DNA of 63,387 nucleotides, taken from positions 1 to 63,387 of the IMG/VR virus record IMGVR_UViG_3300037558_002241. The stretch is one strand, 5' to 3'. The notes under the pieces were generated by a model, which was given only the letters and a program-made list of their open reading frames with translations, had not been told where the DNA came from and did not search any database. Positions 1 through 63,387 of this stretch are shown here, in pieces. This DNA is from a virus (taxonomy: Duplodnaviria; Caudoviricetes). Within the stretch, counting starts at the first letter, position 1, and the number at the start of each line of letters is the position of its first letter. A program made the translations under genes and the position numbers.

Positions 1-182
1 AAGGTGGTTGCAGTAATATTGTTGCCACTTACAGCATACGTAGACCCAATTCTGGTAGCTTGAGATGCCGCAGCATCAACACTCAATTGGGTGGAAGTAG
101 TCATGCGATGAATCAAGTCTGCCTTTGCTGGCAGTGCGATTGTGGAACCCACTATCGCTACTGCAAAAAGCACTCTTTTCAT
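1..182 (-). CDS. Partial hypothetical protein with signal-peptide-like N-terminus; runs off the window edge
   Basis: Manual translation from ATG at 182: MKRVLFAVAIVGSTIALPAKADLIHRMTTSTQLSVDAAASQATRIGSTYAVSGNNITATT; TAAATA late-promoter motif on the minus strand at 208-213. Confidence 0.7.
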   Translation of the reverse strand, partial: MKRVLFAVAIVGSTIALPAKADLIHRMTTSTQLSVDAAASQATRIGSTYAVSGNNITATT

Positions 183-249
183 TTTTGATACTCATACATT
201 CTAAGGTTATTTAGTTAGATGCTATATACTGTGGAAGGTTATTATTACA

Positions 250-906
250 ATGCAAATTTTTCTTGACACCGCCGACACTGAAATTATCAATCAACATTTA
301 CCAACAGGTATGATTGATGGAGTGACAACTAACCCTACATTGATGGTGAAGAGTGGAAAATGTCCTGATGATGTTTATGAAGAACTTGTATCAATGGGGT
401 TACAAGATATTAGTATGGAAGTTGGTGGTAATGCTCTAGAAATGCTTGAGGAAGGTAGACGACTTGCTAATAAATTTGGTAGGGCAGCAACAATCAAAGT
501 TCCTTGCACACCAGATGGTCTTTGGGTATGTAAGGAACTTGCTAAGGATTTGATTAGGGTCAACGTTACGTTGATATTCTCCGCAGCACAGGCAATCTTG
601 GCTGCCAAATCTAATGCTACATATGTCTCTCCTTTCATTGGCAGACTCGATGACAACTCGGTTGCTGGATTAGAAGTAGTTCGTTCTATTGCAGAAGTTT
701 ATCGAGTGAAAAATGTAAGGACTAAGATCCTTGCTGCATCTCTTAGGGATGTTTATAAAGTAACCCGTGCTTTCTACAACGGTGCTGATATTGTTACTAT
801 GCCACCTGCGGTATTTGAAAAGATGTACAAGCATGTATTGACTGATGCTGGTCTAGAAATCTTCAATAAAAACTTGGAAGAGATCGCTAATGCAACTCAT
901 TCATGA
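250..906 (+). CDS. talC: Transaldolase (TalC/fructose-6-phosphate aldolase family), cyanophage auxiliary metabolic gene
   Basis: IFLDTAD, GVTTNPTL, IKVPCT, VNVTLIFS, YVSPFIGRLDD, ILAASLR motifs; 218 aa. Confidence 0.95.
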   Translation: MQIFLDTADTEIINQHLPTGMIDGVTTNPTLMVKSGKCPDDVYEELVSMGLQDISMEVGGNALEMLEEGRRLANKFGRAATIKVPCTPDGLWVCKELAKDLIRVNVTLIFSAAQAILAAKSNATYVSPFIGRLDDNSVAGLEVVRSIAEVYRVKNVRTKILAASLRDVYKVTRAFYNGADIVTMPPAVFEKMYKHVLTDAGLEIFNKNLEEIANATHS

Positions 907-1396
907 TGCAGTATCTTCTGACTTGGTGGCGAAATGTATTAGAGAAATTTACGCTCGTCAGAAATTGGATGTATGGGGTTTTAGTAAATGGAAATGGGGG
1001 CAGTCCCTTACTAAGGGAATGCGTAATTATTGTTTATCCACAAGACCATCGGCAGAAGTCATCAATCAGATCAAGGTATCTCTAAACCAATACTTCTGTA
1101 GTCCAATTACAAATGTAAATTATCATGTGTGGTTACCTGGTTCAGGTATCAACTGGCATGATGATGGTGGTAATGATGCAGGAGGAACTTTGTATTTGAA
1201 TACATGGATACCTGAGTTGGGTGGAGTCTTCATGTGGAAAGACAAAGACACTGACGAACTAAAAAGTATTTCTCCTGTAGAGAACATGATGATAGTAAAT
1301 AATAATCACGAAAGACATGCTGTGTCACCCATAATCGGTGGTGAACAAGCACAAGTAAGAATGTCCGTACAAATTTTCTGTAAGAGCAATGACTAA
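890..1396 (+). CDS. 2OG-Fe(II) oxygenase (prolyl-hydroxylase-like)
   Basis: INWHDD (HxD), TLYLNTW..GG, HAVSP, RMSVQIF. Confidence 0.8.
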   Translation: MQLIHDAVSSDLVAKCIREIYARQKLDVWGFSKWKWGQSLTKGMRNYCLSTRPSAEVINQIKVSLNQYFCSPITNVNYHVWLPGSGINWHDDGGNDAGGTLYLNTWIPELGGVFMWKDKDTDELKSISPVENMMIVNNNHERHAVSPIIGGEQAQVRMSVQIFCKSND

Positions 1397-1634
1397 CATT
1401 AGTATTCAATGCCTACAATGTGGTGCTGAACTAAATTACGATGGCAAACCTGTATTCTGTGGTTGTCCTAACGCCGCTTCAATCCGTAGAGATGTAATCA
1501 CTGCTATGGATCTTGATTTGGTTAGGTATATTTCTAAGAAGGAACAAGGTCTGGGGTTTACCCGGCAAGATCTTGAGTTTCAAGAAGAACGCAGACATCG
1601 AAAGGTGAGGAAACTAAAATTTGAAGAGCGTTGA
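1389..1634 (+). CDS. Small hypothetical protein, putative Zn-binding
   Basis: CLQC..CGCPN; basic C-terminus; overlaps both neighbours. Confidence 0.7.
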   Translation: MTNISIQCLQCGAELNYDGKPVFCGCPNAASIRRDVITAMDLDLVRYISKKEQGLGFTRQDLEFQEERRHRKVRKLKFEER

Positions 1635-2175
1635 TTTCTCAGACTCAATACACTACACCAACATCGGCACTGACTGGATCGATACTGGTCTATACCGTAA
1701 ACTAATACTGCAACACAAGTGGAGTAAGAGAAACTATTCCCAAGGACAATACGTATTTGATATAGCACCTAATAATATAAGATACTTTCAACCTTTGTTT
1801 GACATCGTATTCTCTGAGGTTAGGAAGTTATATCCTGCTGCAATAATACCTGACAAGTTTGCATCAAGTTGTTGGGCATATGTATCTAATGAGGAGAGAA
1901 GTGTGAGTGTCTTACACAACCACATCTCAGAAAAAATATCGCGGGACTTATCTACGGTATTCTATATGAAGAAACCTAAAGACTCAGGGGATATTCTTTT
2001 CCTGATCGATGGTAAAAAACACATACATAGTCCGGTAGAGGGCGAACTTTTAGTTTTCCCCGCTACTTATTATCACTCTCCGTTGCCTTCAAATACTAAG
2101 GACTATCGGATCGCGATCAACATCAACGTTATCACTCATAACAAATACAATTGTTTCTTGACAAGTGATGTGTGA
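1621..2175 (+). CDS. Putative 2OG-Fe(II) oxygenase
   Basis: LHNH, STVFY, GELLVFPATYYH, RIAININ. Confidence 0.7.
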   Translation: MKSVDFSDSIHYTNIGTDWIDTGLYRKLILQHKWSKRNYSQGQYVFDIAPNNIRYFQPLFDIVFSEVRKLYPAAIIPDKFASSCWAYVSNEERSVSVLHNHISEKISRDLSTVFYMKKPKDSGDILFLIDGKKHIHSPVEGELLVFPATYYHSPLPSNTKDYRIAININVITHNKYNCFLTSDV

Positions 2176-2186
2176 TCGCATATAAT
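2158..2186 (+). promoter_or_regulatory. Consensus sigma70-type (early) promoter upstream of the glycosylation island
   Basis: TTGACA (2158-2163), 17-bp spacer, TATAAT (2181-2186). Confidence 0.8.
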
Positions 2187-2207
2187 GAACTCGTTACCAT
2201 ACCAACA

Positions 2208-2438
2208 ATGTCTAGAGGCCAGTTTCTCGCCAAGTTCAAAAACGTCACCCACCACCTGGTAGATGCCGTTGAGTCTAAGGTAGATCTAGAGTACGATCAC
2301 CCTTCACTTTACGATCAACTCATCAGTCACTACAAACAAGAATCAGAGTTTGATTTTTACGGAGACAAAGAGAAGGATTATGATGTGGTTATAGATAAAC
2401 TTGAATATGATTTGATGAACACTGGAGTTATGCAGTGA
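2208..2438 (+). CDS. Hypothetical protein
   Basis: ORF track 2172-2438; ATG at 2208 preferred because the promoter covers 2158-2186. Confidence 0.65.
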   Translation: MSRGQFLAKFKNVTHHLVDAVESKVDLEYDHPSLYDQLISHYKQESEFDFYGDKEKDYDVVIDKLEYDLMNTGVMQ

Positions 2439-2794
2439 AAGAAGAACGCCCTTGGGGTTGGTATGAAACTATTGAAAGTGGTGAAGGATACAAAGTAAAA
2501 AAAATTCACGTACATTCAGGGCAACGTTTCTCACTACAGTTCCATAGAAAACGAGAAGAACACTGGGTTATTATTGATGGTACGGGTGTAGTAACACTCG
2601 GAGAACATGAATATCAGGCTAACCCTGGTAGTTTTTTTACCGTAAGTATTGAGCAACGGCATCGTGTCGCAGCGGGTAAGGATGGTCTTACTTTTATTGA
2701 AGTTCAGAGAGGGCAATGTAGTGAGAGAGATATTGTTAGACTAGAGGACGATTACGGTCGTCACGTACCATCTTTCTTGGAAATGTTGACATGA
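2435..2794 (+). CDS. Mannose-6-phosphate isomerase (type II, cupin domain)
   Basis: RPWGWY, SLQFHRKREEHW, IEVQRG, EDIVRLEDDYGR-like motifs. Confidence 0.9.
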   Translation: MKEERPWGWYETIESGEGYKVKKIHVHSGQRFSLQFHRKREEHWVIIDGTGVVTLGEHEYQANPGSFFTVSIEQRHRVAAGKDGLTFIEVQRGQCSERDIVRLEDDYGRHVPSFLEMLT

Positions 2795-3735
2795 CATATA
2801 TGGTAACCGGCGGTGCCGGGTTCATCGGGAGTAATTTTTTACACTTTCTTCGTAGGAAAACTGATGAAGAGATTGTTGTTCTTGATAACTTGACATATGC
2901 TGCTGACCTAAGGTTTATTCCTAGGGGGCAGCAGTTTCAGTTTGAGTGGTGTGACATTACGAATGAAGAGCATGTTCATTTCTTGTTTGAGAAGTATGCT
3001 CCAAGAAAGGTATGGCACTTCGCTGCTGAGAGTCATGTAGATAATAGTATTACCAACTACAGACCATTTTTAGAATCAAACGTTGTTGGTACTATCAATT
3101 TACTCAATGCATCCTTGAACATGGGGATTGAAAAGTTCCATCACATCTCTACTGATGAGGTGTATGGATCCCTTGAGTATGATGATGTAGAACTATTCAA
3201 AGAAGACACTCCATATAATCCTAGCAATCCATACTCTGCAAGTAAAGCAGCGTCAGATCATTATGTAAAGACTTGGCATAACACATATGATTTACCGTAT
3301 TTGATTACTAACTGTAGTAATAACTATGGAAGGCATCAGCATGAAGAGAAACTGATCCCTAAAATTATCAAACGTGCTATGAAGGATCAGAACATTTTCA
3401 TGTATGGTGGTGGTCAACAGATTCGTGACTGGTTGTCTGTGGTAGATCACTGCAAAGCAATCTGGTCTCTAGAAGAATGTGGTATCATCAATGATCAATT
3501 CAATATTGGTGGTGGATGTGAGATGAGAAATATTGATGTCACCAAGATGGTGCTTGATGCTATCGATAAACCCTACGGTCTTATTGGCATTTCAGATCAA
3601 AGACCCGGACAAGACAAACGATATGCCATAGATTATGGTAAAATAACAAAGACTACTGGGTGGGAACCCGCTATTGAATTTGAACTTGGATTGCGAGCAA
3701 CTGTATCATGGTACTTAGAAAGATGGGGAATGTGA
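2791..3735 (+). CDS. rfbB: dTDP-glucose 4,6-dehydratase
   Basis: VTGGAGFIGSNF, LTYAA, HFAAESHVD, HISTDEVYG, PYSASKA, NCSNNYG. Confidence 0.92.
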   Translation: MTYMVTGGAGFIGSNFLHFLRRKTDEEIVVLDNLTYAADLRFIPRGQQFQFEWCDITNEEHVHFLFEKYAPRKVWHFAAESHVDNSITNYRPFLESNVVGTINLLNASLNMGIEKFHHISTDEVYGSLEYDDVELFKEDTPYNPSNPYSASKAASDHYVKTWHNTYDLPYLITNCSNNYGRHQHEEKLIPKIIKRAMKDQNIFMYGGGQQIRDWLSVVDHCKAIWSLEECGIINDQFNIGGGCEMRNIDVTKMVLDAIDKPYGLIGISDQRPGQDKRYAIDYGKITKTTGWEPAIEFELGLRATVSWYLERWGM

Positions 3736-4559
3736 AATCGTTCAACAGTCCAGTCACTCTTTACGGTCCTGGTTTTGTAGGTGGTAGGTATGCTGAGATG
3801 TTTCCTGATACGATAGTACAGGAACGCGATGAATACAAACCACAATCTAAGAAGATCCTTTACATGATCTCTACAGTGGACAATTATAATGTCCATAAAG
3901 ATGTTGGTTTAGATGTTGACACTAACCTTCGTGTGTTATGTGATGTCCTAGAGAACTGTCGCAAAGAAGACATTGAGTTCAACTTTATCTCTTCTTGGTT
4001 TGTCTATGGTAAAGGTGGACCTATCCCTGCGTTTGAGGATTCTTTATGTAATCCTACTGGGTTCTATAGTATCACCAAGAGGTGTGCAGAAGACTTGATC
4101 AAGTCTTTCTGTGAGGTGTATAAGATGAAGTATCGTATCCTTCGTTTGTGTAATGTTTTGGGTGATGATCCTAAAGCATCGAAGCAGAAGAATGCAATCA
4201 TGTGGATGATCAATCAACTCAAAGAGGATAAACCAATCAACCTTTATGATGGTGGTAGTCATCGTCGAGATGTCATGCACGTTGATGATGTGTGTCGTGC
4301 TATCAAAACTGTGATTGATGACGGTGACTTGAATGCCACATATAATATTGGGTCAGGTAGACCTACAACAATCGGTGAGATCGTTGAGATCGCTGCTAAT
4401 TGTACGGGTACTAGATCCCATATAGATAGTATTGAACCACCAAAGTTTCATAAGGATGTCCAGACTCAAGACTTTTATCTAGACACCAGTAAACTACAAT
4501 CGTTAGGTTTCAAACCTACTATGGACACCCTTGAGATGGTTGAATCGTTATGTCTGTGA
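3732..4559 (+). CDS. NAD-dependent epimerase/dehydratase
   Basis: GPGFVG, FISSWFVYG, YSITK, LRLCNVLG, HVDDV; GTG start overlapping the upstream stop preferred. Confidence 0.85.
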   Translation: MKSFNSPVTLYGPGFVGGRYAEMFPDTIVQERDEYKPQSKKILYMISTVDNYNVHKDVGLDVDTNLRVLCDVLENCRKEDIEFNFISSWFVYGKGGPIPAFEDSLCNPTGFYSITKRCAEDLIKSFCEVYKMKYRILRLCNVLGDDPKASKQKNAIMWMINQLKEDKPINLYDGGSHRRDVMHVDDVCRAIKTVIDDGDLNATYNIGSGRPTTIGEIVEIAANCTGTRSHIDSIEPPKFHKDVQTQDFYLDTSKLQSLGFKPTMDTLEMVESLCL

Positions 4560-5854
4560 AGAGTAAGGTTGAAGATTTTGTTGCTTCGCTAGAGGCAGAT
4601 GGAGAAGAACTATTCCCCTTCATGGCAAACAAGGGGTGGAAACCTGGTGACAATGTGTATTACTCTGGTCCCTATTGGGATGAGAAGGAACCTGTTGCTG
4701 CTATCACCACCATGCTACAGGGTAAGTGGTTGCCTGCTGGTGAGGAAGTCAATAAATTTGAACGTGCATTCTCCAAACAGTTTGGGTTTGACCACTCTGT
4801 GATGGTGAACAGTGGATCATCTGCCAACCTGGTGATGATTGCTGCACTCAAAAAGTATTTTGATTGGCATGATGGAGATGAGATTATCGTCTGCACTTGT
4901 GGTTTCCCCACCACTATCAATCCCATCATCCAGAACGGACTCAAACCAGTCTTTGTTGATATCAACTACGATGATCTCAACTGGGATCTTGATCAACTAG
5001 AGAGTAAGATTACTCCTAGAACAGTGGCGCTTTTTTCGTCTCCTGTTCTGGGAAACCCCTATGACTTCGATAAGTTCATTGAGATTGTCAATAGGAATAA
5101 CTTGCGGTACGTCGCTGACAACTGTGACTCGCTCGGTTCCAAGTGGCGTGGTGAGTTGCTTACCAAACATGCCGTCGCAGCGTCTTGTTCGTTCTATCCA
5201 GCGCACCATATCAGCACGATTGAAGGCGGGATGGTTTCCTCCAACATTGAGCAGATCGTTCAGATCGCCAGGTCCTTTGCCTGGTGGGGGAGAGGTTGTT
5301 ATTGTGTAGGATCCCAGAATAAATTGCCCAACGGTGTCTGTGGTGCTCGGTTCGATAGATGGTTGGAAGGGTACGATCAAGATGTCGATCATAAGTACGT
5401 CTTTGGCGTTCAGGGATACAACCTCAAGCCTGCCGACCTGCAAGGGTCTATTGGGTTGGTACAGTTGACTAAGCAAGACGATATACATCGCATCCGTCGT
5501 AGCAACAAAGCTAGACTTCATGAGATCTTCAGTCAAATTCCTGGTGCTCGGGTTATTGAAGAGAAAGAGCATGCAGAGACCAGTTGGTTTGGTGTTCCTA
5601 TTGTATGTGGAGAATATAAACACCGCCTTGTAAAATATTTAGAAGACAATAAAGTCCAAACAAGAAACTATTTTGCTGGTAATATTCTAATGCATCCTGC
5701 ATATAGACATATTGAACCTGCAAGTAACTATCCAAATGCATGTAAGGTGTTGGATAATGTATTTTTTGTAGGATGTAGTCCCGTTATTACTGAACCCATG
5801 CTAGAATATATAGATGAAGTTGTATGCAATTACTGTAGTAAGTACTATCAATGA
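4550..5854 (+). CDS. DegT/DnrJ/EryC1/StrS PLP enzyme, RfbH/DdhC-like (4-keto-6-deoxysugar 3-dehydrase type)
   Basis: VNSGSSANL, DNCDSLG, SFYPAHH (His in place of the aminotransferase Lys), WGRGCYC, GYNLK. Confidence 0.85.
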   Translation: MSVKSKVEDFVASLEADGEELFPFMANKGWKPGDNVYYSGPYWDEKEPVAAITTMLQGKWLPAGEEVNKFERAFSKQFGFDHSVMVNSGSSANLVMIAALKKYFDWHDGDEIIVCTCGFPTTINPIIQNGLKPVFVDINYDDLNWDLDQLESKITPRTVALFSSPVLGNPYDFDKFIEIVNRNNLRYVADNCDSLGSKWRGELLTKHAVAASCSFYPAHHISTIEGGMVSSNIEQIVQIARSFAWWGRGCYCVGSQNKLPNGVCGARFDRWLEGYDQDVDHKYVFGVQGYNLKPADLQGSIGLVQLTKQDDIHRIRRSNKARLHEIFSQIPGARVIEEKEHAETSWFGVPIVCGEYKHRLVKYLEDNKVQTRNYFAGNILMHPAYRHIEPASNYPNACKVLDNVFFVGCSPVITEPMLEYIDEVVCNYCSKYYQ

Positions 5855-6942
5855 AAACAGCATTAGTATTGGGTGCCGGTGGTTTCATCGGCAGTCACAT
5901 GGTCAAACGTCTCAAGTCTGAAGGATATTGGGTTCGTGGTGTAGACCTCAAGGTTCCTGACTTCTCAGATTCAGCAGCGGATGAATTCATCCAAGGTGAT
6001 CTGCGAAGATATTCTATTGTCGAACGTGTGATTCAGTACAAAGGTAAACAGGGTAACTTTTATAACTCTGTTCCTTACCAGCACATTGGCACCTTTGATG
6101 AGATCTATCAGTTTGCTGCCGACATGGGTGGTGCTGGTTACATCTTCACGGGTGAGCATGATGCAGACATCATGCATAACTCTGCAAGCATCAACTTGAA
6201 CTTGCTACAGGCAGTCCACAAATTCAATGAGACCTTTGATGGTCGTAATAAAGAGTGGACAGAAGCAAATCGTCCTAAGAAAGATCAACCCACAAAGATC
6301 TTTTACAGTTCTTCTGCCTGCATGTATCCAGAACATAACCAACTTGATCCTGATAACCCTGACTGCCGTGAAGAATCCGCATACCCAGCAGCACCAGACT
6401 CCGAATACGGATGGGAAAAACTCTTCAGTGAGCGGCTCTATCTTAGTTTCGCAAGGAATCATGGCATCCCTGTTTGTATTGCTAGGTATCACAATATCTT
6501 TGGTCCCGAAGGTACCTGGTACGGTGGAAAAGAGAAAGCTCCCGCTGCCATCTGTCGAAAGGTTGCCTATGCTAATCCCGGAGCAAGAATCGAAGTCTGG
6601 GGGGATGGATTACAAACTAGGTCTTTCCTATACATCGATGAATGCATCGAAGCAACTCGACGTTTGATGCAGTCAGACTTCCAGGGACCTGTCAACATTG
6701 GTTCTGAAGAGATGGTAACTATCAACCAACTGGTAGATACTGCTGCCAAGGTTGCCAACAAAGAAATTGGTAAGAAGCACGTAGACGTTCCTCATACTGG
6801 TGTACGTGGTCGCAACTCTAACAATGATCTCATCCGAGAAAAACTTGGATGGGATTATAATCAAACTCTAGAGGAAGGTATGAGGAAAACATATAACTGG
6901 ATCATGCTTCAAATTGCCACGGATTTTACTAACGACAAATGA
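5851..6942 (+). CDS. NAD-dependent epimerase, GDP-mannose 3,5-epimerase-like
   Basis: GAGGFIG, QFAADMGGAG, YSSSACMYP, YGWEKLFSE, GGKEKAPAAICRK, GVRGRNSNN. Confidence 0.85.
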   Translation: MKTALVLGAGGFIGSHMVKRLKSEGYWVRGVDLKVPDFSDSAADEFIQGDLRRYSIVERVIQYKGKQGNFYNSVPYQHIGTFDEIYQFAADMGGAGYIFTGEHDADIMHNSASINLNLLQAVHKFNETFDGRNKEWTEANRPKKDQPTKIFYSSSACMYPEHNQLDPDNPDCREESAYPAAPDSEYGWEKLFSERLYLSFARNHGIPVCIARYHNIFGPEGTWYGGKEKAPAAICRKVAYANPGARIEVWGDGLQTRSFLYIDECIEATRRLMQSDFQGPVNIGSEEMVTINQLVDTAAKVANKEIGKKHVDVPHTGVRGRNSNNDLIREKLGWDYNQTLEEGMRKTYNWIMLQIATDFTNDK

Positions 6943-7595
6943 ACACAACTTATAACTATGAACGGGATGCTCTGAAGAATCCTTTCACTGGGCATACTAA
7001 AGTTTTTGAAAATTTCTCTCAGGCATACCAGGATTTATTTGTCCTGACTATGCTGAAAGGAAAGAAGAATGGTAAGTATGTGGAGGTGGGTGCTAACCAT
7101 CCCCAATCTTTGAGCAATACTTTTCTACTTGAGACAGTATTTGGTTGGCGTGGTTTCTCTGTAGAAATTGAGCGTTCAATGTGTGAGGTTTTCAACGGAG
7201 ACCTGGCACGGCAGAACCATTGTTATGAAGCAGATGCAACTACGTTTGATTACTCCGAGGCAATTGCTAAAGAGAAGTGGCAGGGTCGTGTTGATTACTT
7301 CTCTGTTGACTGTGAACCTCCTGAGGTGACGTTCAAGGCACTCAAAGCATTCCCCCATGATAAATTCCGTGCCAGCGTCATCACCTTTGAACATGACTCT
7401 TACAAGGACGGTGACACCATTCGTGATCATTCACGTCAGTTCTTAGAGGATCTTGGTTACCAACTGGTATGTGCCAGTGTTTGTAATGGTGACAATGCTT
7501 ATGAAGATTGGTGGGTTGATCCTACTGTTGTAAAGGAGTCAGTTTGGAAACCTTTTGAGTGTGTTGATAAAGAAGCACGAACTATTTTGTTATGA
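6939..7595 (+). CDS. FkbM-like SAM-dependent methyltransferase
   Basis: SQAYQD, YVEVGA, SNTFLLE..GWRG..VE, DYFSVD, ITFEHD, YEDWWV. Confidence 0.75.
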   Translation: MNTTYNYERDALKNPFTGHTKVFENFSQAYQDLFVLTMLKGKKNGKYVEVGANHPQSLSNTFLLETVFGWRGFSVEIERSMCEVFNGDLARQNHCYEADATTFDYSEAIAKEKWQGRVDYFSVDCEPPEVTFKALKAFPHDKFRASVITFEHDSYKDGDTIRDHSRQFLEDLGYQLVCASVCNGDNAYEDWWVDPTVVKESVWKPFECVDKEARTILL

Positions 7596-8365
7596 AACTA
7601 TCTCATTGGTATGGTCGTTTAGGTAACAACATTCAGCAAGTTGCTAATGGGTTGATGAGTGCTCAGGCATACAAAACGACTTTTGAAAATACCCTTGATC
7701 ATAGTATTATTGAAAAATTTTCCTGTAGTTTTGGAGATAACATAGTCGATGCCGAAGGAAAGTTTTTCTATTGGGATGGTCCGTTCAAAGAAGTTCCGGT
7801 TGATAAGAATGTCTGCTATACGCAGATGCGTTCGTTTTGTAAGGAGTTTGTTCGCCCCAAACTACGACTACCCAGAGTGGATGTTGATTCTGATACTCTT
7901 GTTATTCATATTAGGAGTGGAGATGTTTTTGACCAAAGGGTTACTAACCCTAATCAATATGTTCCTAATCCTTTTTGTTTTTATTCTGCATTGTTGGAGC
8001 AGTTTGACAAGTGTATCGTAGTTACTGAAGATATAAAATATAATCCTATCCTCAAAGAGTTGGCATGGTACCCTAAGGTTACTATCCAATCTACAAGTGT
8101 AGAAGAAGACTTTGCTACGTTGTTGAATGCAAAACATCTTGCTACCTCTGGTGTAGGAACGTTTGGAATGGCAGCAGCGTTATGCAGTGACACTGTAGAG
8201 AACATATATTGTACTAATCTACATATAATGGAGCATCTAAACTATCAGATGCTGTATAATACTGACATTACCATCCACATGATGGTTCTGGATAACTACA
8301 TCAAAACTGGAGAATGGACTAACAGTGATCAGCAAAGAGAATTCCTCTTTTCTTACAAGGCATAG
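7592..8365 (+). CDS. Putative fucosyltransferase-like glycosyltransferase (GT11-like)
   Basis: GRLGNNIQQ, VIHIRSGD, EDFATL..A..L, GTF motifs. Confidence 0.65.
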   Translation: MKLSHWYGRLGNNIQQVANGLMSAQAYKTTFENTLDHSIIEKFSCSFGDNIVDAEGKFFYWDGPFKEVPVDKNVCYTQMRSFCKEFVRPKLRLPRVDVDSDTLVIHIRSGDVFDQRVTNPNQYVPNPFCFYSALLEQFDKCIVVTEDIKYNPILKELAWYPKVTIQSTSVEEDFATLLNAKHLATSGVGTFGMAAALCSDTVENIYCTNLHIMEHLNYQMLYNTDITIHMMVLDNYIKTGEWTNSDQQREFLFSYKA

Positions 8366-8867
8366 ACTTAGTGATGGGATAGTGACGCAGATTGAAAGTC
8401 TGTGTAAAAAACTTCCTTATTATTATTTTGAAGACTGTGCCTACGGAAATGATCATCACCCTCTAAGGACGGTGATGAACCCTTATTTTAGTTCTACTTT
8501 GTTGGGTGTAGATGGAAGCATTTCACCATTCTTTCGCGAGTTCCCTTGGAACGCTATCGGTCGAGAGATTGGTATGCCTAACAACCCAATGATGAGGTCT
8601 CATATGACCTTACAATATCCACGATCAGAGTCGTTTGGTATTCCCCACAACTCACATATAGATGATGACCGTCCACACATTGTAGGGTTGTATTATCCTA
8701 ATGATGCTGACGGAGATACTTTCTTTTTTGATGGAGACCAAAATGTCATACATAGAGAACCTCCGGAGCGGGGTAAGATGGTTACTTTTGACGGAAAGCA
8801 ATATCATTCCAGTTCTTCTCCAATTACTGGTGTTAGATTTACTTTGAATATCAATTATTGTCCATGA
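8325..8867 (+). CDS. 2OG-Fe(II) oxygenase
   Basis: HID, LYYPNDADGDTFFF, FDGKQYHSSSSP, RFTLNIN. Confidence 0.75.
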   Translation: MISKENSSFLTRHRLSDGIVTQIESLCKKLPYYYFEDCAYGNDHHPLRTVMNPYFSSTLLGVDGSISPFFREFPWNAIGREIGMPNNPMMRSHMTLQYPRSESFGIPHNSHIDDDRPHIVGLYYPNDADGDTFFFDGDQNVIHREPPERGKMVTFDGKQYHSSSSPITGVRFTLNINYCP

Positions 8868-9712
8868 AAATCTTCGACGTATTCACTTTTTACAATGAAT
8901 TAGATCTACTAGAACTGAGGATGAACATCCTCGGAGACTCAGTAGATTATTTTGTTATCAATGAGGCAAACATTACCTTTACAGGTAAACCCAAACCACT
9001 TTACTTTCAAGAGAACCGTAAGCGGTTCAAGAAGTGGGAGGATAAAATTATCCACCAGGTTACAATTGATGACAACAAAACTTTTGAGGCATACTATTCT
9101 GACATTCCCTACCACAGGAGCATGTTGGAAGAGAACATCTATCAACTGCCACTACCATATCAACGTGCATGCTTCCATAAGGACAGTGCAATCTATGGTC
9201 TGTTAGGTAAGGCAGAGGACGACGACCTCATCCTTACGAGTGATGCTGATGAGATCGCGAACCCTGAAGCATTGAAGTGTCTAGATGAGTGGTTTGATCC
9301 TAACCATCACTATGTTTTGACAGGTCCTCTGTTCTATTACTACCTCAATGTAAAGTGTGAAGAGCAGTGGATGGGCACACGAGTGTGTGACTTCAAGACA
9401 CTGAAGAGTATGAGTGTTGACAAACTCCGTCAGTCACATCAGGATGCATACAAACTTGCCGATGCATCATGGCATTGGAGTTTCTTTGGTGATGCTGACA
9501 CTGTGCGTCAGAAGATGGATGCCTATGAGCATCAAGAAAACAATTTGGAAGAGTATCGTTCCAGTATGGAGGATAGGATCGAGCAGAACCTAGACCCATA
9601 TGGTAGAACATATCTTTATCAACCAACTGTTGTAGAAATTGATGATACTTTCCCTAAGTACGTCCGGTCTCAGAAGAATCGTAAACTCAAAAAGTTTGTA
9701 AAAACATTATGA
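8864..9712 (+). CDS. GT17 beta-1,4-N-acetylglucosaminyltransferase-like
   Basis: IFDVFTFYNELDLLELR, VDYFVI.EAN.TFTGKPK, SDADEI, WHWSF. Confidence 0.85.
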   Translation: MKIFDVFTFYNELDLLELRMNILGDSVDYFVINEANITFTGKPKPLYFQENRKRFKKWEDKIIHQVTIDDNKTFEAYYSDIPYHRSMLEENIYQLPLPYQRACFHKDSAIYGLLGKAEDDDLILTSDADEIANPEALKCLDEWFDPNHHYVLTGPLFYYYLNVKCEEQWMGTRVCDFKTLKSMSVDKLRQSHQDAYKLADASWHWSFFGDADTVRQKMDAYEHQENNLEEYRSSMEDRIEQNLDPYGRTYLYQPTVVEIDDTFPKYVRSQKNRKLKKFVKTL

Positions 9713-10626
9713 AATTACTCCATGGACCTGGGGTATCAAATCATTGTGACTATACCTTTGGAGACCAGGCAGGGGTTATAGGTCAGGTGTATGATTCTTT
9801 TATGAAAGTTGCTAGTAGAAAGAACAAAGAGTTTCTTGACCTAGTATCTAAGACGGATAAAGAAGTCATGACTCTCTTCATTGATAACATTAGATTATAT
9901 AATAGGAAGATTGTATGTAATAATACTAATGATCAGAAATGGGTTGATGATCTACAGAAAAATAATAACCTGATAAAATTATGTGCTTCTCTTGATAAGA
10001 AGTTTATAATTTTTTGTAATAATGAAGACACTCCTGTAGAAAATGATATAGATATTCCAGACAATGTGTTAGGTATCTTTGCAGCAAACGCAGTAGGATT
10101 CAAAGACAAACTTTATTCTTTTCCTTATGGTGTCGGTAGGAAACTACATCAGCAAGACAATAGGCACAGTATTCTGTTGGAAGCAATGGAAGAAGATCCT
10201 AAACCCAGAAAACTTCTGTACATCAATCACTCAGAGCACACTAACCTCAGTGTTCGTGGTAACATCCGCGAAATGTTTAGTGGAATCTCCTATGCTACCA
10301 TCGGACAAAGACTTGGATACCGAGAGTACTTGAAGGAACTGCAACATCATAAGTTTATGATCTGTCCTCAGGGTAATGGAGTAGATTGCCATAGAAACTG
10401 GGAGGTGCTCTACCTGAAGCGTGTTCCTATCATGCTAAAGAATGAATACCTTCAAGAGTTATATAAAGACTATCCGGTTCTGTGGGTTGATGACTTTGGT
10501 AAGATCAATAAGACATTGTTATCAGATGCTGAAGAGTTATATGACAGGGCTAGAAATATTGACATCAATCTGTTAGACTTATACTCAGTATTCAATAGAG
10601 CAGTGAAACGTGCTAAAAATTCCTGA
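9709..10626 (+). CDS. Exostosin/GT47-like glycosyltransferase
   Basis: KFMICPQGNGVDCHRNWEVLYL..VPI. Confidence 0.75.
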   Translation: MKLLHGPGVSNHCDYTFGDQAGVIGQVYDSFMKVASRKNKEFLDLVSKTDKEVMTLFIDNIRLYNRKIVCNNTNDQKWVDDLQKNNNLIKLCASLDKKFIIFCNNEDTPVENDIDIPDNVLGIFAANAVGFKDKLYSFPYGVGRKLHQQDNRHSILLEAMEEDPKPRKLLYINHSEHTNLSVRGNIREMFSGISYATIGQRLGYREYLKELQHHKFMICPQGNGVDCHRNWEVLYLKRVPIMLKNEYLQELYKDYPVLWVDDFGKINKTLLSDAEELYDRARNIDINLLDLYSVFNRAVKRAKNS

Positions 10627-11281
10627 AGTCACACTGCTTATGCTAGCAGATGTTGATATACCTGAAGCAGTCTATGCGGTAAATAAGTCATGTGAATCTA
10701 TTGAATGGGGTGCTGTCAAATTCCTTGGCAGTAAAGGAAGACCAGAGGGTCTGTGTGATCAAGCACAGTATGAGAAAACTTATCCAATCCAAAGCATCAA
10801 TGATTTCAATTTTTATTGCATATATAATTTTGTCAATCATATTCAATCCTCGCATTGCCTCCTTATTCATCCTGACGGTTTTGTTATTCGACCTTGGTTA
10901 TGGGATAATTCGTGGTTACAATACGACTACATCGGTGCCCCGTGGAGAGACGATCCAACCGCCTATCTCGACCCCTGGGGTAAAAGTCAGCGGGTTGGGA
11001 ATGGGGGATTTTCCTTACGTTCCAGAAAGTTATTACAAGTACCCTCGCGTGTGACTGTGCCCTGGGAAGTCAACGAAGGAGACTTCTACAAGCATATGGA
11101 TGCCGGACTATATAACGAGGACGGAAACATATGTATCCACAATCGGCACATTTTTGAGGAACAAGGATGCGTCTTTGCTCCAGTGGAAGTTGCCGCTAGG
11201 TTCTCTAAAGAAGTAGAGTGCCCGGAACACAAAGGAATTGACACCTTTGGTTTTCATTATCATTTTCAAGACATACGATGA
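10610..11281 (+). CDS. DUF5672-like putative glycosyltransferase
   Basis: DGFVI..W..YDYIGAPW, VGNGGFSLRS, NED, FAP.EVA.RFS, FGFH. Confidence 0.8.
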   Translation: MLKIPEVTLLMLADVDIPEAVYAVNKSCESIEWGAVKFLGSKGRPEGLCDQAQYEKTYPIQSINDFNFYCIYNFVNHIQSSHCLLIHPDGFVIRPWLWDNSWLQYDYIGAPWRDDPTAYLDPWGKSQRVGNGGFSLRSRKLLQVPSRVTVPWEVNEGDFYKHMDAGLYNEDGNICIHNRHIFEEQGCVFAPVEVAARFSKEVECPEHKGIDTFGFHYHFQDIR

Positions 11282-12066
11282 CAGTAAAATATTATCCTCT
11301 TTGGTGGAATCCCTGGCAAGATAAGCATCTTGATCTTGGTGGTAAGTCTGTCAGTATTTCTATTGATAATCTTGATCATGATCCGCGAGCAGATGTAAAA
11401 ATTTTGTTCTTAGCGGAACCATATTCAATTCTTCCTACAGTAACTGAGGGAGCAGTTCGTAGTGCTTATCACTTTGATAAGATCTATACGTTCACTCAGA
11501 AAATCATCGACCAATATCCTCAAGCAGAATTGTTTGAGTGGGGGTCTAGTTGGTTAGACTTCAAGGATTTGATTATTGATAAGAGTAACAACGTTACCTT
11601 TGTGACTAGTGAAAAGAGTCAGACGATTGGTCATCGAATGCGTCTTGATATTTTTGAGATGCTAAAGAAGGTAGATGTATCTAATGGGTTGCAATACTAT
11701 GCACATAAATCACCTCCTTTCCATCAACGAAGGAATGATTTCTTTGAGAATGCTAAGTTCCATATTGCAGTAGAGAACTCTCGTCAACAGAACTACTTTA
11801 CTGAAAAAATTATTGATTGCTTTGCGTCAAAAACTGTACCCATTTATTATGGTTGTCCTAACCTTAGTGATTGGTTCAATATGGATGGTGTGATTGTATT
11901 TCATGATATGGAAGAGCTTGAACTTATCCTAAGACATTTGGACACTGAAATGTATGATTGGAGAAAGCCTGCAATCGAGCAGAACTATGAAATTGCAAAA
12001 CGGTTTCATAGTGACAATGATGTTGTTCCACGCCTCACTAGAAAAATTATGAGCGATTTCCGCTGA
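11278..12066 (+). CDS. GT10 alpha-1,3-fucosyltransferase-like
   Basis: KFHIAVENS..NYFTEKIIDCF..TVPIYYG. Confidence 0.8.
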   Translation: MTVKYYPLWWNPWQDKHLDLGGKSVSISIDNLDHDPRADVKILFLAEPYSILPTVTEGAVRSAYHFDKIYTFTQKIIDQYPQAELFEWGSSWLDFKDLIIDKSNNVTFVTSEKSQTIGHRMRLDIFEMLKKVDVSNGLQYYAHKSPPFHQRRNDFFENAKFHIAVENSRQQNYFTEKIIDCFASKTVPIYYGCPNLSDWFNMDGVIVFHDMEELELILRHLDTEMYDWRKPAIEQNYEIAKRFHSDNDVVPRLTRKIMSDFR

Positions 12067-12758
12067 TGACTGTAAGTTATTGCATCCCGACGCACGATAA
12101 GAACCCTAAGTGCCAGCAGTATTTGTTTGATATTTTTCATGCGTTGTCTCTACAGACAGACATGGATTTCAATGTGTGGGTGTCAGATCATGGTTCCTCT
12201 AACAAAGTCTTGCAGGCATGTGAAGAGTATGAAGATCTCTTTGAGATCAACTACATTCGTAATGAAAATAACCGAGGAAATATTTCTGCTAACTCTAACT
12301 CTGCTATGCGGTTGGCAGACGGAGAAATTCTAAAGATTCTTTTCTCTGATGATATGATTCTTACTAAGAATCTCAACGCAGAACTAATCAATGCTTTCCT
12401 AGATCCTAAAGTAGAATGGGCAGTCACTGGGTTTGCCCATACCCTAGATGATGGCAAGACTCATTATAATCCTAAGACTCCTGTGTGGAACAGTAGACTG
12501 CTGGAAGGTGTCAACACCCTGAGTTCCCCGTCCATTCTTGCAGTCCGTAACAACCTGGGCATCTACTTTGATGAGAAGTTGACTATGCTCATGGATTGTG
12601 ATATGTTCTATAGGTTGTACAAGGACCATGGGAAACCGGCAGTGCTAACCCACTACCACATCTCTAACAGAGAACACGCTAATCAGACCCAAAGACTGCA
12701 TGAGCACCTCCTTCCCAAGGAAATTGACTATCTAAAGGAAAAGCACAATGTTTCTTGA
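12066..12758 (+). CDS. GT2 glycosyltransferase
   Basis: SYCIPT, VSDHGS, NRG.SAN.N, ILFSDD, LMDCD. Confidence 0.8.
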   Translation: MTVSYCIPTHDKNPKCQQYLFDIFHALSLQTDMDFNVWVSDHGSSNKVLQACEEYEDLFEINYIRNENNRGNISANSNSAMRLADGEILKILFSDDMILTKNLNAELINAFLDPKVEWAVTGFAHTLDDGKTHYNPKTPVWNSRLLEGVNTLSSPSILAVRNNLGIYFDEKLTMLMDCDMFYRLYKDHGKPAVLTHYHISNREHANQTQRLHEHLLPKEIDYLKEKHNVS

Positions 12759-13137
12759 AGCACTTCTTGCACTGACTCCTCTTGACTTTGATCATCTTGC
12801 ACGAGCAGTGCAGGTTGAATCAGCACGTAACACTCAAGATGAGTTGTGTGTTGCTGTTTCAATCTTGAACCGTGTCAGGTCACCACGCTTCCCCAATACA
12901 GTTTCTAGTGTGGTGTATCAACCTGGACAGTACGAAGGATTCTTGAGACAAAGACCTTCTGCTGATCCTCGGGTGGTTCAGAGACTGCAAAACGTTACAG
13001 AAATGCAGAAAGCATATAATATTATTGGGGATCGAACTGACTTCAAGGGGCAGAGAATGCTCCGATATCGAGTCTCTTCTCAAGATCCTATGTGTCATCA
13101 CAGAGGTAACTTCTTTCACTATCACTGGCAATCATGA
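12748..13137 (+). CDS. Cell wall hydrolase, SleB/Hydrolase_2 family
   Basis: LARAV..ES, VAVSILNRV.SP.FPNTV..VVYQPGQY. Confidence 0.8.
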   Translation: MFLEALLALTPLDFDHLARAVQVESARNTQDELCVAVSILNRVRSPRFPNTVSSVVYQPGQYEGFLRQRPSADPRVVQRLQNVTEMQKAYNIIGDRTDFKGQRMLRYRVSSQDPMCHHRGNFFHYHWQS

Positions 13138-13922
13138 TTGGATTCAACCACCTCGGCAGACATGGGCGTCTGGGAAACCAGATGTTCCAGTATGCTGGAC
13201 TGCGTGGAATAGCAGCACATAAAGGATATGATTTCTGTATCCCTCCTAGTAAGTTTGAGGATGAGTGGCATGACCACCAACTGTTTGAGTGTTTCAAACT
13301 AACAGGGTTGACAAATATTGCTGTGTGTCCTGGACCTTATGTTCAAGAGTCACACTTTCACTTTGACCAGAATCTGTTTGATAATATGCCTGATGGACAC
13401 AATGTCTATGGGTATTTGCAGAGTGAGAAATGGTTCAAGCATATCGAATCTGAGATCCGTCAGGACTTTGAGTTCAAAAATGACATCCATGATCCCTGTG
13501 TTGAATTGATTGGTTCGGTTGACCGTCCTATTGCTTTACATGTGCGTCGGGGTGATTACCTAACTAACTCTGACAACCATCCTCCTTGCACCAAAGAGTA
13601 TTACGATGCTTGTCTTTCGCGCTTTGATAGTGACCGCAATTGTATTATTTTTAGTGACGATCCTAAGTGGTGTCACGAGCAATTTACAGACGATAGGTTT
13701 CTAGTTTCAGAAGGTGGAGACAATGTGGCAGACCTTTGTATGATGAGTCTATGTGATGATTTTATTATTGCAAACTCTTCATTTTCTTGGTGGGGATCTT
13801 GGTTGAGTAAGAATCCAAATAAAAAAATCCTGGCACCTGAAAGGTGGTTTGGTTCAGGATACACAAAGAATCACAACACATCAGATTTATACTGCGACAA
13901 CTGGGAGGTTGTAAGTGTCTAA
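13134..13922 (+). CDS. GT11 alpha-1,2-fucosyltransferase
   Basis: GRLGNQMFQYA, GYLQSEKWF, HVRRGDY, IIANSSFSWWGSWL. Confidence 0.9.
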   Translation: MIGFNHLGRHGRLGNQMFQYAGLRGIAAHKGYDFCIPPSKFEDEWHDHQLFECFKLTGLTNIAVCPGPYVQESHFHFDQNLFDNMPDGHNVYGYLQSEKWFKHIESEIRQDFEFKNDIHDPCVELIGSVDRPIALHVRRGDYLTNSDNHPPCTKEYYDACLSRFDSDRNCIIFSDDPKWCHEQFTDDRFLVSEGGDNVADLCMMSLCDDFIIANSSFSWWGSWLSKNPNKKILAPERWFGSGYTKNHNTSDLYCDNWEVVSV

Positions 13923-14880
13923 AATTATTGAACAAGAAGGAATTGAAATTGAAAACCTTGGAATGTATGAGGATCTTCAAATCCAACCAGTAAATTCTTG
14001 GGATCTAAGTAAAACTACATTCATCATTCCGTTGAGGATTGAGAGTGCTGATAGGATGCGTAATGTTACAACGTGTCTGATCTATCTCCTCCGCAATTTT
14101 GATACTCAAATCATCATCAAAGAGCATGATTTAGAATCAATATTTTTGAGTAAGGTAGTACCCATGCTAGACATGGCACTACCAGTAGATAAGATTAGTA
14201 AGATCCATCATATTTTTGAGAAAGCAGATCCCGATAACACAGCATTTCATAGGACACGTCTCCTCAATGACATGTTGATGTTGGTAAAGACTCCGGTAGT
14301 TGTCAACTATGATTGTGACATTCTGCTACCAGTCAACTCTTACATCCTGGCACAGAATACTATCATCAATGGGCATTCTCCAGATGGTATTGTAGAACCA
14401 GAACCTGTCAAGTGTATCTATCCTTATGGGTATGGTGATTATCAACGTCAGTTGACAATCGATGACAACGATGTGACTCGGTTTATCAATTCAAACTTCA
14501 ACTTCAATGCCTTCAATGGCAAGGCAAAAGTTTATGATGCTAAGTTTGGGTTCTGTCAATTTTTTGACACGGAAGAATATATCAGACTCGGTGGAGAGAA
14601 CGAAGGGTTTATTGCCTATGGTTATGAAGATGATGAAAGGTATGTGAGATTCAATCAGTGTTCTAATGTCATGCGTATGAATGAATTAGTATTTCATATG
14701 GAACATACTAGATCAGAGAACTCTTGGTTCCATAACCCATACATTGAACAGAATCGTGCACTGTGGGAAAAACTGAAGGTCAAAACAAGGAAGCAACAAA
14801 TACAATACTATACTAATATTGATTACATGACCGCTCGCGGTGTCGTTGATGGAGTAAGACCTAATGACGGACAAGAATAA
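13915..14880 (+). CDS. Galactosyltransferase-like (GT7/GT2 fold) glycosyltransferase
   Basis: FHRTRLLN, NYDCD, GGENEGFIAYGYEDDE, HMEH. Confidence 0.75.
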   Translation: MSKIIEQEGIEIENLGMYEDLQIQPVNSWDLSKTTFIIPLRIESADRMRNVTTCLIYLLRNFDTQIIIKEHDLESIFLSKVVPMLDMALPVDKISKIHHIFEKADPDNTAFHRTRLLNDMLMLVKTPVVVNYDCDILLPVNSYILAQNTIINGHSPDGIVEPEPVKCIYPYGYGDYQRQLTIDDNDVTRFINSNFNFNAFNGKAKVYDAKFGFCQFFDTEEYIRLGGENEGFIAYGYEDDERYVRFNQCSNVMRMNELVFHMEHTRSENSWFHNPYIEQNRALWEKLKVKTRKQQIQYYTNIDYMTARGVVDGVRPNDGQE

Positions 14881-15670
14881 AGCAATCAAAAAACTGGAAG
14901 GTTTTCCTTTTGTTCTGTGGGTAAACCTGGATCGTTATCCAGATCGCCGTGAGTACATGGAAGACCAGTTTGATTATTGGGGGATAGAAAACCATCATCG
15001 CATCGTTGGTATTGATGGTAAGGAAGATGACCCTGCATCATATTTGAAGGGAACAATTCCTCACAATATGAATTCTGGTGAGGTTGGTTGTGTTTTGAGT
15101 CATCTAAATGCAATCAAATACTTTGTTGAACACACTGACCTTGATGAAGTATTCATCATGGAAGATGATGTTGATCTGAGTACTGCTAAATGCTGGACGT
15201 TTACTTGGAAAGATGTACGTCGCCGTGTACCAATCAACTTTGATTGTTTACAACTGACTATTATCAATCCAAATGGCATTACTCTAAAACTACATCACAG
15301 ATTCATCAATGATTTTTCTGCTGCTTGTTATCTAATTACCAGGCACCATGCAACTAAGATTCTAAAGATGCATCAACGCGGTGATCTGTGGAAGATTGAT
15401 CAGAAAATCAAACCCCGTTCAGTATCAGAGGATCTAATCCTAGACAGTGGTAAGTCATACTCAACTCCACTGTTCAACTACCGAATTGATATGGGTTCTG
15501 CTATCCATGAAGAACACATTGACATCTTCCATAAAGGTAGTAAGAATGCATTAGCAGAATTTTGGGAACGTGATGCAGTCGAACATAGTGTTGATGACAT
15601 CATGGAACTTGACGAGTATTGTGGTAGAATACCACCATCTGTATATCTAAACCAAGCAAAAGAACAATGA
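14864..15670 (+). CDS. GT25 glycosyltransferase
   Basis: WVNLDR..DRR, GIDG, GEVGCVLSH, IMEDD, ACYLIT. Confidence 0.85.
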   Translation: MTDKNKAIKKLEGFPFVLWVNLDRYPDRREYMEDQFDYWGIENHHRIVGIDGKEDDPASYLKGTIPHNMNSGEVGCVLSHLNAIKYFVEHTDLDEVFIMEDDVDLSTAKCWTFTWKDVRRRVPINFDCLQLTIINPNGITLKLHHRFINDFSAACYLITRHHATKILKMHQRGDLWKIDQKIKPRSVSEDLILDSGKSYSTPLFNYRIDMGSAIHEEHIDIFHKGSKNALAEFWERDAVEHSVDDIMELDEYCGRIPPSVYLNQAKEQ

Positions 15671-16404
15671 CAGAGCAACCTCAATTTACAGAAATGCAGG
15701 ACTATGGACACATTGGTGTCTTTGAGAACTTTGTCAAGTGGGATTTTTGTGACAGTGTTGTTGACGTATTTGAATACTGGTACAACAAAAAGTATTATGT
15801 TGGTGAAAAATCTGACCATCCTGTAACTACATTGGATGGTAATGAGTTTACCCTAGATCATTTCAATCAAGGCAAGACTCAGTTCCCCAAGGGTGGCATG
15901 GGTCGTAAGGATCACCAGTTGTATCTAGAAATTTGTGATCAAAGTATTACTGCACAGGTCAATCAGTGTATTGGTCAAGCGTTTGAAATTTACGTGCAGA
16001 AATATAAAGGTCTTGTTGATTCTGCTGATCCTATTTCTTCATGGACATGTAAAATCCAACGCACAGATCCTGGTGGTGGATATCATGTATGGCATTGTGA
16101 GAACGGTAACTTCTTGTACCGTGACCGTGTGCTGACGTGGATGATCTATCTGAATGACATCCCCCCTGAGAATGGTGGAGGTACTGACTTCTATCACCAG
16201 GAGAAAACGTTCCATCCTAAGAAAGGAACAATTGTTCTATGGCCTGCTACATATACCCATATGCATCGGGGTGCTTTCTTGACTGGCGAACAGTCTAAGT
16301 ACATTGCTACTGGTTGGTTTATCAGGGAACCTGGTAATGTAACTGAGCGTACTATCAGTCAAGCATTAGGTAATGTTCCCCCTCCACAGGAGAATCTAAA
16401 TTGA
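15667..16404 (+). CDS. 2OG-Fe(II) oxygenase
   Basis: GGYHVWHCE, WMIYLND..GGGT.F, WPATYTHMHRG, KYIATGW. Confidence 0.9.
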   Translation: MTEQPQFTEMQDYGHIGVFENFVKWDFCDSVVDVFEYWYNKKYYVGEKSDHPVTTLDGNEFTLDHFNQGKTQFPKGGMGRKDHQLYLEICDQSITAQVNQCIGQAFEIYVQKYKGLVDSADPISSWTCKIQRTDPGGGYHVWHCENGNFLYRDRVLTWMIYLNDIPPENGGGTDFYHQEKTFHPKKGTIVLWPATYTHMHRGAFLTGEQSKYIATGWFIREPGNVTERTISQALGNVPPPQENLN

Positions 16405-17987
16405 TATTCTATACATGTATCACAAACGACTATGACTGGGTTCCTGATGCATATTATGATTCCAGTTGTAGGTATGTTTGTTTTCATGATGGATCAATTG
16501 AAACTCAGAAAGCACCTTGGGAGTATGTTCTTCTAGAAGAAACTGAAGAGTGCTTCGTAAGAAAATCCTATCACCCTAAACACTTGCCCCATCATTACTT
16601 TGATGAGGGTGAGTTTACGGTATGGATAGACGCTTCCTATCCTATTACAAAAGAGTTTGTAGAGTTCTCTAGAGAGATGGAGGAGTTTGACTTTACGATT
16701 CAGATTCATCCTGATGAAAGAACTTTGTTCGCAGAGTTCAATAAGTTATGCACCTATGGTTTCTCTGAGCATTCTGAGATCCTAGAGATGGCAAAACTCA
16801 TGCACTCTAGAGGATACTGTGGTGAATATTATAAGCAGACTATCAACTGTGTTCTGTGGAGGAGACTGACTCCTGAGGTAATCAAGTGGTGTAATACCTG
16901 GCGTGACTGGTACATGGGTGGTGTGAATAGAGATCAGATCTCTAGTTCTATGGCAGAGTACCTGGTACCTGAGTGTAAGATCAATAGGATTCCCGTACAG
17001 ATAGATTTGAGCAACAGTGGTAGGAAGAAAGAATACATTCAATCATATCCTATTACCAAACCAAAGAACAAAGACATTGTTGATTTGCAGAACAATCTGT
17101 ACCAGATCTTTGGGTTCAAAGATCTCGTAAAGAATATCATCGATAAGACTGTTGATAATATTCCGTACGAGTATGGTGATTCTGTAAAAGATCTGGTTGT
17201 TTTTACTTGCGTCACTAATAACTACGACGAGTTCCCTGAAGACAGTTACTATGATCCTGAAGTTAGGTACGTGTGTTTCCATGATGGAAAGATGGATACC
17301 ACTGTAGGAGCATGGGAATATGTGGAATTGGATTTAGATATAGAAGATCCTAGGGACTTTGCTTTTTATGTAAAGGCAAACCCACATGAGTTCTTTCCTA
17401 AAGGAACCCATACAGTATGGATTGATGGGTGCTTCAAACTTACTGAAGATTTTATCGGAAATAGTAGAATGTCATTTCCATTCTCAGTGTTGAGGCATGG
17501 TAGTAAGTTCTCTTTCCTTGACGAACTCCTAGAAGGATACACCTGTGCTTTCTATTCTAGGAAATGTGTCATGAAGTTTATAGAAAAATTGGGGGAGACT
17601 GATTACAACTTCAAACAATATGCTAGTCCTCAATGCACAATCATTTGGAGAACACTGACTGACGAGCAACGTGAGTTTGATGAGGCATGGTATAAGTGGG
17701 GTAGTGGTAAGTTCAATAGGGATACAATTCCTTTTGACGTTGCTAGACAACTGACTGGTATTGAACCAGAGTTCTATGACAACAGAGAAGATTGTGGTAT
17801 TGAACTTGGGTTCTTCAATAAAGTAGGACGCAGAGGTAAGCATACTCAGAGGGGTAAGTTTGATCAATACCTGACAGCAAATAATTTGCTGAGGAAGTTG
17901 CAACCAATTACTAAACTAAATCCTAGACTGTATGCCAAGTATGATAAGCACGATTTCTATATGAGACACTATGGAATCATCGTTTGA
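16401..17987 (+). CDS. Glycosyltransferase-like protein with two tandem DUF616-type domains
   Basis: Twice: (Y/F)TC.TN.YD, YVCFHDG, WID, W..G..RD motifs. Confidence 0.7.
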   Translation: MIFYTCITNDYDWVPDAYYDSSCRYVCFHDGSIETQKAPWEYVLLEETEECFVRKSYHPKHLPHHYFDEGEFTVWIDASYPITKEFVEFSREMEEFDFTIQIHPDERTLFAEFNKLCTYGFSEHSEILEMAKLMHSRGYCGEYYKQTINCVLWRRLTPEVIKWCNTWRDWYMGGVNRDQISSSMAEYLVPECKINRIPVQIDLSNSGRKKEYIQSYPITKPKNKDIVDLQNNLYQIFGFKDLVKNIIDKTVDNIPYEYGDSVKDLVVFTCVTNNYDEFPEDSYYDPEVRYVCFHDGKMDTTVGAWEYVELDLDIEDPRDFAFYVKANPHEFFPKGTHTVWIDGCFKLTEDFIGNSRMSFPFSVLRHGSKFSFLDELLEGYTCAFYSRKCVMKFIEKLGETDYNFKQYASPQCTIIWRTLTDEQREFDEAWYKWGSGKFNRDTIPFDVARQLTGIEPEFYDNREDCGIELGFFNKVGRRGKHTQRGKFDQYLTANNLLRKLQPITKLNPRLYAKYDKHDFYMRHYGIIV

Positions 17988-18804
17988 GATCTATACGAGT
18001 ATCACTGACGGATATTATCAACTACCTCCTACAAAGCACAGGTCTATCTGCTACCATGATGGCACGGTAGACCCACAAGATGGGTGGGAACTAAGACTGA
18101 TAGATTATTATCACGAGGACCCAGTAAGACTATCCAGATACTCAAAGATACTATGCCCTATCTCTGGACCTAGTGCTTACATAGACGCATCTAAATTACA
18201 CACTGTCAATGATAAGTTTATAGAGGTGAGTGAGAAAGTCTTGAGTAATCATGACTTCTTTTTGATGCAGCACCCACACAAATACTTCTACTTGGAAGAG
18301 TGTGCAGAGCATATACACAGAGGACTGGTTGATTCTGAGACAATCATTGACTTCACCAGCAAAGTTTCTAACTCAGACTATAACTTTGCTAACTTCTTCT
18401 CGCCTCTAGGAACTGTCATCTGGCGTAACGGACCTAGTAGTATTGATAGTCTCTGGTGGGAGTGGTACATGCAAGGTGGTAAGAGAGACCAGTTGTCTCT
18501 TGCAGTGGCATTACAACTTGCTGACGTACCATATGGATGGGCAGAGTCTCGTGAGTTCATCAACAGGTGGTCTGATTCCAACCCTATCGATGGTGCCTGG
18601 TGGAAGAACAAGGGTGGTAGGTATGCAAGAGAAAAGGTAGACCCCACTCCATACATAGATCAACTATGTGCTATAACTGGTCTAAGTAAGCGGGTGCGTT
18701 ACCGAGCATCCATTCTTCGAGAGACTGGTGAGTGGTTGTTCGGAGACATCTCCAAGTATTTCAAACGAAACGATCCTGCCCTGATCAAACTAAGCGGACT
18801 ATGA
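17971..18804 (+). CDS. DUF616-type glycosyltransferase-like protein
   Basis: IYTSITDGY, YIDAS, HP, WW..GGKRDQLSL. Confidence 0.7.
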   Translation: MESSFEIYTSITDGYYQLPPTKHRSICYHDGTVDPQDGWELRLIDYYHEDPVRLSRYSKILCPISGPSAYIDASKLHTVNDKFIEVSEKVLSNHDFFLMQHPHKYFYLEECAEHIHRGLVDSETIIDFTSKVSNSDYNFANFFSPLGTVIWRNGPSSIDSLWWEWYMQGGKRDQLSLAVALQLADVPYGWAESREFINRWSDSNPIDGAWWKNKGGRYAREKVDPTPYIDQLCAITGLSKRVRYRASILRETGEWLFGDISKYFKRNDPALIKLSGL

Positions 18805-19682
18805 TTATCTACTCTTGTATTACTAATGGGTATGATGAGATTCCTGATGAGCATTACTACGATCCTGACATCCAGTATGTAATGTTCACTGACGGGACCA
18901 TCGAGAAGAAGGGACCATGGGAGTTCAGAGAGATACCATGTGACCACCCATGTCATCGTAGACGGTCAGCGTTTGTCAAGATCAATCCTCACAAGGTTTT
19001 TCCTAAAGGAGAGCAAACTGTGTGGTTGGATGGATGTTATGTCATGACAGAGAAGTATGCTGAGCAGTGTAAGAAGTATTTTGAGGAGGCACCATTCACT
19101 ATTATGAGGCACTCTGAGAAGTTCTGCTACCTTGAAGAGGTATTGGAGGGGTTCATGGCATCTATGAACACCTGGGACGATCAGATACTCATTACAAAGA
19201 CCATCAAAGAACTGGGATACAACTTCAAACAGTATTGTAGTCCGGTGTTGGCATCCATCTGGAGGACTATGAATGATGAGTATGAGGAGTTTGGTGACCT
19301 GTGGTGGAAGTATTCTTTGATAGGACCTAACCGAGATCAAATTTCCTTTGACACTGCTAGGCAGTTGACTAAGATGGAATTGAATATTATAGAGGACGGG
19401 TGGATTTCTAAGGAGAGGCAACCAAACGGTGCGAATAAGCATGTGCCTGGTAGTTGTGGTATACTTTTCGGATCTCGCGGCAAACAGTATCGACGTAAGC
19501 GTCATCCTCAAGCGGGACACCCCTTGCAACATAAGCAAAGATCTGCTATACTCAAGGAGTTGCGAAATATTACAGGCATGCATCAAATTTATGCCCGGTA
19601 TGATTTCTCAGAGTTTGTGCTGCGTAACGTAGTACAACCCACAATGCCGTTACAAGAGTCTAATTTTTGTAACGATAAATAA
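18801..19682 (+). CDS. DUF616-type glycosyltransferase-like protein
   Basis: IYSCITNGYD, KINPH, WLDG, WW..RDQISF; ATG at 18801 overlaps the upstream stop. Confidence 0.72.
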   Translation: MIIYSCITNGYDEIPDEHYYDPDIQYVMFTDGTIEKKGPWEFREIPCDHPCHRRRSAFVKINPHKVFPKGEQTVWLDGCYVMTEKYAEQCKKYFEEAPFTIMRHSEKFCYLEEVLEGFMASMNTWDDQILITKTIKELGYNFKQYCSPVLASIWRTMNDEYEEFGDLWWKYSLIGPNRDQISFDTARQLTKMELNIIEDGWISKERQPNGANKHVPGSCGILFGSRGKQYRRKRHPQAGHPLQHKQRSAILKELRNITGMHQIYARYDFSEFVLRNVVQPTMPLQESNFCNDK

Positions 19683-19704
19683 CTTTGTATGTGAGGTTTT
19701 CCTC

Positions 19705-19832
19705 ACCACATTGTTCGTCGCCTCACCGAGACTAAACAGCGACAATAAAAAACAGTCTCTAATACCTGTTACTGAGGGTGTAACAGGAATATCTTACCAG
19801 TGTTCCCCGCACTTATATCTAACCCTTTTCAA
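19705..19832 (+). ncRNA. PhotoRC-II-like structured RNA leader of psbA
   Basis: GTCGC/GCGAC stem, GAGACT/AGTCTC pseudoknot pairing, CCTGTTAC/GTAACAGG hairpin with GAGGG loop, AGTG/CACT hairpin with CCCC loop; directly 5' of a cyanophage psbA; boundaries approximate. Confidence 0.75.
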
Positions 19833-20912
19833 ATGTCCGCTACTCTTTCAAATCAAAGATCTCAATCCGCATGGAATGAGTTCTGTGACTGGGTAACAAG
19901 CACCAACAATCGTCTTTATGTCGGTTGGTTCGGAGTCCTCATGATTCCAACCCTGCTTGCCGCTACAGTCTGTTTCATCGTTGCTTTCGTAGCAGCACCT
20001 CCCGTCGATATCGACGGCATCCGCGAACCAGTTGCTGGTTCACTCATGTATGGAAACAACATCATCTCTGGTGCTGTTGTCCCCAGTTCAAACGCAATCG
20101 GTCTCCACTTCTATCCCATCTGGGAAGCAGCATCACTCGACGAGTGGCTGTATAACGGTGGTCCTTTCCAATTGGTAGTCTTCCACTTCCTGATCGGCAT
20201 CTATGCCTATATGGGACGTGAGTGGGAACTTTCTTACCGCTTAGGTATGCGTCCATGGATCTGTGTTGCCTACTCGGCACCAGTCGCTGCTGCGAGTGCA
20301 GTATTCCTCGTATATCCTTTCGGTCAAGGTTCTTTCTCTGACGCGATGCCCTTGGGTATCAGTGGTACATTCAACTACATGCTTGTCTTCCAAGCAGAGC
20401 ACAACATCTTGATGCACCCCTTCCACATGCTCGGCGTAGCAGGTGTCTTCGGTGGTTCATTGTTCAGTGCAATGCACGGTTCTTTGGTTACATCTTCACT
20501 CGTCCGTGAGACGACTGAGCAAGAGTCACAGAACTATGGTTACAAGTTTGGTCAAGAAGAAGAGACCTATAACATCGTTGCAGCCCATGGCTACTTCGGT
20601 CGTTTGATCTTCCAATACGCTTCATTCAACAACTCCCGTTCCTTGCACTTCTTCCTTGCTGCATGGCCTGTTGTCGGCATCTGGTTCACCGCCCTTGGCG
20701 TGTCCACGATGGCGTTCAACCTGAACGGTTTCAACTTCAACCAGTCCATCCTTGATGGTCAGGGTCGTGTGTTGAACACCTGGGCAGACGTTCTGAACCG
20801 TGCAGGTTTGGGTATGGAAGTAATGCACGAGCGTAATGCTCACAACTTCCCACTCGACCTTGCTGCTGCTGAGTCAACTCCTGTTGCTCTTACCGCACCT
20901 ACCGTTGGTTGA
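19833..20912 (+). CDS. psbA: Photosystem II D1 protein
   Basis: [36 protein letters not shown]; 359 aa from ATG 19833; no intron. Confidence 0.99.
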
Positions 20913-20950
20913 TACTAACTCCTAATTTGGAATAAATTAGGACATAAGTG

Positions 20951-20976
20951 GGGGTCATTACGACCCCTTTTCTTTT
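20951..20976 (+). terminator. Rho-independent terminator after psbA
   Basis: GGGGTC-attac-GACCCC followed by TTTTCTTTT. Confidence 0.8.
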
Positions 20977-20986
20977 CTAAAAAATT

Positions 20987-21199
20987 ATGTTCTCAAGATC
21001 TATCATTACTACTGCTCTTGTTGCTGATGCAATGGGCAAAATTGCCAAGGCAAAAGCAAACGTAGAAGTATACCTACACAACCCTGTCGGTATTGGAGAG
21101 CACCCTGATGTGCTTGCTGCTATTCAAGAACAAGTAGATATTATCGCTCATGAAGAAGAACGTATTTCCGTTCTTACTAAACATTTCAACGCAAACTAA
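20987..21199 (+). CDS. Hypothetical cyanophage protein
   Basis: 70 aa ORF filling the psbA-psbD gap; NPVGIGEHPD motif. Confidence 0.8.
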   Translation: MFSRSIITTALVADAMGKIAKAKANVEVYLHNPVGIGEHPDVLAAIQEQVDIIAHEEERISVLTKHFNAN

Positions 21200-21217
21200 T
21201 TTTTATCGTATCAAATC

Positions 21218-22273
21218 ATGGTAGCATCAACACTAACTAAACCCACAAGGGGTTGGTTTGATGTCCTAGATGACTGGTTGAAGCGAGACAGATTTGTCTT
21301 CATCGGTTGGTCTGGACTACTTCTCCTTCCCACTGCCTACATGGCAATTGGTGGTTGGCTTACAGGAACCACCTTCGCTACCTCCTGGTATACTCACGGC
21401 ATTGCCTCATCTTACCTGGAAGGTTGCAACTTCCTCACCGCTGCTGTTTCGACCCCCGCTGACGCGATGGGTCATAGTCTTCTTCTCCTATGGGGACCAG
21501 AAGCACAGGGTGATTTTGTCCGCTGGGTACAACTCGGTGGTCTCTGGGCATTCGTTGCCCTGCATGGTGCATTCGCACTCATCGGATTCATGCTCCGACA
21601 ATTTGAAATCGCACGTCTAGTCGGGATCAGACCCTACAATGCTATTGCGTTCTCTGGTCCTATTGCTGTTTTTGTCAGCGTATTCCTTATCTATCCACTG
21701 GGTCAGTCTTCATGGTTCTTTGCACCTAGTTTCGGGGTAGCAGCAATCTTTAGATTCCTGTTGTTCCTTCAGGGTTTCCACAACTGGACCCTCAACCCAT
21801 TCCACATGATGGGTGTTGCAGGTATCCTTGGCGGTGCTTTGCTCTGTGCAATTCATGGTGCTACAGTGGAGAACACACTGTTTGAAGATGGTGAACAGGC
21901 AAACACCTTCAAAGCATTTGAACCTACACAGGAAGAGGAAACTTACTCAATGGTTACGGCGAACCGTTTCTGGTCTCAGATTTTCGGTATTGCCTTTAGT
22001 AACAAGCGGTGGCTTCATTTCTTTATGCTTTTTGTTCCTGTCATGGGTCTCTGGACATCTAGCATTGGGATTATTGGTCTTGCTCTCAATCTTCGTGCTT
22101 ATGATTTCGTAAGTCAAGAGATCAGAGCAGCAGAAGACCCTGAGTTCGAGACGTTCTACACTAAGAACATCCTTCTCAACGAAGGACTCCGTGCGTGGAT
22201 GGCACCAGTCGATCAACCACATGAGTCATTCGTATTCCCAGAAGAAGTTCTACCTAGAGGCAACGCATTGTGA
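21218..22273 (+). CDS. psbD: Photosystem II D2 protein
   Basis: [42 protein letters not shown]. Confidence 0.99.
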
Positions 22274-22662
22274 TTCAGTCTCTAGGATTCTTACTACTTC
22301 GTATAGCGATAGGTACTATGCTTATCCATCATGGATATGAGAAACTAGAGAACATTGAAAACTTTGCGGATGCATTTGTACGACCACTGCATCTTCCATT
22401 CCCAATCGTCTCCTCATACTTCGCAGCATTCTCTGAGATTGTGGGGAGTTGGTTGGTTATATTTGGACTCGGCACTCGTCTGGGTGCCTTGGCAATCCTA
22501 GGTACAATATCATTTGCAATTTATCATGCTCTAGTTACATCTGGATTCAATATCTATCTTCTAGAATTGCTTATATTATATTGGGGAGGTGCAGCATGTA
22601 TCGTTCTCAATGGTGGGGGTAATTTCTCACTAGATCACCTCATAAAACGACAACTCACATGA
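22270..22662 (+). CDS. DoxX family membrane protein
   Basis: [31 protein letters not shown]; four hydrophobic segments. Confidence 0.85.
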
Positions 22663-22910
22663 ATATCTTCAAAGGACTATTCACTTTTATGTTCGCTGCT
22701 CTGATGTGGGTACAAGTCCCACAGTGGAGTGATGATTGGTCTAAGTGTGCCGTAGATGTACCAGACACAGCATGTCATTGGTATATCGTTGCACCCGATA
22801 GCACCATGGGTGAAGGATTTAGTTGGGCAAATGCCCCCTGGTTCAGTGTCGAAGGTCTCCGAGACATTGGGGAACTTCATAACACACTTCAATCTCTTCA
22901 GGAAGCATGA
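22659..22910 (+). CDS. Hypothetical protein with N-terminal hydrophobic segment
   Basis: 83 aa ORF; Trp/Cys-rich core VQVPQWSDDWSKCAVDVPD. Confidence 0.75.
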   Translation: MNIFKGLFTFMFAALMWVQVPQWSDDWSKCAVDVPDTACHWYIVAPDSTMGEGFSWANAPWFSVEGLRDIGELHNTLQSLQEA

Positions 22911-23122
22911 ATAACTTTGAAGTCTTTCTTTATTTTGTATGCTTTGCTGCTATTGGTGGTGCTGCCTTTGCTATGATGTGGAGTAACATTCAATCTATCA
23001 ATATAGAGATGAGGAATCCTCCTAAACGAAAGCATCCTGAAGCACCTGAAGCAGGTGAAGAGGTGATGTATGTAGATCTCTCTAGACAAAAACTAGAAGA
23101 TCTTTACAATAAGAATGAATAG
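22907..23122 (+). CDS. DUF2973-like small membrane protein
   Basis: TM segment, then MMW.N and HPE motifs. Confidence 0.65.
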   Translation: MNNFEVFLYFVCFAAIGGAAFAMMWSNIQSINIEMRNPPKRKHPEAPEAGEEVMYVDLSRQKLEDLYNKNE

Positions 23123-23132
23123 TGCTATACTA

Positions 23133-23157
23133 AGGGGGTCTCGAACCCTCTTTTTTA
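23133..23157 (+). terminator. Rho-independent terminator
   Basis: GGGGGT-ctcga-ACCCTC followed by a T6 run. Confidence 0.7.
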
Positions 23158-23160
23158 TGA

Positions 23161-23367
23161 ATGCAAACACTAGTAATACATCTGGTAGCGTTCTTCAATG
23201 TAGTTGTAATGAACTGCATTCATCCTGCTAATTGGCAATACTGTTACCGGGTTGATGAATGGTTAGTTCCTGAGGTTATAGAAGGTTATAAACTCTGGAC
23301 AGGTGAGACACACCCCTATCAAAATGAAAAGAACTTCCTAAATAATGACATATCGTCGCCGCGTTAG
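23161..23367 (+). CDS. Hypothetical protein
   Basis: 68 aa ORF; NC..PANWQYC motif. Confidence 0.7.
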   Translation: MQTLVIHLVAFFNVVVMNCIHPANWQYCYRVDEWLVPEVIEGYKLWTGETHPYQNEKNFLNNDISSPR

Positions 23368-23405
23368 GGGATCCTGGCAAAATCCAGGACACCCCTACTT
23401 TTTTT
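23365..23405 (+). terminator. Long GC-rich hairpin/terminator, possibly the 3' end of a small RNA
   Basis: TAGGGG-a-TCCTGG-caaaat-CCAGGA-ca-CCCCTA followed by a T run. Confidence 0.7.
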
Positions 23406-23439
23406 GTCTATATAATGGGATTGCGAATCACTTCACTCA

Positions 23440-23763
23440 ATGAAGCCTTTATTTGTCCTAATCGCTTCACTGTTCCTTGCTTTACCTGCATGGGCAGTGG
23501 ATGTAACGATGGGTGCCGGTGGCAACCTAGTATTTGAACCTAATGAGATCTCAATCTCAGCAGGTGACACAGTTCATTTTATCAATCAAGCATTACCTCC
23601 TCACAATATTATTGTAGAAGGTCGTGTAGATCTTTCCAGAGAAGCATTGTTGTTTGCTCCTGGAGAAACCCAAGACGTTGTATTTGCTGACGCAGGAGAC
23701 TACACTTTCTTCTGTGGTCCTCATCAAGGAGCAGGTATGACTGGCACTATTCACGTTCAATAA
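23440..23763 (+). CDS. petE: Plastocyanin
   Basis: Signal peptide, LVFEP, PPHN, YTFFCGPHQGAGM copper ligands. Confidence 0.95.
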   Translation: MKPLFVLIASLFLALPAWAVDVTMGAGGNLVFEPNEISISAGDTVHFINQALPPHNIIVEGRVDLSREALLFAPGETQDVVFADAGDYTFFCGPHQGAGMTGTIHVQ

Positions 23764-23769
23764 ATCTCC

Positions 23770-24060
23770 ATGTTCACAGTTACAATCCGCACTCCCGAAG
23801 GCGTAGAAACTTCCTTCGAGTCTCCTGAAGATCAGTACATCCTAGATGGTGCTGATGAAGCAGGCATTGATCTAAACTATTCTTGTCGTGCAGGTGCCTG
23901 TTCATCTTGTGCCGGTAAGATTGTAGAAGGTACGGTAAATCAAGAGGATCAATCATTTTTAGATGATGATCAAATTGAAGCGGGATTTGTTCTCACTTGT
24001 GTGGCTTATCCCACCTCTGACTGTACTATTCTTTGTGATCAAGAAGAGTCTCTATACTAA
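23770..24060 (+). CDS. petF: 2Fe-2S ferredoxin
   Basis: [29 protein letters not shown]. Confidence 0.97.
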
Positions 24061-24090
24061 ATATAAATGATGTAGTATAGTGTATGTGTA

Positions 24091-24363
24091 ATGTCTCTTT
24101 CAAGGAAATTATCACTTTCTGATACTTCAACCGCACTGAAAGAAACCGAACAACAATTAGACAGCGAAGGGACTACCGACCTCGTTGCTCCGGAGAATCC
24201 TTCTCCTGTTTGGCGTTTTCGTGAGCGTTGTTGGAAACGTTTATCCTCAAGTGAGCATGCAACGGCAGTCAATTACTGGCGTAATCAAGAACTTGCAAAG
24301 AAGGTAGTGTTGATGGAAGTTGCAGAACTAGAAAAGAAAAAAGCAAAGACTGGATCTTATTGA
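24091..24363 (+). CDS. Hypothetical protein
   Basis: 90 aa ORF filling the gap on the coding strand. Confidence 0.5.
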   Translation: MSLSRKLSLSDTSTALKETEQQLDSEGTTDLVAPENPSPVWRFRERCWKRLSSSEHATAVNYWRNQELAKKVVLMEVAELEKKKAKTGSY

Positions 24364-24388
24364 CTACGTATCAATAAGATGATATAAT
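24360..24388 (+). promoter_or_regulatory. Sigma70-type promoter
   Basis: TTGACT, 17 bp, TATAAT. Confidence 0.7.
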
Positions 24389-24408
24389 ACCTGAGTAACC
24401 TCTTCATT

Positions 24409-24606
24409 ATGAAAAAGTCTGCTCGCCACCAAGTAAAATCTAAATGGTATTATATTTTCTGGGGTATTGCAACAGTATCGGTGGTGACAGGACAAATCTA
24501 TGTTGGAACTGGTTTTCGACAGATGGCATCTTCCGTACAGGAAGGTGCTAATTTATTTTCTGATTACATAAAGACCTATGAAGGCAGTAGTTTACTCACG
24601 CGATAA
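24409..24606 (+). CDS. Small membrane protein
   Basis: KSKWYYIFWGIATVSVV TM segment. Confidence 0.7.
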   Translation: MKKSARHQVKSKWYYIFWGIATVSVVTGQIYVGTGFRQMASSVQEGANLFSDYIKTYEGSSLLTR

Positions 24607-24814
24607 TTGTCAATGGTGTGATAGAGTTAGACAACTCTTTGCATCTGTTGACCTCGATTATATCGAGTATAAACTAGGTAAAGATTTTACTCAAGAACAA
24701 TTCCTTATGGAGTTTGAGGAGGCAGCAACGTTTCCTCAAGTGTCTATCAACAACAAAGCAATAGGTGGATGCAAAGAAACTCTAAAGTTCCTCCAGGAAC
24801 AAAAGATGATTTGA
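24578..24814 (+). CDS. Glutaredoxin (NrdC-like)
   Basis: CQWC active site, TFPQV, IGG. Confidence 0.9.
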   Translation: MKAVVYSRDNCQWCDRVRQLFASVDLDYIEYKLGKDFTQEQFLMEFEEAATFPQVSINNKAIGGCKETLKFLQEQKMI

Positions 24815-24816
24815 CT

Positions 24817-24954
24817 ATGGATAGGGGGTTTGAACTCCTTCTTCGTACCCGCAAACGGAAACCAAACCACGTAAGAATAATTACGTTATTCAAAATGTTT
24901 GGGATGAAATATTCCCTACATATAGAAAGAGAGGGCAACAATTATGTCTCTTGA
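24817..24954 (+). CDS. Small hypothetical protein
   Basis: ATG 24817 (MDRGFELLLRTRKRKP...) between glutaredoxin and the next ORF. Confidence 0.55.
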   Translation: MDRGFELLLRTRKRKPNHVRIITLFKMFGMKYSLHIEREGNNYVS

Positions 24955-25174
24955 TTCTACGACGATTTTTGTAGCGATGGGTGTTATCATCCTACTACAG
25001 ACCGTTGGTTTAGGACTAGTAATTGGTTATCTAGTTCGGGCATACGTCTTTGATGTAACCCCACAATATAGTCACCCAGAAATGTTTGATGAGAACGGTA
25101 ATCCTGTTGCTGAATCACTCATCTCCTTCCGATTTGAAGGTGACATCCCACGTTTAGATGAATTTGACGACTAA
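24944..25174 (+). CDS. Hypothetical membrane protein
   Basis: TM segment followed by HPEMFDENGN and FRFE. Confidence 0.75.
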   Translation: MSLDSTTIFVAMGVIILLQTVGLGLVIGYLVRAYVFDVTPQYSHPEMFDENGNPVAESLISFRFEGDIPRLDEFDD

Positions 25175-25176
25175 TT

Positions 25177-25632
25177 ATGGCTACAACAAAACTTCCTAAC
25201 AACCCTTTGGTCTCTGAACTGTTCAAAGCAGTGCACGGTGCTAAGACTGTGGATAAGAAGGTTGAGATCTTGGAATCTCATAAGCGGGATGACGTAAAGG
25301 CAATCCTTATTTGGAACTTCGATAAGAAGATTCAAAGTGCTATTCCTGCTGGACCTGTACCTTACAAGGTAAATGATACTCCTGCTAATGCAGTGGGTCA
25401 CACTCGTTTAGTACAAGAGTGGAGGACACTGTATAACTTTATCCGTGGTGGTAACGATAGACTATCTCAGATGAAGCGTGAGATCATGATGGTTCAACTG
25501 CTAGAGACTCTTCATGCTGACGAGGCAGAGATTGTTGTCCTCGCTAAAGATGGTGAACTACAGAACAAGTATCGCATCACTCGTAGCGTCGTAGAGAAAG
25601 CGTACCCTGAGATCGTTTGGCGTGACAAGTGA
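25177..25632 (+). CDS. T4-like cyanophage hypothetical protein
   Basis: 151 aa; LIWNFD, P.G.VPY, LYNFI.GG, LE.LH..EA. Confidence 0.8.
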   Translation: MATTKLPNNPLVSELFKAVHGAKTVDKKVEILESHKRDDVKAILIWNFDKKIQSAIPAGPVPYKVNDTPANAVGHTRLVQEWRTLYNFIRGGNDRLSQMKREIMMVQLLETLHADEAEIVVLAKDGELQNKYRITRSVVEKAYPEIVWRDK

Positions 25633-26741
25633 AGTTCCTCATTGATCTAACAGATCATTGTAACTCCAAGTGTCCTTTGTGTGCTAGACATAAGACATCA
25701 TATAATGATGAGGTAGCGGTACTAAAACCGGACCCATCAATGAATCGTTCTTCCATTAGTCTTGAGCAATGGAAGGAGTGGTTCCCACCAGAGACCCTTA
25801 GGAAGACAGAGTTGATGTACTTCCAAGGGTCTTTTGGTGAACCTACATTGTGTGAAGATCTGTTAGAAATATATTCCTACACTCTAAATGTGAATAGGAA
25901 TATCATCTTCCAGATGAGTACTAATGGAGGCACCCGAGACCAAGAGTTCTGGGGTAAACTTGGTGCCCTCATGGGAGCATCGCATAAAGATTCTTTTCTT
26001 ATCTTTTCTATTGATGGTCTAGAAGATACCATACAACAATACAGGGTAGGTGTAGACTACAATAAAGTAATCAGTAGTGCTAAGGCATTCATTGCCGCTG
26101 GTGGACCTGCTGTGTGGAGGATGCTAGTCTTCAAACATAATGAGCATCAAACTAAGCGTTGCAAGACACTCAGTCGGTTGATGAAGTTCAAAGACTTTCA
26201 ACACACGAAGGTCAATGATATGTATGATGCTAGTGGGAAGGGAGATGGTACTTTTACTTACGAATACAAAGGCACAGTCAGAAAACTAGAGGTAGTTTCT
26301 GATTCTGCACATGTATTCAAAAACAATCCTGTCGCTGAGGATAGTCCTGTTGACTGTAGATACAAGCATCAGCGGGGTAAACCAGGTCAACTTAGGATTG
26401 ATAGTCGTGGTGTAGTTCATGCTTGCTGCTTCCACCAGTCACGTCTGAGGTTCTTCTACCCAGAGTTCTATGTTCATGATGACATTGATGCTCCAGCAGA
26501 GTTTAGGGACATCAAGAACCCAAACAAGGGGGTGGGTGCTGAGTATATGCAGAAGGTATTCTGGGACAATGTTATCCCATTGATTGAAGACCAGGGTGGT
26601 ATCAAATCTATATGCTTACAACATCATAGTCTTGAGGAGATATTACAGACTCCATTTTTCCAGCATACTCTTGTGGACTCTTGGGATAAGAGACCACATA
26701 TCTGTGCAGATTACTGTGGCACTAAGCGGTGCAGCAGTTGA
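25629..26741 (+). CDS. Radical SAM protein with C-terminal SPASM/twitch-like cysteines
   Basis: CNSKCPLC, GEPT, STNG, FSIDG, VFKHNEHQ, HACC, CADYC. Confidence 0.88.
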   Translation: MKFLIDLTDHCNSKCPLCARHKTSYNDEVAVLKPDPSMNRSSISLEQWKEWFPPETLRKTELMYFQGSFGEPTLCEDLLEIYSYTLNVNRNIIFQMSTNGGTRDQEFWGKLGALMGASHKDSFLIFSIDGLEDTIQQYRVGVDYNKVISSAKAFIAAGGPAVWRMLVFKHNEHQTKRCKTLSRLMKFKDFQHTKVNDMYDASGKGDGTFTYEYKGTVRKLEVVSDSAHVFKNNPVAEDSPVDCRYKHQRGKPGQLRIDSRGVVHACCFHQSRLRFFYPEFYVHDDIDAPAEFRDIKNPNKGVGAEYMQKVFWDNVIPLIEDQGGIKSICLQHHSLEEILQTPFFQHTLVDSWDKRPHICADYCGTKRCSS

Positions 26742-26767
26742 CTGACCTACATAATATATGGTATAAT
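26738..26767 (+). promoter_or_regulatory. Sigma70-type promoter of the riboswitch locus
   Basis: TTGACT, 18 bp, TG-extended TATAAT; inferred start site just 5' of aptamer 1. Confidence 0.65.
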
Positions 26768-26772
26768 TACCA

Positions 26773-27002
26773 TACGTTCATCTCACAGTGGTGTGAGACG
26801 CAAGTAAGTCGCGGAACGGAGCCGTTCATCCCATGTTTGAATTTCTTTTATATACATCACTCACTTGTCAACAAGCCGAAGGAATTATCCTGAGGATGCA
26901 AGCATCCGAGTATATCGAAAGTGCTTTCAAAGTTGAACTTGTGGAGACCGTAAAGGAATCTACACCTGAGTGTTATTGGGACGCAAACGACTAAAGGAAC
27001 GG
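26773..27002 (+). ncRNA. Tandem glutamine riboswitch-like aptamers (glnA/Downstream-peptide class)
   Basis: Two units of CGTTCA-P2-GACGCAA...GGAACG upstream of a DUF4278-like ORF; aptamer 1 at 26775-26818, aptamer 2 at 26822-27002. Confidence 0.8.
26833..26994 (+). CDS. 53-aa hypothetical protein encoded inside the second riboswitch aptamer
   Basis: Manual translation MFEFLLYTSLTCQQAEGIILRMQASEYIESAFKVELVETVKESTPECYWDAND; GGAG at 26818-26821. Confidence 0.7.
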   Translation: MFEFLLYTSLTCQQAEGIILRMQASEYIESAFKVELVETVKESTPECYWDAND

Positions 27003-27036
27003 ACCTAAAAATCCAACTACTTTAGGAGTAAGACTG

Positions 27037-27180
27037 ATGAGTACCATCACTTATCGCGGCGTCAAGTATGACGCTGAAAGCTACAAGGCAAAGGTTCTTG
27101 AAGAGCGAGACCAACGCCACAACCATGACCTCATGTATAGAGGTATCAAGGTTGAGCGTAAGTTCGCTTCCAAATCCTGA
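27037..27180 (+). CDS. DUF4278-like 'downstream peptide' (47 aa)
   Basis: MSTITYRGVKYD...LMYRGIKV with two YRG motifs; AGGAG ribosome-binding site; follows the riboswitch. Confidence 0.85.
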   Translation: MSTITYRGVKYDAESYKAKVLEERDQRHNHDLMYRGIKVERKFASKS

Positions 27181-27188
27181 CAACCAAT

Positions 27189-27216
27189 AGAGAGGTCTTG
27201 ACACCTCTCTTTTTTT
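27189..27216 (+). terminator. Rho-independent terminator
   Basis: AGAGAGGT-cttgac-ACCTCTCT followed by a T run. Confidence 0.8.
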
Positions 27217-27232
27217 ATCTTATGTTATACGT

Positions 27233-27385
27233 ATGGAACGAGACAAACTAAAAATTATTATCTCCGACCTAGAGATGCTACTGAGTGCTTTGAAAGCAGA
27301 AGTGTACTCTGATGTGGAGTCGTATCGCTTTGATGAATGCGACCCTGTTGAACTTGACTACGACGAAACATACGAAGGTCCATGA
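27233..27385 (+). CDS. Small acidic hypothetical protein (50 aa)
   Basis: Manual translation MERDKLKIIISDLEMLLSALKAEVYSDVESY...; ATGA overlap with thyX. Confidence 0.75.
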   Translation: MERDKLKIIISDLEMLLSALKAEVYSDVESYRFDECDPVELDYDETYEGP

Positions 27386-28035
27386 AACCAACTGTAACCC
27401 TGGTAAGCAACACGCCTGACGCTGAGCAGCTAATGGCGTACGTTGCCCGAGTAAGCAATCCTTCTAACCAAGAGAACGAAAAGTATGCTGGGTTGCTTAG
27501 GTACTGCATCAAACACAATCACTGGTCTGTGTTTGAGCAATCTACTATGACTCTAGAGATCAACACTACACGTGCAATCGCAGCTCAGATTCTAAGGCAT
27601 AGGTCTTTTACATTTCAAGAGTTTTCGCAACGCTATGCAGACTCTAGTCTGTTGAGGGATAGCATTCCTCTTCCAGAATTGCGTCGTCAAGATGATAAGA
27701 ACCGCCAGAATAGTATCGATGACATGGATGAATTTGAGGTTCAGATTCTAGAGAAACAGATGACAACTCTGTTTGATTCTGCCATGTCCCTGTATCAGCA
27801 GATGCTTGAGCGTGGTGTGGCAAAGGAATGTGCAAGAAATGTGCTTCCACTTTGTACTCCCACCAGAATCTACATGACGGGTTCATGTCGCTCCTGGATC
27901 CACTACATCAACTTGAGAACTGCTAACGGTACTCAGAAAGAGCACATGCAGGTCGCAGAGGAGGCAAAGAAGATATTCATAGAACAATATCCTTCGGTGA
28001 GTGAAGCATTAGAATGGCAAGAATCTGCGGAATAA
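27382..28035 (+). CDS. thyX: Flavin-dependent thymidylate synthase
   Basis: HWSVFEQ, QILRHRSFTFQEFSQRY, KECAR.VLP, TQKEH. Confidence 0.95.
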   Translation: MKPTVTLVSNTPDAEQLMAYVARVSNPSNQENEKYAGLLRYCIKHNHWSVFEQSTMTLEINTTRAIAAQILRHRSFTFQEFSQRYADSSLLRDSIPLPELRRQDDKNRQNSIDDMDEFEVQILEKQMTTLFDSAMSLYQQMLERGVAKECARNVLPLCTPTRIYMTGSCRSWIHYINLRTANGTQKEHMQVAEEAKKIFIEQYPSVSEALEWQESAE

Positions 28036-29045
28036 ATTTATCACACAACGGATCTGTTGCTATTGTTGAAGACGGTGAAGTTGTTTTTTATTTGGAGGAA
28101 GAAAGACTTAGTAAGATCAAACGTGACCGGTCTGCTATTCAGGTAGTAAAAAAGTATCTGGACTCTAGTATTGACAAGGTTACTATTTGTGACTGCTACA
28201 CCAGATATTATCCAGAGAAGTTTATTCTTCGACTCAAGCAGAAGAGTAACCTGACTAGAATTGTAAAGGATCTAGGCATCCCTATCGTAGATTATCGTAA
28301 CAGGCATCATGAATGTCATGCTGCCAATGCTTTTTATAATTCTGGATTTGATGATGCTGTCTGCGTGGTGATGGATGGGAAAGGATCTGCTGTTGTCAAG
28401 AATGAACTAAACTTCTGTGAAGTTGAAAGTATTTTTGTTCACGATGACGATGGATTCATTCCTATCTTCAAACACTTCTCAACTTTTTGGAGTGAAGAAG
28501 AGTGTGCCAAACTAAAAGAACCATACTGGGATGGAAGTTACTTCTACAGTGACCGCACTAGTGTAGGTCAAGCGTACCGTAGGGTGTCACGTTTCTGTGG
28601 GTTTGATGAACGCGAGGCAGGGAAGACTATGGGTCTAGCACCATACTGCGAGACCAAACAGGAACCTAATCTATTCAACGTTGAATATGATCACAGTGTG
28701 TGTAGCAAGGAATTGTATGCAGAAGGACACACCACCAGGTATTCTGGTCCAGAGTGTACTAAAATAGAACTGGCACATCGGTTACAAATATCTGCTGAAC
28801 AACATGCTATACGCATTATTCGCAAAGCAGTTATGATGACTGGAAAAACAAACGTTGTTGTTAGTGGAGGATTTTTTCTCAACTGTGTCGCTAACTATAA
28901 GATCATGAAAGAACTCGATATAAATCTATATGTCGATCCTCTTTCTTATGATGGAGGTCTCTCCATTGGTTCAGCATTACTAGAACATTATGAAGACACT
29001 TTATTTGGGACCCGTCTATACCCTGAACCATATCAAGGGGGATAA
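28014..29045 (+). CDS. Carbamoyltransferase, N-terminal (Kae1-like) half
   Basis: GINLSHNGS, EEERLSKIK, HHECHAA, VMDGKG, AGKTMGLAPY, SGGFFLNCVAN, DGGLSIG. Confidence 0.9.
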   Translation: MARICGINLSHNGSVAIVEDGEVVFYLEEERLSKIKRDRSAIQVVKKYLDSSIDKVTICDCYTRYYPEKFILRLKQKSNLTRIVKDLGIPIVDYRNRHHECHAANAFYNSGFDDAVCVVMDGKGSAVVKNELNFCEVESIFVHDDDGFIPIFKHFSTFWSEEECAKLKEPYWDGSYFYSDRTSVGQAYRRVSRFCGFDEREAGKTMGLAPYCETKQEPNLFNVEYDHSVCSKELYAEGHTTRYSGPECTKIELAHRLQISAEQHAIRIIRKAVMMTGKTNVVVSGGFFLNCVANYKIMKELDINLYVDPLSYDGGLSIGSALLEHYEDTLFGTRLYPEPYQGG

Positions 29046-29586
29046 AGTAAAACTGCAAGATGTTGTAGACTTGCTGTTGAAACAACAACCTGTCGCAATT
29101 TATCAGGGCAGGTCTGAGGCAGGACCACGTGCACTTGGCAACAGATCATTGATCTATGATCCACGTGATCCTAATGCCAAAGCAAAGATCAATAGAATAA
29201 AAAAGCGAGAACAGTTCAGACCTTTCGCTGCTAGTGTGATGCTTGAGTATGCAAATGATTGGTTTGATATGGCAGGACTGAGGGAGTCTCCTCACATGAT
29301 GTATGCCATGGACTGTTGGGATGACAAGCGGAGTCAGATACCAGGTGTGTTGCACGTAGATAATACCTGTCGTATTCAGACGGTAACTTCCAGACAGAAT
29401 AAGAACTACTACGATTTGATCAATGCATTCTACGATCGTACAGGTGTGCCTATGGTATTCAATACCTCATTCAACTTGGCAGGTCAACCATTAGTTGAGT
29501 CTCCAGAGGATGCTATGGAAACCTTTCATGGATCAGAGATACCTCACCTGTATTTCCCTGAAGTTGGACGCCTGATTTCAAAATGA
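28990..29586 (+). CDS. Carbamoyltransferase, C-terminal (YrdC-like) half
   Basis: YLGP, GRSEAGPRALGNRS, KKREQFRPFA, HVDNTCRIQTV, NTSFNLAGQP. Confidence 0.92.
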   Translation: MKTLYLGPVYTLNHIKGDKVKLQDVVDLLLKQQPVAIYQGRSEAGPRALGNRSLIYDPRDPNAKAKINRIKKREQFRPFAASVMLEYANDWFDMAGLRESPHMMYAMDCWDDKRSQIPGVLHVDNTCRIQTVTSRQNKNYYDLINAFYDRTGVPMVFNTSFNLAGQPLVESPEDAMETFHGSEIPHLYFPEVGRLISK

Positions 29587-30398
29587 ACTTTTTGTTTACC
29601 GAAAACCGGAAAAAAAACTCCGGCAAAAATTTGGTCATAGGGGTCAACCTATCTAACAATGGATCTATCTGTGCATTATATGAGGGCAAGGTAATATTTT
29701 ACCTGGAAGCCGAAAGACTTACGCGAAAAAAATGGGATCATCGGGTCAAGACCCTGATCAAATACTTACCACAGGCAAGTCACATTGCATTAGCAGACTC
29801 TCACTGGGTGCGTGGCAATAAGAAGGTGGACAACATCAAAGACCTGATGAAGTTCAAGAAAGAATTCCCTGATGCAAAGATCCATGACTATAGAAAGCAT
29901 CATCACCTGACTCATGCTGCTTGTGGATATTACAGTTCAGGTTTTGATGAAGCATCTTGTATTGTAGTTGATTCTAATGGTTCTAAGACTAGTGATGGAC
30001 TTGAAATAGAATCTATATTTTCTGCACCTGATTTTACTACTACTCACAGGAGGATGTTTGGTCCAGGCAACATAGGTTGTGGTCGTCAGTTTGAGGAGAC
30101 TGCTCTAATGTATGGGTGGGACCGTCGAGATGCTGGTAAAGTTATGGGTATGAGTGCATACAATAATGAACCTGCACTCAGCACTCAATTGCAGTGGGAG
30201 CAGAGATATGAAGAACTTTTAGAGATGCGAACATCTGATAATGTTGTAGTTGCTGGTGGATGTTTTCTAAACTGTGTCGCCAATTATAAAATGAAGAAGA
30301 AGTTCCCTCATATAAATCTATATGTGGAACCCATTGCTCATGATGGAGGCACCGCTATTGGAGCAGCATATCTAGCATACTATGAAACCACAACTTGA
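29583..30398 (+). CDS. Second, shorter carbamoyltransferase N-terminal half
   Basis: EAERLTRKK, HHLTHAA, AGKVMGMSAY, AGGCFLNCVAN, HDGGTAIGAA. Confidence 0.85.
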   Translation: MNFLFTENRKKNSGKNLVIGVNLSNNGSICALYEGKVIFYLEAERLTRKKWDHRVKTLIKYLPQASHIALADSHWVRGNKKVDNIKDLMKFKKEFPDAKIHDYRKHHHLTHAACGYYSSGFDEASCIVVDSNGSKTSDGLEIESIFSAPDFTTTHRRMFGPGNIGCGRQFEETALMYGWDRRDAGKVMGMSAYNNEPALSTQLQWEQRYEELLEMRTSDNVVVAGGCFLNCVANYKMKKKFPHINLYVEPIAHDGGTAIGAAYLAYYETTT

Positions 30399-31173
30399 CA
30401 TCTTAGATGTAAGTGCTTCAATAGGATGTAACTTGCAATGTAAAGGTTGTAATCATTTCAGTAATTATTTTGCACCTAGTAGCAAATTAGATACTGATCA
30501 GTTACTCGAAGACATTGCTACAATACTTCCACGATTAGACGTAAATCGGATCTCTATTATTGGTGGAGAACCGTTGTTGAATCCACGTTGCAAAGAGATT
30601 CTCAATGCATGTACAACATACTCTAGTTCTCCTGTCTATCTCTATAGTAATGGTCTATTGCTCCTACAAAATGAAGCATGGATCAAAAAATGTTTAGAGA
30701 ACCCACAGGTATATCTAAGAATTAGTATCCATGTTGATCTAGTTGAAGAGGTGATCAAAAAATTCAATCACCCTAAGGTGCTTGTTACTGAACACCACAC
30801 GGGCAAGGATCGTTGGTTCAACTCAATCAAGAAGCATGATGGTAAGGTACATCCTTACGACCATGGTAAACCTGATAAGAGTTTCAAAGCATGTTCCTGT
30901 CCCAATGCTCAATTATACAATGGTAAGTTATGGAAGTGCCCTAATACAGCATTTCTAAAAGAACTATTGTATGTGACTGAACAATCTGATGATGAAGACT
31001 GGCAAGAGTATCTTGTCGATGGTCTAAAAGTTGACTGTACTGATGAGGAATTGACAAATTTCTGTAATAATAGTAAAATTGCAGAAAGCGTATGCAATAT
31101 GTGTACTGCTAGACCACTCAAGTTCAGTGCTGCCCTGCAAGAAAAAACTCAAAGAAAGGCAATCAAAACCTAA
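30382..31173 (+). CDS. Radical SAM protein
   Basis: CNLQCKGC, IIGGEPLL, SNG, CSCPN..LWKCP, CNMC. Confidence 0.88.
   Translation: MKPQLDILDVSASIGCNLQCKGCNHFSNYFAPSSKLDTDQLLEDIATILPRLDVNRISIIGGEPLLNPRCKEILNACTTYSSSPVYLYSNGLLLLQNEAWIKKCLENPQVYLRISIHVDLVEEVIKKFNHPKVLVTEHHTGKDRWFNSIKKHDGKVHPYDHGKPDKSFKACSCPNAQLYNGKLWKCPNTAFLKELLYVTEQSDDEDWQEYLVDGLKVDCTDEELTNFCNNSKIAESVCNMCTARPLKFSAALQEKTQRKAIKT
31051..31079 (+). promoter_or_regulatory. Sigma70-type promoter inside the radical SAM gene, upstream of the phoH cluster
   Basis: TTGACA, 17 bp, TAAAAT. Confidence 0.55.
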
Positions 31174-31424
31174 TGCCCGTATACCCTGTAAAAAATCTAG
31201 AAACTGGTGAGACTAAGGAGTTGACATTGACCGTTGCTAACTACGATCAATGGCGTAAAGACAATCCTGGTTGGGACAAAGACTGGTCCAAAGGTGTTGC
31301 TTCTGCCGTTAGTGGCACTGGTGATGTCTATAGTAGGACTGATGGCGGATGGAATGAAATTCTATCTAAAGTTGCACAAGTTCCTGGTTCTCAAGTCAAA
31401 CCCCAAAAAATCACACACTCATAA
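31173..31424 (+). CDS. T4-like hypothetical protein (FmdB-like N-terminus)
   Basis: MPVYPVKNLETGE, GWNEILSKV..PGS. Confidence 0.7.
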   Translation: MPVYPVKNLETGETKELTLTVANYDQWRKDNPGWDKDWSKGVASAVSGTGDVYSRTDGGWNEILSKVAQVPGSQVKPQKITHS

Positions 31425-32179
31425 TGACTGCACGTCGCAAGAAGATCATGTCATCTGTAGGTGCTGGAATGACAGCGAAACAGATGCGAAGAAAGAAACC
31501 CATCAACTCAGAGGCGATGGTGCCTATTGAAGCAATCACTGACAATCAAAAAATTGTCTTTGATGCATACAATGAGGGTAAACATTTGTTTCTCTATGGG
31601 TGTGCTGGCACTGGCAAAACATTCATTACTCTTTATCTTGCTCTGCGTGAGGTATTAGATCCATTCACACCTTACAATAAGGTGGTGCTGGTTCGCTCAC
31701 TAGTTTCTACACGTGAGATTGGTTTCCTACCAGGAGATCATGAAGATAAGTCTGCTCTTTACCAAATTCCTTATAAGAATATGGTAAAGTATATGTTTGA
31801 ACTACCCACTGACAATGAATTTGAAATGCTTTGGGGAAACCTGAAGACTCAAGAGTCAGTTACTTTCTGGTCCACTAGTTTCATCCGAGGTACTACACTT
31901 GATGATTCTATTATTATTGTGGACGAATCTCAGAACTTGAACTTCCACGAACTTGATAGTATTATTACTAGGGTTGGTGAGAACTGTAAGATTATGTTCT
32001 GTGGTGACGTAGCACAAACTGATTTGGTCAAGACTAACGAGAAGAATGGGATCTTAGATTTCATGAAGATCGTTGAGCGTATGCCTGAATTCGTACTAAC
32101 TGAATTTGGTATCGAAGACATCGTTCGTTCTGGACTGGTCAAGTCTTATCTCACTAATAAAATTGAACTTGGTATGTGA
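31424..32179 (+). CDS. phoH: PhoH-like ATPase
   Basis: GCAGTGKT, IGFLPG, FIRG.TL, DESQN, GD..QTDL, DIVRSGLV. Confidence 0.95.
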   Translation: MTARRKKIMSSVGAGMTAKQMRRKKPINSEAMVPIEAITDNQKIVFDAYNEGKHLFLYGCAGTGKTFITLYLALREVLDPFTPYNKVVLVRSLVSTREIGFLPGDHEDKSALYQIPYKNMVKYMFELPTDNEFEMLWGNLKTQESVTFWSTSFIRGTTLDDSIIIVDESQNLNFHELDSIITRVGENCKIMFCGDVAQTDLVKTNEKNGILDFMKIVERMPEFVLTEFGIEDIVRSGLVKSYLTNKIELGM

Positions 32180-32859
32180 TGTTTCAACATATAGAATGTG
32201 ATCTTCCTGCACTTGCCAGGAAAAACATTGAAGGAATTAGATTCTACACAGTCAATGACAGACCGATGGTGTCCATCACCTCGGTCACTTCTCACTACAA
32301 TAAAGAAGTCTTTGTCAAGTGGAGAAAGAGAGTTGGTGCAGCCGAAGCAAACCGCATCACTAAACGTGCTACTAGTCGGGGTACAAAAACTCATTCTTTG
32401 ATCGAGACATTTCTCTTGAACAAAGAGGTTGAGTTCACAGAACCTGGTCCTAAGATGCTGTTTCAGCAGGCAAAACAGACCCTACAAAACATAAATAATA
32501 TATACGCTCTAGAAAAGAGCTTGTATAGTGAAGAACTTGGGGTTGCTGGAACAGTAGACTGTATCGCTGAATACACTGGCGAGAACGGCGAACCTGAGTT
32601 AGCAATCATTGATTTCAAGACAGCAGAGAAACCCAAACCACGGGATTGGATTGAAAACTATTTCGTACAAGCGTCTGCTTATGCCTGTATGTTCTATGAA
32701 CGTACTGGTATCCCTGTAAAAAAACTTGTCATCATTATGACATGTGCGAACGGGGAGGTGCAAGTGTACGAAGAGTATGATAAAATGACTTATATGAAAC
32801 TACTCATCCAATACATTCAAAAATTTGTCGAAGAAAAAATCAATGAGTTCCAAAACTGA
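32176..32859 (+). CDS. PD-(D/E)XK exonuclease (RecB/Cas4-like)
   Basis: SITSV, RGT..H, AGTVDCIA, IIDFKT, YFVQ..AY. Confidence 0.85.
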   Translation: MMFQHIECDLPALARKNIEGIRFYTVNDRPMVSITSVTSHYNKEVFVKWRKRVGAAEANRITKRATSRGTKTHSLIETFLLNKEVEFTEPGPKMLFQQAKQTLQNINNIYALEKSLYSEELGVAGTVDCIAEYTGENGEPELAIIDFKTAEKPKPRDWIENYFVQASAYACMFYERTGIPVKKLVIIMTCANGEVQVYEEYDKMTYMKLLIQYIQKFVEEKINEFQN

Positions 32860-33109
32860 AATGCGATCTATTTTGAAGCAAAAGTTCCTGTGCCAGGACA
32901 AATTTACTAATGACATAGAAAACCTGGTGAAAAACAATGTTGAGATGAATTACATCGAAGCAATTTGTCATTACTGTGAGACCAATAACATTGAGATCGA
33001 ATCAGTATCAAAACTCATCACCAAACCTTTGAAAGAAAAACTCAAAGGAAATGCAACACACCTAAATTATTTGAAGAGGACATCCAAAGCAAAGTTTTTT
33101 AGTATCTAA
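32843..33109 (+). CDS. gp33: Late promoter transcription accessory protein gp33
   Basis: IE.LV, NYIEAI..YCE.N.IE.E.V.KLI.KPLKEKL; T4-like position. Confidence 0.85.
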   Translation: MSSKTEMRSILKQKFLCQDKFTNDIENLVKNNVEMNYIEAICHYCETNNIEIESVSKLITKPLKEKLKGNATHLNYLKRTSKAKFFSI

Positions 33110-34185
33110 TGCAACTCAAAGAGTGGACACTTGCTAAAATGTGTAAACATCTTTCGGAAGAAAGATTGTTGGAGGTTAGTAAAAGTGTTGACTATGTGAG
33201 AGACCAAAGAGGATTTTGGATTTCTAATTTCAAGCAGGTTACTCCGGAAGAGATAGCATCTCTAGAAGCGGAGAGACCTACCACAAGACTGCTGAGTATT
33301 CATGTTATCAACGGGTGCAATCTTGCCTGTCGTGCATGTAATCACAACAGCAGTCTTCTTGGTGTAAAGAGTGGTGTTGACATTGATGCATTGATAGATG
33401 ACATCAAATCTTTTCTACCAAAAGTATATGTGTGGAGTCATATTAGTATCATTGGTGGCGAACCATTACTAGAACCACGCACCAGAGAGGTCGTAAAGGT
33501 CACCAGAGAGGTCTCAGAGGCAACTGGGCAGACCTGTAACATAAAACTGTTTAGTAACGGTTCACGTCTCTTACAGGAGAAGGAGTGGATCGTTGATGAA
33601 ATGCTGAAAGGTGTGAACTTCCGAGTAACCTTTCATAAACCCTGGTATACGCAGCAAGGATCAGTAAACTGGGAAAACGCAGCGAAATTCATAAGATATT
33701 GTAAAGAACGTGGCGCTGACACAGAAAATCTGTTAGAATTTAGTGAGGCATTCCGTCTGCTTGATGGAAAACCTAGACAGTGGTTTGATATTGTCAAGTA
33801 TGATATCAAAGATGACCAGATCAAATACTATCCCTTTGAGGAGGGAGATCCTGAGGAAAGTTTCACCCATTGTACGTGCCCAAACAGTCAACTGTATAAC
33901 GGTCAACTTTGGAAGTGTCCCATGATCTCCTACCTGAGAGAGTCCCTTGATGCTACCAATCAAATGGATGATCCAGAATGGCAGAAGTATTTGTCTTACA
34001 AACCCACTAGCATACACTCATCCCAAGAAGAGATTCAACAATCTTTTGATGAGGTAACAAAACCACATTGGATATGTTCCATGTGTCCTCGCAATCCTGT
34101 ATGGTTCACCGCAACCAAACAGTTGGATGCGAAATTGAAAAAAAATGTCGCTATGCATGATGAAGCAACCTATGACACCATTTGA
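33109..34185 (+). CDS. Radical SAM protein (paralog of 30382-31173)
   Basis: CNLACRAC, IIGGEPLL, CTCPNSQLYNGQLWKCP, CSMC. Confidence 0.88.
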   Translation: MQLKEWTLAKMCKHLSEERLLEVSKSVDYVRDQRGFWISNFKQVTPEEIASLEAERPTTRLLSIHVINGCNLACRACNHNSSLLGVKSGVDIDALIDDIKSFLPKVYVWSHISIIGGEPLLEPRTREVVKVTREVSEATGQTCNIKLFSNGSRLLQEKEWIVDEMLKGVNFRVTFHKPWYTQQGSVNWENAAKFIRYCKERGADTENLLEFSEAFRLLDGKPRQWFDIVKYDIKDDQIKYYPFEEGDPEESFTHCTCPNSQLYNGQLWKCPMISYLRESLDATNQMDDPEWQKYLSYKPTSIHSSQEEIQQSFDEVTKPHWICSMCPRNPVWFTATKQLDAKLKKNVAMHDEATYDTI

Positions 34186-34771
34186 TACTTACAAAGAGTA
34201 TCTGGCGTACAAAAATCATTTCTCAAAAGAGAAGTATGATTACTTTAGGTATGCTGGTAAGTCTAGAGCAAGTCTTGAGTCTTTTTACAAGAGAAAGGAT
34301 AGGTACTTCTTTGAGAAGACCTCAAGAAAGTATAAAGATGAAGACATTAGGAACTTTTTTCTTTCTAACTTCATCAGCACTGACAACCCATCAGGTATGT
34401 GGATCGGTAACATCATCCGTGGTGGTGAAGGTATCTTCAAAGAATGGCAGCGTCGTCAACAAAGTTTGTTCTACAACTTCAAGGGTACGAACAAAACTAT
34501 GATGGAGCAGTATGGTCTACAAGTATTCCTTGAACCATCAGATGGTCACCCACCATTGCTCAAAGAATATCTAGCAGGTAATCTAAGTATTGAAGATGTA
34601 GTTATCTACGAACAACTGTTTGGATACTGCAAAGATTATGATAAGAAATTAGATGATCCTGTGTGGCATATCATTGGTATGAAAATTCGCAAGTACCTTC
34701 CCTTCCTAAATATCGACAAGGAAAAATACAAAGATCAGGTAATCTCTGAACTAAATGAGCAATTTCTTTGA
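34172..34771 (+). CDS. gp59: Helicase loader gp59
   Basis: MTPFDTY..Y..K.HF..KYDYF.Y.GK, F.KRKDRYFF.K, GHPPLLK. Confidence 0.85.
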   Translation: MTPFDTYKEYLAYKNHFSKEKYDYFRYAGKSRASLESFYKRKDRYFFEKTSRKYKDEDIRNFFLSNFISTDNPSGMWIGNIIRGGEGIFKEWQRRQQSLFYNFKGTNKTMMEQYGLQVFLEPSDGHPPLLKEYLAGNLSIEDVVIYEQLFGYCKDYDKKLDDPVWHIIGMKIRKYLPFLNIDKEKYKDQVISELNEQFL

Positions 34772-35084
34772 AAGCGAAAATGTAAGTCGTGAGATGACTG
34801 AAATCTACGAGTTGCAGAAAGAATTGTATGATGTCATACAAAAGTTTCCATACATGAGTCAAGATGCAAAGTGGGAACATATTGAGACATTGAAAGAACT
34901 ATTAGAGAAGCAGCAGATAATGTGGACAAGGATGTCATTGTCTGATGATCCTGAAGCGATTGAAATGAAAGAAAAACTTGTTGAAGCGTCGAAAGAAATG
35001 GGATTTGGTAACGCTGATATGGGTACCATCTTTCGCAACATGCATAATGTCTTAGAGAAGATGCAAACTCAACTAAAAAAATGA
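34755..35084 (+). CDS. DUF1825-like protein
   Basis: FFESE.V, LEKQ....R.SLSDDPEA. Confidence 0.75.
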   Translation: MSNFFESENVSREMTEIYELQKELYDVIQKFPYMSQDAKWEHIETLKELLEKQQIMWTRMSLSDDPEAIEMKEKLVEASKEMGFGNADMGTIFRNMHNVLEKMQTQLKK

Positions 35085-35090
35085 TCCGAT

Positions 35091-35321
35091 ATGGATCTAC
35101 ACTCAGAGTATCACGATGAATTTGACAGTGATTGGTACGCCACTTTTGCGATGCCTATCGAAGAAATTCGATTACTACATGATCATGTCTGTTACGCGAT
35201 AAAGACTTGGCCTGGATCACCTGCTCGTCCACCAGAGGAGCAGGAGTTTTTGCTTTCTCTCAAAATAAGACTGTCTGCAATGCTGATGCAATACAACTTT
35301 GACATGTTGGATCTGGAGTGA
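35091..35321 (+). CDS. Hypothetical protein
   Basis: 76 aa; WPGSPARP.EEQE.L. Confidence 0.7.
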   Translation: MDLHSEYHDEFDSDWYATFAMPIEEIRLLHDHVCYAIKTWPGSPARPPEEQEFLLSLKIRLSAMLMQYNFDMLDLE

Positions 35322-35327
35322 TAGAAT
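35299..35327 (+). promoter_or_regulatory. Sigma70-type promoter
   Basis: TTGACA, 17 bp, TG-extended TAGAAT. Confidence 0.65.
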
Positions 35328-35355
35328 GCATTTGTATCATGTATTCTCCATCCCA

Positions 35356-35661
35356 ATGCCCAAGAGATTCAACGAACTGAGCAACGTAAAGACACGTCCA
35401 GATCTTGTTCCTCAAACAACTACCGAGACACCTAAACCTAGTGGTCTACTGAACAATAAGCATCTTGCATTTGATGCTAACGGCAAAGTGGTCAACCCAC
35501 GTGAAATGAAAGTGGATCAAGATCGTAAGCGTATGACTGCGATCGCTGCCACTGGATTGATGTTTGTTGTCTTTGGTCAGTTCTACCTGGGATCTGCTAT
35601 CAACAGTATGTCTAGAAGCATTGACCGTCTTGCTGACACCTCCTTGACAACGGATAAATAA
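35356..35661 (+). CDS. Hypothetical membrane protein
   Basis: ATG 35356 downstream of the promoter; C-terminal TM segment. Confidence 0.65.
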   Translation: MPKRFNELSNVKTRPDLVPQTTTETPKPSGLLNNKHLAFDANGKVVNPREMKVDQDRKRMTAIAATGLMFVVFGQFYLGSAINSMSRSIDRLADTSLTTDK

Positions 35662-35672
35662 ACTGCTATATT
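35644..35672 (+). promoter_or_regulatory. gp32 promoter: sigma70-type with an embedded late-promoter motif
   Basis: TTGACA, 17 bp, TG-extended TATATT; TAAATA at 35655-35660. Confidence 0.7.
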
Positions 35673-35719
35673 ATGCAAGCGGTGACAATCCAAACAATCC
35701 ACCGAATATAAAAAATCTT

Positions 35720-36625
35720 ATGTCTTTCGCAGACCTCAAGAAACAATCTAAACTTGGCAGTTTGACTTCCAAACTGACCAAAGAGATTGAAAAAATGAAT
35801 ACTACTGGTTCCAATAATGCTGATGACCGTCTTTGGAAACTGGAAGTTGATAAAGCAGGCAACGGTTATGCTGTAATCCGTTTCCTCCCTGCACCTAATG
35901 GAGAAGAACTTCCTTGGGCAAAGGTGTGGTCCCATGCTTTCCAAGGTCCTGGAGGTTGGTACATTGAGAACTCTCTGACTACCATGGGCAAGAAAGATCC
36001 TGTCTCTGAATACAATCGACTGCTGTGGAACAGTGGCACTGACTCAGACAAGGATCTTGCTCGTAAGCAGAAGCGTAAACTCAGTTACACTTCTAACATC
36101 TACGTTGTAAAGGACCCTGCTAATCCTCACAACGAAGGCAAAGTCTTCCTATACAAGTTCGGTAAGAAGATCTTTGACAAACTTTCTGCTGCTATGCAAC
36201 CTGAGTTTGAGGACGAAGAAGCAATTGATCCCTTTGACTTCTGGGGTGGTGCTCACTTCAAACTGAAAGCAAAGAACGTTGCAGGTTATCGTAACTACGA
36301 TTCCTCTGAGTTTGCTGCACCTTCTCCTCTTCTAGATGACGATGATGCATTGGAAGCACTGTGGAAAAAGCAATATTCTCTGCAAGAGTTTACTAATGCA
36401 GATCAGTTCAAGCCTTATGAAGAACTTGAAACTCGTCTTCACGCAGTTCTGAACAATGCACGTCCTCCACGTGTGAATCCAGAAACTTTTGATGAGGAGC
36501 AGGAGATTACTACAAGTAAGAATCCTGAACCAGAGTTGAAAGCAAAAGTAGCCGATGTACAATCTTCGACTACAGATGATAGTGATGATGCTCTATCATA
36601 TTTCCAACGTCTTGCTGATGCTTGA
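35720..36625 (+). CDS. gp32: Single-stranded DNA-binding protein gp32
   Basis: DDRLWK..DKAGNGYAVIRFLPA, WYIENSLTT, YKFGKKIFDK, acidic tail DALSYFQRLA. Confidence 0.96.
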   Translation: MSFADLKKQSKLGSLTSKLTKEIEKMNTTGSNNADDRLWKLEVDKAGNGYAVIRFLPAPNGEELPWAKVWSHAFQGPGGWYIENSLTTMGKKDPVSEYNRLLWNSGTDSDKDLARKQKRKLSYTSNIYVVKDPANPHNEGKVFLYKFGKKIFDKLSAAMQPEFEDEEAIDPFDFWGGAHFKLKAKNVAGYRNYDSSEFAAPSPLLDDDDALEALWKKQYSLQEFTNADQFKPYEELETRLHAVLNNARPPRVNPETFDEEQEITTSKNPEPELKAKVADVQSSTTDDSDDALSYFQRLADA

Positions 36626-37185
36626 TGCAAACATTCAGTTTTACTGAATTGATTGGAGTCTGGGAAGGGGATAAACTCCCCATCCTGGACTTTTCTCTTA
36701 GAGAAATCTATCAGATACGGGATGATGATCCTGAAACTGATGGGTTTTCTAATGTGGATGGATGGCAGAAACTGATGAACAATAAAGACACACTCCAGCA
36801 TTTGAAGTTGTTGATTCATCAGAAAGCGTTAGAGTATTGTAATTTGCATGAAAAAGTAAATGATTTGGAGTACACTTCTTTCTTTGCAAATATCAACGGT
36901 CATGGTGCGTCAAACTGCATGCATCATCATAATTATGGAGAAATCAGCGGGGTTTTTTGGTTGAAAGCACCTAGGAAGTCGGGAGATTTGATTATTATGA
37001 ACCCATACCCTCAACAGCATTGGAATACATCACTGAAACCCAAGACTGATAGAAATGCTCTTGTATTGACTCCTAAGGCAAACCACGGGGTATTTTTCAA
37101 CAGTAACCTAGTTCATTACGTGGACGTAAATAGATCTGATAATGACCGGGTATCTGTAGGATTTCATCTTCATATTGTGAACTGA
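36625..37185 (+). CDS. 2OG-Fe(II) oxygenase (TIGR02466-like)
   Basis: ANIN, HHH..ISGVFW, SGDL, FNSNLVHYV..NRS..DRVSVGF. Confidence 0.8.
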   Translation: MQTFSFTELIGVWEGDKLPILDFSLREIYQIRDDDPETDGFSNVDGWQKLMNNKDTLQHLKLLIHQKALEYCNLHEKVNDLEYTSFFANINGHGASNCMHHHNYGEISGVFWLKAPRKSGDLIIMNPYPQQHWNTSLKPKTDRNALVLTPKANHGVFFNSNLVHYVDVNRSDNDRVSVGFHLHIVN

Positions 37186-37252
37186 AATCAACTTTTTATT
37201 TACAGAAAGGGGCAAAAAAACCTCCAGTCATTTTTTGCCTCTATAGATTTTT

Positions 37253-37816
37253 ATGGCATACAAAAACATTATCATTATTGAAAAAAATATTGATGTAAAA
37301 CCGTTTTTGGACGAAATAAATCCAGAACATTGGGATTGGGTTTCAAAGCAAACTACAACAAAAATTGGTGGTGACAAAAACCCATATGGGTTCTTACCTC
37401 TTGTTTGGGCACAAGTTATGAGAGGCGAGGATCCTCATGACGCCATGGGACAAGCAAAAACTCCATTATATGACTTATATCCAAAAGTGCAAGAATTTTG
37501 GGAAAAGCACAATATTACTAAAACAGGCAGAGCAGCATTTTTTCGATTATTGCCTGGAGGCACTGTAAGTGAGCATATTGACAGAGGAGAGTATTATAAG
37601 AAAAAGGATAGATATCATTTATCTTTACAAGGGACTTATTTGTATAGAGTCGGTGATGAGCAAATGTTAGTGCCACCAGGAACTTTCTTCTGGTTTCATA
37701 ATAAATTACCCCACGCTGCAAAGAACGTAGGGCCTGTTGATAGGTATTCTTTAGTTTGGGATGTTCCTCATAGTCCCAACAATCCTCAACACTTAGCGAG
37801 GACTTGCAATACGTAA
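37253..37816 (+). CDS. Aspartyl/asparaginyl beta-hydroxylase-like 2OG oxygenase
   Basis: LPGG.V.EHID.G.YY..RYHL, FWFHNKLPH.A.N, R..LVWD. Confidence 0.8.
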   Translation: MAYKNIIIIEKNIDVKPFLDEINPEHWDWVSKQTTTKIGGDKNPYGFLPLVWAQVMRGEDPHDAMGQAKTPLYDLYPKVQEFWEKHNITKTGRAAFFRLLPGGTVSEHIDRGEYYKKKDRYHLSLQGTYLYRVGDEQMLVPPGTFFWFHNKLPHAAKNVGPVDRYSLVWDVPHSPNNPQHLARTCNT

Positions 37817-38452
37817 ATTATCGCCTTTTTTGAGTTTACGGTTGATAAATTGACTAGAATCAGTATATGTCAAAATTGCTCGCATGTCATCTTTGATAAT
37901 ATTGATATACTGTGGAAGAAGAGCAAAAATTTCACGTTTTTTGTCATTTCTCTTTTCTTCATACTCTAAGTTTGAAATAGACACACATCCAGTTTCTGTG
38001 TAATTTAGACCATTCTCAGAGTAAGTAAAAGTATGATTTGCATCACAACTTATACCAGCAGTTTGAATTATGATGTTTTCGGAGTTTCTGCGTTCAATAG
38101 TTTCATAGTGGTGAATATTGCTTAGATTTTCTGGACCACCATACTTATTGTCAAGGTATCGTTTGAAATCATACCCATTCATAGGCCACTCATCCCTAAC
38201 ATTGATAATGTTATTGGATAAAAGAACAATCCAATCAAGAGTAGGATCTCCATATAATGTTTTTGCTACGTTATCTGGGCGATCATCTCCTATAACAACA
38301 AATTTTCTAAATGATGTAAGACTTCCATAGATATCATCACGAATTTTACCTCGTTTGAAGATATTTGTTGTTTCAACATAGTCAAAACTAGATGACCTGT
38401 TATCTGAGAATGAAGGTAGTAAAACCTTTGGAAAATTTGTAAAATAAGGCAT
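37793..38452 (-). CDS. gp53: Baseplate wedge protein gp53
   Basis: YFTNFP, DRPDNVA..LYGD..LDWIVLL.N.I..EWP, IHHYET, EYE..N..KR.I. Confidence 0.9.
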   Translation of the reverse strand: MPYFTNFPKVLLPSFSDNRSSSFDYVETTNIFKRGKIRDDIYGSLTSFRKFVVIGDDRPDNVAKTLYGDPTLDWIVLLSNNIINVRDEWPMNGYDFKRYLDNKYGGPENLSNIHHYETIERRNSENIIIQTAGISCDANHTFTYSENGLNYTETGCVSISNLEYEEKRNDKKREIFALLPQYINIIKDDMRAILTYTDSSQFINRKLKKGDNLRIASPR

Positions 38453-40128
38453 TAGAATCCGATGTCCTCCTCATTGATTTTATTCTCGCCCATAAGAGGA
38501 CCTTTTATTTCGCCATTATTACCTGCTGAGACAGCAGCATCAACAGCACCAAACAGTTTTTTGCTTCCGTCTGGTCCATCTCCAGTGTAATCTTCGCGGA
38601 ACAGAGGAGTCAATTCAGTAAATGATAAGATCATTTGAGATCTTACCGGTGATGAACCTGCAAGTTGATCATGATATGATTGATAAACACCTTGATCAGT
38701 AAAATTGATTGCACATTGAGTCAATGCACATATTTTATGAATAGGAAGACCTCTAATTCTAGTTGCCCCATTGAAGTAAGAAATCCTAAAAACATCTGGA
38801 GATCCTAAGAAGAGGGTATCCTCAACACCACTCTCACCTGCTGTGGATGCTTGGGGTAACATACCTTCTCTAAAGAATCGTTGAATTTTTCTAGACTCAC
38901 TTGCATCTTGTTCGCTGTTAGGTGCAAAATCAAATCGGAAAGCAAAATTCCTCAATTTAGGACCAGAGAATAGTAGTTCTAAATTAGGGTTCAATGTTTG
39001 ACCAGTTTCTCTAGTAATAAACTGTGCTGGATCAACGTTGATACCTACTTTGGAAAGAGCAAATTTAGCGATAGCAGCAGAGAGTGCTGTTTGGGCATTT
39101 CCGCCTGACGTTGCTGCTTTTGATATAGCACTAAGAGCACCGAAACCTCCTGTTACTGCTTCTATCATCATTTGTAGTCCACTTCCCCCTGCCGCAGCAA
39201 TTTTCTCGTTTGCTTGAAAGAAAGTTGCTGCTTCAAGAGGGTTGGCAGTAGCACCGCCCCAATCAACACCATTACTAACATTCAAATCATTTGGAATTGG
39301 TAGTTTGACAAGACCAATAAATTTTTTCAAATTGGTGCCTCTTTTCATACCTCCATTTATGACAGCGTTTATGTTATTCTTCGTTGTGTCTGCTTGAGGG
39401 GGTTTATATTCAAATCTTTCAATTCTAATATAATCATTACCTGGTGTTATACCATCTTCTGAACTACTGCTGTATAGAGCATCTACTGGGTATGAAAGAT
39501 TTACAATTTTATCAGTTTTGCTTTCGATTACCACAGTATCATCGGCATCTTCCAGTTCTACTGCTAACAGTCCCGATGCTGTCTTCGCATTCGGACTGAC
39601 GGGAGCACCATTTGCCAGTAAGTTGGGGAATTGAGCCAAAAGTGCCGCATTATATTGATGACCGGGGAGATTTCCTGCAAATCTCTTTAGATTGTCTATA
39701 GGTCTCCCTGAGGCATCTAATTGTAGTAAGTTTCCTTTACCAATCCTATCTAACGCTGCTTTTAGTTCAGGTATTCTACGACTCTTATCTGCTTCCTCTG
39801 CCATGCTGTCAATTGCTTTGATATATCCCAGTGATACCTCAGCAGTTTTTAGAAGAGATTTGAATTCTGCTGAATCTTTTCCTAAATTTTGATACCCTGA
39901 TGGTATAAGATTCCCCATAGAGTCTTTTTGAATCCTCTGCATAGACAATATAGATCCAAAATCAGGATGCGCTGAATCTGCATTGACTAGTATTTTGGTT
40001 TCTTTGCCGTTTTGTACTGGCAGTCCTCCTTTATTGTTAGACACCATGCATTGTCTTGGAGAAAAGCACGTAGGTACTTGCTTTGGAGCGTTACTGGAAG
40101 GATTTGTTACTGGGTTAGATGATGGCAT
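38452..40128 (-). CDS. gp48: Baseplate tail-tube cap gp48-like
   Basis: LPIP, NPNLELLFSGPKLRNF.F.F.F.P, FL.SP.VF.I.Y, CAL, LSFTEL.P. Confidence 0.8.
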   Translation of the reverse strand: MPSSNPVTNPSSNAPKQVPTCFSPRQCMVSNNKGGLPVQNGKETKILVNADSAHPDFGSILSMQRIQKDSMGNLIPSGYQNLGKDSAEFKSLLKTAEVSLGYIKAIDSMAEEADKSRRIPELKAALDRIGKGNLLQLDASGRPIDNLKRFAGNLPGHQYNAALLAQFPNLLANGAPVSPNAKTASGLLAVELEDADDTVVIESKTDKIVNLSYPVDALYSSSSEDGITPGNDYIRIERFEYKPPQADTTKNNINAVINGGMKRGTNLKKFIGLVKLPIPNDLNVSNGVDWGGATANPLEAATFFQANEKIAAAGGSGLQMMIEAVTGGFGALSAISKAATSGGNAQTALSAAIAKFALSKVGINVDPAQFITRETGQTLNPNLELLFSGPKLRNFAFRFDFAPNSEQDASESRKIQRFFREGMLPQASTAGESGVEDTLFLGSPDVFRISYFNGATRIRGLPIHKICALTQCAINFTDQGVYQSYHDQLAGSSPVRSQMILSFTELTPLFREDYTGDGPDGSKKLFGAVDAAVSAGNNGEIKGPLMGENKINEEDIGF

Positions 40129-40131
40129 AGT

Positions 40132-40557
40132 TTAGTCCTTATAAAATCCTTTCCGATATACCTTAGATGGACTAATATCAATTTCAATAGCGCCGAGGTC
40201 TCTGACAAATTGCTCTGAATCAAGTGCTACTGCTTTGTCCCACTCTTCCATTGAAATTTGTAAAAATGGACTATTTACATATGATTTTAGGTATTTATGA
40301 TAACCTCGCAAACGTGTAAAATCACTGCCTGAATCGATATATTGTATCAATGCTCTTCGATTTGCTGGGAGGTGATAATGTAGGTTGATTCCATAGAATA
40401 TGTTTTTACCTTCTCTTGCTACCACATAACATAGGGGATTCCTATCGTAGTATGGTAATTTTAGGGCAGTTTTTGCTGTATAGTGGAATAATGAAATAGA
40501 TCCTGGAGCAGGTTCACCTACCAATGTAGATTTTGGAAATTCATCTCTATATTCCAA
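40132..40557 (-). CDS. DNA end protector gp2-like
   Basis: F.Y.AK..LPYYD.NPL, FYGINLHY, H.YL...V, EW; T4-like synteny. Confidence 0.75.
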   Translation of the reverse strand: MEYRDEFPKSTLVGEPAPGSISLFHYTAKTALKLPYYDRNPLCYVVAREGKNIFYGINLHYHLPANRRALIQYIDSGSDFTRLRGYHKYLKSYVNSPFLQISMEEWDKAVALDSEQFVRDLGAIEIDISPSKVYRKGFYKD

Positions 40558-40978
40558 GTTCTTTCTCCGTCATTACTTGAAATTCCCACTTTCGATCAGA
40601 ACAAAACTCTTCTGCTGCTTTCCATTTTGCTAAATTTTTAGCATATTCTAGAGATTCGTAAATATGTTTTCTAGTCCTCTTTTTTGTAGTTGGAGGAGCA
40701 CACTGTTTGGCAGGTTTTACTTCAATAACCTTCTCTACTACTTGACCATGTACATTCTTGTATTTGATGTAGAAGTCAGGAAAGTATCTACGAACTTTTC
40801 TTGTAGTTGGATCATAATATGGAATATGAAATTCTTCAGATGCCCATTGTAGTATTGATTCTTTCCGGTCACAATATACCATAAACTTACGCTCCCACAA
40901 TGAGCGATAGATTATGTTTCTAGAGTCCCCTTTGTATTTTTTGGGGTTTGATGGTCTATAGCGACCTTGATAGGACAT
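40547..40978 (-). CDS. gp4: Head completion protein gp4 (TnsA-like nuclease fold)
   Basis: YQGRY.P.NP.KY.GD, IYRSLWE, WASEE, RYFPDF, IEVKP, N.AKW.AA; TAAATA on the minus strand at 41001-41006. Confidence 0.9.
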   Translation of the reverse strand: MSYQGRYRPSNPKKYKGDSRNIIYRSLWERKFMVYCDRKESILQWASEEFHIPYYDPTTRKVRRYFPDFYIKYKNVHGQVVEKVIEVKPAKQCAPPTTKKRTRKHIYESLEYAKNLAKWKAAEEFCSDRKWEFQVMTEKELGI

Positions 40979-41013
40979 ACATAGTATAGCGACCATAGTG
41001 TATTTAGATAGGG

Positions 41014-41919
41014 ATGGCCAAACCCAACGCCTTTGAAAGAGCAAACATAAGCACGGACAAACTTTATGATGGCAGTTCTCAAAATGGAGCGTTGAATCCT
41101 GCTTTCAATAACCAATACGATGTTTCTATCAATTTTGGAGATGCTGAAGGTGGAAATTTGTTGAATTACATCAAAAAATATGATAAGAATGGACGAGGTG
41201 AACCTGGTCAATTCCTATCGTTATTTTGTTCTGAGGCACTGCTACCTGGATCTCAAATTCAAACTTCTAAAGTTGATGGACTCCGCCAAGGATTGTCTCA
41301 GGATTATGCAATATATCGTAGATATCCAGATATCAACTTGACTTGGTATTCAACGCAAGATTATTTTACTAATGATATTTTCAATGCTTGGATGGAGTTT
41401 ATCTCTCCTTTAGATATTGGTTCATTTGGAAAACGTAAAGCAGATAGGGAGACTCGAAAAAACTCAAAAAATGCTGGTCGTAGACTGCAATACCCAAATA
41501 GTTATAAGTGTGGTATGCAAATTACTGCATTATCTAGAGATGGTGGTAGTAATTTTATTACTTATCATATTGAAAGAGCATTTCCAACCAGTATTATCGC
41601 TGCTCCTCTTGCATATGGTAAGGCAGAACTAATCAAGACTACAGTATCATTCAAATACGAAAATTACTTTACTGAAAGGAGTGGGGTTGGAACTGTAAAA
41701 GATACTGCTATTATACTGTCAGAGAAAGAAAGACAAGCAGCAACAGAAGCAGCAGCAAAAGCGGAAAGGGAAGCTAATCAAGACTTTGCTGATGATACTG
41801 GCAAAACTCTTGCAGAGGCAGCAATTCTTAGAGGTGGAGGATCTCTTCCAGAAGTAGTTATTGATGGGGGTACTGGCAATAGGAGTGGTAACACACTATC
41901 TAACAGCACCACTGCGTGA
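41014..41919 (+). CDS. Tail tube/baseplate tube-initiator protein (gp54/gp19-like)
   Basis: LFCSEALLPG, R.Y..I.LT.Y, F.AWM, AFP.SI...L.YG, VSF.Y. Confidence 0.7.
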   Translation: MAKPNAFERANISTDKLYDGSSQNGALNPAFNNQYDVSINFGDAEGGNLLNYIKKYDKNGRGEPGQFLSLFCSEALLPGSQIQTSKVDGLRQGLSQDYAIYRRYPDINLTWYSTQDYFTNDIFNAWMEFISPLDIGSFGKRKADRETRKNSKNAGRRLQYPNSYKCGMQITALSRDGGSNFITYHIERAFPTSIIAAPLAYGKAELIKTTVSFKYENYFTERSGVGTVKDTAIILSEKERQAATEAAAKAEREANQDFADDTGKTLAEAAILRGGGSLPEVVIDGGTGNRSGNTLSNSTTA

Positions 41920-41926
41920 CCCCTTC

Positions 41927-41932
41927 TAAATA
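41927..41932 (+). promoter_or_regulatory. T4-type late promoter motif
   Basis: TAAATA about 20 nt upstream of gp26. Confidence 0.6.
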
Positions 41933-41953
41933 AAGTTACTGAATTGAATAATT

Positions 41954-42676
41954 ATGCCATTACCTAAGGTCGTAGCACCTATTTTTGAAGTTACTTTACT
42001 TTCTACTGGCAAACCTGTAAAATATCGCCCTTTCCTTGTCAAAGAAGAAAAGGCACTTTTGATTGCTTTAGAAAGTGGTAATCAGAAAGACATTATTTCT
42101 ACAGTAAAAGAAGTTTTGAAAGCATGCGTGACTTCACGTATCAAAATTGAAACTTTACCTAGTTTTGATCTCGAATATTTGTTTTTGAATATCCGTGGCA
42201 AATCTGTTGGTGAGACTGTTGATCTATTGATTACTTGTGATGATGACCCTGAAACTCAGGTTCCTTTGAAAATTCATATGTCAGACATTGGTCTTGATGT
42301 TCCAGACAACCATAAAGATAAAATTGATCTTGGTGGTGGGATTGGGATTCAACTAAAGTATCCTTCTATGAATGAGTTTCTGGAACAAAACTTTAGCGTT
42401 GATGTCAAAGAAAAGGTAAAACTTGATGATGCTTTCAAGGCAGTTGCAAAATGTGTAGAAACTATCTACACCGAAGATGAGGCATGGACATCATCTGATT
42501 GTACCCAAACTGAAATTATCAAGTTTATTGAACAACTAAGTTCTCAACAGTTCAAAAAAATTGAAGAGTTCTTTGAAACAATGCCTTGTTTGAAATATGA
42601 GGGTAGTGTCGAAAATCCTAACACAGGAGTAGAAACGGCAGTTGTCATTGAAGGTATGGCAAATTTTTTCGGATAA
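41954..42676 (+). CDS. gp26: Baseplate hub assembly protein, gp26-like
   Basis: MPLPK..P, YRPFLVKEEK.LL.A.E, FDLEYLFL.IR.KSVGE, KYPS, FFETMP, EG.ANFF. Confidence 0.88.
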   Translation: MPLPKVVAPIFEVTLLSTGKPVKYRPFLVKEEKALLIALESGNQKDIISTVKEVLKACVTSRIKIETLPSFDLEYLFLNIRGKSVGETVDLLITCDDDPETQVPLKIHMSDIGLDVPDNHKDKIDLGGGIGIQLKYPSMNEFLEQNFSVDVKEKVKLDDAFKAVAKCVETIYTEDEAWTSSDCTQTEIIKFIEQLSSQQFKKIEEFFETMPCLKYEGSVENPNTGVETAVVIEGMANFFG

Positions 42677-42855
42677 TGATGTACCATACGACTATTGATG
42701 CCCATATGGAAGTCAACTTCGCATTATTGCAGCATCATCATTGGTCGTTGAGTGATATTGAGAATCTTATACCATGGGAACGAGAGGTATATATAAAATA
42801 CCTATCGAATATGTTGGATAAACAAAAGTTAGAGATGCAAAACGCTAATGGATAG
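42676..42855 (+). CDS. gp51: Baseplate hub assembly catalyst, gp51-like (59 aa)
   Basis: Manual translation MMYHTTIDAHMEVNFALLQHHHWSLSDIENLIPWEREVYIKYL... Confidence 0.8.
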   Translation: MMYHTTIDAHMEVNFALLQHHHWSLSDIENLIPWEREVYIKYLSNMLDKQKLEMQNANG

Positions 42856-44623
42856 CAACACTGTCACAGCAGTAACACCATTACTTGCTCCTGTAAGGAG
42901 TGAGGTAAATCGTGCACAAAATACTGCGGACGAAGTTGCTGAAAACCAGGGTAAGGTAACTAGAAGACTTGGCAGTATTCTCCTTGATATGGAGAGAATG
43001 GATGCCAGCATGAAGGTTATCCGTAAAGAGATCCAGAAAGATATTAGGACAAGACAAAGGGAACTGAATAGAGAATCTAAGATAATTCAAAAAGACCAAA
43101 AAAATTTAGAACTACTGAAAACTAGTTTCTTTGGTATTAGAGAATTTGTTGGAAAAGTAGCATTTGTTTCTGCAATTGGTAACCTTCTCAGAGGTGACTT
43201 TGGCAATGCTACTGTTGATGCTGGCACTGCCGCACTCGCTTACCTACCAGAAATAGCAGGAGGAGTTGCCAGTATACTTGGCATCAAAGCTATTGCTGGA
43301 AGTAGAGGAGGAAGGACACCTCAAGGGGGCGTAAGACCAGCAGGAGGACTTCCTGGTAGAGGTAACATGGGTAGAGGACGTGCTGGTGGTATCATGGCGC
43401 TACTTGCTTTAGGAGCAATGGCGCTTGGTGGAATGAGCGGAGGGCAACAATCAGGCGATCAAAAACGTGGTCAACTTTTGCAACAAGAAGTTGCATCTGG
43501 AAATATCATCAATCGAGATGACGTTGAAAGATTTGGGAGTATATCTAGAAGATTTAGTAGAGCGTTAGATCGTTTTGTTGGATTGACGTTGGGAAAAGAT
43601 AAAGAGGATGAATCTTCCAAAGAATCCGACGGTGATAAAGACGGGGACAAGGATAAAGGAAGAGATCCTTATCAGGATCCGGGAGGAACCAGAGTAACTG
43701 ATGATGCTGATCAAAGCAAAGCGTTCCCGTCTGGAATGGTTACTGGACCTGAGGCAAATATTGGTATGACACCTACTGCTGATGGTAGGAATTCATATCA
43801 TGTGGATACGAAATTCAATAAAGATCTTCCGATGGAAGATGTTGTCAATATGATGGATCAACTTGCTAGAGGTTATGAAGAGCAAGGTAGAACAATGGAG
43901 TTTTCAAATACTGCGGTAGCAGATAGAAGGTATAGTACTGATATGACTTATGCTGAGAAAGTAAAACTCATGGAAGATGCTTTTGCTGCACATTCTCATA
44001 GTTCGTCCGGTCAGTTCAATAGTATTGATTACTATATCAATAAAGAGAACGAGACTCGTAGTGGTCAAAGTGCTGAAAATGCTGAAATATTATTGCCAAC
44101 TTTGGGTGGAAGTAGTATACGATATGGAGAATCTCCTGGATACGGTGCATTTGCTAATACTGTAGATGCTAATGGTAAGATACTTACTAAAACTGGACAT
44201 GGAGATGATAAAAAGTTTGAGATGCCATTGGGCGGTCTTGTTATAGATATTGATCCTACAGAAATACAAGACCCTTTGACACAGGATACGCCGTCCATCA
44301 ATCCTGCGTCTTCAGAAACACCTCGTTCGCAGCAAGTCGATCCTCTGCCGCCAAATTATCAACCTGCTAAAATTGAGACTCCACAAAACATAGAACCACC
44401 TAAAGAAGAATCCGGAGATCAAGCATCATTGCCATTAGATCTTCCAAATATAGGAGGAGGACAGGAATCTACTCCTGCACCACAACCTATTGCGGGTGCT
44501 AGTCCTCCTCCAAGTAATACTGATGTTAGGGTGGAAGCAATTGCTTTCAGTGGTACTGGCAATGCCATTGCTAATTTGAGTTTGTTGTCTAACTACAATT
44601 CTCCATCTTTGATAGCAACATAA
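42848..44623 (+). CDS. Virion structural protein, hub/tape-measure-like, possibly with a muralytic domain
   Basis: Coiled-coil N-terminus, Gly-rich hydrophobic segment, Pro-rich tail; position after gp26/gp51. Confidence 0.55.
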   Translation: MDSNTVTAVTPLLAPVRSEVNRAQNTADEVAENQGKVTRRLGSILLDMERMDASMKVIRKEIQKDIRTRQRELNRESKIIQKDQKNLELLKTSFFGIREFVGKVAFVSAIGNLLRGDFGNATVDAGTAALAYLPEIAGGVASILGIKAIAGSRGGRTPQGGVRPAGGLPGRGNMGRGRAGGIMALLALGAMALGGMSGGQQSGDQKRGQLLQQEVASGNIINRDDVERFGSISRRFSRALDRFVGLTLGKDKEDESSKESDGDKDGDKDKGRDPYQDPGGTRVTDDADQSKAFPSGMVTGPEANIGMTPTADGRNSYHVDTKFNKDLPMEDVVNMMDQLARGYEEQGRTMEFSNTAVADRRYSTDMTYAEKVKLMEDAFAAHSHSSSGQFNSIDYYINKENETRSGQSAENAEILLPTLGGSSIRYGESPGYGAFANTVDANGKILTKTGHGDDKKFEMPLGGLVIDIDPTEIQDPLTQDTPSINPASSETPRSQQVDPLPPNYQPAKIETPQNIEPPKEESGDQASLPLDLPNIGGGQESTPAPQPIAGASPPPSNTDVRVEAIAFSGTGNAIANLSLLSNYNSPSLIAT

Positions 44624-44624
44624 T

Positions 44625-46535
44625 ATGAAGAACTTTGCAGCAGTAACTCAGTTAGTAATTAGACGCAATCGTCTTATTACTGAAGGCGAAAATAGAAATC
44701 TTAGAGCAAGAGAAAAACTTTCTAAACAAAGAGAAAGTGCTTACTCAAGTTTCAAAGCAGAGTTAGCAAGAGAAAAAGAAAAAACTAATAATCCTTTTAC
44801 TGGTGGGGGATTATTAGGTGCCCTTGGTACTGGTGCTATAGGTACTGGTCTTCTCAATAAAATTAGGGGTGGTCGTGGTGGTCCTGGTGTTCGTCCCGGT
44901 CGCGGTGGTCGTCCTGGTCCTGGTGGTGGTAGAGTAAAACCTGGGAATAAGATTGTTCCTGGACCTAGAGCTAAAATTCCTGGTGGGGGAGGGTTGCGTG
45001 GTGGTCTGCGAATGGGAAGATTCAACGCTGTTGCCACTACAGCATTGACTGGTGTTGATTATGGAATGAGACTGTCAGAGGGTCAGACACAAACACAGGC
45101 AGTTAGTGGTGCACTTAGCACAACAGCAGGTGGTTTGGCAGGTATGGCTGCTGGTGCCAAAGGTGGTGCTTTACTTGGTGGATCTATTGGTGCATTTTTT
45201 GGTGGAGTGGGTGCTGTTCCTGGTGCTGCTATTGGTGGTGCTCTAGGTGGTTTGATAGGAAGTTTTACTGGTGCAAATTTAGGTGCTGGTATTTCTGATA
45301 AACTTACTGGTGTTGGGCAAAGTGCAGACTTACGTAGACAACTAGAAATTCAGAAAAGTAAATTATCTGAGACCACTAAAATGCGGGGGTCGAATGATGA
45401 TTATGATGAAGCAGTTACTAAGTTAGAAAGTCTGGTTATTGGAGGAGAAGATGGAAGTGGTGGTGGTATCCCAAACTTCCTAAATGCTGATGACGAGGGA
45501 GATCCTCCACCTACTGGTTTAGGTAGAGGAGGAACAAATGGACCAAACGCACCTTCTTTTCAAGAACAATTAGATAAAATAAAAAGAAAAGCAATTCCGG
45601 CAGAAGTTGGTGATTTTGTTCCTGATCTGAGAGCAAAATTTGATGAAAGTGGGGGGCAGCGTCAAGCAGTAGATACTCCTTACGGTCGATTGATTATGTC
45701 TCCACGTACTGGAATATTTGATCCCAATAAGAGTATTCCTAAAATGCGGTTTATCTCTAATGAGGAAACTGCACTTCGTAGGGAGTATACACAAAGAACA
45801 CTTGATAATCCTCTTATAGGAGGGTTTCTTGTTGGACAAGACCTACTCAATAATATACCTATTGCTAAAATTGGTGGAGGACGTGTGCGAGGTCCTGTGC
45901 AAACTAAACAACCTCCGAAACTTACTGCTCCTCCGAGAACTTCCCCGAGAACTGTTCCTCCTGTAACTTCTAGAACACCTGCTGGTCAGAGTATTTACGA
46001 TAGAATTTTTGGACCAGGACGAAGAATACCAAAGGTAATGTCTCCAGAAAAACCTCCGAAGACTGCACCTGCACCTACTGGAGAACAAATCCTTATGGAT
46101 AGACTCCAATCTACGCCACAACAATCTTCCAAATTTAGTAATTTCTTCCAATATTTGAAGGGTAGAAATCAAGCGAAGCAAGATGCTAAGGCAGATATGA
46201 CAAACCAGAGTTTTCTAGATAACATTACAAAACCAACTCAGAAAAACTTTGTACGAGACAGAACCCAAGCTGCTCAACAAAGTGGAAGTGGATTGGCAGA
46301 GTTCTTCTCTAATTTCAAAAACCCGCTTCCTAAAGTTGGTAAGGGTAGTGGTATTGATTTGAATGGGTTAGCACCATTATTCCTGCTGCCACTTTTAGAT
46401 ATTGCAAAACCACAAGAACAAATGAGTCAGGCAACCCCAAAACAACCAAAGGAAGAACCTTCTGGCAGCGTTATGCCTGGGGGTAATAATAAATATGGCA
46501 TAGATGTCTTTTCCTATCTGGATATTATCAAGTAA
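44625..46535 (+). CDS. Virion structural protein, tape-measure-like with glycine zipper
   Basis: GA.IGG..GG..G glycine-zipper repeats; Gly/Arg/Pro low-complexity segment. Confidence 0.55.
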   Translation: MKNFAAVTQLVIRRNRLITEGENRNLRAREKLSKQRESAYSSFKAELAREKEKTNNPFTGGGLLGALGTGAIGTGLLNKIRGGRGGPGVRPGRGGRPGPGGGRVKPGNKIVPGPRAKIPGGGGLRGGLRMGRFNAVATTALTGVDYGMRLSEGQTQTQAVSGALSTTAGGLAGMAAGAKGGALLGGSIGAFFGGVGAVPGAAIGGALGGLIGSFTGANLGAGISDKLTGVGQSADLRRQLEIQKSKLSETTKMRGSNDDYDEAVTKLESLVIGGEDGSGGGIPNFLNADDEGDPPPTGLGRGGTNGPNAPSFQEQLDKIKRKAIPAEVGDFVPDLRAKFDESGGQRQAVDTPYGRLIMSPRTGIFDPNKSIPKMRFISNEETALRREYTQRTLDNPLIGGFLVGQDLLNNIPIAKIGGGRVRGPVQTKQPPKLTAPPRTSPRTVPPVTSRTPAGQSIYDRIFGPGRRIPKVMSPEKPPKTAPAPTGEQILMDRLQSTPQQSSKFSNFFQYLKGRNQAKQDAKADMTNQSFLDNITKPTQKNFVRDRTQAAQQSGSGLAEFFSNFKNPLPKVGKGSGIDLNGLAPLFLLPLLDIAKPQEQMSQATPKQPKEEPSGSVMPGGNNKYGIDVFSYLDIIK

Positions 46536-47815
46536 TGAAGAATAGGAATAACCGTTGGACTAAAGACTTCACTGTTCAAAAACTCAATGTTGTTACAGAT
46601 GAAGGATCTAGGTCTCTTCAATCTTTAGTAGGACAATCACTATCAATTAGATATGAAGAGAGTGCAGGTAACACACTAACAGTGTCTTTTGTGTTTTCTG
46701 ATGCAGTGGGATTCCGTGCTGCAACACCTCTTCGTAGTGGTCAAGCAGTAGAACTTGTTATTGATCACCCTAGTATTGATGAACCATTTGAGTTTAGTCA
46801 AAGTAAAAATAATGAACTAATAATTAGCAATATAATCTCGGCATTCTCTGATGCAAAGAGAGAAATATTTGGTTTTGAATGTATTACTCAAACTACTATG
46901 AGTAATCAAACAACACGTGTCATCAAGAAATACAAGGGTAAGATCTCTGACAGTGTTGAGAAAATTTTCAAAGAAGTTTTAGAAGTAGAAAGTGATAGAA
47001 TTGATATTGTAGATGATAGTTCAAATACCTATGATTTCATGGGTAATTACATGAGACCTCTTGATTGTATTAGTAGGTTGTCTGCAAAGACCGTTGGAGA
47101 CATTGAAGGTAAAAACTCTCCTGATAAAGGTAGTGCTGGTTATTTCTTGACCGAAACTGAACGTAGTGGGTATCGATTTTTCTCAGTTGACAAAGCACTA
47201 AAGAGAGAAGTAGAAGAAAATTATGTAAAAAAATCTGCCAAGTCTGCTACTGAAGTAAATAATTTTTCTTTGGTTGGGACACCAGAGTTTGTGGCAAGTC
47301 ATGATATCATCAAAAAACTCATGGAGGGACAATACAAATCAGCAAATTGGTACTATAATATCATTGACCGTACTCCACACTTTGTAGAATATAGTTACAA
47401 AGACAGTAAACTACCCAGTGCAAATGAAGATCAGTTTATTCCTAACGGAATTGACGAGAAATTTTCTAGAATATATACAACTGCACTAGACGTGGGGGCA
47501 ATGTCAGACAATACTGACTTGAAAACTATAGCAGAAACTGTTGCTTGGAGACAAGCACATGCATCTGCTAGGTATCAGTCATTGATGTCTGAATTTGTAA
47601 AGGTCACAATTCCTTTGAACCTTAGTATTCAAGTTGGAAGTATGTTGAACTTCAAATTTCCAAACCTAAATACTGAGAAGAATAAGGAAGGTGTAAACCC
47701 GTCCTCCGGTAACTATATGGTTTTCTCACTTGCACATGAGATGGGTAATCCAAAAGGTGCTTTTACTGGACTTTACATTGTTCGAGATTCCTTCACATTC
47801 TATTCTAATGACTAG
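46535..47815 (+). CDS. Baseplate hub/tail protein (gp27-like)
   Basis: I.YEES, Y.GKIS..V..I, F.GN..P..I..L, GY..ET..GY.F.S, SGNY.V..L.H; upstream of gp5; TAAATA at 46490. Confidence 0.6.
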   Translation: MKNRNNRWTKDFTVQKLNVVTDEGSRSLQSLVGQSLSIRYEESAGNTLTVSFVFSDAVGFRAATPLRSGQAVELVIDHPSIDEPFEFSQSKNNELIISNIISAFSDAKREIFGFECITQTTMSNQTTRVIKKYKGKISDSVEKIFKEVLEVESDRIDIVDDSSNTYDFMGNYMRPLDCISRLSAKTVGDIEGKNSPDKGSAGYFLTETERSGYRFFSVDKALKREVEENYVKKSAKSATEVNNFSLVGTPEFVASHDIIKKLMEGQYKSANWYYNIIDRTPHFVEYSYKDSKLPSANEDQFIPNGIDEKFSRIYTTALDVGAMSDNTDLKTIAETVAWRQAHASARYQSLMSEFVKVTIPLNLSIQVGSMLNFKFPNLNTEKNKEGVNPSSGNYMVFSLAHEMGNPKGAFTGLYIVRDSFTFYSND

Positions 47816-47849
47816 CGAAAACGTATTTATTGATAAGGAGTTCTAAACC

Positions 47850-48080
47850 ATGTCACAACCACGACAGAAAGATCCGTCCGATCCACTTTATGATGCAAAT
47901 GATAAGTGGAATGAATACAAGGTAGATCTACATTGTAATGAGACACACTCAGATGATGAGTGGGATCCAAATACAGAAGGTAAGATTGCTGATCCAAGGA
48001 ATCGTCACCAAGATAAAGTTCTAGATGAGTTCTGTGACAATCACCCTGGTTCACCTATGTGTAAAGTATTTGATGACTAA
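47850..48080 (+). CDS. cp12: CP12-like Calvin cycle inhibitor protein
   Basis: C-terminal FCDNHPGSPMCKVFDD matches the CP12 CxxxPxxxxC..(Y/F)DD motif; acidic 76 aa; AAGGAG ribosome-binding site. Confidence 0.75.
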   Translation: MSQPRQKDPSDPLYDANDKWNEYKVDLHCNETHSDDEWDPNTEGKIADPRNRHQDKVLDEFCDNHPGSPMCKVFDD

Positions 48081-50266
48081 TGCTTGAGAATAAACTGGTT
48101 GAATCCAAAAGACTTGGACGTGACGGTTTTCATTGGTTCATTGGGCAGGTAACTACAGACCCTGCTTGGCGATCTTTCCCCGGTGATAAACAGTCCAGAA
48201 AATTTGGATACCGCGCTAAAGTAAGGATCCTTGGGAAACATCCTGCCTCAGATGAGGTGAAGGATGAAGAACTTCCATGGGCACATCTTCTTGTTCCTCC
48301 TACTCAAGGTGCGGGTGTAAATTATGCCGGTGTAAGTAACAGTCTTCAAGGTGGAGAAACTGTTTTTGGGTTTTTCCTTGATGGGGAGGATGCTCAGCAA
48401 CCTGTGATTATGGGTGCTTTGTATCAGCATTCTTTCATCAAGAGTTCTCAGGACTGGGATGATGTTCTCAGTAAAGGAACTTCTGGATTCTCACCAATTA
48501 CAGTTGATCCATCACTTAGAACGGGTGGATCCGAATCTGAATTAGGAGCGACAGTTCGAGCTACTGGATCTGGAGAACCAAATCCAAATGGAGGACTTCC
48601 TACTAATGATGAAGACACTCCTATAAAAAACACTGATCCTGATGATACGGAAGCAGAAGAACCAGTAGGTGAAAGTGTTGGTAGATATATTGCTGATAAA
48701 CCGGTTGAAATTCGCAGACCGGTAAAGTGTGACGTTCCAAAGTCTGCCATGGGCGATGTCGCAAAGGCATTGCAGACTTTTGTTACTACCATGGAAGGGT
48801 TGGAGCAAACCGCGAACGGGTGGATTGATAAGAACCTGAACAAACCCTTCAATATAGACAATCTGATTGATGATACATCTCTCAGAATGGCAGGTGATTT
48901 CTCTGGACTTGTCCGTAGAGCACGTGCAGATTTATTCAAAGATATTGATGAGAAAGTAGGTGACGTTCTATCTTTCTTGGAACCTGATAACCTAATCAAG
49001 AAACTAGAACTAAAGAAGCAGAAAGATGTTATCTATTGCTTGATGGAGAATGTCATCAACGGTCTGAAAGACATGATTGGTGAATTCATGAAAGGATTGT
49101 TGGGTAATATTATCAACGTACCATTGTGTGCTGCTGAGCAGTTGATTGGTGCATTGATGACTCAGATTACTGATAAAATTCAAGGTCTTATTGGACCTGC
49201 AATGGCTGCATTATCAGGTCTGATGGGTGGGATTTCTTTCCCTGATTTTGGCGGCATCATGAACAAGGCAACCGGTGCAGCACAAACTGCTCTGAAACTG
49301 CTCTCCTGCGAAGGTTCTAACTGTGAACCTCAACCTTTTGATTTCAATATCAATATTGGACCGGAAGCGAAGAAGATTCTTGACTTTGATAGAACTAAAG
49401 CAATTAGTGGTCTCTTATCAAACATTGGTATTGATGGTATTGGAGATATTGCTTCTGGTCCAACGAATTTACTGAAAGATGCGTTCCCATTCTTAGGAGA
49501 TCTTGGTAAAGCTGCGACTACGTTCAATACATTGAAAGGTACTGCCGAACAACTGGCATCACTTGGTGGTAGCACTGCTGATATTATTGGTGGGGTATCA
49601 AGTGTTGTAGATGGTATTACTGAAGTTACTGGCAATTGTAAAACTAATATCTTAGAATGTGGACCACCGAGTATCGAGTTCTTTGGTGGTGGTGGACTTG
49701 GTGCAATTGCTAAAGCAGTTGTCAGTTCTACTGGTAAGGTGATTGGTGCTTCAATGGAGGACTTCGGTCTTTCTTATGATAAAGCACCTGCTGTTAGTAT
49801 TATTGACAAGTGTAATAATGGTAAAGGAGCAACTGGTGTCGCTATCATGGATGGCAACAAAGTTGTCAATGTTTTGATTACTAATCCTGGTAATGGTTAT
49901 CTTCCTGGCGGAACCTTGGATGTATCTGAAGAGGTTGCTAATGAATCTGAAGGTAACCAAGTAATTGGTGAAGTTGATGGCATTCAAGTCATCAATACTG
50001 GAAATAATTATCAGGAAGGTGATCTTATTGAAACTTCCAATGGTGGTATATTGACACCAATCTTAGAAAATGGTAGAATTGTTGGTGCTACAGGTAGAGT
50101 TGATCTTGGATTGTCTGAACTTCCTTCACTAAAAATCAAATCAAAAACTGGTTTCGGTGCATTTATCAAACCAATCACTAAGTTCACACCTTACAAAGAG
50201 TACAAAGATCCTATCATTCCTACCGCAAAAATTATTACTGTTATTGATTGTCCTAAAGGGTACTAA
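48080..50266 (+). CDS. gp5: Baseplate hub/spike gp5-like protein (N-terminal OB domain)
   Basis: F.WFIGQV, R.KVRI.G.H, LPWA, GE.VFGFFLDG.DAQQPVIMG. Confidence 0.8.
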   Translation: MLENKLVESKRLGRDGFHWFIGQVTTDPAWRSFPGDKQSRKFGYRAKVRILGKHPASDEVKDEELPWAHLLVPPTQGAGVNYAGVSNSLQGGETVFGFFLDGEDAQQPVIMGALYQHSFIKSSQDWDDVLSKGTSGFSPITVDPSLRTGGSESELGATVRATGSGEPNPNGGLPTNDEDTPIKNTDPDDTEAEEPVGESVGRYIADKPVEIRRPVKCDVPKSAMGDVAKALQTFVTTMEGLEQTANGWIDKNLNKPFNIDNLIDDTSLRMAGDFSGLVRRARADLFKDIDEKVGDVLSFLEPDNLIKKLELKKQKDVIYCLMENVINGLKDMIGEFMKGLLGNIINVPLCAAEQLIGALMTQITDKIQGLIGPAMAALSGLMGGISFPDFGGIMNKATGAAQTALKLLSCEGSNCEPQPFDFNINIGPEAKKILDFDRTKAISGLLSNIGIDGIGDIASGPTNLLKDAFPFLGDLGKAATTFNTLKGTAEQLASLGGSTADIIGGVSSVVDGITEVTGNCKTNILECGPPSIEFFGGGGLGAIAKAVVSSTGKVIGASMEDFGLSYDKAPAVSIIDKCNNGKGATGVAIMDGNKVVNVLITNPGNGYLPGGTLDVSEEVANESEGNQVIGEVDGIQVINTGNNYQEGDLIETSNGGILTPILENGRIVGATGRVDLGLSELPSLKIKSKTGFGAFIKPITKFTPYKEYKDPIIPTAKIITVIDCPKGY

Positions 50267-50796
50267 TGTCAAAAATCCCACCATATATTGTCAATCATCC
50301 TGAAGATGGTTCACTCCGAATCGGTAAGGAAGAGGAGGGTAAAGCAGTTCGCCGATCTCAAGTTGCGCTTGTTTCTGGATCTGCGGCATCTTTACGAATC
50401 TTTGAAGATGGTGGATGGGAACTCCGTGCCACTGAAAATGATAAGGGTTCTAACCTTATCCAAAAAGGTGCAGGTCCGATCAATATCAAGTCTGAAGGGG
50501 ATATCAATATTGATTGTAAGGGAACCTTCAATGTGATGGCAAAAGACATCATTATGAAGGCAACTGACCCTACTGAGGGTGACATCTACTTACATGCAGA
50601 ACATGATGTTCACTTTGAGGCAAAGAATTTTGCTAAGATGATAGGACATAACGTAACTATAAATGCTTCTGATAAGTTATTGTCTAATTCAAAAGGATTC
50701 AATATCATTATCGGTGACATGGTTCGCATTCATGAACCACAATCTAAACTCATTCCGCCCGCCTTGGGCGATTACATCAACTCTCTTGTAGAATAA
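50266..50796 (+). CDS. gp5 C-terminal beta-helix-like spike protein
   Basis: Repetitive I.I.SEGDI.I/I.L.A segments; directly after gp5. Confidence 0.55.
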   Translation: MSKIPPYIVNHPEDGSLRIGKEEEGKAVRRSQVALVSGSAASLRIFEDGGWELRATENDKGSNLIQKGAGPINIKSEGDINIDCKGTFNVMAKDIIMKATDPTEGDIYLHAEHDVHFEAKNFAKMIGHNVTINASDKLLSNSKGFNIIIGDMVRIHEPQSKLIPPALGDYINSLVE

Positions 50797-51602
50797 TGGC
50801 AGGAATTAGGGACATTGAGACTGGTAAAGTCTACATTGGTAGAGAACAACCAGCAAAACTGGACACCGCTAAAGAGACTGTAGATGGGGACAAACCTTTC
50901 AATGGCACATTAGTTGCTACAGGACCTGTTATTGCAGGAAAGCATAGTGGATTTGCCAAGGCAACTGTCAATATTGGTACAGACATTGATGAATTCAAGT
51001 CTGGTGTCAAAGGCAGGGCATTGCAAGTTGATGGTGATGTTGAAGTCATTGGTGAAGAGGCAGAAAATGCTATCTACATTGATGGTGACGTATATGTTAC
51101 AGGTAAAGTTGACTGCTTGAATAAAGGCAGACTTGCTAGTAGATTTGCTACAGCAGATGCTCTGGGTAAGTCATTCGATATCCAGCACCCTACAAAGGAA
51201 GGACATCGACTGCGCTATGCATGTATTGAGGGACCGGAAGTCGCTGTGTATCACCGTGGCAGACTCACTGGAGAGACTGAAATTGTGCTACCTGAATACT
51301 GGGTAAACCTGGTGTATGAGGACAGCATCACTGTGTCTGTCACTCCTATTGGAGCACACCAGGACATCATTGTCAAGGAGTTTGACAACACTAAGATTGT
51401 ATTAGAGTCTGTAAGTGCAGACATCGATTGCTTCTACCATGTGTATGGTGAAAGAAAGGATATCAACCCCTTGATTATTGATTATGAAGGCAAGACTTGG
51501 GAAGACTATCCTGATCCAAACGTCTTCATGGCACCAGATGATGAAGACCGTAATATTCTAGACGAAAGATATAGGGGTCCTCGCAACACTATTACTAAGT
51601 AA
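50796..51602 (+). CDS. Virion structural protein with chaperone-like C-terminal domain
   Basis: V.GDV.V.G repeats, then KSFDIQHP..RLRYACIEGPE..YHRG..LP.YW. Confidence 0.65.
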   Translation: MAGIRDIETGKVYIGREQPAKLDTAKETVDGDKPFNGTLVATGPVIAGKHSGFAKATVNIGTDIDEFKSGVKGRALQVDGDVEVIGEEAENAIYIDGDVYVTGKVDCLNKGRLASRFATADALGKSFDIQHPTKEGHRLRYACIEGPEVAVYHRGRLTGETEIVLPEYWVNLVYEDSITVSVTPIGAHQDIIVKEFDNTKIVLESVSADIDCFYHVYGERKDINPLIIDYEGKTWEDYPDPNVFMAPDDEDRNILDERYRGPRNTITK

Positions 51603-51637
51603 TTGTGCTATAATACATAGTATATGGAGTTTTTATT

Positions 51638-51880
51638 ATGAATACAGTTGAATTTCGCGGTACCGTAACCGTTGACGGGATTATTGAACTTCCTGAAACC
51701 TGGGCAAACAAGATTGACGTTGATACTATTCACGTTCAACTAACTCCCAAAACCGTTTTCCAGGAACTGTTTGTATACCAAATGCCTTATGGAAAGTCTG
51801 TTGTAATCCGTAACGGTGGGGGCGGTGTCATAAACGCTTTCTTCACTGTCACAGCGGAGTTGTCTTCAGACGCTCAGTAG
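51638..51880 (+). CDS. Hypothetical protein, stand-alone paralog of the preceding C-terminal domain
   Basis: FRG..I.LPE.W...D.I.V.LTP. Confidence 0.65.
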   Translation: MNTVEFRGTVTVDGIIELPETWANKIDVDTIHVQLTPKTVFQELFVYQMPYGKSVVIRNGGGGVINAFFTVTAELSSDAQ

Positions 51881-51888
51881 GGTATAAT
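51860..51888 (+). promoter_or_regulatory. Sigma70-type promoter
   Basis: TTGTCT, 17 bp, TATAAT. Confidence 0.55.
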
Positions 51889-51909
51889 AGTTTCAACCGC
51901 AACCTACAC

Positions 51910-52110
51910 ATGACCGTCGCCGCTTGGGAAAACGACCAGTACGTTACCAAAGTTGAGATCAACATCCCTGGACGCTACTTCGCCATCCATGGTTCTGATG
52001 GTGGACTGCAAGAACTTGAATGCAATACTGTAGATGAGTTTATGAGCGTCTGGACGGTCACCAACACTGCACTCCAATTCGATGAGGACATTGAATTAGT
52101 TTATTCCTAA
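51910..52110 (+). CDS. Hypothetical protein
   Basis: 66 aa acidic ORF; GSDG..EC.T.DEF. Confidence 0.65.
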   Translation: MTVAAWENDQYVTKVEINIPGRYFAIHGSDGGLQELECNTVDEFMSVWTVTNTALQFDEDIELVYS

Positions 52111-52249
52111 TGCCAGAAAAAGAAGTAGAAGATCCTAAACCCAAGGAATCACCTGATGAGGACACTGATATTTGGGATCTTCTTTATAGAAAACAAAATA
52201 ATGACGCTCCCTAAATAGTCTGAAGGAATGGTGTCAGGACTAATAGGTA

Positions 52250-55200
52250 ATGCCTCTAAGTAGACTTGAAAATTTCCTGAAGAACATTCAGGGTAATGTT
52301 ATCTATGTCAATCCAGAGGAACTGGATGCAACAGATGACGTAAGTAATAAGGGTAACTCAAGAACTCGTCCCTTCAGGACAATTCAAAGAGCATTACTTG
52401 AATCTGCCAGATTCTCCTATCAATTAGGTAAAGATAACGATAAATTTGATAAGACAACTATTGTCGTATCTCCGGGCGTACACTATATTGATAACCGTCC
52501 TGGTTATCAAATTGACACTGCTGGCAATACTACTAATGTAAGTGGTGGTAGTGTTAGTATCAACGAATTTTCTGTTGGTTCTAACTTCAATATTCAGAGT
52601 TCTGATAACCTTCTTTATACATTCAACTCGATTCATGGTGGTGTCATCATGCCTCGGGGCACGTCTATCGTAGGTACAGACCTGCGTAAGACTAAGATTA
52701 GACCGAAATATGTACCAGATCCTGCCAATAATAACATTCCTGCTACTGCCCTGTTCCGAGTAACTGGTGGTTGTTATTTCCGTGAGTTCACTTTATTTGA
52801 TGGTGATCCGGCAGATAGGATTTTCAAAGATTATACTACAAATACATATACTCCAAACTTCTCCCATCATAAACTCACCTGCTTTGAGTATGCTGATGGT
52901 GCGAACATTGTAAGTGGTAAGGGTAATACTGACCTTGACATGTATTATGCTAAGTTGACACTAGCATATGGTAATAATAGTGGTCGGGCAATCCCATCAT
53001 ACCCAGCAAATAACGACTTTGAGACGGTCATTGACGAATCTCGTATTGTTGGTGCTATCTCTCAGGTTGGTGCTATTGAGATTGCTGACATCTATTCTGG
53101 TGGCAATCCTTCTTCTGCGACTGCAACCACTGTAGTTTCTGTGGTTACCAATGACAGTCATGGTCTCTCTGTCGGTACTCCTATTAGTATTGTTGGTGTT
53201 GCTGGCAGTTCTAATGTCAATGGCACCGAGTATGATGGTGTCCATATTGTGTCTCAGGTTCTGAGTGACACGCTGTTCACCTACAGTGTTACTACTGCAC
53301 CTGCTACTACTGCTACTCCTAACCTTACAGGGTTGTCACCCACAGTCACTGTTGAGAGTGACACTGTAACAAGTGCCTCCCCATACATCTTCAACTGCTC
53401 TGTGCGGTCGGTGTTTGGTGTCAACGGTCTCCATGCTGATGGTGCCAAGGCAAGTGGATTCAAGTCCATGGTGATCGCTCAGTTTACTGGGGTCTCCTTG
53501 AACAAGGATGATACAGCATTTGTAAAATACAATCCCACAACTGGCACATATCAGGACCAGTCAGCACTGGGTTCTACTACTCTACTGCATACAGACGGAC
53601 AAGCACGTCATAAACCAACTTACGAAAGTTTCCACATCAAGGCGTCGAACAGCGCACAACTTCAGTTAGTATCCACTTTTGCGGTGGGTTGTGGTATTCA
53701 TTTTGTATGTGACTCTGGTTCTGACGCATCAATTACTAACTCTAACTCTAACTTTGGAGCACAAGCTCTGAAGGCAGATGGGTTCAAGGCAAATGCCTTT
53801 ACTAAAGACGACAAAGGTTACATCACTGGTATTCTTCCTACACAAAGGGACTTTACTCAAGAGACTAGCAGCAACTGGTTGAAACTGGATGTTGATAAGA
53901 CTGCTGCTGCTTCCGATACTAAACTGTATCTAAGAGATTATGCTGAACAGGATAGTGCTCCCCCAGCAACTACTGGTCCATACACTGTTGGTCAAAAGGT
54001 TGGTGAACTGCTAAAGGTCAACATTGATGGCACCATCCGCTCCGCTGAGGTGTTGATGACTGTGGTATCAGGTGCAGGACCTTCTGGTAAGAAAGAGCAC
54101 CGTGTTGGTACTAATGCAGGTATTAGTAGCATTACTAATAATATTATTACTCTACAAGAAAACCATACATTCATTCCTGGAGAAAGTGTAAGATTCTATT
54201 CTGACAGTGGTTCTCTTCCTGATGGTATTGAGTATAATACCAATTACTATGTTATTACTGATTCTCTAGATAACAATCAAATCCAGATTGCTACAAGTCC
54301 TGAGAATGCTGTTGCAAATAATTCAATTGCAGGTCTCAATAACCTGGGTGGAAATCTTAGAGTTGTTTCTGATGTTCGCATCAAGAAACCTGGCGAACCA
54401 GGACATCCTATTCAATATAATAGTACTGGTTGGTATATCAACGTCAAGACTGGTAACAATCTTCATGCTGCTATTGTATCAAACCAGACGGCAATCACAC
54501 CTGAGACTACTAGGTCTTATATTGAAAGAAAGAGTGATGGTCGTAAAGATGTTGAAAAAATCTATCGATTACGTTATGTTCTGCCTGATGGTAGTTCTAT
54601 TTCTGGACCTCCGCAAAACGGATACTCTTTAGAAGATACTAGTAGTGTTATTGATGATGATAAATTCCAGAATGATAATACTAACCTAACCAGTGACATT
54701 GATTTACGTCAAGGTACTAGCATTATTGATGCTTCCTGGTCTTCTAATGTTGGTGTTATCACCTCTAAGTTCTCCCATAACTTGCGTCGTGGTCAGGTTA
54801 TTGAGATCAACCGTCTGCGTTCTGCTAATAATGTTTCTGGAGCAGATAACTCTGGTTTCAATGGTCTGTTTGAAGTTCTTCAGATTGATGGTAAGAAAAC
54901 CTTTAGAGTTGGTTTGAATACTAATCCTGGTGGTATTAGTACGATTACCACTGGCACTCCATATACTCGCCATGATCAGAGTGTTGTTGGATCTGGTCGT
55001 ACCTTCTCACCTTACTTTGTCCGTAAGGATTATGGTAATGCTTATCAAGTATTCAACCATGAGGTTGTTCAAGACTATAAGTCAGGTGTTCAGGATGGTA
55101 TCTATAACCTGACTATGCTTGGGTATGGTAGTATCCCTGAGGTATCTCCATACGACATCGGCAAGAACCGATTTGCACAAAATATCAATGATTTGAGACC

Positions 55201-57706
55201 TAACATTGATATTGACAACTATGTTGATGATCCAGAACCCGCAGTGTCCTATGCTGTGCGTGATGACATTGGATTTGTACAATCTAATGACAATGCTAAT
55301 AGCATCACCCGTGAGTCAACCTTAGCAATCATTGAAGATACTGGAATCGGTATTGGTGTCACTGAGGCAACTGTTTCTGGTACTGACATCAGTGCCAATC
55401 TTATTGTTGATCATGGTTTCAACAGTATCAAAACTGTAGGAAGTCTGACTGGTGGTAGCAACCTGGGTACAGGATCAGGTAACGCTGAATTTTACTTCAG
55501 TGTAAATCTTTCTGGTGGTACTGGTAGTGGAGCGACTGCTGATGTTACTGTTGCTGCTGCTGGTATTATCAGCGGAATTGATATAGTTGATTTTGGTTCT
55601 GGATATAGTGTCAATGATGTTCTGACAGTCAAAGGTGTTCCTTTCTCTGCATCTGGAACTGATGCTACTGTCACAGTCACTGAAATTGATAATAATGTTG
55701 GTGATATTATTCAAGTGGTTGGTGTTACCAGCACTGCCTACAATGGTATACAGAGAATTACCAACGTAACAGATCCTAAGATTCTGGTATATGAAGGAAA
55801 TGTATCTACTGCATCTACTGATGGTTTTGTTTACCATGTAGGTGTTGCTACTGCGGTTTCTAACATTGTACATGATTCTGTTAGTGGAATTGCAACTGTC
55901 ACGATGAACCGTGACATTGGTTTGCGTCGTGGTGATGAGATTGTCATCAGTGGTGCTAATAGTGTTTACAATGGTCAGTTTGCTGTTCTAGATCGCATTG
56001 GTTATGGTTCTTCACTGACCGTTTCTATTCCATCAGCAACTTCTCCTAACTTCAATGGTCCTAGTTGTATTGCCCATGGTGCTGGTATCAGCAATCGTTC
56101 TAAGGGACAAACAATTTCCATCTATGGTGGTCTGACGACTGAGATTAGTTCTGGTCTTACAACTGCTTCTACTAGCATTACTCTGCAAGATAACAATAAG
56201 ATCCGTCGCGGCGATTATCTTCAGATTGAGAATGAGATTGTTCGTATCTCTAATAATACGAAAAATCAAATCATCCGTGGTTGTCTTGGTACCAATCAAA
56301 CATCACACCTTCAGTATTCTGCCGCTGTCAGAATCAAAGTTCTGCCTGTTGAGCAACGTCGTCACAGTGTGATCCGTGCTTCTGGGCACACCTTTGAGTA
56401 TGTTGGTTATGGACCCGGCAACTATAGCACTGCTTTACCTCAGACGCAAGATCGTGTCTTAGATGATAAGCAGCAACTGCTTGCTCAGTCTGTGTCCTCT
56501 CGCGGTGGTAGTGTTGTTTACTCTGGTATGAATGACCGGGGAGAATACTTCATCGGTCGTAAGAAGATTGATGCTCTAACAGGTGAAGAGAAATCTACTA
56601 TCAATGTTTTTGATAGTACTGGGGTTACAGAAATTCCTTCTGCGATTGATTTCAATGACCTGACTGTCAAGCAAAACTTCTACAGTCTTGGTAATAGTTC
56701 TTTGGTTGATATTCAACTAAAGGGTAATCGTAGTGGTGATGTTGGCACCAGCGTATTTGTTGGTATCAATGGTGCTAATCAAAATGCTCCTACAACCAGT
56801 GTTGATCAGATCATTCTGAACACTACATTTGATAAAGCAGGATATATTGGTTGGGTTCGTACTACTGATTCTACTCAACCTTGGAAGAAGTTTGGTCCTA
56901 TCAGTGTTGATCAGACTGATCATTATTCTTTAGATAAACTTGTTCTGGGTGCTGCATCTGCTGGTTCTAACACTCTGGCAGTCACTGGCGACTCTTCACT
57001 AACGGGTGATCTGCAAGTTAGTGGTGCATTTACATCCAGCACTGCTGTTGTTGGTAGTGCAAAGGTCAGCGACCTGACGACATCTCGCATTGTTATTGTT
57101 GGTGCATCTGGAGAACTGGAAGACAATAGTGGTCTTACCTTTACTGGTAACACTCTAACTGCCAATACTCTTTCCGTTACTAATAATGCTACTGTGGGTG
57201 GTACATGTACTGCTGACACATTCTCTGGTAATGGTATTACTCCTATTGGTGGTATCATCATGTGGAGTGGAGGTAGTGTTCCTTCTGGATGGGCAATCTG
57301 TGATGGTAACAATAATACTCCTAATTTGAAAGATCGATTTGTGTTGTCTTCGGGCGACACATACTCTGCTGGTTCATCTGGTGGTAGTGCTGATGCTGTG
57401 CTTGTTCAACACGATCACAACGCAACATCAACATCAACTTCTACTACTCAAACTGAAACTATAACAGGTACATTTGGTAGTGAGCCTTATAGCTACGCCC
57501 CTACTGGTGTGTTTAGCCGAACTGCATCTAATTTTGGTGAAGACCAAGATCAAGGTAGTAATGGTCAGATAATGACTATGGATGCATCACACGACCACAC
57601 AACCACTACTACTACAACCACTGCGATTGCTAACGAAGGTGTTTCTGGTACGGGTAAAAACTTACCTCCATATTATGTCCTTGCATTCATCATGCGTACT
57701 GTTTGA
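52250..57706 (+). CDS. Large virion structural/tail-fibre protein with beta-helix and tail-collar domains
   Basis: MPLSRLENFLKN, PF.TIQRAL, PRGTSIVG.DLRKT, C-terminal PIGGIIMWSG..PSGWAICDG.N.TPNL.DRF and NLPPYY.LAFIMR; TAAATA at 52212. Confidence 0.8.
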   Translation: MPLSRLENFLKNIQGNVIYVNPEELDATDDVSNKGNSRTRPFRTIQRALLESARFSYQLGKDNDKFDKTTIVVSPGVHYIDNRPGYQIDTAGNTTNVSGGSVSINEFSVGSNFNIQSSDNLLYTFNSIHGGVIMPRGTSIVGTDLRKTKIRPKYVPDPANNNIPATALFRVTGGCYFREFTLFDGDPADRIFKDYTTNTYTPNFSHHKLTCFEYADGANIVSGKGNTDLDMYYAKLTLAYGNNSGRAIPSYPANNDFETVIDESRIVGAISQVGAIEIADIYSGGNPSSATATTVVSVVTNDSHGLSVGTPISIVGVAGSSNVNGTEYDGVHIVSQVLSDTLFTYSVTTAPATTATPNLTGLSPTVTVESDTVTSASPYIFNCSVRSVFGVNGLHADGAKASGFKSMVIAQFTGVSLNKDDTAFVKYNPTTGTYQDQSALGSTTLLHTDGQARHKPTYESFHIKASNSAQLQLVSTFAVGCGIHFVCDSGSDASITNSNSNFGAQALKADGFKANAFTKDDKGYITGILPTQRDFTQETSSNWLKLDVDKTAAASDTKLYLRDYAEQDSAPPATTGPYTVGQKVGELLKVNIDGTIRSAEVLMTVVSGAGPSGKKEHRVGTNAGISSITNNIITLQENHTFIPGESVRFYSDSGSLPDGIEYNTNYYVITDSLDNNQIQIATSPENAVANNSIAGLNNLGGNLRVVSDVRIKKPGEPGHPIQYNSTGWYINVKTGNNLHAAIVSNQTAITPETTRSYIERKSDGRKDVEKIYRLRYVLPDGSSISGPPQNGYSLEDTSSVIDDDKFQNDNTNLTSDIDLRQGTSIIDASWSSNVGVITSKFSHNLRRGQVIEINRLRSANNVSGADNSGFNGLFEVLQIDGKKTFRVGLNTNPGGISTITTGTPYTRHDQSVVGSGRTFSPYFVRKDYGNAYQVFNHEVVQDYKSGVQDGIYNLTMLGYGSIPEVSPYDIGKNRFAQNINDLRPNIDIDNYVDDPEPAVSYAVRDDIGFVQSNDNANSITRESTLAIIEDTGIGIGVTEATVSGTDISANLIVDHGFNSIKTVGSLTGGSNLGTGSGNAEFYFSVNLSGGTGSGATADVTVAAAGIISGIDIVDFGSGYSVNDVLTVKGVPFSASGTDATVTVTEIDNNVGDIIQVVGVTSTAYNGIQRITNVTDPKILVYEGNVSTASTDGFVYHVGVATAVSNIVHDSVSGIATVTMNRDIGLRRGDEIVISGANSVYNGQFAVLDRIGYGSSLTVSIPSATSPNFNGPSCIAHGAGISNRSKGQTISIYGGLTTEISSGLTTASTSITLQDNNKIRRGDYLQIENEIVRISNNTKNQIIRGCLGTNQTSHLQYSAAVRIKVLPVEQRRHSVIRASGHTFEYVGYGPGNYSTALPQTQDRVLDDKQQLLAQSVSSRGGSVVYSGMNDRGEYFIGRKKIDALTGEEKSTINVFDSTGVTEIPSAIDFNDLTVKQNFYSLGNSSLVDIQLKGNRSGDVGTSVFVGINGANQNAPTTSVDQIILNTTFDKAGYIGWVRTTDSTQPWKKFGPISVDQTDHYSLDKLVLGAASAGSNTLAVTGDSSLTGDLQVSGAFTSSTAVVGSAKVSDLTTSRIVIVGASGELEDNSGLTFTGNTLTANTLSVTNNATVGGTCTADTFSGNGITPIGGIIMWSGGSVPSGWAICDGNNNTPNLKDRFVLSSGDTYSAGSSGGSADAVLVQHDHNATSTSTSTTQTETITGTFGSEPYSYAPTGVFSRTASNFGEDQDQGSNGQIMTMDASHDHTTTTTTTTAIANEGVSGTGKNLPPYYVLAFIMRTV

Positions 57707-57737
57707 TAAATACTCTTACAAAGGAGTCTTGTTGTAA

Positions 57738-60395
57738 ATGGCTGCGGTAAACAAGAAATTTGGCATTGAGAAGGGACTTGAGGTTGGCGACAGCGCATTA
57801 GTTGTTGATGCTGATAATAACCGTACGGGTATTGGTAAAACCAATCCCGCTTACGGTTTAGATGTTCAACCTACAGCAAACTTTGATGGCATTGTTGCCG
57901 CTGGTCAAGTTGGTATCGGGTCAACTCAACCTGGTAAAGATGTTGATTTCAATAAAGATCTAATCGTAAGAAAGAAATTTTATGATGTAAATGAAAGTGC
58001 TGGTACCTCTGGTCAAGCACTGATTAGTGTTGGAACTGCTGTTTCTTGGACTGATCTTGCTGAGATTGAGACTGATGCCGCTGGAAAGACCTACGAAGTA
58101 CAATATAAGAAAGCAAATGGTAAGTTTGGTGGTTCCCCAAAACTCACCTATCGAGAAGATAATACTAGGGTTGGTGTTGGTAGCACACAACCTGAATATG
58201 CATTAGATATTGTTACAGAGACTCGTGCCTCTGGTGTATGGAGGGATTCTAATAGTACTGTTGGATCTGCATCTTCTATTCTTGCAGCAACTTCTTCTGG
58301 TAAACTACAATGGGTTGGTGCTGGTGCTTCCACACTAAACGTATTCTATGTTACTGAAGACGGTGATGATGCTAATGATGGTAGAACTCTAAGTAGTTCC
58401 AAGCGTACTATCAAAGCAACCACTGCGATTGCAGGTGCTGGTGATGTGATTAGGGTTGCTGGTGGTATCTATCGTGAGAACAATCCAATCTTTGTTCCTC
58501 GTAATGTTACAATCGATGGAGATGATCTTCGTAACACCCAGATTATTCCTAACAACGTAAGTCAGGATCTTTTCCAAGTTCACAATGGTGCTCTGATTCA
58601 AAACATGTCCTTTGTTGGTGCTGCCAACACTGGTGCAATGATTACGTTTCCACCTGAAGGTGTAGTAAACCGTCATAAATTCAACCGCGACAATGGCACT
58701 CACATCTATGTTGGTGGCACTGTTTCTAATGCATTTACAGTAGAGTCTAGTAGTGCTCAGAAAACTGTAACTGCCGCTACATACAGTCCTATTTCTGGTT
58801 TATTAGTCATTACCAGTGCTGGTCATGGTGTCGCCGATACTGATCGGATCAAGATCGCTAACGGAGCACTGACCTTCACTTGCGACTCTGACAACCATAA
58901 TAAGCAGGTAGCATATCCTAGATCAGGTGACCCTGCATATAATACTTTTGTAGATATTGATTCGGTCACCACTGACACTATCACATTGAGCGTCGGTGTT
59001 GTCAAGAGTGTCAATAGTATCAAGATTGGACCTAACTGGCACACTGGTTCATCCTTGACACCTACTGGGTTCTTGTATGATCCTATTAGTGGTGTTAGCA
59101 CTGTTACAGTAGCAAGTCATGGTCTCAGCGTCAGTGACAGTGTAGGTATTGTCACGTCTAGTCTGACATTCAAGTGTGAGGCGGACAATTTCGCAACTGA
59201 CCACAAGTATCCCCGTGCTACAGATTATGTTGCGGGTATCATGACTGCAATTAGTGCTGTTACCACTGATACCTTTACAATCAATATAGGTGATGCTGGT
59301 AGTCATGCAAGAATTGCTGGTATCATCACTCAGTCGCCATATGTTAGGAACTGTACCAACTTTGTTCCTGACAGCATTGGCATGAGGATCAATGGTAACC
59401 ATGCTGATGGTACCAAGTCCATGGTGGTTGATTCATATACTCAGTATAATCAGGGTGGTATCGGTGTTACGATCTCCAACGATGGTTATGCACAGTTGGT
59501 GTCTATCTTCACTGTGTGTGATGAGTACGCTATCTCTTGCGTCAGTGGTGGTCAGTGTGACCTGAACAACTCTAACGCATCGTTCGGTACCTTTGGTATT
59601 GTAGCATCCGGTGTGGGTACTGTCACAAACTCTGGCACACTGGCAGAAGATGCGATTGAGGAAGATAATACTATTGTAGTATCTGGTCTTACTGAACGTC
59701 CTTATTCTGGTCAGGTGCTTTACCTAGGAGAATTGTTCAATGAAGTTATCAAGATCAACGTAACCAACGCTGGTAGTGGTTATACTTCTTCTAATCCTCC
59801 TAAGGTTACCATTGGAGGTCCTACTGGACCGAACGGTGCAACTGCTGAGGGTGTGTCAGTTGTCAATGGATTTGGTAAAGTTACTGAAGTCAATATCTTC
59901 GCAACAGGTAATCAGTATCGCAGTGCACCAGCAGTGCAGATTGCATCTCCTAACTCAGGAACGACTGCTGCTGCTGATTCTGAGATTGGACCTGCTTACT
60001 TTACCATAAATACTGCTACGCCGGTAACTGCTGGCGTTTCGACGATTACTATTGACCAAAACCTACCGGCAACAGTTGGTCTTGGATCAGCAGTTCCTTT
60101 CCAGAGACAATCACTGATCCTGGCATCATCGTACACTTTTGAATTTGTTGGTGCTGGTCTTACCATTGCCAACGCACTTCCCAGAAATGGTGGTGTTACG
60201 ATCCCAGAAAATGAGACTGTTTCTGAAGGTGGAGGTAGAGTTGTTTACACGTCCACTGACGAAAGAGGTAACCTAAAAGTTGGAGATGGATTTACTATCA
60301 ATCAACAGACAGGTACCATCACAGGAGACGCTTTCAATAAAAGTATCCAAGCAACACTCACGCCGCTGATTATTTCCTTAGGAGGACAGATGTAA
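57738..60395 (+). CDS. Virion structural/tail-fibre protein with pectin-lyase-like beta-helix
   Basis: VGIGSTQP repeats, YV..DGDD.NDG, GDDLR, SPYVRNCT, YTSTDERGN.KVG; TAAATA at 57707. Confidence 0.75.
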   Translation: MAAVNKKFGIEKGLEVGDSALVVDADNNRTGIGKTNPAYGLDVQPTANFDGIVAAGQVGIGSTQPGKDVDFNKDLIVRKKFYDVNESAGTSGQALISVGTAVSWTDLAEIETDAAGKTYEVQYKKANGKFGGSPKLTYREDNTRVGVGSTQPEYALDIVTETRASGVWRDSNSTVGSASSILAATSSGKLQWVGAGASTLNVFYVTEDGDDANDGRTLSSSKRTIKATTAIAGAGDVIRVAGGIYRENNPIFVPRNVTIDGDDLRNTQIIPNNVSQDLFQVHNGALIQNMSFVGAANTGAMITFPPEGVVNRHKFNRDNGTHIYVGGTVSNAFTVESSSAQKTVTAATYSPISGLLVITSAGHGVADTDRIKIANGALTFTCDSDNHNKQVAYPRSGDPAYNTFVDIDSVTTDTITLSVGVVKSVNSIKIGPNWHTGSSLTPTGFLYDPISGVSTVTVASHGLSVSDSVGIVTSSLTFKCEADNFATDHKYPRATDYVAGIMTAISAVTTDTFTINIGDAGSHARIAGIITQSPYVRNCTNFVPDSIGMRINGNHADGTKSMVVDSYTQYNQGGIGVTISNDGYAQLVSIFTVCDEYAISCVSGGQCDLNNSNASFGTFGIVASGVGTVTNSGTLAEDAIEEDNTIVVSGLTERPYSGQVLYLGELFNEVIKINVTNAGSGYTSSNPPKVTIGGPTGPNGATAEGVSVVNGFGKVTEVNIFATGNQYRSAPAVQIASPNSGTTAAADSEIGPAYFTINTATPVTAGVSTITIDQNLPATVGLGSAVPFQRQSLILASSYTFEFVGAGLTIANALPRNGGVTIPENETVSEGGGRVVYTSTDERGNLKVGDGFTINQQTGTITGDAFNKSIQATLTPLIISLGGQM

Positions 60396-60396
60396 A

Positions 60397-60735
60397 ATGG
60401 CTGCAATTCCACTCAATAAATTCAGAACGATCACGCATACTATCACTGATGCAGCCGTTGGCATTTATACTTGCCCTCCTGGTGTTGCTGCTCTGGTGAT
60501 TTATGGCAACGTTTCTAACGTTGGTCAAGGATCTTCTGTAACTTCTTTTACTGTAAAGCACAGTAGAGACACCGTTGATACTGAACTAGTACGTTCTGCA
60601 CGTGTTCCCCATCAAGATGCCATGTCATTTATTGACGGTCGTCTTGTCATGGAGACGGGTGACATCCTCAAAATTGAGGGAGATCAAAATAACACTATGA
60701 AGTGTATTATTTCTATTCTAGAAAACGCCAAGTAA
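60397..60735 (+). CDS. Small virion-associated hypothetical protein
   Basis: IYTCP.G, N, GRLV.ETGD.L, SILE. Confidence 0.7.
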   Translation: MAAIPLNKFRTITHTITDAAVGIYTCPPGVAALVIYGNVSNVGQGSSVTSFTVKHSRDTVDTELVRSARVPHQDAMSFIDGRLVMETGDILKIEGDQNNTMKCIISILENAK

Positions 60736-60736
60736 G

Positions 60737-62809
60737 ATGCCAAGATTATTGTCTGGTCGAGTAGGTGTTACCTCCTACGCAGGACTTTCTACAGAACGTC
60801 AACAAACTCCTGGGTTTCCATCCTTCCTTGGAGTGGATGAAGCGGAACCTAACCTCGGTTTGCCATCGGACAATAACTATGTCCTCTATGGTACTGTTAC
60901 TGGCGAAAGATATTGGGCAGAACCGAGTGGATCTCCTTCTGGTACTGCCTCAGGATTGACAGTATCTGATGAGAGTATTACTCCAACAGGATATGCTGGA
61001 TCTATTACTAGATTCAACTTTATTGGTAATGGTGTCAATGTTGAACAAACCAAACAAACTTTTGGTGGCATTGAGGTTGGTGTTGCCACCGTATTTGTAG
61101 AGAAAACAACTCTTAGTATTGCAGACGCTGACGAATTTGTACGTGCAACTGGTATTACCACTATCAAGGTGGGTGCTGGTTTATCATTCTTCCCTGAACC
61201 TGGTAGAGCCGGTGTTGTAACTATATTCTCAGCGGCAGATGCTACATCTACCATGCAGAATGCTGATGGTACTGAAGCATTTGGAAATGTTTCTACCTTC
61301 CGCATTGGTGCTGGTCTTACTGTAAGTCAGGTAACGGTTGGTATTGCTTCTATTGGTGTAACAGGAGAGTTTGATAATGTAAATGCTGCTGGTATTGTTA
61401 CTGCTGGTGTACAGTTCAAGGGTAACTTAGCAGGTACGGCAGTAACTGCCACTAACTTATATGGTAATCTTACTGGTAATGTAGTTGGTGATGTAACTGG
61501 TAACGTAACTGGTGATGTGAATGCTGGTTTTGTTACTGCCACAAAATCTATTGATGGTAACCTCAATTCTAGTGGTGTCTCTACGATTTCCCAGTTGATG
61601 GGAACAACCCTGATGATCACTGGTATTGTTACCACAAACTCAGGTTTCGTAGCACCTGCTGGATCATTTGGATTTGATGGTAACCTGAATGCACCTGGTG
61701 TTTCTACAGCAACATCTCTGAATAGTACTAACTTGGTTGTTAGTGGTGTCACTACACATAATGGGAATGTTGAAATTAGTGGTAGTAATAAACTAATCTT
61801 TGGTAGTAATGATTTAGATATCTATTTTGATGGATCTGATAGCCTTATTGATGCTGGTACTAATGAGGATCTCTACATAAAAGGCAAGAGTGTTTTTATA
61901 CATGCAAATGGCACTGAAACTGCTGCTAGTTTCTTACAGAATGCAGGTGTAGACCTTTATTATAATGCCGTTTCTAGACTCAGAACAACCAATACTGGTG
62001 CTCAAGTCACTGGTGATATAGAGGCATCCGAGTTCAAAGGTCCTCTAACTGGTAATGTTACTGGAACAATCAATGCTGCTGGTGTCTCTACAGTAACCAA
62101 TCTGCTTGAGATTCGTAGTAGTGATGGCACTCCCGCTCGTATTGATTACTACTGTGAGGTAAACAACGCTCATTATACTAGAGTACAGGCAGCACCACAC
62201 TCTGAGTATAGTGGTAACGTAACTGCTGTCCTCCCCACCAAGAATGGTGACATTATTGTTGGTGATACCCAAGGTGCTATTAGTCAGAATGTCAATACCG
62301 TTGGTATTGTTACTGCATCTTTTTTCCATGGTGATGGTTCTAATCTAACCAATATTGCTGGTAACACAGTTACCATAACAGAAACAAATACCACAAATGC
62401 TCAGCATTTTATGTGTTTTGTTGACTCAAATACTGGGTTAGAAACTATTAGAACCGATACCAGTCTTCAATACAATCCAGGCACAAATCTTCTAACATCA
62501 GTAAACTTTAGCGGTACTTTGACCGGTACCTCCACTGGTTTGGCTGGCACCCCCAGTATTAGCGTTTCTGATATTACCTTGAATGGTAATATGCTGCCAG
62601 ATGCTAATAATACACGTGATCTAGGTGCAATTGGTTCCCGATGGGCAAATGTCTATACCTCTGACATGCACTTTAGCAATGTTGGTTCAGGTGGTAATGA
62701 TGTAGATGGTACAGAGGGTAACTGGACGTTACAAGAAGGTGCTGATAACATCTATATGATCAATAATATCACAGGTAAGAAATATAAGATTGCTCTAACT
62801 GAGGTATGA
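60737..62809 (+). CDS. Tail-fibre protein
   Basis: GN(L/V)TG repeats, GIVTA/GVST repeats, C-terminal DLG..RWANVYTSD..N.VDGT.GNWTLQEG. Confidence 0.75.
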   Translation: MPRLLSGRVGVTSYAGLSTERQQTPGFPSFLGVDEAEPNLGLPSDNNYVLYGTVTGERYWAEPSGSPSGTASGLTVSDESITPTGYAGSITRFNFIGNGVNVEQTKQTFGGIEVGVATVFVEKTTLSIADADEFVRATGITTIKVGAGLSFFPEPGRAGVVTIFSAADATSTMQNADGTEAFGNVSTFRIGAGLTVSQVTVGIASIGVTGEFDNVNAAGIVTAGVQFKGNLAGTAVTATNLYGNLTGNVVGDVTGNVTGDVNAGFVTATKSIDGNLNSSGVSTISQLMGTTLMITGIVTTNSGFVAPAGSFGFDGNLNAPGVSTATSLNSTNLVVSGVTTHNGNVEISGSNKLIFGSNDLDIYFDGSDSLIDAGTNEDLYIKGKSVFIHANGTETAASFLQNAGVDLYYNAVSRLRTTNTGAQVTGDIEASEFKGPLTGNVTGTINAAGVSTVTNLLEIRSSDGTPARIDYYCEVNNAHYTRVQAAPHSEYSGNVTAVLPTKNGDIIVGDTQGAISQNVNTVGIVTASFFHGDGSNLTNIAGNTVTITETNTTNAQHFMCFVDSNTGLETIRTDTSLQYNPGTNLLTSVNFSGTLTGTSTGLAGTPSISVSDITLNGNMLPDANNTRDLGAIGSRWANVYTSDMHFSNVGSGGNDVDGTEGNWTLQEGADNIYMINNITGKKYKIALTEV

Positions 62810-62814
62810 ATTGA

Positions 62815-63387
62815 ATGACTGTAAAGTATTATGATGGTATAATTCCTAACACTCTGGCAGATAATATCTACGAATATTGTCAGAATATATCTTGGTATCA
62901 AGAGTGGATTGGATATAATAAAATGCATTTGTCTGAGTATATACCAGCGCAAGATGGTAAAACATCCAGTCGTCACTTTTTGGACAAAGATTTAGGACCA
63001 ATGGGTATATTGAACCTGCTAAGGTTTTCAATGTACAGACATCCATTTGCATGGGGGGAAGAATCCTTACAGGCAAGGCATTCTATGATCTATGATTTAT
63101 GGACTATAATCAACGATAAAGTATTTGATGGTGGTGCTGAAGTAGAAGGATTGTCTGAAAGTATTGCTGGTTTAGCTGGTTACCATAAGTTCTTCAAGGA
63201 TGGCACACAATTCCGTGATAAGTACAATATTCCTCTCGAACAGAAGCAGATTGGGTGGAAGGCATATTTCAATGCACGATGTGCTGAGTCAATTACAGGA
63301 TCTCCTATTGGTAACCGCGTTGGGCAAATACATAAAGATTCCAGTGCAGATGTTGATCCCAAGTCTGATAGATACTACACAGTATTA
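62815..63387 (+). CDS. Partial 2OG-Fe(II) oxygenase-like protein; runs off the window edge
   Basis: Frame open from ATG 62815 to the end; AYFNA..IHKD..YTVL resembles the HxD region of 2OG oxygenases. Confidence 0.6.
   Translation, partial: MTVKYYDGIIPNTLADNIYEYCQNISWYQEWIGYNKMHLSEYIPAQDGKTSSRHFLDKDLGPMGILNLLRFSMYRHPFAWGEESLQARHSMIYDLWTIINDKVFDGGAEVEGLSESIAGLAGYHKFFKDGTQFRDKYNIPLEQKQIGWKAYFNARCAESITGSPIGNRVGQIHKDSSADVDPKSDRYYTVL

Follow-up and report, generated by a model that had tools for sequence, protein, structure and literature searches.

Complete absence of TTAA from a lineage of T4-like cyanomyoviruses and its association with a candidate phage-borne restriction endonuclease

The stretch of DNA analyzed here, which we refer to as the window, is a 63,387-base fragment of a T4-like cyanomyovirus with a GC content of 0.41. 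By the CheckV estimate in IMG/VR, the record amounts to 33% of a genome. The features used in the analysis are as follows.

1..63387, no strand: the whole window, a T4-like cyanomyovirus fragment without TTAA (from counts and shuffles)
19800..20912, plus strand: psbA (photosystem II D1), a marker for the likely host and for more TTAA-free contigs
32176..32859, plus strand: a PD-(D/E)XK-like "exonuclease" beside phoH, with a weak match to PDDEXK_1 (E 8e-4)
35720..36625, plus strand: the gp32 single-strand DNA-binding protein gene, marker of the first scan, which revealed a partly depleted sister group
40547..41044, minus strand: the gp4 head-completion gene, the marker by which the TTAA-free clade was found

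A first-pass annotation, made by eye, had proposed that TTAA is purged from this DNA despite an expectation of several hundred copies. Counting bears this out: the window contains no TTAA, whereas base composition predicts 478 copies and Markov models of first and second order predict 351 and 226, respectively, and no other of the 256 tetramers is as strongly under-represented. As the word is its own reverse complement, the gap holds for both strands. When synonymous codons were permuted inside each called open reading frame (ORF) (78 ORFs, 93% of the window), 200 shuffles gave 262.5±11.1 copies with a minimum of 237, and the non-coding part (4,225 bases) likewise has 0 TTAA versus approximately 36 expected. 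AATT, TATA and ATAT occur at about their expected counts. Words containing TA are mildly low in many genomes.

The codon context suspected in the first-pass annotation also proved correct in the aggregate. Leucine is written TTA at 0 of 425 positions ahead of codons starting with A and at 200 of 1,037 elsewhere, and NTT is chosen over NTC at 0 of 323 positions ahead of AA and at 1,974 of 2,950 elsewhere. Of 29 TAA stops, none comes after T, and wherever the last codon of a gene ends in T (15 genes), the stop is TGA (13) or TAG (2). The gap is thus context specific and not a general codon bias. At positions where relatives have TTAA, the commonest counterpart in the window is TCAA.

Contigs from the same sample disagree in TTAA (L082 0/27 versus L027 31/35; L084 0/33 versus L132 53/63), and the cultured, independently sequenced phage S-ShM2 has 0 TTAA in 179,563 bp, where 586 (second-order model) or 1,347 (base composition) would be expected; the gap is therefore no artefact of a single assembly. 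That codon usage, dinucleotide bias, mutational bias or an artefact of sequencing or assembly lies behind it has a negligible probability in our view. We found nothing in support of such an origin, and it is refuted by the shuffle and second-order Markov controls, by the free use of TTA and NTT codons except ahead of A or AA, by the ordinary counts of the other AT-only palindromes, and by the normal same-sample contigs together with the S-ShM2 gap. The absence of TTAA is real, and only some lineages have it.

The window is syntenic with positions 107,760-174,942 of a complete 192-kb relative, G001, and with positions 1-61,078 of contig G411. G001 has 0 TTAA versus 1,414 expected. Its proteins are 74% identical to those of the window (66 orthologues) and 47% of 4,597 four-fold sites differ, yet both genomes remain free of the word, so that the loss must have persisted for long; in the window's clade, it is complete and old. 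In a tree of gp4, for which 2,577 phage records have homologues, seven TTAA-free rows all fall to one side of a branch (SH-aLRT 82). The gp4 product matches Pfam TnsA-like_N but is encoded by a universal T4-type structural gene and is distinct from the candidate nuclease described below. By annotation, the phoH-exonuclease pair is present likewise in ACG-2014i, which has normal TTAA. The closest cellular psbA sequences (93-95% identity) belong to marine Synechococcus or Cyanobium.

Extending the count to other phages and to hosts confirmed the gap throughout the window's clade but not beyond it as a general trait. The sister clade is partly depleted (0.16-0.54 of expectation); TTAA is not depleted in most cyanomyoviruses, in Syn5-like podoviruses or in cyanobacterial host genomes. 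Judged from their sequences, three TTAA-free lineages are unrelated: the window's clade, S-ShM2, and the 40-kb contig G410 (31% complete), in which just 2-3 of 43 ORFs are common to T4-like cyanophages. Two further contigs are nearly free of the word, G004 (1 versus 217 expected) and G409 (2 versus 519), and both are S-ShM2-like (73% and 66% amino acid identity to S-ShM2, respectively). A 28-gene tree (8,643 columns) joins G004 to the TTAA-normal phage P-TIM40, and an AU test rejects a clade of G004 and G001 (p = 0.0005).

The first-pass annotation had offered two explanations, a phage-encoded TTAA nuclease with the phage protected by sequence alone and a ubiquitous host defence. A candidate for the former is encoded in the complete relative.

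G001 187,741-188,271: candidate nuclease ORF, 176 aa, of a family annotated "T4-like GC 685" in cultured-phage records

This protein has no match in Pfam, PHROG or NCBIfam. An alignment of 38 sequences shows invariant K45, G46, F49, E50, D73, E82-x-K84, Q98, Q99, R101 and N145-Q-H-G-G, and the AlphaFold model is confident (pLDDT 93.0, pTM 0.83). Its top PDB fold matches are I-Ssp6803I, NhoI, EcoRV, Eco15I and PvuII (Foldseek E 5e-4 to 2e-2), at modest TM scores of 0.3-0.53. A homodimer model scores 0.62 versus 0.12 for the best of three controls, a mark that, when the tool was calibrated, was reached by 20 of 30 solved pairs and 1 of 23 solved single chains; contact agreement between runs is at least 84% and partner pLDDT at least 86. 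JGI lists one homologue as "restriction endonuclease Mrr," and the copy in the S-BM3 record is called "restriction endonuclease." On these models and alignments, the candidate is very probably a small homodimeric type II-like PD-(D/E)XK restriction endonuclease encoded by the window's clade. The gene is absent within the window itself, which covers an estimated third of a genome. In G411, it lies approximately 14 kb past the point matching the window's end, and we infer that the window's own genome would carry it as well. A profile of the family found no member in 401 Cyanobiaceae genomes, while detecting that of phage genome G002, and none in G006 (100% complete) or G007 (88%), two genomes with normal TTAA.

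Most of the 37 IMG/VR loci with the nuclease have a PF01555 methyltransferase 3-54 bp away, 47-80% identical to that of G002, whose best NCBIfam matches are adenine-specific enzymes. TTAA reaches no more than 0.45 of the number predicted from base composition in 37 of 37 nuclease loci, a tally inflated by kinship among them, versus a median of 0.73 in a comparison set of 134 loci pre-classed as normal. Where the methyltransferase adjoins, TTAA is reduced 2- to 30-fold but present. The contigs without one have 0/457 (G411), 0/72 (L486), 0/204 (G410) and the counts already given for G001 and G409, and G412 (loci L487 and L488), with only a shortened, divergent methyltransferase, has 0/152. No PF01555 methyltransferase was found in S-ShM2, which has the nuclease, and none of that type in the window's clade or in the incomplete G410. 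S-ShM2, G409 and G410 were found via the nuclease search, so that G001 is the only unbiased case of a TTAA-free genome bearing the nuclease.

Among cultured phages, S-BM3 combines the nuclease with a distant methyltransferase and has 39 TTAA where 260 are expected. Six species sampled without a homologue (S-T4, Sf-CH8, P-TIM40, ACG-2014i, DSL-LC02 and AG-345-D19) have ratios of 0.82-1.05, and three with only a divergent clade-A homologue (P-SSM7, S-SSM4 and ACG-2014f) have 0.92-0.97; a comparison of these 2 versus 9 species by Fisher's exact test yields p = 0.018.

With moderate confidence, we favor a phage-borne restriction enzyme with TTAA as its putative target, to which the phage would be immune either through methylation or through total loss of the site. 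In many phages, the nuclease and an N6-adenine methyltransferase would form a phage-borne restriction-modification cassette, and TTAA would be tolerated though reduced. In the window's clade, the methyltransferase would be missing or decayed and the nuclease left alone, and the phage could survive its own enzyme only through removal of every TTAA, mostly by synonymous changes (NTT-AAN to NTC-AAN), with each new copy selected out. That the nuclease cuts TTAA we infer solely from what the genomes lack. The enzyme would presumably be active, and its use may include a role in host DNA breakdown: with a TTAA every 0.5-3 kb or so in Synechococcus, it would cut host and rival-phage DNA and spare its own phage. 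If so, the phage makes a TTAA-cutting nuclease and escapes it solely through the lack of the site in its own DNA.

Several observations count against this proposal. Full protection by methylation would not predict a 2- to 30-fold loss in genomes with the methyltransferase. The clade-A homologues, found with normal TTAA, require that a different specificity be assumed for that clade; S-SSM4 has 0 TCGA versus 139 expected, and ACG-2014f has no obviously missing word (60 kb sampled). Finally, the residual copies in G004 and G409 speak against a self-made cutter unless cutting is incomplete or the copies stem from assembly variants.

The main rival, to which we give a distinctly lower probability, is avoidance of host restriction: an MseI-like TTAA-specific restriction-modification system or another sequence-specific defence, widespread among the hosts, would select against every TTAA in strain-hopping phages, and the nuclease link would be incidental or the cassettes acquired for their protective methyltransferase. 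External cutters have precedents in the total loss of 4-bp palindromes, would suit one or two leftover sites, as they need not always be lethal, and fit the graded depletion of the sister clade and of G002 (114 TTAA versus 574 expected). Cyanomyoviruses without this nuclease have purged other palindromes (P-TIM40 CCGG 0/108 and GCGC 0/107; S-T4 CCGG 13/152), so some other force purges sites too, and PF01555 methyltransferases above the cut-off occur in 67 of 401 Cyanobiaceae genomes. However, none was found in the five Synechococcus genomes nearest by psbA, and phages isolated on the same strain differ completely: on WH8102, S-ShM2 has no TTAA and Sf-CH8 has 656 versus 798 expected; on WH7803, the ratio of observed to expected TTAA is 0.15 for S-BM3 and 0.90 for S-T4. 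Of 81 Syn5-like podovirus loci, the 25 lowest in TTAA are all near the second-order expectation, and the lowest ratio among 73 cyanobacterial loci, including marine Synechococcus, is 0.76. In passages of PMC8919816, TTAA methylation is reported for Chloroflexi, and Cyanobacteria are named with the genomes that have no methylated motif, which also speaks against a host system. A host defence would, in addition, fail to explain the retention of a nuclease gene on its own in three TTAA-free lineages that are unrelated. These comparisons weaken the ubiquitous host defence of the first-pass annotation.

A real cassette with a target other than TTAA, linked to the gap through shared ancestry and recombination among few phage groups, seems improbable to us. 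Most nuclease-bearing loci probably come from few cyanomyovirus groups, methyltransferase-bearing genomes are depleted nonetheless, and in G002, where TTAA is otherwise evenly spread at approximately 4.6 per 5 kb, the first 15.6 kb, which hold the cassette, have none, suggesting mosaic ancestry. Against this, the same pairing recurs in three lineages without shared ancestry, TTAA is missing altogether precisely in those genomes in which no intact adjoining methyltransferase was found, and an adenine-specific methyltransferase fits a site containing A. Taken together, the earlier interpretation of a phage nuclease with protection by sequence alone is partly supported: the nuclease family and TTAA depletion co-occur and total loss goes with a missing or decayed methyltransferase, while the gene lies outside the window, its TTAA specificity and any role in host DNA breakdown are putative, and cyanomyoviruses in general do not share the gap.

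The proposed phage-borne enzyme can be set beside several known systems. The MseI restriction-modification system targets TTAA and has an N6-adenine methyltransferase partner; it shares with the phage cassette the putative 4-bp target and the type of partner. I-Ssp6803I, NhoI, EcoRV and PvuII are the best fold matches, and the family has an E...D...ExK catalytic pattern and a predicted homodimer; at identities of 10-16% to these solved PD-(D/E)XK restriction and homing endonucleases, however, only the core fold would be common. NhoI and Eco15I require methylated DNA, a dependence that is unlikely for the candidate given the adjoining methyltransferase. Phage K is without GATC, Bacillus phages are without GGCC, and host enzyme sites are counter-selected in cyanophages of Anabaena and Nostoc. 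As there, a short palindrome has (nearly) gone from a large genome via synonymous changes, but in those phages the cutter is a host enzyme, and the present pattern tracks a gene of the phage itself. In T4, endonucleases II and IV break down host DNA and hydroxymethylcytosine protects the phage's own. A T4-type phage thus tells its own from host DNA and destroys only the host chromosome with its own nucleases; the mark is chemical in T4, whereas here it would be a missing word, and the enzyme families are unrelated. The chlorella viruses, such as PBCV-1 with R.CviAII and M.CviAII, are lytic viruses of phototrophs with a type II enzyme and a cognate methyltransferase, which is believed to break down the host's DNA soon after infection begins and to leave that of the virus intact, the agent being the restriction enzyme. 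Their layout resembles the nuclease-methyltransferase arrangement of G002, P-SSM7 and most IMG/VR loci; unlike chlorella viruses, which use methylation, the window's clade, S-ShM2 and G410 would rely on absence of the site.

The window is a fragment of a T4-like cyanomyovirus (Kyanoviridae), in which T4 core genes (gp32, gp59, gp4, gp53, and baseplate, tail-tube and tail-fibre genes) occur together with the cyanophage auxiliary genes psbA, psbD, phoH, talC, plastocyanin and thyX. The closest cellular relatives of its psbA are those of marine Synechococcus and Cyanobium (93-95%). Further features of the window are as follows.

2435-19682, one strand: sugar-nucleotide/glycosyltransferase cluster of about 17 kb
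25629-26741: radical-SAM gene
28014-29045, 28990-29586 and 29583-30398: carbamoyltransferase split over three ORFs, between radical-SAM genes
30382-31173: radical-SAM gene
33109-34185: radical-SAM gene

The cluster encodes a mannose-6-P isomerase-like cupin, three NAD-dependent epimerase/dehydratases, a DegT-type aminotransferase, an FkbM-like methyltransferase, several 2OG-Fe(II) oxygenases and at least eight glycosyltransferase-like proteins (GT17, GT47-like, DUF5672, GT10, GT2, GT11, GT7C, GT25 and TOD1/MUCI70-like). Most of it is common to two relatives, the complete genome G001 and the partly TTAA-depleted G002, and absent from the reference phages S-T4, Sf-CH8 and P-TIM40. It may serve to remodel host surface or virion glycans.

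Across its 63,387 bases (GC 0.41), the window contains no TTAA. Base composition predicts 478 occurrences, and Markov models of first and second order predict 351 and 226. No other of the 256 tetramers is as strongly under-represented. The first-pass annotation had proposed from inspection that this word was purged, and zero against 226 to 478 under base-composition and Markov models bears it out. Synonymous shuffling within each of 78 ORFs, which preserves protein sequences and codon usage, yielded TTAA counts of 262.5±11.1 over 200 shuffles, never below 237. About 36 would be expected in the 4.2 kb of non-coding DNA, which has none. The codon contexts noted earlier also hold up when counted. 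Leucine is written TTA at 0 of 425 positions before an A-initial codon and at 200 of 1,037 elsewhere, codons of the form NTT occur at 0 of 323 positions before AA and 1,974 of 2,950 elsewhere, and none of 29 TAA stops is preceded by T. Because the avoidance depends on context, codon and dinucleotide bias fail to account for it. The commonest counterpart in the window of a TTAA in relatives is TCAA, a synonymous change from NTT to NTC. Contigs from the same samples show normal TTAA, which rules out a library artefact, and we give bias or artefact as the source of the gap virtually no credence. The window and G001 (192,351 bp, searched with ARAGORN) contain no tRNA genes and so carry no information on TTAA in anticodon loops.

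TTAA is normal in the best database match to the window, the cyanophage ACG-2014i (about 85% nucleotide identity across conserved genes), with 274 observed and 285 expected. When gp4 was used as a marker to scan IMG/VR, TTAA was absent from 6 of 80 loci (gp4 80-93% identical) and partly depleted in 9 (ratios of 0.16-0.54), with the remainder at about 0.7-1.1; a gp32 scan found partial depletion in about 10 of the closest loci. In the gp4 tree, seven TTAA-free rows fall on one side of a branch (SH-aLRT 82), and nine partly depleted rows on one side of another (SH-aLRT 84). G001, which CheckV rates 100% complete, contains no TTAA in 192,351 bp, compared with 693 expected from a second-order model. 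The window is syntenic with positions 107,760-174,942 of this genome, with 74% amino-acid identity between them and differences at 47% of four-fold sites. Since both are deeply diverged and both stand at zero, the absence of TTAA has been held through long divergence. The gap is real, old and lineage-specific.

A candidate cause came from gene order in G002, where two PF01555 methyltransferases follow, and are translationally coupled to, a 183-aa ORF. The only homologue of this ORF among the genomes compared is a 176-aa ORF in G001 (187,741-188,271; 51% identical), a genome with no PF01555 or C5 methyltransferase. GenBank labels the family 'T4-like GC 685', and the record of the cyanophage S-BM3 calls it a 'restriction endonuclease'. 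Neither Pfam (G001 copy) nor NCBIfam gave a match, and the PHROG scan covered ten other G001 ORFs only. The G001 protein has 136 metagenomic relatives. Across 38 aligned homologues, E50, D73 and E82-x-K84 are invariant, as in the PD-(D/E)XK catalytic motif, within a KGxxFE...D...ExK core accompanied by WQQIR and NQHGG motifs. The catalytic residues are also kept in the copies of S-ShM2, S-BM3, S-SSM4, P-SSM7 and ACG-2014f and of two metagenomic genomes (G409 and G410).

The AlphaFold model of the G001 protein (pLDDT 93.0, pTM 0.83) has the alpha-beta-beta-beta-alpha-beta core of PD-(D/E)XK enzymes. All five Foldseek matches in the PDB at E <=0.001 are PD-(D/E)XK endonucleases (I-Ssp6803I, NhoI and EcoRV; TM 0.39-0.53), and the best fold matches are the restriction and homing endonucleases I-Ssp6803I, NhoI, EcoRV, Eco15I and PvuII. 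Motif and predicted fold are the whole basis for placing the protein in PD-(D/E)XK, with no curated-family match. A predicted homodimer scored 0.62 against 0.12 for the best control (contact agreement at least 84%, pLDDT at least 86); the calibration set attained this mark for 20 of its 30 solved pairs and for 1 of its 23 single chains.

The window's own gp4 (40,547-41,044) was considered as the nuclease. It matches Pfam TnsA-like_N, but it is a universal T4 head-completion gene found in 2,577 phage records and was rejected. Thirty G001 ORFs that have no counterpart in TTAA-normal phages were searched against Pfam (ten of them also against PHROGs), and none was a recognisable nuclease or methylase. 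None of 104 ORFs of G004, a TTAA-poor contig that is only 41% complete, was specifically shared with G001. The nuclease gene lies outside the window; in the contig G411 it lies about 14 kb beyond the stretch homologous to the window.

A profile scan of IMG/VR identified 37 loci carrying the nuclease. In most of them, the gene lies 3-54 bp from a PF01555 methyltransferase, the adjacency of a restriction-modification system, and genes 054-056 of the cyanophage P-SSM7 have the same arrangement. The adjacent methyltransferases are 47-80% identical to those of G002, and their best NCBIfam matches are adenine-specific methyltransferases. TTAA is scarce at all 37, ranging from 0 to 0.45 of the base-composition expectation; the median ratio is 0.73 in comparison loci that had been pre-classed as normal. 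A Mann-Whitney test between the two sets takes no account of relatedness, and we attach no weight to it. Genomes that carry a methylase are still TTAA-depleted. Several genomes have the nuclease without a full-length partner beside it. The metagenomic contigs of this kind are essentially free of TTAA, and the cultured phages make the case most clearly.

Nuclease-bearing genomes and loci, their methyltransferase context and TTAA content
G001: no adjacent methyltransferase; TTAA 0, 1,414 expected (base composition)
G411: no adjacent methyltransferase; TTAA 0, 457 expected
L486: no adjacent methyltransferase; TTAA 0, 72 expected
G409: no adjacent methyltransferase; TTAA 2, 519 expected
G410: no adjacent methyltransferase; TTAA 0, 204 expected
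G412 (loci L487 and L488): only a shortened, divergent methyltransferase; TTAA 0, 152 expected
S-ShM2: clade B nuclease (SShM2_059) after a helicase gene; no PF01555 in the genome; TTAA 0 in 179,563 bp, 586 or 1,347 expected
S-BM3: same clade as S-ShM2; one methyltransferase, far from the nuclease; TTAA 39, 260 expected
P-SSM7: divergent clade A nuclease; two adjacent methyltransferases; TTAA normal (571/589)
S-SSM4: clade A; one methyltransferase, far away; TTAA normal, TCGA 0/139, TTTAAA 0/27
ACG-2014f: clade A; one methyltransferase, far away; TTAA normal, nothing obviously missing in 60 kb

At two loci (L510 and L516) the nuclease sits at the contig edge, and any neighbouring methylase would fall beyond the contig. 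The shortened methyltransferase of G412 may be a decaying copy. In S-BM3, the open reading frame of the nuclease extends upstream past the annotated start. Residual TTAA is minimal in G004 (one site) and G409 (two). The WQQIR and NQHGG motifs are altered in clade A, so a different specificity of its nucleases, which we assume here, is plausible. TTAA is normal in the genomes that lack the family, namely the complete S-T4, Sf-CH8 and P-TIM40, and G006 and G007 (100% and 88% complete). That nuclease and TTAA loss are linked only incidentally seems to us quite improbable. Within G002, positions 1-15,600 contain many small ORFs, the nuclease and two methylases with no TTAA, against about 4.6 per 5 kb elsewhere in the genome; either recent acquisition of this segment from a phage free of TTAA or a stronger constraint on it may be responsible.

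The pairing also recurs across lineages. In a 28-gene tree, G004 (1 TTAA, 217 expected) groups with the TTAA-normal P-TIM40, and AU tests reject a clade of G004 with G001 (p = 0.0005) and of G004 with G001 and G002 (p about 1e-58). With 73% and 66% amino-acid identity, respectively, G004 and G409 resemble S-ShM2. G410 (loci L555/L556; GC 0.47) is not T4-like, with only 2-3 of 43 ORFs matching T4-like cyanophages. Because these lineages are unrelated, a lone nuclease with absent TTAA recurs in at least three unrelated backgrounds. G410 also encodes two adjacent tryptophan halogenases, a class II ribonucleotide reductase, a CobS-like ATPase, a GNAT protein, an AAA_5 ATPase and an M23 peptidase, and its GATC is low as well (75/175).

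Phages also lose sites in response to host enzymes, and the earlier annotation had offered a ubiquitous host defence against TTAA as one explanation. Consistent with host-driven avoidance, TTAA depletion is graded in the sister clade, and other cyanomyoviruses lack other palindromes: P-TIM40 has CCGG at 0/108, GCGC at 0/107 and GAAC/GTTC at 104/1,241, CCGG stands at 13/152 in S-T4 and 12/78 in the contig G003, GCGC stands at 0/43 in G002, and most cyanomyoviruses have RGCY words reduced 3- to 10-fold. However, phages of one host do not share the avoidance. Of those infecting Synechococcus WH8102, S-ShM2 has no TTAA and Sf-CH8 has 656; of those infecting WH7803, S-BM3 stands at 0.15 of expectation and S-T4 at 0.90. 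Syn5-like podoviruses (the 25 lowest-TTAA of 81 loci) are not depleted of TTAA, AGCT, GGCC, GCGC or CCGG. The TTAA ratio does not fall below 0.76 in any of 73 cyanobacterial loci, and RGCY is likewise not depleted in Synechococcus. These observations weaken the case for a ubiquitous host defence, and we regard avoidance of a host restriction enzyme as an unlikely cause of the loss.

Searches of 401 Cyanobiaceae genomes used the nuclease profile, two restriction-enzyme families for other sites, and PF01555. The nuclease profile, which recovers G002, matched none of them; RE_HpaII matched none, and RE_ScaI gave one weak match and none over the cut-off. PF01555 methyltransferases, of whatever target word, exceed the cut-off in 67 of the 401. 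An excerpt of a marine methylome study (PMC8919816) places TTAA methylation in Chloroflexi and Cyanobacteria among the genomes without a methylated motif.

Other words are missing from cyanomyoviruses in different combinations. RGCY (AGCT, GGCC, GGCT/AGCC), the CviJI site, is depleted in the window, the locus L001, G001, G002, G004, P-TIM40, Sf-CH8 and S-ShM2, and not in S-T4, DSL-LC02, G003, Syn5-like podoviruses or marine Synechococcus genomes. AGTACT, the ScaI site, is absent from G001 (0/35) and S-ShM2 (0/46, with CCGG at 1/123), and the window retains 9/12. P-TIM40 (KP211958.1, 188,632 bp), a cultured Prochlorococcus phage without a GC685 nuclease, has GTAC at 136/668, and the sampled 80 kb of P-SSM7 contain no GCGC, CCGG or CGCG. 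CAAGG/CCTTG, a non-palindromic word, stands at 2/110 in G004 and 0/70 in G409, where CCGG is at 0/57 and 0/50; the loss of CAAGG/CCTTG hints at type IIS, type III or BREX-like pressure. In S-SSM4 (NC_020875.1, 80 kb sampled), CCGG is at 0/49 in addition to its TCGA and TTTAAA zeros. With a clade A nuclease and no adjacent methylase, this phage may be a second case of a lone nuclease and an absent site, for a different word. The losses of CCGG, GCGC, AGTACT and RGCY need other causes.

Taken together, the best-supported reading is that the nuclease is probably a phage-borne, type II-like restriction enzyme targeting TTAA, a specificity that we infer from the genomes lacking the word. The first-pass annotation had suggested a phage nuclease of this kind, with the phage protected by sequence alone. 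Co-occurrence in three lineages favours that suggestion; the putative gene is located outside the window, and its target is read from absence. This reading is further limited by a sampling in part steered by the nuclease, by the continued depletion in methylase-bearing genomes and by the one or two sites kept in G004 and G409. The phage would protect itself by the adenine methylase or, after every site had been purged, by sequence alone. In such a scheme, the cassette would be gained, sites would be purged under leaky methyl-protection and the methylase would then be lost. Synechococcus DNA carries about 7-38 TTAA per 21 kb, so host DNA would be cut into few-kilobase pieces, and the enzyme could be used for host-DNA recycling, rival-phage exclusion or both. 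A broader proposal, to which we lean slightly less than halfway, is that marine cyanophages carry a widespread and unrecognised enzyme family that cuts host and rival-phage DNA at TTAA, that several lineages dropped the methylase and rely on a word-erased genome, and that divergent members explain losses such as that of TCGA in S-SSM4. Genomes could then be read as stages of an evolutionary cycle of cassette gain, site purge, methylase loss and possible site re-accumulation.

Our literature searches found no report of TTAA-free cyanophages, of this nuclease or of a cyanophage restriction enzyme. The family is a candidate new 4-base cutter, and a lone nuclease with an absent site could serve as a simple genomic marker for further phage-borne restriction enzymes. 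Missing words in phages are thus not automatically the imprint of host restriction systems. S-ShM2 on Synechococcus WH8102 offers a cultured system in which the idea is directly testable.

T4-like cyanophages are among the most abundant marine viruses, and to our knowledge it is an open question how they separate their own unmodified DNA from host DNA during chromosome recycling. A phage-made cutter whose site is missing from the phage genome would, if confirmed, answer that question for these lineages. Immunity to one's own enzyme through complete site loss would be new. T4 protects itself by base modification, and the chlorella viruses, from which virus-encoded restriction enzymes are known, protect themselves by methylation; the window's lineage, in contrast, would do so by an absent site, a third way.

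Follow-up and report, generated by a model that had tools for sequence, protein, structure and literature searches.

A Probable Nested Pair of Glutamine Aptamers With a Small Protein Gene Inside One Stem in a Phage Early Operon

We analysed a 63,387 nt viral sequence (IMG/VR record IMGVR_UViG_3300037558_002241; Duplodnaviria, Caudoviricetes) over its whole length, called the window below, and describe here a short transcription unit on its plus strand. The unit begins with a sigma-70-type early promoter (26738-26767), consisting of TTGACT (26738-26743), an 18-nt spacer and TATAAT (26762-26767) preceded by TG, for which the promoter scan counted 11 of 12 matches; from this position the transcript is expected to start at about 26774, right at the aptamer region. 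Two small genes follow, an inner ORF of 53 codons (26833-26994) and a DUF4278 gene of 47 codons (27037-27180), and the unit closes with an intrinsic terminator (27189-27217; an 8-bp stem with a 6-nt loop at 27189-27210, then a T-run). A preliminary description of this DNA had claimed a complete unit from promoter to terminator, and direct reading of the sequence located both elements, like every other sequence feature that it listed, where they had been placed. The −35 and −10 boxes are both present in 94 of the 123 distinct upstream regions of related loci, and lie at the same place in most relatives. The unit (26738-27217) is probably a stand-alone early phage operon whose mRNA starts with a nested double glutamine aptamer, for which we infer the glutamine response and regulatory logic set out below. 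Marine metatranscriptomes gave low shares only (at most 0.16). Logan contigs from relatives cover 26774-27030 (one is identical over 26891-27030), from which starts, ends and strand are not readable; some of these contigs also include promoter letters upstream.

The same architecture was found in 425 phage records and, among the matches listed, in more than 120 viral contigs. We parsed 143 instances, 130 of them distinct, and about 140 related phage loci share the layout; comparisons below use an alignment of 14 relatives and another of 80, both anchored on invariant motifs that also served as search patterns, so the sample is biased towards conserved cores. Thirty of the 143 instances (21 distinct) are compact forms, in which a short hairpin takes the place of the ORF-bearing stem. 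A search of 185,579 cellular species genomes gave 33 matches, with the tandem layout in only six, all of them metagenome-derived or draft assemblies; two of these contigs measure about 190 kb, as a cyanomyovirus genome does, and all six presumably represent phage DNA in bins, not host copies.

The inner ORF (53 codons plus stop; MFEFLLYTSLTC...ECYWDAND) starts with ATG at 26833 and ends with TAA at 26992-26994, and its putative ribosome site, GGAG (26818-26821), lies in and beside the loop of a short hairpin just upstream. Of 111 distinct ORF-type loci, 104 have this GGAG, vs. none of 19 compact loci, and it is spaced 10-11 nt from the ATG in 102 of those 104. The reading frame is intact in 112 of 116 ORF-type loci, where pairwise differences at the three codon positions are 0.42, 0.19, and 0.57; the product matches phrog_504 (E = 3.4e-27) and is an annotated gene in GenBank relatives. 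Judged by the phrog match and the codon-position differences, the inner ORF codes for a protein, and the earlier claim of a gene within an aptamer loop, which starts in a stem behind a GGAG and stops in the junction, holds for a gene conserved among relatives, conservation having been named beforehand as a test. AlphaFold2 predicts three short helices for the microprotein (mean pLDDT 80.8); a Foldseek comparison of this model with the PDB returned no matches at E ≤ 0.001, and a Pfam search with the protein found no domain.

The downstream gene starts with ATG at 27037, behind an AGGAG ribosome site (27024-27028), and its product is IF17-like. As the preliminary description had proposed, it is related to DUF4278, with a marginal match to PF14105 (25.7 bits against a cut-off of 25.3, E = 1.5e-5, 27037-27177) and a match to phrog_5049 (E = 5.6e-24). 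IF17 is a cyanobacterial inactivating factor of glutamine synthetase. Short picocyanobacterial IF17 homologues are described, in the available text of Klahn 2018 (PMC6212724), as being without the C-terminal residues needed for interaction with glutamine synthetase in Synechocystis. The 47-aa phage protein is likewise short.

Between promoter and DUF4278 gene, two glutamine-type cores are recognizable, as had been claimed. The outer core (alpha) would be a three-way junction of Glutamine-I type, assembled from 26775-26811 and 26988-27002. Its P1 5′ strand, CGUUC followed by A (26775-26780; CGTTC at 26775-26779), shows no change in any relative of either alignment (80 of 80 and 14 of 14), and is predicted to pair with GAACG at 26997-27001; the Rfam Glutamine model likewise pairs the first CGUUC with the last GGAACG in compact relatives. 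The P2 hairpin (26781-26798; seven base pairs, UCUCACA/UGUGAGA, loop GUGG) varies in its stem letters among relatives with pairing kept, four of six pairs having changed on both sides in the 14-relative alignment, and in 30 of 129 loci P2 is long-range, enclosing another ORF where readable. P2 is followed by the linking strand CGC and then AAGUA (26799-26806; ACGCAAGTA lies between the P2 hairpin and AGTCG), in which C26801 and position 27002, just behind the last GGAACG, covary; the functions assigned to the CGC strand follow the Glutamine-II structure, as given in the accessible part of Huang 2019 (PMC6698751). AGUA (26803-26806) and AAA (26993-26995) would form a loop-E motif of predicted geometry, whose 3′ half reads GAA in loci with a UGA stop and runs directly into the P1 3′ strand (26993-27002; GGAACGG at 26996-27002), ending with the long-range-pair base G27002. 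Alpha thus has the Glutamine-I features of a CGUUC/GAACG P1 with a P2 hairpin directly 3′ of CGUUCA, of AAGUA and GAA/AAA flanking P3 in three-way-junction order, and of a linking-strand long-range pair, C26801:G27002, which is switched to G:C in 11 loci.

The third helix of alpha is not a hairpin of its own. AGUCG (26807-26811) pairs with CGACU (26988-26992), whose last base, U26992, is also the first base of the stop codon of the inner ORF. All cells of this helix are paired in the 80-relative alignment, and compensatory variants exist: AGUCA/UGACU (4 of 4, and in loci L088, L151, L155, and L158), AAUCG/CGAUU (2 of 2), and AGUCU/AGACU (7 compact loci). The covariation comprises changes from G-C to A-U at two positions and to U-A, and G-U variants also occur. 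The preliminary description had proposed that neither aptamer has its own P3 and that AGTCG/CGACT forms an inter-aptamer helix, and it had set covariation of these strands across homologs as a test; the relatives bear out one shared helix with compensatory changes.

The second core (beta) would sit on the far end of the same 5-bp P3 in circularly permuted form (26813-26833 and 26977-26992). In its P1 hairpin (26813-26827), GAACG (26814-26818) of GGAACGG (26813-26819) is predicted to pair with CGUUC (26823-26827, within CCGTTC, 26822-26827) across an AGC loop, and this linker is always 2-4 nt among relatives. P2 is formed by UCCCA (26829-26833), of which A26833 is the A of the start codon, and UGGGA (26977-26981); four of its five pairs have changed on both sides, and pairing holds in 96.8% of cells of the 80-relative alignment. 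Its variants include UCCU/AGGA, UCCUCAU/AUGAGGA, GAUUAUG/CAUAAUC, and CCCCA/UGGGG, and one locus (L063) has an entirely different 7-bp stem. In this window, P2 of beta is a 4-5 bp stem closing 143 nt, weak on its own. Its 3′ strand, the linking strand CGC (26982-26984, with the long-range-pair base C26984) and AAA (together 26977-26987) double as the W-D-A-N codons of the inner ORF; these letters are also kept in compact loci, where no ORF is present. G26819 covaries with C26984 (GC in 77, CG in 2, and another combination in 1 of 80 relatives); two loci (L083 and L088) have CGA as inner linking strand and an A.G mismatch, so a strict inner pair is not universal. With its recurrence among phages and with covariation in three helices and one long-range pair, this architecture is more than chance.

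Which strands pair across the two cores is decided by the long-range pairs. The P1 letters never vary, so the P1 partners are deduced from solved structures and from the long-range pair next to P1. Eleven compact loci have CGG as first linking strand together with C behind the last GGAACG, their inner pair remaining C:G; 10 other loci show CGG in the second linking strand and C behind the first GGAACG. With nested partners, both long-range pairs are Watson-Crick in 14 of 14 relatives in the smaller alignment, and in 80 of 80 and 79 of 80 in the larger; with local partners, 6 of 14 relatives are unpaired in each long-range pair in the smaller alignment, and 2 and 3 of 80 in the larger. Hence the long-range pair covaries across the cores, and the partner of the first CGUUC is the last GGAACGG, that of the second CGUUC the middle one. 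These swaps stem from two or three lineages and therefore represent few independent events. On this comparative evidence the predicted fold is nested, and two side-by-side aptamers do not fit the reciprocal C:G to G:C swaps in two sub-families.

The preliminary description had instead drawn two interlocked aptamers side by side, with P1 partners CGTTC/GAACG and CCGTTC/GAACGG within each core (26775-26779 with 26814-26818, and 26823-26827 with 26997-27001), which together with the pseudoknotted AGUCG/CGACU would amount to two Glutamine-II-type pseudoknots sharing one P2. Several observations agree with such local pairing: the P1 strands are identical in both copies, so either register pairs at 100%; Glutamine-II matches marginally and locally in 2 of 7 compact loci (35.7 and 34.0 bits, gathering score 33); CGC and GGAACGG in both cores correspond to the Glutamine-II form of the long-range pair; and the local P1 of the first core can form first during transcription. 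But local partners would give G.G and C.C in the two swapped sub-families where nested partners stay Watson-Crick, and AGUA and GAA/AAA stand at one and the same end of P3, in the manner of a Glutamine-I loop-E, an arrangement that is sensible only with the outer P1. The Rfam Glutamine-I model also scores higher in the outer register, the only one in which it exceeds its gathering score (38.4-43.6 bits, 5 of 7 compact loci). The minimum-energy fold is at −68.3 kcal/mol, the enforced nested fold at −64.3 and the enforced local fold without P3 at −63.8, energies that do not discriminate between nested and local pairing, since the pseudoknot cannot be scored. We consider the side-by-side arrangement very improbable. 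The Rfam scan of the window gave no match at gathering score: RF01739 reached 24.7 bits (gathering score 35) in the first core only and in the local register, and RF01704 reached 23.6 bits (gathering score 33), again in the first core only. The 176-nt insert of the window exceeds what the RF01739 model aligns.

For the nested fold, the ligand-contacting letters known from the solved structure of Glutamine-II (CGUUC, CGC strand and GGAACGG; accessible part of Huang 2019, PMC6698751) are found in both cores, and by analogy with these identical core nucleotides we infer that both may bind glutamine. The ability of beta to do so is in doubt, since it has no AGUA/GAA loop-E and its junctions, AAA and C, are very short, and it might not bind. 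Indeed, only the outer aptamer might sense glutamine, the inner copy acting as a decoy or competitor and switching taking place by strand exchange between registers; the minimal junctions without loop-E and the inner long-range pair broken in L083 and L088 would suit such a role, and register exchange is energetically neutral, given identical P1 strands. Against it, the inner CGC and its long-range partner are conserved and covary, as does the inner P2, which is expected of a folded ligand-binding core and not of a competitor strand. A decoy role for beta thus appears unlikely.

Downstream of the cores we found only one ribosome-site switch helix. CUAAAG (26991-26996) can pair with CUUUAG (27020-27025), an alternative to the aptamer fold (26991-27025) that we propose for the ligand-free state. 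This helix is paired in 480 of 480 cells among 80 relatives, where its middle pair is GC in 36, AU in 31 and GU in 13; among 120 distinct loci the counts are G/C 56, A/U 41, G/U 23 and A/C 0. A base of the stop codon (UAA or UGA) therefore covaries with its partner at the DUF4278 ribosome site, the general form being CU[R]AAG with CUU[Y]AG. The switch helix is included in the minimum-energy fold (−68.3 kcal/mol), and encloses a small hairpin, GGA (27001-27003) with UCC (27012-27014), present in 81 of 84 distinct tails. It covers just the first two bases of AGGAG. A sister family has a different anti-ribosome-site sequence, and the tail insertion conserved in some relatives (AAACGGAUCC-hairpin-GAGAAGGUUAA) matched no Rfam family in the one locus tested (L016). 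The hairpin CCTAAA/TTTAGG (27004-27009/27021-27026), earlier proposed to mask this ribosome site, is present in the window and is not conserved: 67.7% of its cells are paired in 80 relatives, no better than in shuffles, by a rough count on a gappy alignment, and its 5′ strand is missing in L011, L058, L075 and all CUUCAGG types. With the aptamer fold enforced in the window, this hairpin can still form at the freed ribosome-site region, which leaves the ON direction uncertain here.

In the mechanism that we propose, the switch helix and the GGA/UCC hairpin would, without glutamine, sequester the 3′ core of alpha and mask the DUF4278 ribosome site; with glutamine, alpha would fold and free that site, an ON switch by analogy with gifB/IF17. 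The same folding would bury the GGAG of the inner gene in the beta P1 loop and its AUG in beta P2, so that the two microproteins would be regulated in opposite directions, and ribosomes crossing the inner gene would have to unfold beta, P3 and the 3′ core of alpha. Extended to the whole family, this would make the leader a bidirectional gate, in which high glutamine folds both cores, shuts the stem-held genes and opens the IF17-like gene, low glutamine does the reverse, passing ribosomes reset the sensor, and the P2 loops serve as slots for exchangeable cassettes. We put this gate forward tentatively, as a possibility. Some phages hold a gene in both sensors.

A rather unlikely reading keeps the fold and makes the inner ORF a passenger, the P2 loops being insertion-tolerant slots behind a strong early promoter whose genes are exchanged between phages, with no meaningful control of the gene by glutamine or of sensing by translation. 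The ORF-free compact forms (30 of 143 instances) fit this view, as do the very different ORF families of 51-66 aa occupying the one beta slot, the ORFs held in the outer P2 (30 of 129 loci), the occurrence of both short and long outer P2 stems with either kind of inner P2, compact or ORF-bearing (all four combinations), and a 60-95 nt linker insertion between inverted repeats in L082 and L122. A passenger would not be expected to be tied so closely to the RNA: the AUG lies in or beside the stem 5′ strand and the stop inside the conserved core in 112 of 116 loci; the last five codons are fixed by the RNA, with third positions invariant among 44 distinct 53-aa ORFs and Ala changing to Gly when the long-range pair swaps; and GGAG stands 10-11 nt from the AUG only where an ORF exists. 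With so tight an overlap of ORF and aptamer, interference between folding and translation would be hard to avoid.

If the gate operates as proposed, the phage would read host nitrogen status and translational capacity on one RNA molecule. Riboswitch aptamers are usually treated as compact non-coding units, and tandems as beads on a string. What differs here is that two cores, of which one is circularly permuted, are predicted to interleave their halves around one helix, a connectivity that we found for no riboswitch class in the literature searched, and that whole genes lie inside aptamer stems, with start and stop codons doubling as structural nucleotides. That literature yielded only “tandem” glutamine riboswitches, and no description of a glutamine aptamer that is nested or permuted or that contains an ORF; Ames and Breaker (2011), which lies outside its coverage, may describe shared-helix tandems. 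The lack of Rfam matches at threshold in this window implies that phage riboswitch counts are underestimated. The locus suggests that host glutamine, sensed by T4-like cyanophages, sets the time at which they express an IF17-like peptide and microproteins, which bears on phage manipulation of nitrogen metabolism in the most abundant marine phototrophs. The compact form, at about 90 nt, lends itself readily to structure determination.

Among known systems, Glutamine-I (glnA RNA, RF01739), for example the Synechocystis gifB/IF17 leader, shares with the phage element the P1 CGUUC/GAACG, the P2 hairpin, the linking-strand long-range pair, the AAGUA...GAA letters around P3, the junction order and a DUF4278 gene downstream. 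According to the available text of Klahn 2018 (PMC6212724), the gifB/IF17 leader is an ON switch with a proposed masking mechanism like the one put forward here, in which sequence near the aptamer 3′ end would pair with the ribosome site until glutamine binds. Unlike Glutamine-I, the phage P3 is not a closed hairpin and carries a second complete core at its far end; the long-range pair is C:G in this window and G:C in Glutamine-I; and the phage element scores below the Rfam threshold, has a protein gene within a stem and resides in a phage. Glutamine-II (Downstream-peptide motif, RF01704; accessible part of Huang 2019, PMC6698751) shares the CGC strand, GGAACGG and the C:G long-range pair, as well as the single-nucleotide link from helix strand to GGAACGG seen in the inner core (G26811-C26812-G26813). 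The same part of that study reports that the Glutamine-II aptamer can be put together from two RNA pieces supplied separately and that it formed a strand-exchanged dimer in the crystal, from which it follows that the fold tolerates swapped connectivity. In contrast to Glutamine-II, neither GGAACGG of the phage element is followed by a local complementary strand, so one core alone would form no H-type pseudoknot, and Rfam scores are under or barely over threshold.

Tandem (“pseudo-cooperative”) glutamine riboswitches likewise have two glutamine cores in one leader. As far as the accessible portions of Sherlock et al. (2022; PMC9481103) and Weinberg (2010; PMC2864571) describe them, these are independent units in series, under multiple expression platforms; the former catalogues 157 glutamine doublets, which may well include compact relatives of the phage element. 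The phage cores differ in sharing a helix, in being nested, in having one downstream expression platform and in the possibility of genes inside their stems. They are also not independent in the sense of each aptamer having its own fold and platform, P3 being common to both and the long-range pairs crossing the repeats. In the tandem glycine riboswitch, two homologous aptamers for one amino acid lie side by side, dock by tertiary contacts and serve one platform. The phage element resembles it in having two coupled homologous aptamers and a single platform, and differs from it in that its cores share a helix end to end, are nested and permuted, and contain an ORF.

All motifs named in the preliminary description were found in place by direct reading of the window, which comes from a T4-like cyanomyovirus (the closest matches to the region are 425 records, among them 342 named Synechococcus, 65 Cyanophage, and 14 Prochlorococcus phages), and its observation is confirmed. 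The unit lies entirely on the plus strand and starts with a promoter (TTGACT, 18 nt, TATAAT; 26738-26767; 11/12, with TG ahead of the -10 box). The first core comprises CGTTCA (26775-80), a 7-bp hairpin (26781-98), ACGCAAGTA, AGTCG (26807-11), and GGAACGG (26813-19). The ribosome site of the inner ORF, GGAG (26818-21), is followed by a second core, with CGTTCA (26823-28) and TCCCA (26829-33) overlapping the ATG at 26833; according to the ORF listing, this ATG opens 53 codons ending in TAA at 26992-94. The 3′ elements are TGGGA (26977-81), then ACGCAAA, CGACT (26988-92), then AAA, and the last GGAACGG (26996-27002). Downstream are a ribosome site, AGGAG (27024-28), an ORF of 47 codons (27037-27180), and a terminator with a T-run (27189-27210; terminator/promoter scan). 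The downstream ORF matches phrog_5049 and, marginally, DUF4278 (25.7 bits against a cut-off of 25.3), so the DUF4278 target proposed earlier holds. At its gathering score Rfam gave no match over the 26738-27217 unit; permissive settings recovered the first core alone (Glutamine, 24.7 bits, threshold 35; Glutamine-II, 23.6 bits, threshold 33).

The unit's surroundings were also examined. A gene for a radical-SAM protein of 370 aa (25629-26741, plus strand; PF04055 at 33.2 bits, with a weak SPASM match) has its 3′ end within the -35 box of the promoter. Just 5′ of the promoter, 71 of 123 distinct relatives (e.g., the related phage loci L001, L013, and L017) carry an NtcA-type box, GTA-N8-[T/A]AC (e.g., GTATCACATGTTAC); it is absent at 26700-26737 in the window, where the radical-SAM gene extends into the promoter. 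A second promoter-like site (TTGACA, 17 nt, TATGTT; 27198-27226, plus strand) overlaps the terminator and is followed by a 50-codon ORF (27233-27385, plus strand) that matches phrog_878. The sole Rfam match at threshold in the window is a PhotoRC-II RNA (19704-19800, plus strand, 58 bits), which is present in L017 too.

Using the first core as a search pattern, with six letters around AGTCGC left free, we matched at least 120 viral contigs; the 120 listed, eight GenBank phages from at least six genera that share the layout, and the window make up a set of 129 loci. Two variant patterns, with a swapped long-range pair, added 21 further elements, and in total at least 143 instances (130 distinct) were parsed. 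The inner ORF is a protein-coding gene, as had been claimed: it matches phrog_504 (E 3.4e-27), the GenBank phages annotate it as a gene ("gp197", T4-like gene cluster 430), and it is in frame in 112 of the 116 listed ORF-type loci, starting at an ATG within or next to the 5′ strand and ending at a stop, T[A/G]A, made of the last base of CGACU and the following two bases. GGAG is present in 104 of 111 distinct listed ORF-type loci (10-11 nt from the ATG in 102 of these 104), versus 0 of 19 distinct compact loci, which lack the ORF. At codon positions 1/2/3, the 44 distinct versions of 53 codons differ pairwise by 0.42/0.19/0.57 on average, the pattern of coding sequence, and over the last five codons and the stop by 0.06/0.11/0.00, the pattern of RNA constraint. 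The inner proteins (51-66 residues) all end in DAND or DAHD and otherwise fall into very different sub-families. AlphaFold2, with 70 homologues, predicts a three-helix microprotein (pLDDT 80.8) with two cysteines invariant in these homologues; it belongs to no Pfam family, and a structural search of the predicted fold gave no match at E <= 0.001.

The helix between AGTCG and CGACT, described earlier as shared by the two aptamers, is borne out by the covariation check across cyanophage homologues. AGUCG occurs with CGACU in 108 of the 129 listed loci; all four loci with AGUCA carry UGACU, both with AAUCG carry CGAUU, and five have G-U variants (in 10 the second half was unfound by regular expression). 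L088 is a fifth AGUCA/UGACU case, seven compact loci have AGUCU/AGACU, and every cell of this P3 helix is paired in an alignment of 80 ORF-bearing sequences. The stem enclosing the ORF (inner P2) is changed on both sides in four of five pairs, with 96.8% of cells paired in the same alignment; its variants include UCCU/AGGA, UCCUCAU/AUGAGGA, CCCCA/UGGGG, and a wholly different GAUUAUG/CAUAAUC. For the whole structure, 99.2% of 1760 cells are paired and seven pairs have changes on both sides; the observed value was reached by none of 500 shuffles, and slid controls gave 29-49%, figures that are indicative and are not probabilities, since the shuffle control takes no account of relatedness. The alignment of 14 compact sequences has 98.8% of its 415 cells paired, and 12 of its pairs are changed on both sides.

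The preliminary description had paired each P1 locally, as two side-by-side aptamers. The P1 strands are invariant and cannot decide their partners; the adjoining long-range pair can. In the Glutamine-II structure, a CGC linking strand lies in the groove of the CGUUC/GGAACG helix and its last C pairs with the G after GGAACG, and an equivalent pair is present in Glutamine-I, according to the parts of PMC6698751 consulted. The window is uninformative here, as both its cores have CGC and GGAACGG. Eleven compact loci (from 16 pattern matches, the other five being unrelated DNA) have CGG as the first linking strand and C directly after the last GGAACG, with C and G kept at the other two positions; 10 other loci (seven compact, three with the ORF; from 22 matches, the other 12 unrelated DNA) have CGG as the second linking strand, together with C directly after the first GGAACG. 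If the partners are nested, so that the first strand pairs with the last GGAACGN and the second strand with the first, all pairs in the compact alignment (n=14) are Watson-Crick, eight CG and six GC in one pair and 14 GC in the other, as are 80/80 and 79/80 in the ORF alignment. Local partners produce G.G and C.C, leaving 6 of 14 unpaired per pair in the compact alignment, and 2 of 80 and 3 of 80 in the ORF alignment. Two sets of close relatives, L061 and L130, and L034 and L158, differ by the swap alone and are thus true double substitutions; in L158 the swap turns WDAHD of the protein into WDGND, and the RNA thus takes precedence over the codon. In L083 and L088 the inner linking strand is CGA, giving an A.G long-range pair, and their inner cores may be degenerate.

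From these comparisons we conclude that the fold is nested: an outer Glutamine-I-type aptamer (26775-26811 and 26988-27002) carries an inner, circularly permuted core (26813-26833 and 26977-26992) at the distal end of its P3. A linker of 2-4 nt closes the inner P1, and the two cores use one helix as P3, each from its own side. In compact relatives, the Rfam Glutamine model passes threshold in the outer register only (38.4-43.6 bits, five of seven loci), with the first CGUUC against the last GGAACG, AGU/ACU as P3, and an insert of 38-48 nt left; AGUA and GAA/AAA, the Glutamine-I loop-E halves, border the same end of the shared helix. We infer that the first CGUUC, not the second, pairs with the last GGAACG because hairpin, linking strand, and 5′ strand are contiguous in the solved structures, a basis other than covariation. 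No second element of this kind was found elsewhere in the window.

In the compact form (30 of the 143 listed instances) a short hairpin, e.g., CGUUCAUCCC-UCCG-GGGACGCAAACGACUGAAGGAACG, stands at the position of the ORF; in the ORF-bearing form, an ordinary aptamer stem is thus made from the ORF's own ends. The first hairpin is itself long-range (197-232 nt) in 30 of the 129 listed loci (including L013, L018, L021, L025, L033, and L035), and in those with a readable printout, which were not all 30, it encloses a further ORF of about 62-70 codons; some phages thus have a gene in both sensor stems. This ORF (for example, MLALLLAFTLAHH...CERFLQRR...GYLKSKVEG.C..., with two cysteines) stops within the stem's 3′ strand or within AAGUAA, its AUG pairs with the letters adjoining that stop (UCUCAUG/CAUGAGA, UCUUAUG/CAUAAGA), and the N-terminus of its product resembles a signal peptide. 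Short and long first stems occur with compact and ORF-bearing second stems in all four combinations among the 143 listed instances. In L082 and L122, 60-95 nt are inserted 3′ of GGAACGGAG and 5′ of the second CGTTCA, within the linker (2-4 nt) that forms the inner P1 loop. The insertion is flanked by near-perfect inverted repeats (ATTAGAATGATT ... AATCACTCTAAT), puts GGAG far from the inner start codon, and resembles either an extra hairpin or a miniature inverted-repeat element. A conserved element of about 40 nt, made up of AAACGGAUCC, a variable hairpin, and GAGAAGGUUAA, is inserted 3′ of the last GGAACGG and ahead of the downstream ribosome site in the tails of L004, L013, L016, L039, L047, L056, L060, L069, L074, L094, L099, L103, L106, L107, L113, and L118; the L016 copy matched no Rfam family.

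The hairpin CCTAAA/TTTAGG (27004-27009/27021-27026), earlier proposed to mask the downstream ribosome site, exists in the window, but only 67.7% of its cells are paired in 80 relatives, with no covariation, and we dropped it as a conserved masking element in favor of a switch helix (26991-26996 with 27020-27025) between CU[R]AAG and [C/U]UU[Y]AG, whose end is inside that ribosome site. CU[R]AAG consists of the last two P3 bases, the two stop-codon purines, one further A, and the first G of GGAACG. All 480 cells are paired in the 80 relatives, and R/Y is G/C in 56, A/U in 41, G/U in 23, and A/C in none of 120 distinct listed loci; thus, which stop codon the inner gene uses (UAA or UGA) covaries with one base at the downstream ribosome site. 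For 26775-27045, the minimum-energy fold (-68.3 kcal/mol) contains this helix; enforcing the nested aptamer costs 4 kcal/mol (-64.3 kcal/mol). A small hairpin starting from the last G of GGAACG and including the long-range-pair G forms in 81 of 84 distinct tails (single-sequence folds, weaker evidence). Both elements compete with four parts of the outer aptamer: P3, loop-E, P1, and its long-range pair. In gifB, glutamine raises IF17 synthesis and pairing between the aptamer 3′-end sequence and the ribosome site has been proposed (PMC6212724, in part); by analogy, glutamine would favor the aptamer and free the downstream ribosome site. In the enforced-aptamer fold of the window the freed region can still form CCUAAA/UUUAGG, which leaves the switch's sign uncertain there.

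In the nested fold the GGAG of the inner gene is in the inner P1 loop and its AUG in inner P2, and a folded aptamer would hinder initiation; a ribosome elongating or terminating on this gene would have to open inner P2, P3, and the outer 3′ core, and would open the switch helix too. It is possible that the ORF is a passenger lodged in the P2 loop of the fold described here, with no meaningful regulatory coupling; the overlap of coding and structure itself cannot be explained this way. We therefore keep the gene within an aptamer, the shared helix, and the DUF4278 target of the earlier interpretation, and replace its P1 partners and masking hairpin. Judged by sequence, the element represents a structurally new glutamine-riboswitch variant in which coding and structure overlap in an unusual way, and its ligand response and regulatory logic are predicted.

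Among prokaryote genomes (one each for 185,579 species) the pattern occurs at 33 places, with the tandem layout in just six, all in metagenome-derived or draft assemblies (two contigs of about 190 kb); these six are probably phage DNA, so the nested element in this form looks phage-specific. Glutamine riboswitches in cyanophages are on record: PMC9964418, in the parts consulted, lists a 99-nt RF01739 hit (44 bits) that looks like a compact relative in the outer register. The portions seen of Sherlock 2022 (PMC9481103) report 157 doublets, classed as pseudo-cooperative units. The shared helix, nesting, permutation, and gene inside a stem were not found in the portions of the glutamine-riboswitch literature searched (Ames and Breaker, 2011, and supplementary files lie outside it). 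A sister family of compact nested aptamers (L130, L132, L133, and L135-L142) precedes a longer DUF4278-like gene (MSIATYRGCKYNTD...) and has a different anti-ribosome-site sequence, CUCUUUAA, directly 3′ of GGAACG and complementary to UUAAGGAG, the same arrangement as has been proposed for gifB of Synechocystis.

Follow-up and report, generated by a model that had tools for sequence, protein, structure and literature searches.

The known TobZ/NodU-type carbamoyltransferases carry two fused domains in one chain and pass carbamoyl-AMP from the first to the second. In the stretch of Caudoviricetes DNA analysed here, which belongs to a marine cyanophage (63,387 nt, 33% complete; IMG/VR record IMGVR_UViG_3300037558_002241; hereafter the window), the two domains lie on separate genes and one of them occurs twice, raising the questions of whether the split is real, whether one adenylating half serves both transferase halves, and what is carbamoylated. 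Five ORFs on the same (+) strand, each overlapping the next (by 22, 56, 4 and 17 nt, successively), encode thyX, the Kae1-like N1, the YrdC-like C, the Kae1-like N2 and the radical SAM protein rSAM_b (Table 1); ORF coordinates and Pfam matches here confirm the order and overlaps read by the first-pass annotation. The phrog_385-phoH-exonuclease order on the right is common to all related loci long enough to cover it.

Table 1. Coordinates of the cluster and neighbouring genes in the window.
Feature	Position	Strand	Description
thyX	27382..28035	+	Flavin-dependent thymidylate synthase; Pfam Thy1 E 1.3e-48
N1	28014..29045	+	343 aa; stand-alone Kae1-like transferase half, NodU/TobZ-type; Carbam_trans_N E 4.4e-22
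C	28990..29586	+	198 aa; stand-alone YrdC-like half; Carbam_trans_C E 6.2e-60
N2	29583..30398	+	271 aa; second, shorter Kae1-like half; Carbam_trans_N E 1.8e-17
rSAM_b	30382..31173	+	Twitch-type radical SAM, SpeY-like; Radical_SAM E 3.8e-10
rSAM_c	33109..34185	+	Paralogue of rSAM_b with N-terminal extension, downstream of phoH and exonuclease
rSAM_a	25629..26741	+	Third of the nearby radical SAM genes; Radical_SAM E 7.3e-08
Right flank	31173..32859	+	Small phrog_385 protein, phoH, PD-(D/E)XK exonuclease

The three parts match their families strongly, with 79.4 bits for N1 and 64.2 bits for N2 against Carbam_trans_N (cut-off 24) and 202.1 bits for C against Carbam_trans_C (cut-off 27); N1 covers positions 2-322 of the 528 of phrog_1601. 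The HHxxHA, DGxGS, GGFFLNC and DGG columns of N1 are invariant in 15 sequences, as are the catalytic-type columns of N2 (HHxxHA, D-x-x-GS, DGG) in 20; by analogy with TobZ, we take the HHxxHA, D-x-x-GS and DGG motifs to be metal ligands. C retains 58 invariant columns among 28 sequences and aligns to 7xb6 (E 3.2e-36) and to TobZ (E 2e-24). The locus therefore shares with TobZ, NodU, CmcH, GdmN and NovN both domain families, the His/Asp motifs of the Kae1 half and the core of the YrdC half, yet differs from them in that the halves are separate genes, with two N per C and the C-N2 order permuted. Whereas CmcH/NodU/TobZ enzymes are normally one polypeptide, as already remarked in the annotation, and the solved relatives (TobZ, GdmN and NovN) are all single chains of 576-702 aa, three ORFs are found here in place of one chain with N before C. 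From its sequence, C is predicted to be the carbamoyl-AMP-forming subunit. Carbamoyl phosphate and ATP are expected to give carbamoyl-AMP and then the O-carbamoyl product, as known for TobZ and as set out in a phage study (PMC8670742).

The split is real and old. In contigs from three other runs, the N1/C junction was recovered with no differences and no indels (X4, 3860 nt, possibly the sample that the window came from; X6, 2427 nt; X10, 536 nt), and in eight IMG/VR contigs of 91-99% identity the stop of N1 and the start of C are unchanged. A frameshift artefact at the junction was considered and ruled out, as no homopolymer is present, independent assemblies are identical and the stop and start are kept at 8% protein divergence. 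In relatives, unrelated genes (Pyr_excise, speD, DUF4385 and small membrane proteins) take up as much as 1.6 kb between N1 and C. Together with the recurrence of the layout among relatives (below) and the low dN/dS, these observations uphold a three-part enzyme over an assembly error. A literature search found no report of a split phage carbamoyltransferase. The start ATG of C matches, in alignment, an internal Met of a fused relative (P0243); the N1/C break probably arose when a fused N1C gene was split in two and translation of C restarted from an internal Met.

One N half might instead be superfluous, left over from duplication or fission and without a function of its own, as N1 is missing from some loci and N2 from another, and unrelated genes part N1 from C. 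This is very improbable: dN/dS reaches only 0.06-0.07 in N1 and 0.07-0.12 in N2, comparable to phoH and thyX (0.14-0.20 for C; 0.06-0.25 across all parts), and the motif columns of both N halves are unchanged across relatives of 56-99% identity.

The architecture of the cluster was tallied over 57 complete related IMG/VR loci, all retrieved with carbamoyltransferase queries and hence uninformative on frequency among cyanophages. The states seen include (i) thyX-N1-C-N2-rSAM_b, in 31 of the 57; (ii) N1 fused to C and followed by a C-less N2, in a sister lineage of 13 loci; (iii) C-N2 without N1, in three; (iv) N1C alone, in one. C and N2 abut nearly always, and no N without a C was found in any tallied locus spanning the interval. 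Because N2 accompanies a fused N1C in 13 loci and C alone in three, it is plausible that a single adenylating module works with two transferase modules, and the annotation's proposal of one adenylate-forming module with two acceptor modules fits both this series and the abutment of C and N2. The complex prediction suggested there was run for C with N2 and passes, with an ipSAE of 0.94 in three runs versus 0.00 for the best control, partner pLDDT of 88-89 and at least 90% of contacts agreeing between runs; 116 of 157 solved complexes attain the pass mark, as do 2 of 215 mismatched pairs, and the pass may reflect likeness to the solved fused enzymes TobZ, GdmN and NovN. Against sharing, related phages also encode a fused carbamoyltransferase elsewhere in the genome, so that another C domain is present in the cell. 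In the tree, the N1 family is sister to the N2 family (support 0.82), and the fused P0243 groups with N1 (support 1.0). The two are only 31% identical, and two segments of N1 are missing from N2, consistent with the two substrates that the annotation had implied.

A related but distinct arrangement occurs in the cultured cyanophages S-RIM44 and Sf-FP1, where thyX is followed in turn by separate genes for C (181-184 aa) and N (337-365 aa), by one for a small protein and by phoH. In these phages the single N belongs to a distant N clade and a radical SAM gene is lacking; the records label both halves simply 'carbamoyltransferase'. Stand-alone relatives of C number 5113 in metagenomes (108-347 aa), and with thousands of such halves the system is abundant in the sea.

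The gene beside N2 bears on the acceptor. rSAM_b occurs only alongside N2, in 47 of the 57 loci. Across 40 sequences C16, C20 and C23 of its CxxxCxxC motif are invariant, as are C171 and C186, with C238 and C241 nearly so. In Foldseek, its AF2 model (pLDDT 93.1) had the twitch dehydrogenase SpeY as best match (E 5e-12), and superposition on SpeY gave Z 21.7 and an rmsd of 2.7 A over 236 of 263 residues (span 1-259; 22% identity), followed by BtrN (Z 13.4) and the remaining structures (Z at most 12.2). The model thus points to a twitch-type fold with a compact C-terminal auxiliary-cluster domain, in which cluster binding is predicted; the likeness to SpeY and BtrN lies in the overall fold, the CxxxCxxC motif and the conserved C-terminal cysteines, but identity is only 20-22%. 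Neither rSAM_b nor the other two radical SAM genes has an NCBIfam family match above cut-off, and the ESM Atlas returned for rSAM_b only generic 'radical SAM' cluster names. rSAM_c is 33% identical to rSAM_b (E 2e-50), its position being conserved in relatives, and rSAM_a, which matches N_Twi_rSAM below cut-off (E 1.4e-10), is present in many of them.

Bacterial homologues of rSAM_b (25-36% identical) have glycosyltransferase, sulfotransferase or nucleotide-sugar genes within a few genes in 11 of 17 loci, of which 17 five are from Pirellulaceae and so not independent; the other six have no glycan gene. One locus (L125) was left out of this survey, its radical SAM ORF being hidden by a longer ORF on the opposite strand; in L126, too, the radical SAM ORF went uncalled. 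One phage-like contig carries together a fused carbamoyltransferase, an rSAM/SPASM protein, an rSAM_b homologue, an epimerase/dehydratase and DegT, and the fused carbamoyltransferase PSSM2_308 of P-SSM2 adjoins heptose nucleotide-sugar genes. From the parts, their conservation and the architecture series, all of them observed, we infer that the locus probably encodes a modular O-carbamoyltransferase of several subunits and of the NodU/CmcH/TobZ kind, in which C serves both N1 and N2 and sugar-type acceptors are the most likely; the sugar acceptor is suggested by fold likeness and by the neighbourhoods of distant homologues. For oxidation of a secondary alcohol on a sugar or cyclitol by rSAM_b, as by a SpeY/BtrN-like dehydrogenase, those neighbourhoods are circumstantial evidence. 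Following the family, C would convert ATP and carbamoyl phosphate to carbamoyl-AMP and dock in turn with N1 or N2, whose differing acceptor pockets would each direct the carbamoyl group to a different hydroxyl-bearing acceptor, and N2 would work with the adjacent rSAM_b. Such acceptors might be nucleotide-sugars, glycans or aminoglycoside-like molecules, perhaps made by the glycan island that the phage itself carries. The presence of that island, which spans 17 kb of the window, favours the sugar reading, but it ends ~8 kb upstream of the cluster, which lies outside it; this position counts against the sugar reading.

If the modular reading holds, carbamoyl-transfer chemistry can run on interchangeable subunits, much like t6A synthesis. 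The adenylating half would be free and apparently common to two different transferase halves, and a single locus retains the fused, the split and the N1-less state. A split system of this kind could serve as a parts kit for engineering, and it ties the glycan genes of cyanophages to radical SAM enzymes and carbamoylation in a way that is open to test.

The same split mechanism could act on a small molecule other than a glycan, a secondary metabolite or nucleoside-type compound made during infection. The solved relatives TobZ, GdmN and NovN do tailor antibiotics, and SpeY and BtrN are entries of what we take to be aminoglycoside/aminocyclitol pathways. We nevertheless regard such an acceptor as unlikely, since the window shows no PKS, NRPS or cyclitol synthase gene that would build a scaffold and the bacterial rSAM_b homologues lie beside glycosyltransferases, not in antibiotic clusters.

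The separate YrdC-like and Kae1-like proteins also recall TsaC and TsaD, separate chains in which the former hands an acyl-adenylate to the Kae1-like transferase in t6A synthesis, and N1 has a weak gcp_kae1 match (E 0.0016). Modification of RNA or tRNA by analogy is most improbable, however: the gcp_kae1 score is 17.7 bits against a cut-off of 207.8 and that of Sua5_yciO_yrdC 19.9 against 25.1, all three parts strongly match the Carbam_trans models, and a tRNA scan of the window found none, leaving no tRNA link seen.

Another rival places the acceptor in DNA, with N1 and/or N2 carbamoylating 5-hydroxymethyl-pyrimidines, or a DNA-attached sugar, in phage DNA or dNTPs. As described by Yang et al. 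2021 (PMC8670742), a phage enzyme of this family, encoded near a gene named for thymidylate synthase, converts 5hmC to 5-carbamoyloxymethylcytosine in DNA, RNA and dNTPs, and our cluster sits in a DNA-metabolism module among thyX, phoH, the exonuclease, gp59 and gp32. By the same description, however, the published enzyme is one fused chain of 63 kDa that co-occurs with a ThyA-type dCMP hydroxymethylase (PMC8670742), whereas here the enzyme is split and the neighbour is ThyX. The ThyA-type hydroxymethylase (PF00303) was found in none of five related records, including one that CheckV rates as 100% complete; the control matched in 10 of 14 genomes. A TET/JBP search (PF12851) of five related records gave no match, but its control matched nowhere either, so that it carries no information. 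Moreover, phages lacking the cluster have an orthologous thyX, and both rSAM_b and its homologues speak for sugars. DNA hypermodification, which the annotation had called plausible, is thus distinctly unlikely, and carbamoylation of sugars, raised there as the alternative, is the better supported through the rSAM_b fold, the homologue neighbourhoods and PSSM2_308. It is quite improbable that cyanomyovirus DNA carries a carbamoylated base or base-attached sugar made, by a ThyA-free route encoded in the replication module, by the two-acceptor carbamoyltransferase and its SpeY-like radical SAM partners; if true, this would be a new DNA hypermodification pathway in abundant marine cyanomyoviruses.

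Passages in cyanophage papers assign a 'carbamoyltransferase' gene to pyrimidine synthesis, either as its first step or under the name pyrBI (PMC9146016, PMC10436341), which would make the cluster aspartate carbamoyltransferase-like. We find this scarcely credible, as the matches are to Carbam_trans_N/C, NodU, TobZ, GdmN and NovN and not to ATCase, and C shares 65% identity with the MS29 gene; the present analysis corrects that reading as far as those passages state it (PMC9146016, PMC10436341).

Finally, thyX is, judging from sequence comparisons, probably a neighbour and not a functional partner as had been proposed. It matches the NCBIfam thyX equivalog at 173.7 bits (cut-off 87.9), was the only part of the locus matched by megablast against cultured phages, and is an ordinary cyanomyovirus gene present in phages without the cluster; that of ACG-2014d has 72% DNA identity, and there other genes, none a carbamoyltransferase, lie between thyX and phoH. 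The thyX-phoH interval varies among relatives and the adjacency looks positional, such that thyX probably marks, on the left, the conserved edge of an island whose content varies. Promoter-like sites in the scan numbered 13 versus 15.1 expected by chance, and so are uninformative. RNA run X15 has identical small contigs within N1, C and N2, three in all, which, coming from an oligo-dT library as contigs, are no proof of transcription. The sole terminator-like hairpin lies upstream of thyX, at 27189-27210.

The first-pass annotation had described the order thyX, N-half, C-half, second N-half and radical SAM gene, all overlapping, and this arrangement is confirmed by the ORF ends together with Pfam and PHROG matches, which are strong for all five genes. 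Successive overlaps along thyX, N1 (the first Kae1-like half), C (the YrdC-like half), N2 (the second Kae1-like half) and the radical SAM gene rSAM_b are 22, 56, 4 and 17 nt. N1 and N2 are 31% identical, with two segments of N1 missing from N2. From thyX to phoH no terminator-like site was seen in the scan, and promoter-like matches in the region were at chance level in number, thus co-transcription from thyX to phoH is plausible. The sole terminator-like hairpin of the region is just 5′ of a small ORF and thyX, and overlaps a promoter-like match.

Features of the carbamoyltransferase region and other loci in the window
Feature	Position	Strand	Basis or remark
Glycan-biosynthesis island, 17 kb	about 2435-19682		family matches
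rSAM_a	25629-26741	+	radical SAM gene flanking the block
Terminator-like hairpin	27189-27210		with T run
Promoter-like match	27198-27226		
thyX	27382-28035	+	ORF call, family match
N1, Carbam_trans_N, 343 aa	28014-29045	+	Pfam/PHROG
C, Carbam_trans_C, 198 aa	28990-29586	+	Pfam/PHROG
N2, second and shorter Carbam_trans_N, 271 aa	29583-30398	+	Pfam/PHROG
rSAM_b, radical SAM, 263 aa	30382-31173	+	Pfam/PHROG
rSAM_c	33109-34185	+	radical SAM gene flanking the block; 33% identical to rSAM_b
TnsA-like endonuclease N-terminal domain protein	40547-41044	-	among baseplate genes

The IMG/VR virus record (63,387 bases) is estimated to be 33% complete, and its marker content (talC, psbA, psbD, plastocyanin, ferredoxin, glutaredoxin, gp59, gp32 and baseplate genes) marks the genes as those of a T4-like cyanomyovirus. 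For the nearest cultured phages, DNA-level match to the locus is confined to thyX. The TnsA-like protein is possibly a nuclease of the homing or mobile type.

Whether the split is real had been raised as a point to check, and it is: independent contigs are identical, ORF ends are shared with relatives and dN/dS is low. Logan contigs from three other runs span the N1/C junction with 0 differences and 0 indels (X4, 27915-31173, which may derive from the window's own source sample; X6, 27915-30341; X10, 28627-29162), which rules out an assembly error. The junction is without homopolymer, and a TAG stands in the C frame two codons ahead of its ATG. Moreover, a scan of IMG/VR with N1 found 63 related loci, among which the 8 at 91-99% identity keep identical ORF ends. 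Compared with relatives, dN/dS is 0.06-0.07 for N1, 0.14-0.20 for C, 0.07-0.12 for N2 and 0.12-0.25 for rSAM_b (thyX, 0.08; phoH, 0.05). These sequence comparisons indicate that N1, C and N2 are separate genes under selection. Relatives at a greater distance (56-66% identity) have 0.5-1.6 kb between N1 and C, filled by unrelated genes: Pyr_excise (DenV-like), small membrane proteins, speD and DUF4385. The Pyr_excise insert, a pyrimidine dimer DNA glycosylase of 165-174 aa, is found for example at L014:5956-6465, and also in L018, L021, L036, L039, L046, L048, L052, L053, L056 and L059; in L053 it is accompanied by speD and DUF4385.

Stand-alone halves are numerous: 5113 free C-type proteins, from 108 to 347 aa long, match C with E <= 1e-10, and the 120 C-type matches listed are of 184-213 aa and carry PF16861 only. 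Of the best 150 representatives (50% identity) that match N2, 39 exceed 450 aa and 111 fall below that length; some of the short ones may be fragments. The cultured phages S-RIM44 and Sf-FP1 carry, in order, thyX, a C half, an N half, a small protein and phoH, with both halves annotated merely as ‘carbamoyltransferase’. The architecture was tallied over 57 IMG/VR loci that run from thyX as far as the small protein or phoH (same-contig duplicates dropped), all found via carbamoyltransferase queries and each thus holding one by construction. The window type, thyX-N1-C-N2-rSAM_b, accounts for 31 loci, followed by thyX-fused N1C (530 aa)-N2-rSAM_b (13), N-C-thyX-N (5), thyX-N1-C-N2 without rSAM_b (3), thyX-C-N2-rSAM_b without N1 (3, an arrangement also that of AG-345-D19), thyX-N1C alone (1) and thyX-C-N (1). 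rSAM_b is confined to N2-bearing loci (47 of 57), while N2 without rSAM_b occurs in 3. In the fused relative P0243, the last 198 residues are 62% identical to C, and an internal Met stands exactly at the start position of C, in ‘...KKTSMKTLYLGP’. In an N-domain FastTree phylogeny, P0243 falls with the N1 proteins (support 1.0), the N2 proteins form a single clade (0.999) and, with midpoint rooting, N1 and N2 are sisters (0.82). Loci of the N-C-thyX-N type are broken downstream of the ‘TLYLG’ motif rather than upstream of it, so fission has occurred, or its position moved, more than once.

The proposal that one C module would serve two acceptor modules is supported by this comparative evidence. 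N2 is without its own C domain in every case and adjoins either C or the C end of the fused N1C gene, most often overlapping it by 4 nt; furthermore, N2 is kept in all three settings, with N1 joined to C, apart from it or missing, and C is kept as a free protein where N1 is absent. All four observations fit a shared adenylating module. A model of the C and N2 complex, built from custom alignments A2 and A3, reached an ipSAE of 0.94 in three runs (three controls, at most 0.00), with partner pLDDT of 88-89 and at least 90% of contacts agreeing between runs; 116 of 157 solved complexes attain the mark used, as do 2 of 215 mismatched pairs. In the model, C residues 1-8 (the former linker) are predicted to touch N2 residues 36-42. 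The pass may, however, reflect no more than likeness to solved fused homologues. A caveat to a shared C is that related phages carry an additional fused carbamoyltransferase elsewhere, adjoining another radical SAM gene and gp25/gp6. This protein of ~460 aa lies beside the gp25/gp6 baseplate genes in the stretches L154:8321-11789 (phage G001) and L155:7360-8745 (phage G003). In G001 it is followed by a 280-aa protein without assignment and then a 417-aa radical SAM protein, thus a second locus of that phage repeats the carbamoyltransferase-radical SAM pairing. The ORFs on either side in G003 matched no Pfam family.

By sequence, N1, N2 and C belong to the NodU/CmcH/TobZ family, yet they depart from its single-chain architecture; TsaC/TsaD have a similar two-protein layout, but N1, C and N2 are not members of those families. 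Literature searches turned up no report of a split or shared-subunit phage carbamoyltransferase. In passages of two cyanophage genome papers (PMC9146016, PMC10436341), the NodU/TobZ-type gene is taken as pyrimidine biosynthesis or pyrBI, a reading contradicted by the family assignment and apparently made by name only. Sullivan et al. 2010 (PMC3037559) place carbamoyltransferase among sporadic cyanophage genes.

A functional link to thyX did not find support, nor did a role in DNA modification, which the first-pass annotation had called plausible. By family match this is an ordinary thyX equivalog that shares 72% DNA identity with its counterpart in ACG-2014d, a phage in which the space between thyX and phoH is taken up by three unrelated small genes. 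The thyX-phoH interval looks like a variable island with thyX as its left border, and thyX is probably not a functional partner. DNA modification is kept as a minority rival, since the cluster sits in the replication module and a phage 5hmC carbamoyltransferase is a published precedent. That enzyme (PMC8670742) is fused, of 63 kDa and co-occurs with a ThyA-type dCMP hydroxymethylase, whereas PF00303 (ThyA-type) had no match in any of 5 related records, including one of 192 kb and 100% completeness (a control gave a signal in 10 of 14 genomes), and the observations on rSAM_b speak rather for a sugar-type acceptor.

The AF2 model of rSAM_b (pLDDT 93.1, pTM 0.90) has as its nearest structure ‘Twitch Radical SAM Dehydrogenase SpeY’ (Foldseek E 5e-12, TMq 0.66; next entry 7e-6). 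By VIA, the match to SpeY has Z 21.7 (rmsd 2.7 Å, 236 aligned, 22% identity) and that to BtrN Z 13.4, with all others at or below 12.2. SpeY and BtrN act in aminoglycoside-type pathways, where they oxidise alcohol groups of sugars or cyclitols. Non-phage relatives of rSAM_b (about 25-36% identity) are mostly from Planctomycetota. Among 17 neighbourhoods examined from 80 returned loci (5 of the 17 are Pirellulaceae and so not independent), 9 have glycosyltransferases within a few genes of the homologue (L074, L079, L084, L101, L124, L128, L130, L148, L150), one has a sulfotransferase alone (L134), one (L146) has a fused carbamoyltransferase, rSAM/SPASM, the homologue, an epimerase/dehydratase and DegT, and 6 have no glycan gene that close (L099, L126, L131, L136, L139, L147). 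Ahead of this cluster, L146 has an N half, then phoH and a PD-(D/E)XK exonuclease, ordered as in phages; the contig appears to be of phage origin and misplaced in a Rhodospirillaceae MAG. Moreover, one fused carbamoyltransferase of P-SSM2 adjoins heptose nucleotide-sugar genes. Together, the fold likeness, the glycan-gene neighbourhoods and P-SSM2 favour a sugar-type acceptor. The window's glycan island is a possible source of such a sugar. Its products include a cupin resembling mannose-6-P isomerase, a 2OG oxygenase, enzymes of the GDP-mannose dehydratase/epimerase type and a DegT aminotransferase. Glycosyltransferases of at least eight families are also encoded, with GT families 2, 10, 11, 17 and 25 among the island's matches, alongside GT7C- and TOD1-like proteins and DUF5672.

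Two further neighbours of rSAM_b homologues were seen. In a Desulfobacterales MAG (L136:4257-6764), a divergent carbamoyl-phosphate synthase large chain adjoins the homologue, which may be chance. In Pirellulaceae (L074:6004-7029, L079:5986-7026, L099:6004-7029), the homologue is in each case preceded by a conserved protein of ~341-346 aa that matches no Pfam family and is a candidate partner for it.
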